The notes: generated by a model not told the origin, from the sequence alone. DNA of 32,000 nucleotides from Candidatus Saccharimonadota bacterium (GCF_029232205.1 NZ_CP107255.1:900001-932000); one strand, 5' to 3'. Counted from the stretch's first letter, positions 1-32,000 are shown. Translations and numbers: made by a program.

Positions 1-1
1 T

Positions 2-223
2 GAAGAAATGAACAGACACCAGAGAGCAATGGAAAAATCGACAGAAATACTTGGAGGCCAGGACTTTTACAAAACAGTTATGGAAGAATTTGGAGTTGAG
101 GAAACACAGGATTCAGGTGAGTTTCTCAGAGCTCACGGAATAGAACCAGGAACTCTTTCAGAACAGCTTCTTGAGGAAGAAGGAAAAAGAGAAAGAAAGG
201 CCTGTTTCCTGGAAAGAGGCTAG
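2..223 (+). CDS. hypothetical acidic protein, C-terminal part (frame open at the window edge)
   Basis: Reading frame is open from base 2. ORF-track ORF 8..223 gives a Glu-rich tail with no recognisable domain. Confidence 0.3.
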   Translation, partial: EEMNRHQRAMEKSTEILGGQDFYKTVMEEFGVEETQDSGEFLRAHGIEPGTLSEQLLEEEGKRERKACFLERG

Positions 224-648
224 TAAGGCTGCTCGGCACTATATCTGAACGTGACGTTTGCGGAGTCACTGAGCCTGTAGTTGTCAACAGATGTCGAAGG
301 CATTTCTCCATCAACGTAGAAAAGCCAGCTATGAGTATCGTTCTGACTCAGACCATTAATAGAAGTTACAAAGTAGCCAAAGTCGTACTCCGTATACTCA
401 ACATCGTAAGTGCTGTTTAAGACATGGAAAACCGTAGAGTTCTGCCTTACAGAAACATTCTCATTCAGAACAGCGTCCGGTTTCTCGACAGTCAAATTCA
501 CGACAACATGCTCTTCACCAAAAGTAACCTCCGGCGCAGAGTTAGAGAACTGCATTCCTGAAGCTGCAAGCGCAAGCAGGAAAAGGCCTGCAAAGATGTA
601 AAATACGTCTTTCTTACCGATAAAGTCCAATTTTTTCTTTAGATCCAT
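220..648 (-). CDS. DUF4430-like (transcobalamin-fold) exported or membrane-anchored protein
   Basis: 142 aa with N-terminal anchor VFYIFAGLFLLALAASG. C-terminal WLFYVDGE...VDNYRLSDSANVTFRY pattern is typical of DUF4430. Six N-x-S/T sequons. Overlaps the upstream membrane gene by 35 nt. Confidence 0.6.
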   Translation of the reverse strand: MDLKKKLDFIGKKDVFYIFAGLFLLALAASGMQFSNSAPEVTFGEEHVVVNLTVEKPDAVLNENVSVRQNSTVFHVLNSTYDVEYTEYDFGYFVTSINGLSQNDTHSWLFYVDGEMPSTSVDNYRLSDSANVTFRYSAEQPY

Positions 649-1192
649 AGAGTATCAACCCAAAACCAACTGTACTAACAAGATGAGCGAACGCAAACGG
701 AAGGGCCGCAGCCATAAACGCAAAACTGAAGCCCGAGGCCATAAAACCTACAGAAGCCAGATTAATAACAACCTCGTAAACCACAAGGCCTACAGCTGTC
801 GATACAAGAAAAGCATTTCTACCCTTGCTAATATTTCCTGCAAGGCCTCCTGTAACACCTGCTGCTGCAGCACCAAGCACCTGGAAAAACGTCCAGGGGC
901 CCTGACCTCCCCACACAAGAAAGTTCGAAATATAATATCCAGTGGCTCCAGCAGCAACGCCTTCACGCATACCAAAGTAGAAACCCGTAGCAGCTGCTAC
1001 AGCGATCAAAGGCTCTACACTCGGCACATGCTGCAAGGCCACTCTACCAGCAACACCGGTAGCTGTCAAAACTGCGGTGACTGCAAAGGCCTTTGTCTTG
1101 AAGTATGATTTTGACCTAGAATCTGATTGCTCGAAAAAAGCATCTAGATCAACCGCTGTTTCAGCGCTCATAGAAAAATTCTCCCCCTTCAA
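614..1192 (-). CDS. ECF-transporter S-component-like polytopic membrane protein
   Basis: 192 aa with 5-6 Gly/Ala-rich hydrophobic helices. Pairing with a DUF4430 gene is a known arrangement for vitamin-type S components. Assignment rests on pattern only. Confidence 0.5.
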   Translation of the reverse strand: MKGENFSMSAETAVDLDAFFEQSDSRSKSYFKTKAFAVTAVLTATGVAGRVALQHVPSVEPLIAVAAATGFYFGMREGVAAGATGYYISNFLVWGGQGPWTFFQVLGAAAAGVTGGLAGNISKGRNAFLVSTAVGLVVYEVVINLASVGFMASGFSFAFMAAALPFAFAHLVSTVGFGLILYGSKEKIGLYR

Positions 1193-1311
1193 TTCTCCCC
1201 ATAATCTGTAACCGATTATTGGGACTACTTCATTAAGAGTCTTCGGACCTCCAACCGATCAGTTAAAAAATTAGGCCTACAGAAATTCTACTACAGACAA
1301 TCTTTACTCCA

Positions 1312-1321
1312 ATGCGAGGGT
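1312..1321 (+). repeat. 10-nt copy (atgcgagggt) of the tRNA-Leu 5' junction
   Basis: Identical to 1419..1428. Followed by an imperfect hairpin, gaagatct 1323-1330 / agatcttc 1334-1341. Confidence 0.6.
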
Positions 1322-1364
1322 CGAAGATCTCTAAGATCTTCTCGACACAAGCAAATCTATGATT

Positions 1365-1381
1365 TGCGAGGGTAGCCAAGT
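1365..1381 (+). repeat. 17-nt copy (tgcgagggtagccaagt) of the tRNA-Leu 5' end
   Basis: Exact match to 1420..1436, which is the -1 base plus tRNA positions 1-16. Confidence 0.75.
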
Positions 1382-1420
1382 TGATTGCCAACCCTCCAAA
1401 AACAAACTGGCAAAACAGAT

Positions 1421-1503
1421 GCGAGGGTAGCCAAGTGGTCAAAGGCGCAGCGTTGAGGGCGCTGTCCTGTAGAGGTTCCGGGGTTCGAATCCTCGCTCTC
1501 GCA
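1421..1503 (+). tRNA. tRNA-Leu(GAG)
   Basis: Acceptor GCGAGGG/CTCTCGC. Anticodon stem CAGCG/CGCTG with loop TTGAGGG. Long variable arm. T-arm CGGGG-TTCGAAT-CCTCG. Discriminator A. Confidence 0.9.
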
Positions 1504-1575
1504 AGTCCATATTCCTACGAATCACGCGATTCTCTGTTTATAGGGAAGTCAGCTCCATAACCGAGAGCAAGACAA

Positions 1576-2319
1576 TCACGTTGAAAGATTCTCATCAAAC
1601 CAGGATTCTGTAGCCTCAATAACTTCATCCAGATTTTTATCGTAGTCGTGAGTTAAACCTTCAACTACCTTAAGTTCCCCCGCTTCCAGTTTTTCTACAG
1701 CTTTCTTGGAGTCTTCTAAATCTACTACCTCGTCCTCACTGCCGTGGATAATCAACACAGGACAACCCACTTCTGAGAGGAGTTCTTCCTGGTCTACATG
1801 TTTCATTTCGTCTACTATTTTCGAGCCTATCCACATCAATTGCTTCTTGTTCTTCCAGTAGTTAACACTCGGAACTCTGCCTACTAACCTAGCGAGTACC
1901 GTCCAGAGCAAGTTTTTCTTCGACAAGTCGATGCTGCTAGTTACAGGAGCCGTTAATACCATCGCCTTGACTTCAGATCTGTAATTCTTCAGCGAAATGT
2001 AGCCGCCGAGACTGTGACCATATAGACCAACTCTCTCCACATCTCGAGATCGGATGTATTCAATGGCTGCGTCCAGATCTTCAATCTCTTTTTCTGCTGT
2101 AATTGGAGATTTATTGCTTTCTCCACCACCTGAAAAATCGAAAGCTAACACATTATAACCTGCTTCATTCAGTGCTTCCGCTACTTTATCGAAGTAACCC
2201 CATTCGTGTTTATCGCCAGTAAATCCGTGACTCATCACTATTCCAGCATCTGAGTCAGCTTCGTGGTAGTTTCCAACCAGCTTCCGTCCCCGACCATTCT
2301 CAAATTTTACTTTCTGCAT
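1576..2319 (-). CDS. alpha/beta-fold serine hydrolase
   Basis: 247 aa. Nucleophile elbow GHSLGG, HGFTG oxyanion region, C-terminal IIHGSEDEVV and THDY (Asp/His) motifs. Confidence 0.8.
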   Translation of the reverse strand: MQKVKFENGRGRKLVGNYHEADSDAGIVMSHGFTGDKHEWGYFDKVAEALNEAGYNVLAFDFSGGGESNKSPITAEKEIEDLDAAIEYIRSRDVERVGLYGHSLGGYISLKNYRSEVKAMVLTAPVTSSIDLSKKNLLWTVLARLVGRVPSVNYWKNKKQLMWIGSKIVDEMKHVDQEELLSEVGCPVLIIHGSEDEVVDLEDSKKAVEKLEAGELKVVEGLTHDYDKNLDEVIEATESWFDENLST

Positions 2320-2466
2320 AGCTTGGATATCTCATCAAACACTAAAACTTCTGCGGAAGATCGAACACCCATAAAAACCCCGCAGAGGCATACAACAGAG
2401 TTTGATTCAGAACGTCTCAGCTGTGCGTCGCTCTCGCACTCATCTACTTTAACTTCTTCAGAAAAA

Positions 2467-3018
2467 CTATTCTTCCTTCATAATCAGAGCTGTAGAGATC
2501 ACAGCACCAACCAGGGACAGCGACCCCATTATCGTAAACAACGGATCGAAACCATGGTTCTGAATAATGTAGCCTGCGGCCATAGCGGAAATACCTGAGA
2601 CAATCCAGTACATCGACTCCCAGAGGCCCCATTCATAGGCGTAACGGCCTTCATCAAGATTTCGGGAATAAACCTCATCGAAAGCCGGAGATCTCACCGC
2701 TGTTGCAATACCTACAACGGCCTGAACTGCGAAAAGCTGCACAGCATTATCAACAAGAAGATAGCCGAAGAATCCTATGGTAGAAATAAAGTAACCAAGC
2801 ACTACAAGTTTTCTGGTATCAACAACTTTATCCTCAAGCCTGCTGGAAATAAAAATCAGTATTCCAGCAACTATGGCATAGATACTGTATGAACTTCCGG
2901 CAATAAATGCTCCACCACCAATCTTATCTACAAATACTGCATAAAACGGTGCAAAGAGTGCTGCCGCAAAAATACTGAATGCAGAGGCCGTATTTAGAAT
3001 CTTCAGCTGCCTGTTCAC
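2467..3018 (-). CDS. MFS-like transporter, six-helix half-size protein
   Basis: 183 aa with about six TM helices. A loop resembling MFS motif A lies between TM2 and TM3 (SSRLEDKVVDTRK). No second six-helix half follows. Confidence 0.5.
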   Translation of the reverse strand: MNRQLKILNTASAFSIFAAALFAPFYAVFVDKIGGGAFIAGSSYSIYAIVAGILIFISSRLEDKVVDTRKLVVLGYFISTIGFFGYLLVDNAVQLFAVQAVVGIATAVRSPAFDEVYSRNLDEGRYAYEWGLWESMYWIVSGISAMAAGYIIQNHGFDPLFTIMGSLSLVGAVISTALIMKEE

Positions 3019-3160
3019 AAATTATTTCTGGACAGGCCTGCATTTAATTCTTCCTGGATGGATAGAAGAGGCCAAAAGAACGTTTTGGAGATAAGTTTGG
3101 CAGTTATAGGTTTCCATAAGTGCCACAAATGATTAAACACTGCAAGGCCTAAGAGCAGAT

Positions 3161-3793
3161 ATGGAAAGAATTTATGCAATTGCATTGCTTGCAGCTGTTA
3201 TAGCTGTTTCAGGCTGTACTTCCACTACGTCAAGCGATACAGGCCAGTTTGAGCTACTTATCTCAGATCAACAGGCCGCTATCGATGACTTTGACTATCT
3301 TAACGTCGAGTTCTCTCACGCGAATATCTTTGCTGTAAACAACAGTAGCGTAAACGTGCAACAGGTTTCACTGAACAACACTTCTGCAGTCGATCTGACT
3401 CAGGTCAGAAATCTTACCGCAGAGTCACTTGTCAACACAACGCTGCCAGCAGGAAACTACAGCAAGATCGAACTTTACTCTGAGAGAATCAATGCCTCTG
3501 TCGACGGCGAAAACGTGGATGTAAAGATACCGCCAGGAAAACTGATGATCACAAAGCCTTTCGAAGTAAGGCCTAACGAGACAACAAGCTTCGTATTCGA
3601 CATCCAGGTAGTTCTCAGAGGAAACCAGCAGAACAACCAGGGATACATCCTCAGACCCGTAACCTCCGAATCAGGAGTCGCAGGCCGGGACGTAGAAGTC
3701 GAGAGGAAGAGAACAAGAGACAGAAACCGGAGCATGAACCAGACAGAGCAGCCGCCAACACCAAACAATTCTTCACAGGGACAGGGCCAGTAA
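3161..3793 (+). CDS. DUF4382-like lipoprotein
   Basis: 210 aa. Signal peptide with lipobox AVSGC. FELLISDQ...LNVEF start is typical of DUF4382. 13 N-x-S/T sequons. Basic/polar C-terminal tail. Confidence 0.55.
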   Translation: MERIYAIALLAAVIAVSGCTSTTSSDTGQFELLISDQQAAIDDFDYLNVEFSHANIFAVNNSSVNVQQVSLNNTSAVDLTQVRNLTAESLVNTTLPAGNYSKIELYSERINASVDGENVDVKIPPGKLMITKPFEVRPNETTSFVFDIQVVLRGNQQNNQGYILRPVTSESGVAGRDVEVERKRTRDRNRSMNQTEQPPTPNNSSQGQGQ

Positions 3794-3818
3794 AGGCCTT
3801 AAACCCTCTATTTTCTTA

Positions 3819-4598
3819 TCAAATTGAAAAACTTCTCTCAACCTCTCCTTCCACGAATACCTCTAACTCAAGGCCTGCATCAGATACGTCAACCATTGTA
3901 AAGTACTGATTGAAGCCCTCCTTTCTATCCTCAGAAATGAAGGGCGGATTGGTAAAGTGGGGCCTACCTTTGTACTCTGTTAAATCAAGATCATGGATAT
4001 GAGCATTGAAGACCGCTTTAACATTGTCATGCTTCTGCAAAACATTGTTAATCTCCTTTTTGTTGCCGCAGAAAGCTCTCTCAGGATACACATCCCAGAA
4101 ATAACTGTGAGACAGATCTCGAAAGTGAACAGGATGATGTATTACCAGAAAGGCCTCATCAAGACTCTCAAGAGTTTCATCCAGGAACTTCAGTTGATCT
4201 CTAGAAACCTGGCCGCGAGATCCTGAAAGCTCGGGAGCAGAGGAATCAAGAAACACAAATTTCTCGCCACCAACCTCTCTAATACCGAAGTTTTCCTGTG
4301 AAAACAGGTCCGAAAACTGTTCAGGCCCAACATCCTGTTCGTGATTGCCAGCAAGATAAAGCTTTTCGGCCTCAAGACTATCAAACCTATCTCTAATCTC
4401 TTTCAGTTCTTCAAGGCCTTCATCTTCCTCAGGTGCTTCGATACCTGTAGTAACTGCTCCTCCAATTAAATCTCCCAGCACTATAACCAGTTCTGGCCCT
4501 CTTCTTTCAATTTCATCAATTGTCCGGTCAAGAAGACGTAGCGCCTCCTCCCTATTCTCCTCAAGAAGATGTATATCCGAGATAACTGCGAACTTCAT
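3819..4598 (-). CDS. calcineurin-like metallophosphoesterase
   Basis: 259 aa. Motifs ISDIHL, GDLI, GNHE, HHP and NAHIH. Confidence 0.8.
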   Translation of the reverse strand: MKFAVISDIHLLEENREEALRLLDRTIDEIERRGPELVIVLGDLIGGAVTTGIEAPEEDEGLEELKEIRDRFDSLEAEKLYLAGNHEQDVGPEQFSDLFSQENFGIREVGGEKFVFLDSSAPELSGSRGQVSRDQLKFLDETLESLDEAFLVIHHPVHFRDLSHSYFWDVYPERAFCGNKKEINNVLQKHDNVKAVFNAHIHDLDLTEYKGRPHFTNPPFISEDRKEGFNQYFTMVDVSDAGLELEVFVEGEVERSFSI

Positions 4599-4647
4599 AA
4601 ACTGTATTTTTAACTCTGGCCGATTAAATCATTCTTGTCGACAGTTT

Positions 4648-4723
4648 TTGAGATGATGAAAACTCTTTCGACATCGTCTGATCCTCGAAAAGAGGGATGA
4701 TGACGAAAACACCCACTGATCAA
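4648..4723 (+). ncRNA. candidate C/D box sRNA
   Basis: C box ATGATGA 4653-4659, D' CTGA 4678-4681, C' ATGATGA 4697-4703, D CTGA 4716-4719. The C'-D spacer is exactly 12 nt. Small hairpin cctc-gaaaa-gagg lies between D' and C'. TATA-like ttaaat sits about 25 nt upstream. The C-D' spacer is 18 nt, which is non-canonical. Confidence 0.5.
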
Positions 4724-4725
4724 CA

Positions 4726-4890
4726 ATGATACTACTCGCATACGGCCTGGTCGTACTCGGATTCATCTTTCTAATAGCAGCAGCAATCCGAAGACACAAG
4801 GGCAAAGAATACAGAGATCTAATGCATACAGGAATAGCCTGCATACTTATCGCAGAAGTCGCCATAGCCACATTCCTTGTACTTTTCTAA
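4726..4890 (+). CDS. small two-helix membrane protein (54 aa, below the ORF-track cutoff)
   Basis: ATG 4726, TAA 4888-4890. Translation is MILLAYGLVVLGFIFLIAAAIRRHKGKEYRDLMHTGIACILIAEVAIATFLVLF. This is more protein-like than the antisense Cys/Arg/Ser-rich ORF 4629..4871. Confidence 0.35.
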   Translation: MILLAYGLVVLGFIFLIAAAIRRHKGKEYRDLMHTGIACILIAEVAIATFLVLF

Positions 4891-4946
4891 CCTCAGGTCC
4901 GGGGGATAGTTAAAAAGTTTCCCGGTTTAAACCCTGTTACTAGAAT

Positions 4947-5021
4947 GGTGGAGGTAGGTTAGTCGGTCCATACTACGACCTTGTGGCGGTCGTGACGCGG
5001 GTTCGAATCCCGCCCTCCGCC
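4947..5021 (+). tRNA. tRNA-His(GTG) with genome-encoded G-1
   Basis: G-1 at 4947 lies opposite C73. Acceptor GTGGAGG/CCTCCGC. Anticodon stem CGACC/GGTCG with loop TTGTGGC. T-arm GCGGG-TTCGAAT-CCCGC. Confidence 0.9.
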
Positions 5022-5040
5022 CTCCACGGTTTAACCACTC

Positions 5041-6048
5041 ATGAAATACCGTATACTACTCGTACTAGCTGTACTGTCAGCAGCATCACCTATCGCAGCA
5101 GACAGTATAGAAGAAATCAACACCAATTCTACAACAAATATCAGCTCCGACAACACGATCTACATGGCATCATCAGGAGGAGAAACAGCCCTCGGATCAG
5201 CACTGTCAGAAGAAGGAGAAATATTCACAGCAGAAGCAGCCAACGGTACAAAAGTATCGCAACTGAGCAGTGAGGGCCACTATCGAGATATAGAAATACT
5301 GAATAATTCTCAGATAGCCTACACTTACAGAGAATTCACATCAAAAGGCCTTAAATCAAGCATAATATTTTACAACACTACAAACCGCTCTCAGATCCGC
5401 AATATCACCGCGGAAAACTCTGTAAACGATCTGGAAATAGTAAATGAGAAAATATTCATCTCAAATACCACCTCGATACACAGAGCAGGAGAACCTGACG
5501 AAAAACTTGTGAATCTTAATCTAAGCGAGGATAGAGAGATAAATAACTTCGAGGCCCGTGGAGATACTACTTTCATCTCACTCAGCAATCCTGGAAAGCT
5601 TGTAGTATTCAGGAATGATCAGAGAACCGAATACAATATGTCAGAGGCCTCCGATATACAGATAATTGACACCAGCCCTGTAAAGATTCTGGCAGTGCAT
5701 GATGAGAAGGCCTCAGAATATATAGCAAGAGAGAATCTTTCTGAAGTCTGGTCGTACCGAGGATTGGATCAGGGCCTTGCGGTATCCCGGCTTGAGAATA
5801 ATGAGACTATTATCTCTGATTCAAGCGAGGTTCTGGCCGTGAATAGCACAGGTTCTGAGATCTGGAGTATGGAGAAATCCGATATTTCTGATATTGAGCA
5901 CAGATCTGAGAAGGTTTATTCTCTCGAAGGCAAGGTTCAGAGCGAGGAAGCGGAGTCTTACTGGACGCCAAGCAGTACTGCAGAGAGCAGAGACGAAGAA
6001 GGATTTATTGAAGGTATTGTTGCCAGGATCAACTCTTTTTTCAACTAA
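5041..6048 (+). CDS. secreted acidic, sequon-rich protein (possibly a beta-propeller repeat)
   Basis: 335 aa. Signal peptide MKYRILLVLAVLSAASPIAADS. About 12 N-x-S/T sequons. Repeated strand-like segments. No confident family. Confidence 0.6.
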   Translation: MKYRILLVLAVLSAASPIAADSIEEINTNSTTNISSDNTIYMASSGGETALGSALSEEGEIFTAEAANGTKVSQLSSEGHYRDIEILNNSQIAYTYREFTSKGLKSSIIFYNTTNRSQIRNITAENSVNDLEIVNEKIFISNTTSIHRAGEPDEKLVNLNLSEDREINNFEARGDTTFISLSNPGKLVVFRNDQRTEYNMSEASDIQIIDTSPVKILAVHDEKASEYIARENLSEVWSYRGLDQGLAVSRLENNETIISDSSEVLAVNSTGSEIWSMEKSDISDIEHRSEKVYSLEGKVQSEEAESYWTPSSTAESRDEEGFIEGIVARINSFFN

Positions 6049-6086
6049 TTATCTACTTTCTAGCTTATGAGTTCAGAGGATCGAAC

Positions 6087-6104
6087 CCTATTTAAAGTTT
6101 AGAG
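6087..6104 (+). promoter_or_regulatory. putative 16S rRNA promoter (TATA-like)
   Basis: cctatttaaagtttagag matches cctatataaagtttaaag upstream of 23S (11166..11183) at 16 of 18 positions. It lies about 310 nt upstream of the 16S 5' end. Confidence 0.45.
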
Positions 6105-6260
6105 TAGTTTTTGTGGACACGGGCATGAGACTTGGTCTCAGTCCGGATACAGTCTGACCATTTATAAGAGTTAATAGTGACTGTATTGTTACCCGCCAAG
6201 GAGACTTGTGTGGGATAAAGCCTGGAAGGGCGTTGATGAGCGTAATACTTTTACGTGATG

Positions 6261-6272
6261 TAGGAGAGACGG
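6261..6272. repeat. 5' arm of the 16S processing stem
   Basis: taggagagacgg is perfectly complementary to ccgtctctccta at 7944..7955. Confidence 0.6.
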
Positions 6273-6416
6273 ACCCGAAGTGCAATTTTCATATTGCGCT
6301 TCAACATGTAGCCGCACACTTTTCATAGTGTGCAGTTATCTTGACTGGAAAGTTTGGAACTTTCCGCATTTACATTTTAGAAATACCCGTCAAGAACCCT
6401 CCATTGACTTGGAGCA

Positions 6417-7889
<1,473 letters not shown>

Positions 7890-7943
7890 ACAAAAACATA
7901 GTTTCCTGGGATCAAAATCCAGGAAACATAGTTCATCATTTCA

Positions 7944-7955
7944 CCGTCTCTCCTA
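7944..7955. repeat. 3' arm of the 16S processing stem
   Basis: Complement of 6261..6272. Confidence 0.6.
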
Positions 7956-8050
7956 TCATATTTCACTTTCTAACTCAAATAGACTACTTTATTTGGAAAA
8001 CAAGCTGTTCTAACGAAGTATTTATAATATCTATCTGTTGTTACTTATTC

Positions 8051-8467
8051 ATGACAAACCAAACCGAGAGTGTTAGAAGATTCAAGCTGAACTTTGGCCT
8101 AGAGGGAACAACGCCAGCATACATAATGGAAACTGAAGATGACAACTATCTTCTGAGAGGTCGATTGACGGCAAAGGCCTTCGGACAGAATATGAGAAAA
8201 GGTGTTAGAGACGTCGAACTTCTGGATACCCTGTCAGATGAGGAGGTTGAAGAATACTCTGACGGCCAGGTAGTGGAGTACGACGGCGAGGAATGGAGAA
8301 AGGCCGATCTGAGACTTGATACAGACGTAGCGTATGATCAGGTAGATGCAAGAATACTTGAGTACAGTGGGCCTGGAGAAAGAATGTCCGTTTCTGTAGA
8401 AAATGAAGAAGTAGAGGGAATGGCCGAGGAGGCCTTGAAGAATTTCCGTGGAGAACTTTTCCACTAA
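8051..8467 (+). CDS. hypothetical acidic protein
   Basis: The track ORF 7862..8467 begins inside 16S. The first plausible start is ATG 8051 (MTNQTES...), with tttataat about 25 nt upstream, which fits a leaderless transcript. Confidence 0.55.
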   Translation: MTNQTESVRRFKLNFGLEGTTPAYIMETEDDNYLLRGRLTAKAFGQNMRKGVRDVELLDTLSDEEVEEYSDGQVVEYDGEEWRKADLRLDTDVAYDQVDARILEYSGPGERMSVSVENEEVEGMAEEALKNFRGELFH

Positions 8468-8470
8468 CCT

Positions 8471-8974
8471 TTACTCATCGATGTCTTCGTCGAACTGATC
8501 TACCTGATGACTTAGCTTCGTGAGTAGATCGTCCGTCTCTGAGAGCGAGTTCTCAAGAGAGTCACGTTCCTCTTTCAGCTTCTGAATCTTTCTCTGCTGG
8601 GAACTGACTTTGGCCTCTAACTCTGCTTCCTCTTCCTTCTCATCATCAAGCTCGGATTCAAGATCATCGATCTCATCCTTCTTACTATCGAGCTTATCCT
8701 TCAGCTTGTCCTTAGTAGCCTTCAGATTCTCAACAGTATTCTTGAGATTCTTCTTCTCATCCCTGAGACGATCAACTTTTTCCTCAAGATCCTGTTTCTC
8801 CTGTTTAATCTCGGAAACCTTCTCGGCCTCCTTGTCAACTTTTTCTAGTAGCTTTTTGAGTTCCTGAACCTGTTTATCCGGGTGGGCCTCTCCTTCGTGA
8901 ATGTGTAGGCCTTTTTGAGAATCAAATTCTTCACCGCAGATATCGCATGTGAATGTCTGGTCATCGTCTGCCAT
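8471..8974 (-). CDS. C2H2 zinc-finger protein with a long acidic coiled coil
   Basis: 167 aa. N-terminal FTCDICGEEFDSQKGLHIHEGEAH has C-x2-C-x12-H-x4-H spacing. The rest is E/K/L heptad-like sequence. Confidence 0.65.
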   Translation of the reverse strand: MADDDQTFTCDICGEEFDSQKGLHIHEGEAHPDKQVQELKKLLEKVDKEAEKVSEIKQEKQDLEEKVDRLRDEKKNLKNTVENLKATKDKLKDKLDSKKDEIDDLESELDDEKEEEAELEAKVSSQQRKIQKLKEERDSLENSLSETDDLLTKLSHQVDQFDEDIDE

Positions 8975-9015
8975 TTTTAGTTTCTCACCAATAGTAAATA
9001 TGGATAAAAGCTGGC

Positions 9016-9300
9016 TTATAAAGTTTCTAGACCACGTAAAAGCTTCCTGAGCTGACGGATCTGCTCCTCAGGATCTTCATCAAGATCATCTATAGAAATA
9101 CTGTCCTGATGATCCTGCCAACCCTTGTGGAAAGAATAGCTAAATTCATCCATTTCACCGATCTTAACACCTTCTCTACGGAGAACATCCTCCATGTTAA
9201 CAAGTACACGAACCAGTTTCTTGTTGGCCTCAAGAAGATTATCTCTCTGCTCCTTCAACTCTTCCAGCTCTTCCTGAGCGCTTTCAAGCTTCTGAAACAT
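9016..9300 (-). CDS. hypothetical coiled-coil protein
   Basis: Only the C-terminal 94 aa of track ORF 9016..9696 (from MFQKLESAQEELEEL) look protein-like. The Ser-rich N-terminal part is antisense to the 9416..9691 gene. Confidence 0.45.
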   Translation of the reverse strand: MFQKLESAQEELEELKEQRDNLLEANKKLVRVLVNMEDVLRREGVKIGEMDEFSYSFHKGWQDHQDSISIDDLDEDPEEQIRQLRKLLRGLETL

Positions 9301-9415
9301 TTCCTCGGCCTCTACTCTGTCAACCACAGAAACACTATAGAACCAGGCAAATAAAACAGGTAAGGCCTGACCACCGATACAAAGAAATAAGATTACCTGG
9401 CCAGAAAAAATACTT

Positions 9416-9691
9416 ATGCCGGAAGATGAGGACGTGGAGAACGAACTGAGAGAGACAGAGGAAGAAATCAAAGGCCTCATAGAAAGTATCGAAAAAGAAA
9501 GCTCCACACCAGAAGAAACATCAGTCACAACACCAGAGGACGACGACACAGAAGAAGAGAATACAGACGAAAAAGAAACCGTAGAGAAAGACGGAAAATA
9601 CATAGACAAATCCACCGGTAAAAAGTTCGATACAGAGGAAGGCCTCGAACTCTTCCAGCAAGCAACACAGATAAAGGACAAACAAGGATAA
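9416..9691 (+). CDS. hypothetical highly acidic protein with a ligand-less zinc-finger-like C-terminus
   Basis: 91 aa. Residues 62-85 (YIDKSTGKKFDTEEGLELFQQATQ) align with the C2H2 finger of the 8471..8974 protein, but all four metal ligands are replaced. Confidence 0.5.
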   Translation: MPEDEDVENELRETEEEIKGLIESIEKESSTPEETSVTTPEDDDTEEENTDEKETVEKDGKYIDKSTGKKFDTEEGLELFQQATQIKDKQG

Positions 9692-18616: not shown

Positions 18617-19348
18617 CTACATGTTTTTCAGGCCATTTAACGCTCTTGAAATATCTCTATCAACTATTAAAGATTTGGCAGAGCCAGAAAGCATTGCAAG
18701 ATTCGCCTCCCTATCAGACAGACCATAACCATCTCTAAACCCACTCATTACTTCTTCTGAAACATCTCCCAGAGTACCGTATGTATAGGAGAATGCAGCT
18801 ATGTCAAAGGCCTTGTCTTGAGGCTTTGGATCTTTTTTAACAAACTCTGGATCCGTGAAGTACACTTCAAAACCATTGTCAAAGCTATTATCTTCTACCA
18901 TCAAGTTGCCGTAGTTGAAGTCTCTGTAGGCCCAGCCATTACTGTGCATATCTTTTAGGGCTTCACCAACTTCTCTAGAAACATCTCTGACTGCTTCAGG
19001 TTCCTCATGTTTAACAAACTCTATGAAGTCTTCAGCGCTATCTAAAAACTCTACCTCTAAAGCCCCAGCACTATCGTATCCTATAAGTTCAGGAGCGTTG
19101 TATAAACGGCCATCCTGATCTTCACTGAACTCTCGAACCCTATCTACTCTATCCTCAATACTGAAACCTCTTTCAGAAGGATCAAGCCTTGAGAACACAG
19201 TGATAATGCCTCTCTGTGATTCTGATAGAATTTTTATGACAGAATTATCTATGACTCCTGTCCTTTCAGCATACTCTCCTCCCTCGAGAGCCTGAAAATC
19301 TTCTGACTCAACAAGTTCATCGTATCTGGACGGAATCCTAGTTGACAC
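18617..19348 (-). CDS. atypical protein-kinase-fold protein (Bud32/RIO/APH-like, divergent)
   Basis: Catalytic-loop-like YRDFNYGNLMV, metal-site-like YFTDPEF, then QDKAFDIAAF resembling the Bud32 EDKAVDL segment. The track ORF extends to 19423 and would overlap tRNA-Phe. GTG 19348 is proposed as the start, with tttttaa about 25 nt upstream. Confidence 0.45.
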   Translation of the reverse strand: MSTRIPSRYDELVESEDFQALEGGEYAERTGVIDNSVIKILSESQRGIITVFSRLDPSERGFSIEDRVDRVREFSEDQDGRLYNAPELIGYDSAGALEVEFLDSAEDFIEFVKHEEPEAVRDVSREVGEALKDMHSNGWAYRDFNYGNLMVEDNSFDNGFEVYFTDPEFVKKDPKPQDKAFDIAAFSYTYGTLGDVSEEVMSGFRDGYGLSDREANLAMLSGSAKSLIVDRDISRALNGLKNM

Positions 19349-19393
19349 ACTAGATATTGCTCGCTCAAGGTTAAAAATTAGATTGAAGAAACT

Positions 19394-19467
19394 TGGCCGA
19401 ACCCGGATTTGAACCGGGGACAACTTGATCTTCAGTCAAGCGCTCTCCCAGGCTGAGCTATTCGGCC
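19394..19467 (-). tRNA. tRNA-Phe(GAA)
   Basis: Acceptor GGCCGAA/TTCGGCC. Loop CTGAAGA. T-arm CCCGG-TTCAAAT-CCGGG. Discriminator A. Confidence 0.92.
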
Positions 19468-19569
19468 GCCTGTGTACAACCAATTGAGGGATGAGTTTTA
19501 ATAATTGAAACCCATTCTGGGTCAGAACCCTGTCTACTATTTATATAGAGGCCTGAGCAATTCTTCGGT

Positions 19570-19806
19570 ATGTCTGGTATGAACTGGAATTCAACCCCAG
19601 CAAAAGTTCTTGCAGTAGTTGGAGCTCTCGTCTCTCTTCTGGCAGCATTTCCTTATACGCGGAGGACAGGTGAGGCTACATGGATTACACCTATTGTTGA
19701 GACCGGGCCTGAATTGATAGGAGTTCATCTTGTTCAGGGGTTTCTGGTTGTTTTAGGTGTTTCAGCGTTCGGACTAGCAGTCTTGATTGAGAGAGGTTCG
19801 AAGTAG
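19570..19806 (+). CDS. small membrane protein
   Basis: 78 aa with two or three hydrophobic helices. tttatata lies about 25 nt upstream of the ATG. Confidence 0.45.
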   Translation: MSGMNWNSTPAKVLAVVGALVSLLAAFPYTRRTGEATWITPIVETGPELIGVHLVQGFLVVLGVSAFGLAVLIERGSK

Positions 19807-19844
19807 TTCGTCAAAATAAAAGTTTTTCTTCACATCCTTACTCT

Positions 19845-20867
19845 ATGACTGACGGAAAAGATAGTTCTGACACGCGCGAACACGTGATTCCTGGTACAAA
19901 AGAAGGCCATAAAGGCGAGAGAGTTGAAGGATATGATTTTAGAGGCGAATTTGATCTTGAAGATATGATTGAAAAATATGCTACTACAGGTTTCCAGGCC
20001 TCTCACCTGAAAGAGGCTGTTGACCTTGTGAAGGAGATGAGAGATGAGGATGCCAAAATCTTTCTGACCTTCACTTCCAATATCATCAGTTCAGGCCTTA
20101 GAGAGATAGTTGCTTACCTTGCCCGTGAAGAGCATGTCGATGTAATGATTACCTCCGCGGGCTCTCATACAGAAGATGTTATCAAGTCAGCCAGAGAGTT
20201 CAAGATGGGAGAATGGGAGGCTGATGAGGCCCAGCTCCGCGAGGAAGGAATCAATAGACTGGGCAACATCTATGTTGAGTCAGATAACTATGTCTGGCTT
20301 GAGTCATGGTTGAATGATGGTTTTTTCCAGGACTTTTTCTCAGATAAGAAGATTAGAACTCCTTCTGAGCTTGCCGAGGCCCTTGGAGTTGCTGTTGGCA
20401 AGGACGAGGATCTTGATGAGTCAGATTCTTTCATCTATCACTCCGCGGCTAACGATATTCCTGTCTACTGTCCTGCGATGATTGATGCCGAGATCGGAGA
20501 CTTCATGTTTTACTACAGACAGGAAGAAGATCCTGATGTAGGAATCGAGATTCTGGATGACTGGGATTCTCTGATTAATGAAGCGATCGAGGCCGAGAAG
20601 ACTGGCATCATTGCAGTAGGGGATGGAGTGCCAAAACACCAGGCCATCATGTCCAACCTCTTCAGAGGTGGAACCGACTATGCTGTCTACATCTCAACAG
20701 GGATGGAAGGCGATGGCTCGCTTTCGGGAGCGCCTCCGAAGGAAGCAGTTTCATGGGGGAAGATCAAAGAGGAGAACAGAAACTACACCCAGGTAGAAGC
20801 CGAGGCCACACTGGTATTCCCGCTACTGGTTGCGGAGGCCTTCAAGAAGTACGACCCTGAAGAGTAG
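19845..20867 (+). CDS. dys: deoxyhypusine synthase
   Basis: 340 aa. GFQASHL, FLTFTSNIISSGLRE and catalytic-Lys motif VSWGKI. Confidence 0.93.
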   Translation: MTDGKDSSDTREHVIPGTKEGHKGERVEGYDFRGEFDLEDMIEKYATTGFQASHLKEAVDLVKEMRDEDAKIFLTFTSNIISSGLREIVAYLAREEHVDVMITSAGSHTEDVIKSAREFKMGEWEADEAQLREEGINRLGNIYVESDNYVWLESWLNDGFFQDFFSDKKIRTPSELAEALGVAVGKDEDLDESDSFIYHSAANDIPVYCPAMIDAEIGDFMFYYRQEEDPDVGIEILDDWDSLINEAIEAEKTGIIAVGDGVPKHQAIMSNLFRGGTDYAVYISTGMEGDGSLSGAPPKEAVSWGKIKEENRNYTQVEAEATLVFPLLVAEAFKKYDPEE

Positions 20868-20915
20868 TATCCTTCTTCAATTCTATTTTTATCATTTTTC
20901 AGCGATAGATTTCTT

Positions 20916-21464
20916 ATGGACGCACCTAAAGTTGGTTCCGGCCCAATACCAGAGAAATACCTGGATCTAAGGCCTCAGGATACTTATGAAGAGAATATTG
21001 ATGCTATCGATGCCTTGATTGATGGAGAGTACGATACTGTAGGTGAAACTTACGCGGATTTTCATCCAAGAGTGTTTCATAGTGCATTCCGTGAATCCTA
21101 TAGACAGGAAGCCGGCGCTGCAAAAGTAGATGAAGAAGCGATGAAGCAGCTGCAGTGGATCCTGGAGGAAAATTCAGGTAATGATTATTTCTGGCCTGAG
21201 GAGAAGTTATTCAATTATGGTTACAGGAGAGGGCCTAAGAATCGTAGAAAGTCTCGTTCGAGGCGGAGAAGAGAGAGGAAATCTCCTGATCTGCCGCATG
21301 GGCGAGATATGATTCCTGAGTCTGGGCCAGGGCCACTTGATAATCCTGTAAGACGGGGTAGGAAGAAGAGAGAAGCAGATGAGTATTACTTCGCGGCTGG
21401 TATGCGCATGGCTCCTGAAATAGCGGATTATGATATCGAAATTTTAGATAAAAGGGGAAAATGA
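20916..21464 (+). CDS. hypothetical protein with a central poly-basic tract
   Basis: 182 aa. Acidic N-terminal domain followed by RRGPKNRRKSRSRRRRERK. No family recognised. Confidence 0.5.
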   Translation: MDAPKVGSGPIPEKYLDLRPQDTYEENIDAIDALIDGEYDTVGETYADFHPRVFHSAFRESYRQEAGAAKVDEEAMKQLQWILEENSGNDYFWPEEKLFNYGYRRGPKNRRKSRSRRRRERKSPDLPHGRDMIPESGPGPLDNPVRRGRKKREADEYYFAAGMRMAPEIADYDIEILDKRGK

Positions 21465-21478
21465 GATAGGTTAGAGGC

Positions 21479-21832
21479 CTATATTTTTTTGGCGAATTTT
21501 TCTTTCATTTCCTCGATGTGAGGTACTAGCTGTCTTTCCTTGAGTTCTGCTTTGGATACCCATTCTCCTCTCTGAGGTTCTCCATCTATTTCAAGGACAT
21601 ACGGATTCCAGTTTTCGCCTGAAACCGTGGTCTTCAGTTTTTTACGGTACTTCTTGATGCTGCAGTTTACACCAGAGAAATCCTCGGAAACCCTTCTGGC
21701 TGCGTCTGCTGATAGCTCTCCTCTTTCAGGCCTTACAGTGGGTACATCCCATGCTTCATGTTCTTCGTTGTAGAAAACTAGTAATTTTTTGGATTGAACG
21801 ATTAGGCCTGCAGAGATACTTGAAACAGTCAT
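21479..21832 (-). CDS. Nudix-fold-like protein with a degenerate Nudix box
   Basis: 117 aa. WDVPTVRPERGELSADAARRVSEDFSGV loosely fits G-x5-E-x7-REUxEExGU. Confidence 0.4.
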   Translation of the reverse strand: MTVSSISAGLIVQSKKLLVFYNEEHEAWDVPTVRPERGELSADAARRVSEDFSGVNCSIKKYRKKLKTTVSGENWNPYVLEIDGEPQRGEWVSKAELKERQLVPHIEEMKEKFAKKI

Positions 21833-21914
21833 ACAGTATAATTATATCCGCTTGCTTATAATAGAGGGCCTCAGGATAGAAAAACAGTTAAGCCAGGCCA
21901 TTCTATTTACAGCT

Positions 21915-22337
21915 ATGAAGTATTCGATTACAGCTATACTTGCCTTGACAGTAATTGTTTCAGGATGCGCTACATTCACCCAGAACGATTCCTCAGAACC
22001 AGATGATATTGACGACATGGTTCCTAACTCGACGAACGCTACAGTAGTTGAGTACAGTTCCTCCGGGTTCCAGCCTTCAACTGTAACTGTTGAGCAGGGA
22101 GAGACAGTTATGTGGGCCAGTACCGGTCCTTCAATGTGGATTGGTTCAGATCAGCACCCATCCCACACAGAGTACTCCGGCACCAGTCTAGATGAACACT
22201 GTCAGAACGGAGAATCAGACACATTCGACCAGTGTGAAACCAGTCAGACATACAGCTTCACATTCAATCAGACCGGAGAATGGAGCTACCACAACCACGT
22301 CAGGCCTGGCGATACAGGAACAGTAATTGTAGAATAA
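21915..22337 (+). CDS. cupredoxin-like lipoprotein
   Basis: Start moved to MKYSITAILALTVIVSGC (lipobox). C-terminal QTGEWSYHNHVRPGDTGTVIVE resembles the cupredoxin C-terminal strand, but no Cys ligand is evident. Confidence 0.45.
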   Translation: MKYSITAILALTVIVSGCATFTQNDSSEPDDIDDMVPNSTNATVVEYSSSGFQPSTVTVEQGETVMWASTGPSMWIGSDQHPSHTEYSGTSLDEHCQNGESDTFDQCETSQTYSFTFNQTGEWSYHNHVRPGDTGTVIVE

Positions 22338-22359
22338 GGCCTTCACTCTATTTTTCTTT

Positions 22360-22602
22360 CTATTTTTCTCTTGTATAATTTGCTTCCGTACACATTTCAA
22401 TCCCCTCGCAGCTGTACTGTGGTGGATAGGATTCTGCGACGGAAAGAGGCCCGTAGCATGTGCATTCTGCGTAGACTGTTTCAGTTCCGTTCTCGAAATC
22501 AGCGCTGAATTTTTCGTAACTTGTTGCATTTGCTGTGTAGAATGCTGCAAGGCCTGACAGAATCAGTAAAAGACCGGTAACTGCGATAAAGGTCTTTTTC
22601 AT
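22360..22602 (-). CDS. small secreted Cys-containing protein
   Basis: 80 aa with a signal peptide/TM (MKKTFIAVTGLLLILSGLAAF) and four Cys in the mature part. Confidence 0.45.
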   Translation of the reverse strand: MKKTFIAVTGLLLILSGLAAFYTANATSYEKFSADFENGTETVYAECTCYGPLSVAESYPPQYSCEGIEMCTEANYTREK

Positions 22603-22656
22603 TTACATGAAGGCCTTTGAGTTTGTTTGACTAAAAAGTTTTTTAGAGAAGTTTAG

Positions 22657-22729
<73 letters not shown>

Positions 22730-22843
22730 AGCCTTTTAAGCTGTGAATTATATCGGACCTTTCAGTTTTTTAAACATGTAGTAAATCTGTGGTGTGAGGG
22801 GCCTGCGGTTTGCAGGCGCCCTGGTGTGAATCTGTCAGCAGTT

Positions 22844-23974
22844 CTAGTCGAGGAATTTGTCTTGCTCGATTTTTTCTGGTAGGTAGGTGTTGGCTACGAA
22901 TTCCAGGCTTTGTGATGCGAGGGCCTGTTGTTCTACTCTGACTCCCATGTCGAGCATTTTCTGGAATTGTTTCTGCCAGTCGTCGTTTTGCATCCATTCG
23001 TAGTCCATGACATCGTGGATTCTCTTGTAGTCCTTTGTTGGGCCTCCGTTGTCTTTGGATTTTCCTTTGAGGTCTTCTGTGACGTGGTGGAGGTCGTATT
23101 CTTCGATGTCTTCCATTGTCATACCGATGAGTTTGGCGTCTGGTACTGATAGTCGGTCTGATTGGAATGCTAGGCTCATGGATCCTGATTTGAGGACTGA
23201 GTAGATGTAGTATCCCCATGGGTCGCCGTCTGTGAATACGTAGACTGGGAGGTCTAGTTCTTTGTGCATCATGTTGATGAGTCTTCTTGCTCCTCTTGCT
23301 GGTTGTCCTCCTGTCCCTATGATTACGGCGTTGTGGTCGGCGTGGAAGTCTTCTTCAACCAGTCTGTTAACCATAGCGGAGGTCTCGACTACGAGGATGA
23401 AGTCTGCTTCACATTCGACGAATTCGAAGTGGTCGACGATGGAGTTGATTGCCATTCCGGATGTTCCCATGTTCATTCCGTCGATGATGTCTCCTGAGTC
23501 GTCGATCTTGATTGGGCCGAATAGTCGTCCTTTTGGTTCTGCGAAAAGGTGGAGGTCTTCTCTGATTGCTCCTGTTGCTGTTTCAATGTCGACTACCACG
23601 TTGTTGGATTCGTCCTGGTCTTCGAATGTATTTTCGTCGAGGCCTGGTACGCTGTGCTTTAGCTGGTAGTAGATCTCTCTGATTGATGCTGTTCTTCCGC
23701 GTTCTACGAGTTCTTTGGTTTTTGATGCGACCATCAGTGTCTGCATGAACTTTCTGGCGTGACTGATGTTGAGGAATTTTCTTGTGGAGTAAGAGTCTCC
23801 TAGTTCAAGTCTTCCGTCTTCCTCATCGTAGTTGACGTTGCTTCTGGATCTGACTTTGGTCTCTATTGTCAGGTTGTCGCTTTCAGGATCGTTCAACTGG
23901 TTCCTGATCTTTTTTCCTAGATGTTTTAGTCTTTCTAATGTTCTTTCGTCGTTCTCGAATTCTTTCTTTGGCAT
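22844..23974 (-). CDS. top6A: DNA topoisomerase VI subunit A
   Basis: 376 aa with Spo11/Top6A architecture. Toprim region has VETSAM and FTDGDPWGYYIY. Confidence 0.95.
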   Translation of the reverse strand: MPKKEFENDERTLERLKHLGKKIRNQLNDPESDNLTIETKVRSRSNVNYDEEDGRLELGDSYSTRKFLNISHARKFMQTLMVASKTKELVERGRTASIREIYYQLKHSVPGLDENTFEDQDESNNVVVDIETATGAIREDLHLFAEPKGRLFGPIKIDDSGDIIDGMNMGTSGMAINSIVDHFEFVECEADFILVVETSAMVNRLVEEDFHADHNAVIIGTGGQPARGARRLINMMHKELDLPVYVFTDGDPWGYYIYSVLKSGSMSLAFQSDRLSVPDAKLIGMTMEDIEEYDLHHVTEDLKGKSKDNGGPTKDYKRIHDVMDYEWMQNDDWQKQFQKMLDMGVRVEQQALASQSLEFVANTYLPEKIEQDKFLD

Positions 23975-23987
23975 TACTTAATCACCT

Positions 23988-25580
23988 CTAAAGCTGCTCC
24001 GGGTTGTAGTCAGCTTCTACGAGTTTTTGAATCTGAGCTTCGATCTCTTCAGGATCTCCTTCTCCTGCTAGCTCTGTAATTGCAGGCCCCATCTCTTTTG
24101 CGTAGGATGTAAGCTTTCTCTTCTTCTTCTCCTGAATTTCCTTTCTTTCTTTTCTCTTCAGGTATTTTCCTAGCTTTCTTCCTGCTTCCTGCAGGGCCAG
24201 TTTCATTTCTTTCCGGATTGGATCGTAGTTCGCTACGGCTTCCTTTCCTTCAGATGTGAATGGAACCCATACAGATGCTATGTGGATTGAGATGTAGAGC
24301 GGGCCTTGTGGCCTGTTTCCTGTCTGCGAAATGTTGTATCGGTTCCAGGAAACGTTTTCGATGGCCTTTGTGGTTACACACGCCGATTTCTTGTATAGTA
24401 GCGGTACTTTGTTTGCGTATCGGAGTTCTTCGAAGCTTCCTTCGTCTTCGATGTCTCCTCCCCATGCTAGGCCTACTTCTACCTGGAATGGATTTCCTTT
24501 GTATACTGTTGGTTTTCGAGTAATTGTTTCTGTGAACTCTGGGTTGAGTTCTTTTGTGAGGCCTTTCTCCATCAGGTCTTCGCCGATAGGGCTCAGGCAG
24601 TCTGTTGGAGGGCTCTGTAGTTTTACTCTCTGTGCTGCGTCGAGGATTTCTTCGACTTCGTCTTTGTCGAGAGTGTTTGGTCTTCGGCCGTCGTCTACTC
24701 CTGCTTCGTCGCATACTTCCTGTGCGCTTGTTCTTCCTACTCTTGTGAATTCTTCCTGTAGGAAGCTGCTTACTGTTCGTGCGTTGGAGTTGTCGATCAT
24801 TCTGAGGACTACTCCTAGTTCTACTCCGTGCAGGTGTGGTTTGATCTCTTTTGGTTTTTCAGGTAGTTCTTTTGAGACTCTTGGGAACTCTACCTTGTTT
24901 CCGTCTGGTTCTCTTAGCACGATTCTTGCGTACGGGTTCATGATTGCCGTGTGCTTGAGGTAGTTGTAGACGGAGTGGTGGCCTCTTGTGTATTTGGCCT
25001 CGATATTCATTTCGATGCTGGTTCCGTGGTCGAAGTAGTAGTCTTTCTCTCCCGGGAACTCATCGCTTTCCGGATCGACTACTTCGTCTTCTAGAATCTC
25101 TGGTTCGTTTTTCTCTGTGTCAATTCTGACAACGAAGCGGTGGCATGGTTCTCCTTCCTGTTTTGAGTATACAGTTACTGGCTCTCCAGTTGTCAGCTGC
25201 GCGTACATCGCGGAAGCGGAGATACCGATTCCCTGCTGACCTCTGCTCTGCTGGAGCTTGTGGAACTTTGAACCGTATAGAAGTTTACCAAATACCTTTG
25301 GAATTGTTTCTCTATCAAGGCCTATTGCGTTGTCCCTGATTTCTATTCGGCATTTGCCTTCTGAGTACTCGTCAATAAGGACGTGTATTTCCGGAAGAAT
25401 CTCGTCTTCCTCACATGCGTCCAGCGAGTTGTCCACAGCTTCTTTTACTACTGTTATAATGGATTTCTGTGCGTTTTCGAAACCTAGAAGGTGTTTGTTT
25501 TTCTCAAAGAATTCGGCGACGGAAATCTCTCTATGGTCTCCGCCACTTGCTTCCATGCCTTCTTCTACTCCGTTTGCCAT
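23988..25580 (-). CDS. top6B: DNA topoisomerase VI subunit B
   Basis: 530 aa. GHKL ATPase motifs VKEAVDNSLDA, DNAIGL and GQQGIG. Lies immediately upstream of top6A. Confidence 0.95.
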   Translation of the reverse strand: MANGVEEGMEASGGDHREISVAEFFEKNKHLLGFENAQKSIITVVKEAVDNSLDACEEDEILPEIHVLIDEYSEGKCRIEIRDNAIGLDRETIPKVFGKLLYGSKFHKLQQSRGQQGIGISASAMYAQLTTGEPVTVYSKQEGEPCHRFVVRIDTEKNEPEILEDEVVDPESDEFPGEKDYYFDHGTSIEMNIEAKYTRGHHSVYNYLKHTAIMNPYARIVLREPDGNKVEFPRVSKELPEKPKEIKPHLHGVELGVVLRMIDNSNARTVSSFLQEEFTRVGRTSAQEVCDEAGVDDGRRPNTLDKDEVEEILDAAQRVKLQSPPTDCLSPIGEDLMEKGLTKELNPEFTETITRKPTVYKGNPFQVEVGLAWGGDIEDEGSFEELRYANKVPLLYKKSACVTTKAIENVSWNRYNISQTGNRPQGPLYISIHIASVWVPFTSEGKEAVANYDPIRKEMKLALQEAGRKLGKYLKRKERKEIQEKKKRKLTSYAKEMGPAITELAGEGDPEEIEAQIQKLVEADYNPEQL

Positions 25581-25599
25581 AATATCACGTTTTTCAAAT

Positions 25600-26103
25600 C
25601 TACCTTTTTATCTTGTCCTGGTTTTTCTCCAGATAATTGTATGCTGTTGAGTGAGAGCTACCGTTCAAAAGCATGTTGATAGCTTCCATTGCGACCTCGA
25701 TATTCTGGGCCTTTCCAATTATTCCTATTGTTGTTCCGTAGACTGAGATGTCTACTTGTGCTATTTTTTCGATGTGTGTTCGGGCCTCGCCTTCTCTGCC
25801 GATTACACGGCCTTTTAGTCTTTCTTCAGCGTTTTTTGTGTTGGCGTAGCGGCCGATATCCATTAAGTGTAGTGTTACATCTCTTTCGACTAGTTTGAAG
25901 GCTTTTTCTGGGTTGAATCCTCTGCCTATTGCTTTGACTATTTTTTGGGCCGTCATTTCGTCTAGTGGTTCTCCTTCGAGTGCGACCTGGTTGTCCTGGA
26001 TTGTTACGTCGCAGTCTGTCAGGTCTTGCAGTTCTTCTTTTGTTTCTCCTTCAGAACCGATGAGAACTCCTACTCGTTCTTCTGGCACCATTACTTCCTT
26101 CAT
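25600..26103 (-). CDS. KH-domain RNA-binding protein (Dim2/Pno1-like)
   Basis: 167 aa with two KH-like modules (IGSEGETK and IGREGEAR GxxG loops). Lies next to RIO1, as in many archaea. Confidence 0.85.
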   Translation of the reverse strand: MKEVMVPEERVGVLIGSEGETKEELQDLTDCDVTIQDNQVALEGEPLDEMTAQKIVKAIGRGFNPEKAFKLVERDVTLHLMDIGRYANTKNAEERLKGRVIGREGEARTHIEKIAQVDISVYGTTIGIIGKAQNIEVAMEAINMLLNGSSHSTAYNYLEKNQDKIKR

Positions 26104-26155
26104 ATTGTCTCTAATATTAATGGACCTAACAATCTTTTTATACCTTAAAACTGTT

Positions 26156-26929
26156 TTACAGGTCTTCTAGGCCGTCTAAAACCTCTTGAACGGCGTCGTG
26201 TTTTTCGATGTCTGCTCCCTGCCTGTTGAAGAATGCAGCCATGTTTTTTACATCTCTTTTAAGCAGTTCTACGGCCTCTGGATGTGATTTGTGGACGCCC
26301 TGGGAGAAATCAATCCATACCTCCTGTTCCTGAGTCATTAGAATGTTGTATTCTGATAGGTCGCCGTGTACAAGTTGTTCCTCTCTCCAGAGCTCCATTA
26401 TGTTTCTTTTGATCTTCTGGAAGGCCTCTTCAGGGTTCTCTATCTGTACATCTTTGAGTTTGGGGTATGGCGTGAAGTCTTCGCCGATAAACTCCATTAC
26501 CAGTATGTTTTTCTGGAAGGCCTTTGGTTCCGGGCATCTTACGATGTCTCCAGCTTTTTTGAGGTTTTTGAACTCTTTTTTGCACCATTCGTTGATTACT
26601 GATCTTCTGTCGGATTTGAAGTTGCGGAATCTCTGGTCTCCTCTCAGGTATTTCTCCATTTCGCGGAATGATCCGGCCTGTGTCATGTAGATTTTGACTA
26701 TTACTCTTTCTCCGTCGGATGTGTCGGCCAGGAAGACTGCGGATTCTTTTCCTGATTCTATTGTGCCGTAGAGTCTGTCGAGAACTTTTCTGTCTCCTAG
26801 TTTGAGCAGGGCCTTCTTTGTTTCGTGGTCGAATACGTTGTTGAAGGCCTTTCTTCCTTCGGAGGAGTCGAACATTCTCCGGCTTTCTTCCTTCCATCTT
26901 TCGCGGAAGTCAATGTTTTCGTCTTTCAC
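26156..26929 (-). CDS. rio1: RIO-type serine protein kinase (RIO1-like)
   Basis: 257 aa. STGKES-like loop (ESGKESAVF), VKIY lysine, HGDLSEYNIL catalytic loop and IDFSQ metal site. Confidence 0.9.
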   Translation of the reverse strand: MKDENIDFRERWKEESRRMFDSSEGRKAFNNVFDHETKKALLKLGDRKVLDRLYGTIESGKESAVFLADTSDGERVIVKIYMTQAGSFREMEKYLRGDQRFRNFKSDRRSVINEWCKKEFKNLKKAGDIVRCPEPKAFQKNILVMEFIGEDFTPYPKLKDVQIENPEEAFQKIKRNIMELWREEQLVHGDLSEYNILMTQEQEVWIDFSQGVHKSHPEAVELLKRDVKNMAAFFNRQGADIEKHDAVQEVLDGLEDL

Positions 26930-26962
26930 AGAAATGTTCTGAGTGATGAAGAGATAAATGGC

Positions 26963-27316
26963 CTAGGTGTTCAGGTAGTGAGGTATGTTTCTTGCTTTCA
27001 GTCTCCATTCCTCTGCTTCTCTGAGTTCTTTGGCTATGAAGTTTTCCAGAAATTCTCGGCCGTATTCTTCTGCTACTTCCTCGTTGTAGACATCTTTAAG
27101 TATTGTTTTTGCTGTTGTCAGGCCTTCTGTGTTTCTTCTTCCCCATGAAAATGAGTTTCCTGTATTCTCAAGATTGTTTGATGGAGAGAGTTTTTCGCCC
27201 GTTGATTCTCCGCCTTTTACTACTCTGACTGTTTTATCTCCGCTCTGCATGCTGATATGGCCTTCATAAATTGCGTAGTAGTCTATGTTCTGTTCAGGAA
27301 GATTTCCTGCCATCAC
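26963..27316 (-). CDS. hypothetical protein inserted between aIF-1A and RIO1
   Basis: 117 aa. Motif FSWGRRNTEGLTTAKTILKDVY...EYGREF. No confident family. Confidence 0.5.
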   Translation of the reverse strand: MMAGNLPEQNIDYYAIYEGHISMQSGDKTVRVVKGGESTGEKLSPSNNLENTGNSFSWGRRNTEGLTTAKTILKDVYNEEVAEEYGREFLENFIAKELREAEEWRLKARNIPHYLNT

Positions 27317-27418
27317 AGAATATTTTTGACTCTCTGCTTAATAATCCAAAGTCTGCAGTAGAAGTTGTTAGGGCCTTAGCTTTGCTGAGTTGGAGGATAG
27401 AATGTAGAAGGGAAAATT

Positions 27419-27730
27419 TTAGAGGAATTCCTCTATTTCGTCTAGGAAGTCTCTGTCTTCCAGCCATCTTGTCTCCGCGTTGGAGTAGCTGTTGACGATG
27501 TCTCCTTTTTCGTCGCCCTGGATGTCCCATGGATCGACTAGTACTACTGAATCTCTTTTTACCCATAGGCCTCTTTTCTTTGATCCTGGGATTCGGCAGA
27601 TTCTTTCGTTTCCATCTGTGCAGTATACGCGGTATTTTCCGCCTCCTTCTTTTCTTAGAACTATTCCAAGTACCTCGTCGCCTTGCGGCCTGCGTACTCT
27701 TTGTACTTGTTCTTCTTCATCTTCTGGCAT
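27419..27730 (-). CDS. eif1A: translation initiation factor aIF-1A
   Basis: 103 aa S1/OB protein. GIVLRKEGGGKYRVYCTDGNERICRIPGSKKRGLWVKRDSVVLV. Confidence 0.9.
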   Translation of the reverse strand: MPEDEEEQVQRVRRPQGDEVLGIVLRKEGGGKYRVYCTDGNERICRIPGSKKRGLWVKRDSVVLVDPWDIQGDEKGDIVNSYSNAETRWLEDRDFLDEIEEFL

Positions 27731-27780
27731 ACAAACTATTTCTAAAGCAATTTTTTTAAACCACGACAGGGCCTCTGTTT

Positions 27781-28461
27781 TCAGTCAATTCTTACCGACA
27801 CTACGTTTCTGTATACTCTTTCCCCGTTTTCCTCTCCTACAAGTTCGTAGCTTCTCTTTATCTCCGGGTCGTATCTGTCTCTCAGCATTGATAGAATCTT
27901 CTTGTTCATTGGCTCTGTTGACAGGAAGAAGTCGATGCCGTGTTTGTTTTTCTCTACGTTGGCCAGAAAGTCTTTTCTGGTCTCATTCGTCAGTTCTGCG
28001 GCCTTATCGACAATATCATTTGATATAGGTTCTAGTTCGGCATCTCCTCTGAGCTGTATTTTGGCCTTGTAGAATCCTCCCTGGAATTTTGAGCAGTCCT
28101 TACACTGATGGTTTTTGAAGACCACCTGTGTGTCATATGAGTCCTTCATAGGGCCTTTTTCGGCGTGTACTCTGACATACATCTGATCTTCTTCCTCCCA
28201 GAACTGTAGCTGCATCTCCACGTCTTCTTCTGAGAAGTCGGAGAATTTTTCCGCTAGCTGGTCCTGTACTGTGTAGGCCTCGATCCACTGGCCTCTGTGT
28301 TTCATTCTTCCGCATACACTGCAGACCACGATTTCTACTTTGTCAGGGACTTCCAGGAGATCGTGTTTGTCTGTGTAGCAGTCTGCGCACAGCTTTTTCC
28401 CGTCTCCGTAGAGGGCCTTTGTTTCTTCGCCGCATCTTGGGCAGAATTTTGATAGTTCCAT
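27781..28461 (-). CDS. NMD3-family protein (archaeal homologue of the 60S export adaptor)
   Basis: 226 aa. N-terminal CPRCG...CADCY and VCSVCGR...H zinc clusters followed by the NMD3 core. Confidence 0.8.
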   Translation of the reverse strand: MELSKFCPRCGEETKALYGDGKKLCADCYTDKHDLLEVPDKVEIVVCSVCGRMKHRGQWIEAYTVQDQLAEKFSDFSEEDVEMQLQFWEEEDQMYVRVHAEKGPMKDSYDTQVVFKNHQCKDCSKFQGGFYKAKIQLRGDAELEPISNDIVDKAAELTNETRKDFLANVEKNKHGIDFFLSTEPMNKKILSMLRDRYDPEIKRSYELVGEENGERVYRNVVSVRID

Positions 28462-28542
28462 ATGGATTGGTTGTGTGGCAAAGGTTTTAACGCCGAAACC
28501 CCAACCTTTTTATTAATCAGATAATAAATTAGTTACTATAAG

Positions 28543-29286
28543 GTGACAACAAAAATGACAAGCGCAACCTGGGATCGTACGGATAGGATGCTGGAACGTA
28601 AAGAGGCTGATGGAGAAGTTGAGTGGAGAGATGGCGAACCTCACTTTGCAGGCCGGCATATGATTCACGAAGATACAGATATTGATGGCGGAGTTTATCT
28701 TGGCAGTGGAGAAAGAGAGGCCATCGTTGTTGATTCCGAGAAGTACGATGAAGTTGACAGAATGTATCAAAAGGCCAGAAGTAAGGCAACAGATTCCACA
28801 GGAAATGTGAACAAGAATTTTGCCCTTAATGCGGTTCACGAGGTAGCTATGGAAGAGTTTACTCCGTCCGAAGAAAATATGGACAGGCTTGTTGACATGT
28901 ACGGAGACATTACTGACGAAGATATTGATTCCGAGAGAGACATGAGAGATGAGGCCTATCTTTCCAGTAAGATTGCAGAACATTACGGAGTTCAGAACGA
29001 TGGAAAGATCGCTCTGGATGTTTTCGCGAAAGAAGGAGTTGGTGTCTGCCGTCACAGAGCTCTGGCTGCTGGAGCAATGATTGAAAAGTTCCAGGAAGAC
29101 GGAGTACTGACCGGAGAAGTAAGCGTGGACAGAAACTCACGCGGAAGATACGGTCACGCATGGGTCAGATACGAGAACTCAGCTGGCGAAGCCTTCGTGA
29201 TAGATCCAATGCAGGACACTATCGGGCGTCTTGAAGATACAGAAGACGCAGCCTGGGACTACGAAAGACCAGAGGACAACATTTGA
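28543..29286 (+). CDS. transglutaminase-like / papain-fold cysteine peptidase-like protein
   Basis: 247 aa. Putative triad GVGVCRHRA (Cys), YGHAWVRY (His) and FVIDP (Asp). Long acidic N-terminal region. Confidence 0.55.
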   Translation: MTTKMTSATWDRTDRMLERKEADGEVEWRDGEPHFAGRHMIHEDTDIDGGVYLGSGEREAIVVDSEKYDEVDRMYQKARSKATDSTGNVNKNFALNAVHEVAMEEFTPSEENMDRLVDMYGDITDEDIDSERDMRDEAYLSSKIAEHYGVQNDGKIALDVFAKEGVGVCRHRALAAGAMIEKFQEDGVLTGEVSVDRNSRGRYGHAWVRYENSAGEAFVIDPMQDTIGRLEDTEDAAWDYERPEDNI

Positions 29287-29630
29287 TCCTCTTTTCTTTC
29301 AAATTCTATTTTCTGGCCTTCCTCTATTTGCAGTTCTTCAAAGCTTTCAAGCAGGTAACGGTAAGGCCTTCCCGGAGAGTACACTTTCCACGTTTTCGGA
29401 TTGGGTGTCCAGGGCATTGCTTTCTGGATGTCGATGACTTCTTTTTCCGAGTTCATGAAGTAGAGATGTAGAGGTTTTCTGACCAGCATCATGTCTATTG
29501 AGGCCCTTGTGTCTCGAGAGAATGTGAACAGCATTTTTCCTTCTGTACGAAATGACAGGCCTCTGGCCTTTTTCAGGAATGAATCTGCTACCTCTACTTC
29601 ATGTTGTTCTCCGTTGATTTCGATCTTCAT
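29259..29630 (-). CDS. DUF192 (UPF0127) family protein
   Basis: 123 aa. ARGLSFR...MLF.F......IDMMLVRKPLHLYFMN pattern. Convergent 28-nt overlap with the previous gene. Confidence 0.6.
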   Translation of the reverse strand: MKIEINGEQHEVEVADSFLKKARGLSFRTEGKMLFTFSRDTRASIDMMLVRKPLHLYFMNSEKEVIDIQKAMPWTPNPKTWKVYSPGRPYRYLLESFEELQIEEGQKIEFERKEDQMLSSGLS

Positions 29631-29668
29631 GCAAAAAGTATTTGCGTTTGAGCGGTTAATTGTTTGGT

Positions 29669-30043
29669 ATGGACGAAGAAGAATTGAAGAAGAGGCTTTC
29701 AGAGGAAGAGTACAGGATTTTACGTGAGAGCGGTACAGAAGCTCCTGGTACCGGAGAGTTTCTGAATCACAGTGAGGCCGGAGTTTATCGGTGTAAGGCC
29801 TGCGGCCAGAAACTATTTCAGTCAGATGACAAGTTCGACTCCGATAGATGGCCTAGCTTCAAGGATGCGATCATGGACAATATAGAGTTGAAGAAAGATC
29901 TTAGCCATGGAATGAACCGTGTAGAAGTATGCTGTTCGGGCTGTGGATCTCACTTGGGCCATGTATTCGATGATGGGCCTGAGCCTACAGGCAAGAGATA
30001 CTGCATTAACTCGAAGGCCCTGGATTTTGAGGAAGAGAATTGA
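29669..30043 (+). CDS. msrB: peptide-methionine (R)-S-oxide reductase
   Basis: YRCKACGQKLF, WPSF, CSGCGSHLGHVFDDGP and RYCINS motifs. ATG 29669 is preferred over TTG 29660. Confidence 0.92.
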   Translation: MDEEELKKRLSEEEYRILRESGTEAPGTGEFLNHSEAGVYRCKACGQKLFQSDDKFDSDRWPSFKDAIMDNIELKKDLSHGMNRVEVCCSGCGSHLGHVFDDGPEPTGKRYCINSKALDFEEEN

Positions 30044-30091
30044 AAGCCACCTTGTGTGGCTTATTGCGTGTGAATCTGAGCGTAACCAGTT

Positions 30092-30163
30092 CGCCCTCAC
30101 AGGGATTTGAACCCTGGATCTGCACCTCCGCAAGGTGCCGTCTTTCCACTAGACCATGAGGGC
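30092..30163 (-). tRNA. tRNA-Arg(GCG)
   Basis: Acceptor GCCCTCA/TGAGGGC. Anticodon stem GCACC/GGTGC with loop TTGCGGA. T-arm CAGGG-TTCAAAT-CCCTG. Discriminator G. Confidence 0.9.
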
Positions 30164-30417
30164 CTGTATTGGTTTAAGTAGGCTATTTTTAAAACCGGTT
30201 CGAGAGGGTAGTGCAAACCTTTTTAACAACCTTCGTCATTAAACGTTTCTGTAGTGGTTTATCATGCTGAAAAAATACATTCAGAAGATCAAGGACAAGC
30301 TAGGCCTTTAGAGTTGGTTTAGTGGTCTGAGAACTATTTTAGGGTTTTAACCCTTCTTTTTTCTCTCCATTCTTGTTTTAACTTTTTCTTTCGTATTTGG
30401 TTTCTAGGTGACTTTAA

Positions 30418-30672
30418 ATGGGAAAGATTTCATGTGTTTACAAGATTATGCCGGAAGATGATGAAACCGATCTAGAGGATATTAAGAAGCAGGTTCAGGA
30501 ATTGCTGGATGTTCAGGATATCGGTGAGGAGAATGTTGCTTTCGGTTTGAAGGCTGTAAAGGTTTCTTGCATTACTACTGATGAGGAAGGCGGAACTGAT
30601 TCCGTTGAGGAGAAGCTTGAACAGCTTGATAACGTTCAGAGTTATGAGCTTGAGCACTTTGACAAGCTTTAG
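30418..30672 (+). CDS. ef1b: translation elongation factor aEF-1beta
   Basis: 84 aa. YKIMPEDDETDL, ENVAFGLKAVKV and DEEGGTDSVEEKL pattern. Confidence 0.88.
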   Translation: MGKISCVYKIMPEDDETDLEDIKKQVQELLDVQDIGEENVAFGLKAVKVSCITTDEEGGTDSVEEKLEQLDNVQSYELEHFDKL

Positions 30673-30699
30673 GCTTGTTGCTCTTTCATATTTATTTTT

Positions 30700-30837
30700 C
30701 TATTCGAATGTTCTTTCTCCGCCGTTGCATACCGCGCAGCCATTCTCTTTCTTGTGTTCCTGACATACGTTAGCGCCGCATACCTCACAGCTTGTGACAG
30801 CTTTCTTTTTCTGGCAGTAGTCGCAGAGGCCTTCCAT
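30700..30837 (-). CDS. small zinc-finger protein (45 aa, below the ORF-track cutoff)
   Basis: Translation is MEGLCDYCQKKKAVTSCEVCGANVCQEHKKENGCAVCNGGERTFE. Spacing is CxxC-x8-CxxC-x4-C-x2-H-x5-CxxC, a cross-brace HIT/B-box-like pattern. Divergent from fen with AT-rich promoter DNA in between. Confidence 0.5.
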   Translation of the reverse strand: MEGLCDYCQKKKAVTSCEVCGANVCQEHKKENGCAVCNGGERTFE

Positions 30838-30877
30838 AGTTAGTGTTTAAACTTTGAAGATTAATTGGTTTTTTGTT

Positions 30878-31909
30878 ATGGGAGTTAACCTTGGAGAACT
30901 GGTTGAGAGCGAGGAAATAAGTTTTGCAGATTTAAACGATAAAGAGATAGCGATCGATGCTATGAATACCTTGTACCAGTTTCTCTCTATTATCCGTCAG
31001 CGAGACGGTACTCCACTGAAGGATTCGTCCGGAGAAGTTACTTCTCATCTTTCAGGCCTCTTCTACAGAAACATTAATCTCCTTGACAATAATATCAGGC
31101 CTGTCTTCGTTTTTGACGGCGAGGCTCCTGATCTCAAGGAGAAAGAGACCACGCAGAGAAGGAAGAAGCGGGAAGAGGCCCGTGAGGAGTGGAAGAAGTT
31201 GAAGGATGAGGGCAAGGTTTCTGAGGCTTACAGTAAGGCCACTCAATCGAGTAAGTTGACTGGTGATATGATTAAGGAGTCGAAGAGGCTTCTTGATGCT
31301 ATGGGTATTCCCTATGTTCAGGCTCCTAGCGAGGGCGAGGCCCAGACAGCTTACATGACTCATGAAGATTATCCTGGTAGTATCTATGCTGCGGGTTCTC
31401 AGGACTGGGATTCTCTGCTTTTTGGCGCTGAGAAGATGGTGAAGAATCTTACTACAAGAAAGACTCGGAAGACCTCTGGTGGAGGTAGAAAGGAGATTTC
31501 CACAGAGCTAATCAGGCTTGATAGTGTTCTTGAGCAGCTTGAAGTCTCTCAGGAAGAGCTGATCTGGATGGGAGTTCTGATGGGCACGGATTTCAACCCT
31601 GATGGAGTACATGGTATCGGGCCTAAGACCGCTCTAAAGCTTGTTAAAAAGTATAATTCCTGGGATAAGCTGTTTGAAGACGATAAGGTTGAGTGGGAGT
31701 CGGATAACGATCCGGAGACAATTATTGAGTTTTTCAAGAATCCTCCTGTTGAGGATATCGAGTATGAGTTCGGTGATCCTGATGAGGAGAAGATTAAGGA
31801 GATTCTCGTGGATGACCACGATTTCTCCGAAGATAGAGTAGAATCAGGCCTGAAAGACCTTTCCAACGCGTTGAGTTCGCGTCAGTCAGGCCTTGATAGC
31901 TTTACCTAG
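30878..31909 (+). CDS. fen: flap endonuclease 1
   Basis: Starts MGVNLGELV. XPG-N and XPG-I motifs (FVFDG, EGEAQ, SQDWDSLLFG) and the H3TH motif GIGPKTALKL. ATG 30878 is preferred over TTG 30854. Confidence 0.93.
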   Translation: MGVNLGELVESEEISFADLNDKEIAIDAMNTLYQFLSIIRQRDGTPLKDSSGEVTSHLSGLFYRNINLLDNNIRPVFVFDGEAPDLKEKETTQRRKKREEAREEWKKLKDEGKVSEAYSKATQSSKLTGDMIKESKRLLDAMGIPYVQAPSEGEAQTAYMTHEDYPGSIYAAGSQDWDSLLFGAEKMVKNLTTRKTRKTSGGGRKEISTELIRLDSVLEQLEVSQEELIWMGVLMGTDFNPDGVHGIGPKTALKLVKKYNSWDKLFEDDKVEWESDNDPETIIEFFKNPPVEDIEYEFGDPDEEKIKEILVDDHDFSEDRVESGLKDLSNALSSRQSGLDSFT

Positions 31910-31910
31910 T

Positions 31911-32000
31911 TTACTGGCTTCTGTAGTCTTTCAGTATAAGCTCCATCATTTCTCCAAGTTCTTGGTATCCCTGTCTGATGTCTTCGATTGCTTCTTCCTG
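31911..32000 (-). CDS. C-terminal end of an unidentified CDS running off the window
   Basis: The open minus-strand frame ends ...QEEAIEDIRQGYQELGEMMELILKDYRSQ, with its stop at 31911-31913. Only 29 codons are visible. Confidence 0.25.
   Translation of the reverse strand, partial: QEEAIEDIRQGYQELGEMMELILKDYRSQ

Follow-up and report, generated by a model that had tools for sequence, protein, structure and literature searches.

The palindromic hexamer AGGCCT is imposed on the sequence of a 32 kb stretch of DNA (hereafter the window) whose host is a nanohaloarchaeon, a tiny salt-loving archaeon of the DPANN group, by a strong, site-autonomous directional force that drives whatever sequence selection tolerates toward this word. 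The force covers all six positions, with its maximum at the central GGCC and a lesser, independent pull at the two outer bases, and it operates in each reading frame and in non-coding DNA and even moves protein sequences slightly. With a probability of roughly one half, AGGCCT is here a highly iterated palindrome (HIP), corresponding in an archaeon to GCGATCGC and the cyanobacterial "alternate HIPs", and brought about via a mobile enzyme and biased repair or recombination.

AGGCCT is the top-ranking hexamer by count in the window and is found 71 times, as isolated single sites, against 6.5 expected from an order-0 model (10.97-fold). The tetramer GGCC occurs 233 times, with 88.4 expected at order 0, and 30% of these are in AGGCCT contexts. 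A preliminary description of this DNA had spoken of about 70 AGGCCT sites in an approximately ten-fold excess and of about 220 GGCC, one third of them in the A_GGCC_T context; the recount agrees with these figures, includes every coordinate given there and makes the effect stronger than first thought. The start positions are as follows.

198, 584, 786, 843, 1087, 1273, 3034, 3145, 3569, 3794, 3871, 4151, 4414, 5346, 5645, 5708, 8175, 8430
8907, 9363, 9472, 9640, 10185, 10731, 11266, 14049, 14307, 14859, 14905, 15278, 16130, 16182, 16397, 16475, 16984, 17812
18063, 18313, 18808, 19549, 19996, 20093, 20836, 20970, 21475, 21728, 21804, 22302, 22337, 22550, 22611, 23640, 24469, 24559
25318, 26422, 26518, 26845, 27120, 27567, 28275, 28952, 29364, 29557, 29796, 30302, 30827, 31054, 31097, 31846, 31888

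When four enriched loci (87 kb) are pooled, 262 sites are counted against 15.6 expected (16.8-fold), so that a short GC-rich palindrome shows the order-of-magnitude excess known from HIPs. Markov expectations for the window rise with the order of the model from 6.5 through 8.3 and 17.8 to 40.9 (orders 0-3) and reach 69.8 at the maximal order. A corrected expectation close to the observed count had been named beforehand as grounds for dismissing the excess, yet this value does not dismiss it, because the maximal-order model conditions on AGGCC (128) and GGCCT (127), 55% of which are themselves the site. What the result does say is that, given the GGCC core, the two outer bases act independently.

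The sites are spread over the window at 5-11 per 4 kb bin, the rRNA genes falling in low bins, and their spacing is near exponential (CV 1.07), with closest neighbours down to 12 bp. No extended motif surrounds them: the maximum is 0.16 bit, at position -1, and positions -10 to -2 hold at most 0.08 bit each. A dispersed repeat element of the REP or MITE kind was rejected, since the sites share no flanks and lie in frame inside conserved genes. The sites at 3794, 10731, 21475 and 22337 do abut or overlap stop codons, as was described earlier; three of them are specified here.

3794..3799, intergenic, immediately 3' of the TAA stop of the gene 3161-3793 (taaAGGCCTtaa)
21475..21480, sharing bases with the TAG stop of the minus-strand gene 21479-21832, where the minus strand reads TAGGCCT
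22337..22342, overlapping the final base of the TAA stop of the gene 21852-22337

The coding DNA of the window contains 50 AGGCCT, distributed over codon phases 0, 1 and 2 as 9, 17 and 24. Phases were assigned arithmetically from the gene starts 15896, 16685 and 19845, and the earlier calls hold (16397 and 16475 in phase 0; 18063, 19996 and 20836 in phase 1; 16984, 17812 and 18313 in phase 2). The counts in each phase, with those expected under two nulls, are given below.

AGG|CCT (Arg-Pro), 9 sites; 1.0 expected by codon permutation and 2.4 by synonymous shuffle; for example 16397..16402, plus strand, in the arginase-family gene 15896-16672
xAG|GCC|Txx, 17 sites; 2.0 by codon permutation and 3.6 by synonymous shuffle; for example 18063..18068, plus strand, in the arginyl-tRNA synthetase gene 16685-18355
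xxA|GGC|CTx (x-Gly-Leu), 24 sites; 3.3 by codon permutation and 4.6 by synonymous shuffle; for example 16984..16989, plus strand, in the arginyl-tRNA synthetase gene

All three phases are therefore enriched, and the confinement to a single phase that would have spoken against the preliminary description is absent. For coding DNA as a whole, codon permutation predicts 6.3 +/- 2.5 sites (z = 17.7), the synonymous shuffle 10.6 +/- 2.9 (z = 13.8) and a dinucleotide-preserving synonymous shuffle 24.2 +/- 3.3 (z = 7.8). The uncorrected density is 3.17/kb in intergenic DNA, 2.31/kb in coding DNA and 0.40/kb in rRNA and tRNA genes; when RNase P is grouped with the RNA genes, structural RNA has 0.75/kb and the remaining DNA 2.51/kb. 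The RNA genes concerned are these.

6417..7890, plus strand, 16S rRNA gene, without AGGCCT
11567..14513, plus strand, 23S rRNA gene, with only two AGGCCT (14049 and 14307) in 2947 nt
14713..15092, plus strand, archaeal RNase P RNA (RF00373, 74.4 bits, E = 1.5e-20; below the gathering score of 84)

The absence of the word from 16S and its presence inside RNase P RNA (14859 and 14905) had both been pointed out before and are borne out; the 16S gene is under strong sequence constraint and withstands the bias. The cause accordingly acts at the DNA level, not through amino-acid or codon preference, as the preliminary description argued: the excess extends to every phase and to intergenic DNA, and nulls that preserve codons do not reproduce it; moreover, enrichment and avoidance flip among close relatives that have the same proteins.

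The strength of the force is seen where the encoded protein permits the word. AGGCCT fills 50 of 85 such positions in the window (59%) and 84 of 104 in Candidatus Nanosalina VS9-1 (81%), against 3-18% in four bias-free relatives in the same analysis; an analysis limited to orthologs gives 0-22% in relatives, and in six shared genes occupancy is 53-85% in four enriched genomes and 0-31% in 14 controls. This saturation, together with near-random spacing and the lack of an extended motif, indicates a force that acts on each site rather than selection for an overall density. Among the permitted positions left with a single mismatch in the window, 17 of 20 differ at an outer base and none at a central one; VS9-1 likewise has no central mismatch among 11, which makes 0/31 for the two, whereas four controls have 38-54%. 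At permitted positions AGGACT and AGGGCT, transversion variants that are common in controls, are missing as fully as AGGTCT, occurring at 0/189 in enriched genomes. In the pooled 87 kb, the enriched/control ratio is 2.1-6.1 for flank variants and 0.5-1.0 for core variants; AGACCT/AGGTCT, which arises by deamination of the inner cytosine, stands at 0.52, AAGCCT/AGGCTT at 0.99, and ACGCCT/AGGCGT is depleted to the same degree as AGGTCT. A codon alignment of the topoisomerase VI-B gene provides an illustration.

24469..24474, minus strand, one of three AGGCCT in the topoisomerase VI-B gene 23988-25580 (minus strand)

Several window sites in this alignment line up with AGGCCT in VS9-1, and the bias-free relatives have there synonymous one- or two-off variants such as CGGGCT, CGGACT and AGGTCT. 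The window and VS9-1 both fill 11 of 16 shared permitted positions, which does not exceed what independent filling predicts (Fisher p = 0.45), and the loci L214 and L220 have 11 AGGCCT in common and 9 and 7 private ones, respectively.

The bias is patchy among nanohaloarchaea, being present in at least three non-sister lineages at 11-22-fold: the window (11-fold), VS9-1 (22-fold) and L214 with L220 (22- and 18.6-fold). These were never grouped in 100 bootstraps, and neutral relatives and avoiders of GGCC (L083, 0.25-fold; L215, 0.07-fold) lie between them. Enriched genomes include CP180230.1 and those to which L214 and L220 belong, and GCA_022729235.1 is a non-enriched sister. Other palindromes are avoided in a lineage-specific manner (ACGT 0.02-fold, TGCA 0.17-fold, CTAG 0.11-fold), which is a signature of restriction-modification (R-M), and since each lineage avoids a different palindrome, the R-M enzymes turn over fast in the clade. 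Restriction-site avoidance in sister lineages has the opposite sign to the enrichment in the window lineage and shows these genomes to be moulded by R-M-type enzymes. In one nanohaloarchaeon, experiments have demonstrated that a Dcm-like enzyme methylates cytosine (PMC10266531, PMC11001535). The 32 kb window, L082 (Pfam list) and L220 (about 21 kb per relative) yielded no gene for a DNA methyltransferase, a nuclease or a repair enzyme.

Several other explanations were weighed. That the word results from preferences for codons, amino acids, dinucleotides or dipeptides, or from an assembly artefact, is hardly credible: GGC and GCC codon choice and 3-1 dinucleotides do carry part of the excess, in that the dinucleotide-preserving null reaches 24, but even this strictest null falls far short of the 50 observed, sites are denser between genes than within them, occupancy in orthologous proteins of relatives is 0-9%, four independent assemblies carry the pattern, and an SRA-derived contig is 100% identical to the window. 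The codon-aware nulls and the ortholog and six-gene occupancy comparisons refute this reading. The preliminary description had also proposed as a candidate engine a cytosine methyltransferase coupled to T:G repair of the very-short-patch type. In this scheme an m5C methyltransferase is joined by a Vsr- or Mig-type enzyme that over-corrects AGGTCT or AGGCTT to AGGCCT, in the manner of Dcm/Vsr in Escherichia coli, for which Bhagwat and McClelland reportedly described over-representation of CCWGG in 1992. The resemblance lies in a methylated palindrome raised by sequence-specific repair, and the halved frequency of AGACCT/AGGTCT, beside unchanged AAGCCT/AGGCTT, suggests that such repair may contribute. 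In a 4096-state Markov model, however, even an infinitely strong drive yields at most 3.6-fold through one cytosine and 7.6-fold through both, against 11-22-fold observed, and a process confined to T:G mismatches cannot remove the transversion variants. Positions 2 and 5 and the outer A/T are driven as well. The very-short-patch effect in E. coli is small and concerns T neighbours only, whereas six positions are affected here, and the excess does not come from C-to-T neighbour correction alone. Classical very-short-patch drive is insufficient as the sole cause, and this version of the explanation is very improbable. The kind of mobile pair that could contribute is exemplified by M.MthTI, a GGCC methyltransferase, and Mig.Mth, a T/G glycosylase, which Horst and Fritz are said to have described in 1996 on the Methanothermobacter plasmid pFV1, and which couple GGCC cytosine methylation to T:G correction in an archaeon; that system is not known to make its site hyper-abundant, and the present analysis located no homologue in the loci covered.

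An abundant dimeric protein, such as a nucleoid, segregation or condensation factor, might bind AGGCCT, with weak selection keeping each site. Such a binding site and a signal for uptake or recognition were the other two candidates of the preliminary description. A symmetric dimer making additive contacts would suit a palindrome whose half-sites have independent flanks, the sites are evenly spread along the loci, and for HIP1 selection and a role in chromosome structure were argued by Xu et al. 2018 (PMC5861425). We nevertheless consider it unlikely, since filling of 59-90% of permitted positions, neighbours at 12-30 bp and exponential spacing are unlike a density-dependent structural role, and a core chromatin function would hardly come and go, or flip to avoidance of the core, among relatives at 75-80% protein identity. 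A signal for uptake or recombination is possible, though we would not expect it: a surface or recombination protein would prefer DNA with AGGCCT, and alleles with the site would spread between cells without a benefit per site, methylation being an optional part of the tag. Such biased uptake reaches very high enrichment and affects all positions and mismatch types according to receptor specificity, which fits a centre stronger than the flanks and independent flanks. The literature on HIP1 is shifting in this direction, with transformation raised more than 100-fold by methylated HIP1 (10.1101/2024.09.10.611283) and HIP1 abundance tracking Type IV secretion system proteins, from which its authors infer a role in DNA uptake (10.64898/2026.06.24.733823); nanohaloarchaea have giant surface proteins that include an ATPase domain like that of VirB4/TraG (PMC10266531). 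On the other hand, nanohaloarchaea are not known to be competent or to exchange DNA, a 6-bp palindrome is a poor discriminator of self from foreign, and the avoidance of GGCC by sister lineages speaks for enzymes of R-M type. Known uptake sequences are non-palindromic words of 9-12 nt at about 1/kb, and Maughan, Wilson and Redfield reportedly attributed their accumulation to molecular drive in 2010. The USS of Haemophilus and the DUS of Neisseria resemble AGGCCT as short words hugely over-represented across the genome, also within genes in any frame, with position-specific strength and no need of a function per site, and over-representation of this kind is seen here in and outside genes. They differ in belonging to naturally competent bacteria and in being asymmetric, with an extended consensus and often inverted pairs in terminators; here a 6-bp palindrome has at most 0.16 bit beyond it.

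The HIP reading draws on closer parallels. HIP1 and the alternate HIPs are GC-rich palindromes whose over-representation, at least 15-fold, extends to all frames and to intergenic regions, and AGGCCT likewise exceeds codon usage in all frames and in intergenic DNA. HIP1 has the same position profile, with a core that is a methyltransferase site and one-off variants at the outer bases (Elhai 2015, PMC4390886); in AGGCCT too, these variants gather at the first and last base. For HIP1, Xu et al. 2018 also describe a periodicity of 10-90 kb along the chromosome. Alternate HIPs are sporadic, in single lineages, each with a cognate methyltransferase (PMC4390886), and their competing causes are the same, namely biased repair, selection or uptake. 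Unlike HIP1, an octamer of cyanobacteria, AGGCCT is a hexamer in an archaeal host, reaches 2.2-4.5/kb where HIPs have about 1/kb, nearly saturates protein-permitted positions and has sister lineages that avoid the same core.

The agent would be a horizontally mobile, sequence-specific R-M-type DNA enzyme with the specificity of StuI; a DNA methyltransferase is the likeliest kind. Putatively methylated sites may locally bias mismatch correction or recombination, so that site-creating changes would be fixed, the new strand being marked as "parental" or preferentially recombined, and site-destroying changes would be reverted; such a ratchet could fill almost all permitted positions. Partial recognition of NGGCCT would explain why the outer A/T are pulled less strongly, and quick acquisition and loss of the enzyme gene would explain the patchy distribution. 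In the 4096-state model, a bias at all positions (2 at the flanks, 6 at positions 2 and 5, 20 at the centre) gives 26-fold and resembles VS9-1 in its neighbour pattern. Since the ratchet of Elhai is predicted to saturate at about 1 site/kb (PMC4390886) and up to 4.5/kb are found here, a process of shorter range than MutH-like mismatch repair would be needed. Transmission bias and direct selection on each site fit the sequence data alike, and the close relatives that lack AGGCCT or work against it offer a direct route to its cause.

AGGCCT occurs 71 times in the window against 6.5 expected from base composition, and its core GGCC 233 times against 88; AGGCCT is the commonest hexamer there, with GAAGAA ranking behind it. 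On recount the site coordinates, codon-phase assignments and side remarks of the preliminary description were all confirmed, as were the site-free 16S gene, the two sites inside the RNase P RNA and the contacts of four sites with stop codons. Fifty sites are coding and are split over the three codon phases (9, 17 and 24), while only 6.3 ± 2.5 coding sites are obtained by codon permutation, 10.6 ± 2.9 by synonymous-codon shuffling and 24.2 ± 3.3 by third-position shuffling that leaves the protein and all dinucleotides unchanged. A cause in codon, dipeptide or dinucleotide bias is thus ruled out by these three nulls and by the orthologues in relatives. The density is 0.75/kb in structural RNA genes (RNase P included as RNA) against 2.51/kb elsewhere, and the uncorrected intergenic density (3.17/kb) exceeds the coding one (2.31/kb), where coding refers to 35 protein genes predicted by a self-trained codon model; a few of the sites counted as intergenic, at 786-1273, may belong to an uncalled gene. 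The sites are isolated hexamers whose flanking positions carry at most 0.16 bit each, and they are evenly distributed along the window with near-exponential spacing (CV 1.07); within these 32 kb a larger repeat element, clustering or local periodicity is rejected on the lack of an extended motif and on this spacing. The structural RNA genes (Rfam) and the ORFs lying between the rRNA genes are as follows.

6417-7890: archaeal 16S rRNA gene
7862-8467: protein-coding ORF
8471-8974, minus strand: protein-coding ORF, 167 aa
9109-9354: protein-coding ORF
9416-9691: protein-coding ORF
9730-10728: protein-coding ORF
11013-11086, opposite strand: tRNA-Ala
11567-14513: archaeal 23S rRNA gene
14713-15092: archaeal RNase P RNA, about 200 nt after the 23S gene

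Seven tRNAs are found in the window by Rfam, and its protein genes include those for topoisomerase VI A and B, arginyl-tRNA synthetase, deoxyhypusine synthase, RIO1 kinase, NMD3 and FEN1. The topoisomerase VI B protein is 81-91% identical to nanohaloarchaeal proteins (89% to that of Ca. Nanosalina sp. VS9-1) and an SRA-derived contig (L001) matches the window at 100% identity across 3.2 kb, so the window belongs to an uncultured nanohaloarchaeon (DPANN). This contig being the sole exact match, no strain-level polymorphism was seen at AGGCCT sites. The G + C content is 46%. The 16S and 23S rRNA genes are unlinked, with a gap of 3.7 kb, and no 5S rRNA was found within the window. The RNase P RNA scores 74.4 bits against the Rfam gathering score of 84 (E = 1.5e-20, match over the full model length), so that it would be missed by a default annotation run; judged from this score, nanohaloarchaeal RNase P seems to be divergent from the Rfam seed. 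The ORF at 8471-8974 gives weak coiled-coil-type matches to SMC, Rad50, LmuB and JetC, all far under cut-offs, and its product is probably a small coiled-coil protein rather than that of a defence gene. Other compositional features of the window are the over-representation of TAC/GTA (z 8-10) and GTAG/CTAC (z 4-5), the scarcity of TATA (0.34x), the lack of GCGCGC (4.6 expected) and an A/T skew that strongly tracks the coding strand (-0.26 to -0.42 over the minus-strand genes at 22-28 kb).

The maximal-order Markov expectation for AGGCCT is 69.8 against 71 observed, which is the near-equality that the preliminary description had named as speaking against an excess; the excess nevertheless stands, because 55% of the AGGCC and GGCCT pentamers on which this null conditions belong to AGGCCT itself, which makes the null uninformative. 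It was rejected and replaced by lower orders and by the shuffles, the expectations at orders 0-3 being 6.5, 8.3, 17.8 and 40.9. Maximal-order Markov tests can thus mask a real signal when a word dominates its sub-words, which is a methodological warning of more general use. The excess is located in the GGCC core (z = 12), with an added preference for A at its 5' side and T at its 3' side (z about 5.7). Statistically, each flank varies independently of the other, in the window as in the three other enriched genomes, which is what would be expected of symmetric recognition to which the half-sites contribute additively.

Enrichment is patchy among lineages. Among 80 topoisomerase VI loci of GTDB species, mostly other DPANN and bacteria, none of at least 10 kb is above about 3.2x, while 21 nanohaloarchaeal loci are sharply bimodal: the enriched loci are the window (11x), VS9-1 (22x, 97 against 4.4 expected) and two further loci, L214 (22x) and L220 (18.6x), and the non-enriched loci lie near 1x, three of them without any AGGCCT. 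Pooled, the enriched loci (87 kb) hold 262 sites against 15.6 expected, and 15 control loci from close relatives (215 kb) 57 against 43. Three of the four enriched genomes have about as much GGCC outside AGGCCT as expected (1.05-1.17x), so the enriched unit is the hexamer; the fourth, the window, departs from this in having twice the expected GGCC outside the hexamer (2x) and a lower occupancy of permitted positions. A bootstrap neighbour-joining tree of six proteins (1495 columns), a star-like radiation with a poorly resolved backbone, grouped no pair among the window, VS9-1 and L220 in any of 100 bootstraps, and each of the three neighbours non-enriched genomes.

Positions at which the encoded protein permits AGGCCT by synonymous choice only, that is, Arg-Pro, Lys/Glu/Gln-Ala followed by a codon starting with T, and Gly-Leu preceded by a codon ending in A, are close to saturation. 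Occupancy is 50/85 (59%) in the window and 84/104 (81%) in VS9-1, against 3-18% in four bias-free relatives (0-22% in an earlier ortholog-only analysis); over six genes common to 18 genomes it is 53-85% in the four enriched and 0-31% in the 14 others. The window and VS9-1 are both occupied at 11 of 16 shared permitted positions, which is no excess over independent filling; at these positions the bias-free relatives carry synonymous variants, CGGACT, TGGGCT and AGGTCT among them. The encoded proteins are nudged toward permitting AGGCCT as well: each of the four enriched genomes has 9.7-10.9 permitted positions per 1000 codons and each of the 14 others 6.7-9.1, a complete separation with a rank probability of 1/3060.

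The bases at which permitted positions fail to carry the hexamer show what kind of force is at work. Single-base misses in the window affect an outer base in 17 of 20 cases, mainly A to G (GGGCCT or AGGCCC), and a central base in none of 20 there and none of 11 in VS9-1, against 38-54% central misses, mostly transversions (AGGACT, AGGGCT), in four control genomes. Simple site decay in the window lineage is ruled out, the relaxation being at the flanks only and not in the core. Whole-sequence counts relative to controls agree: flank variants stand at 2.1-6.1x in enriched genomes, AGACCT/AGGTCT at 0.52, ACGCCT/AGGCGT at 0.53 and the remaining core variants at 0.8-1.0. When the freely evolving hexamer was modelled as a 4096-state chain, infinitely strong Vsr-like correction gave at most 3.6x for one cytosine and 7.6x for both, leaving transversion neighbours unaffected, while a bias at all positions, by a factor of 2 at the flanks, 6 at positions 2 and 5 and 20 in the centre, gave 26x and put the flank neighbours at 1.7x and the central neighbours at 0.4-0.5x, near the VS9-1 pattern. 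The lead idea of the preliminary description, a cytosine methyltransferase with Vsr-type T:G repair, therefore fails as a sole drive, since its ceiling is too low and the transversion variants are missing as well; T:G repair may still contribute, AGGTCT/AGACCT being modestly depleted to about half. By the miss profile and the model together, none of the six positions and no type of mismatch is exempt from the force. In addition, permitted positions are filled whatever the distance to the nearest site, so each site is driven individually and no requirement on overall density is involved.

In the 32 kb of the window, Pfam, PADLOC and NCBIfam scans revealed neither a DNA methyltransferase or restriction enzyme nor a Vsr or glycosylase, and the same classes were lacking in the Pfam list of the compared locus L082 and in a Pfam scan of L220 (about 21 kb for each relative), which has only a generic small-molecule-type methyltransferase domain. 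A scan of viral contigs for AGGCCT triplets gave mostly tandem repeats, and none of the contigs is halophilic or window-related; one (L176) is a polyomavirus and another (L174) an integrase/ParA/DnaB element without a methyltransferase. Two mutually related IMG/VR contigs of 36% GC (L093 and L168) carry dispersed AGGCCT, frequently as AAGGCCTT, at 33x (13 sites in 3.6 kb) and 15x (8 in 5 kb), values biased upward by the choice of contigs for a site triplet; no PHROG family matches their ORFs, the encoded proteins are non-acidic, and similarity to nanohaloarchaea is absent.

Each nanohaloarchaeal lineage strongly avoids a palindrome of its own. GGCC is avoided in two close relatives of the AGGCCT-rich lineages, L083 (GCA_022729235.1; 18 against 71 expected, 0.25x) and L215 (an SL_4KL_010_BRINE contig; 1 against 14, 0.07x), and this avoidance is the mirror image of the enrichment. 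ACGT occurs only twice (0.02x) in L088 (ENA ERZ28435281 NODE_1, 21.6 kb), from which six ACGT-containing hexamer palindromes are absent; these counts suggest that this nanohaloarchaeon, or else its host, has a restriction enzyme specific for ACGT. CTAG stands at 0.11x in another locus (L091). Ca. Nanohalococcus occultus (L084) has TGCA at 0.17x and no GTGCAC in the compared locus, and carries, adjoining topoisomerase VI, a type IV restriction gene of the GmrSD family (13615-15330). PacBio sequencing showed GDGCHC cytosine methylation in this species, and its genome holds one GTGCAC (PMC10266531, PMC11001535); the low TGCA fits that system. Sequence-specific enzymes of the restriction-modification type therefore turn over rapidly in the clade, and the AGGCCT enrichment behaves like a further lineage-specific enzyme signature of opposite sign.

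The properties of AGGCCT match those of the highly iterated palindromes (HIPs) of cyanobacteria. According to Elhai (PMC4390886), one-off variants of HIP1 deviate chiefly at the first and last base, "alternate HIPs" are scattered over individual strains, each accompanied by a methyltransferase of matching specificity, and methylation is proposed to misdirect mismatch repair in a ratchet by which site-creating changes are retained. The nanohaloarchaeal sequence differs in being a hexamer of DPANN archaea that is denser and nearer saturation, and its density of up to 4.5/kb is above the approximately 1 site/kb of Elhai's long-patch prediction, so a short-range process is needed. We give a probability of roughly one half to a HIP-class origin, in which a mobile enzyme of StuI specificity would act together with a repair or recombination process that is locally biased. 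The enzyme would probably be a methyltransferase and AGGCCT presumably methylated; the bias would fix site-creating changes and revert site-destroying ones, and the relaxed flanks could reflect weaker recognition of NGGCCT by the enzyme.

HIP1 has also been explained in other ways. Two recent preprints argue that methylated HIP1 promotes DNA uptake or recombination (10.1101/2024.09.10.611283, 10.64898/2026.06.24.733823), and a drive of uptake or recombination that accumulates AGGCCT is an unlikely but not negligible explanation here. Xu et al. explain HIP1 by selection instead (PMC5861425); that AGGCCT is a directly selected binding site appears slightly less probable still. Equally doubtful is an extended proposal in which AGGCCT, probably methylated, might be a self-DNA tag biasing transfer or recombination among nanohaloarchaea or via cytoplasmic bridges to haloarchaeal hosts; molecular drive would spread the tag through the genome, and its recurrent gains and losses would go along with those of a mobile StuI-type enzyme. 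If so, it would be the first archaeal uptake- or recombination-signal sequence, and the GGCC-avoiding sisters would be the opposite outcome of the same arms race.

Among the papers returned by full-text searches on nanohaloarchaea or over-representation none contained AGGCCT, nor was any paper found on VS9-1, and searches on HIPs brought up no archaeal HIP-type sequence. Work on hyper-abundant palindromes has so far been confined almost entirely to the phylum of cyanobacteria, where biased repair, selection and an uptake signal are still debated as causes after 30 years. An independent occurrence is now added in DPANN archaea with 1-Mb genomes, and the effect is extreme, up to 80-90% of permitted positions being filled. 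Since at least three enriched lineages stand among neutral and core-avoiding relatives of about 75-80% protein identity, they constitute a natural presence/absence experiment: comparison of a few genomes of about 1 Mb, including the complete CP180230.1 of VS9-1, should indicate which gene or genes are responsible, and methylome and repair assays would be possible in cultures of the VS9-1 type. Enriched, neutral and avoiding sister genomes make the origin of such palindromes directly testable. Moreover, a DNA-level drive can overrule codon choice and measurably change conserved proteins in a streamlined symbiont.
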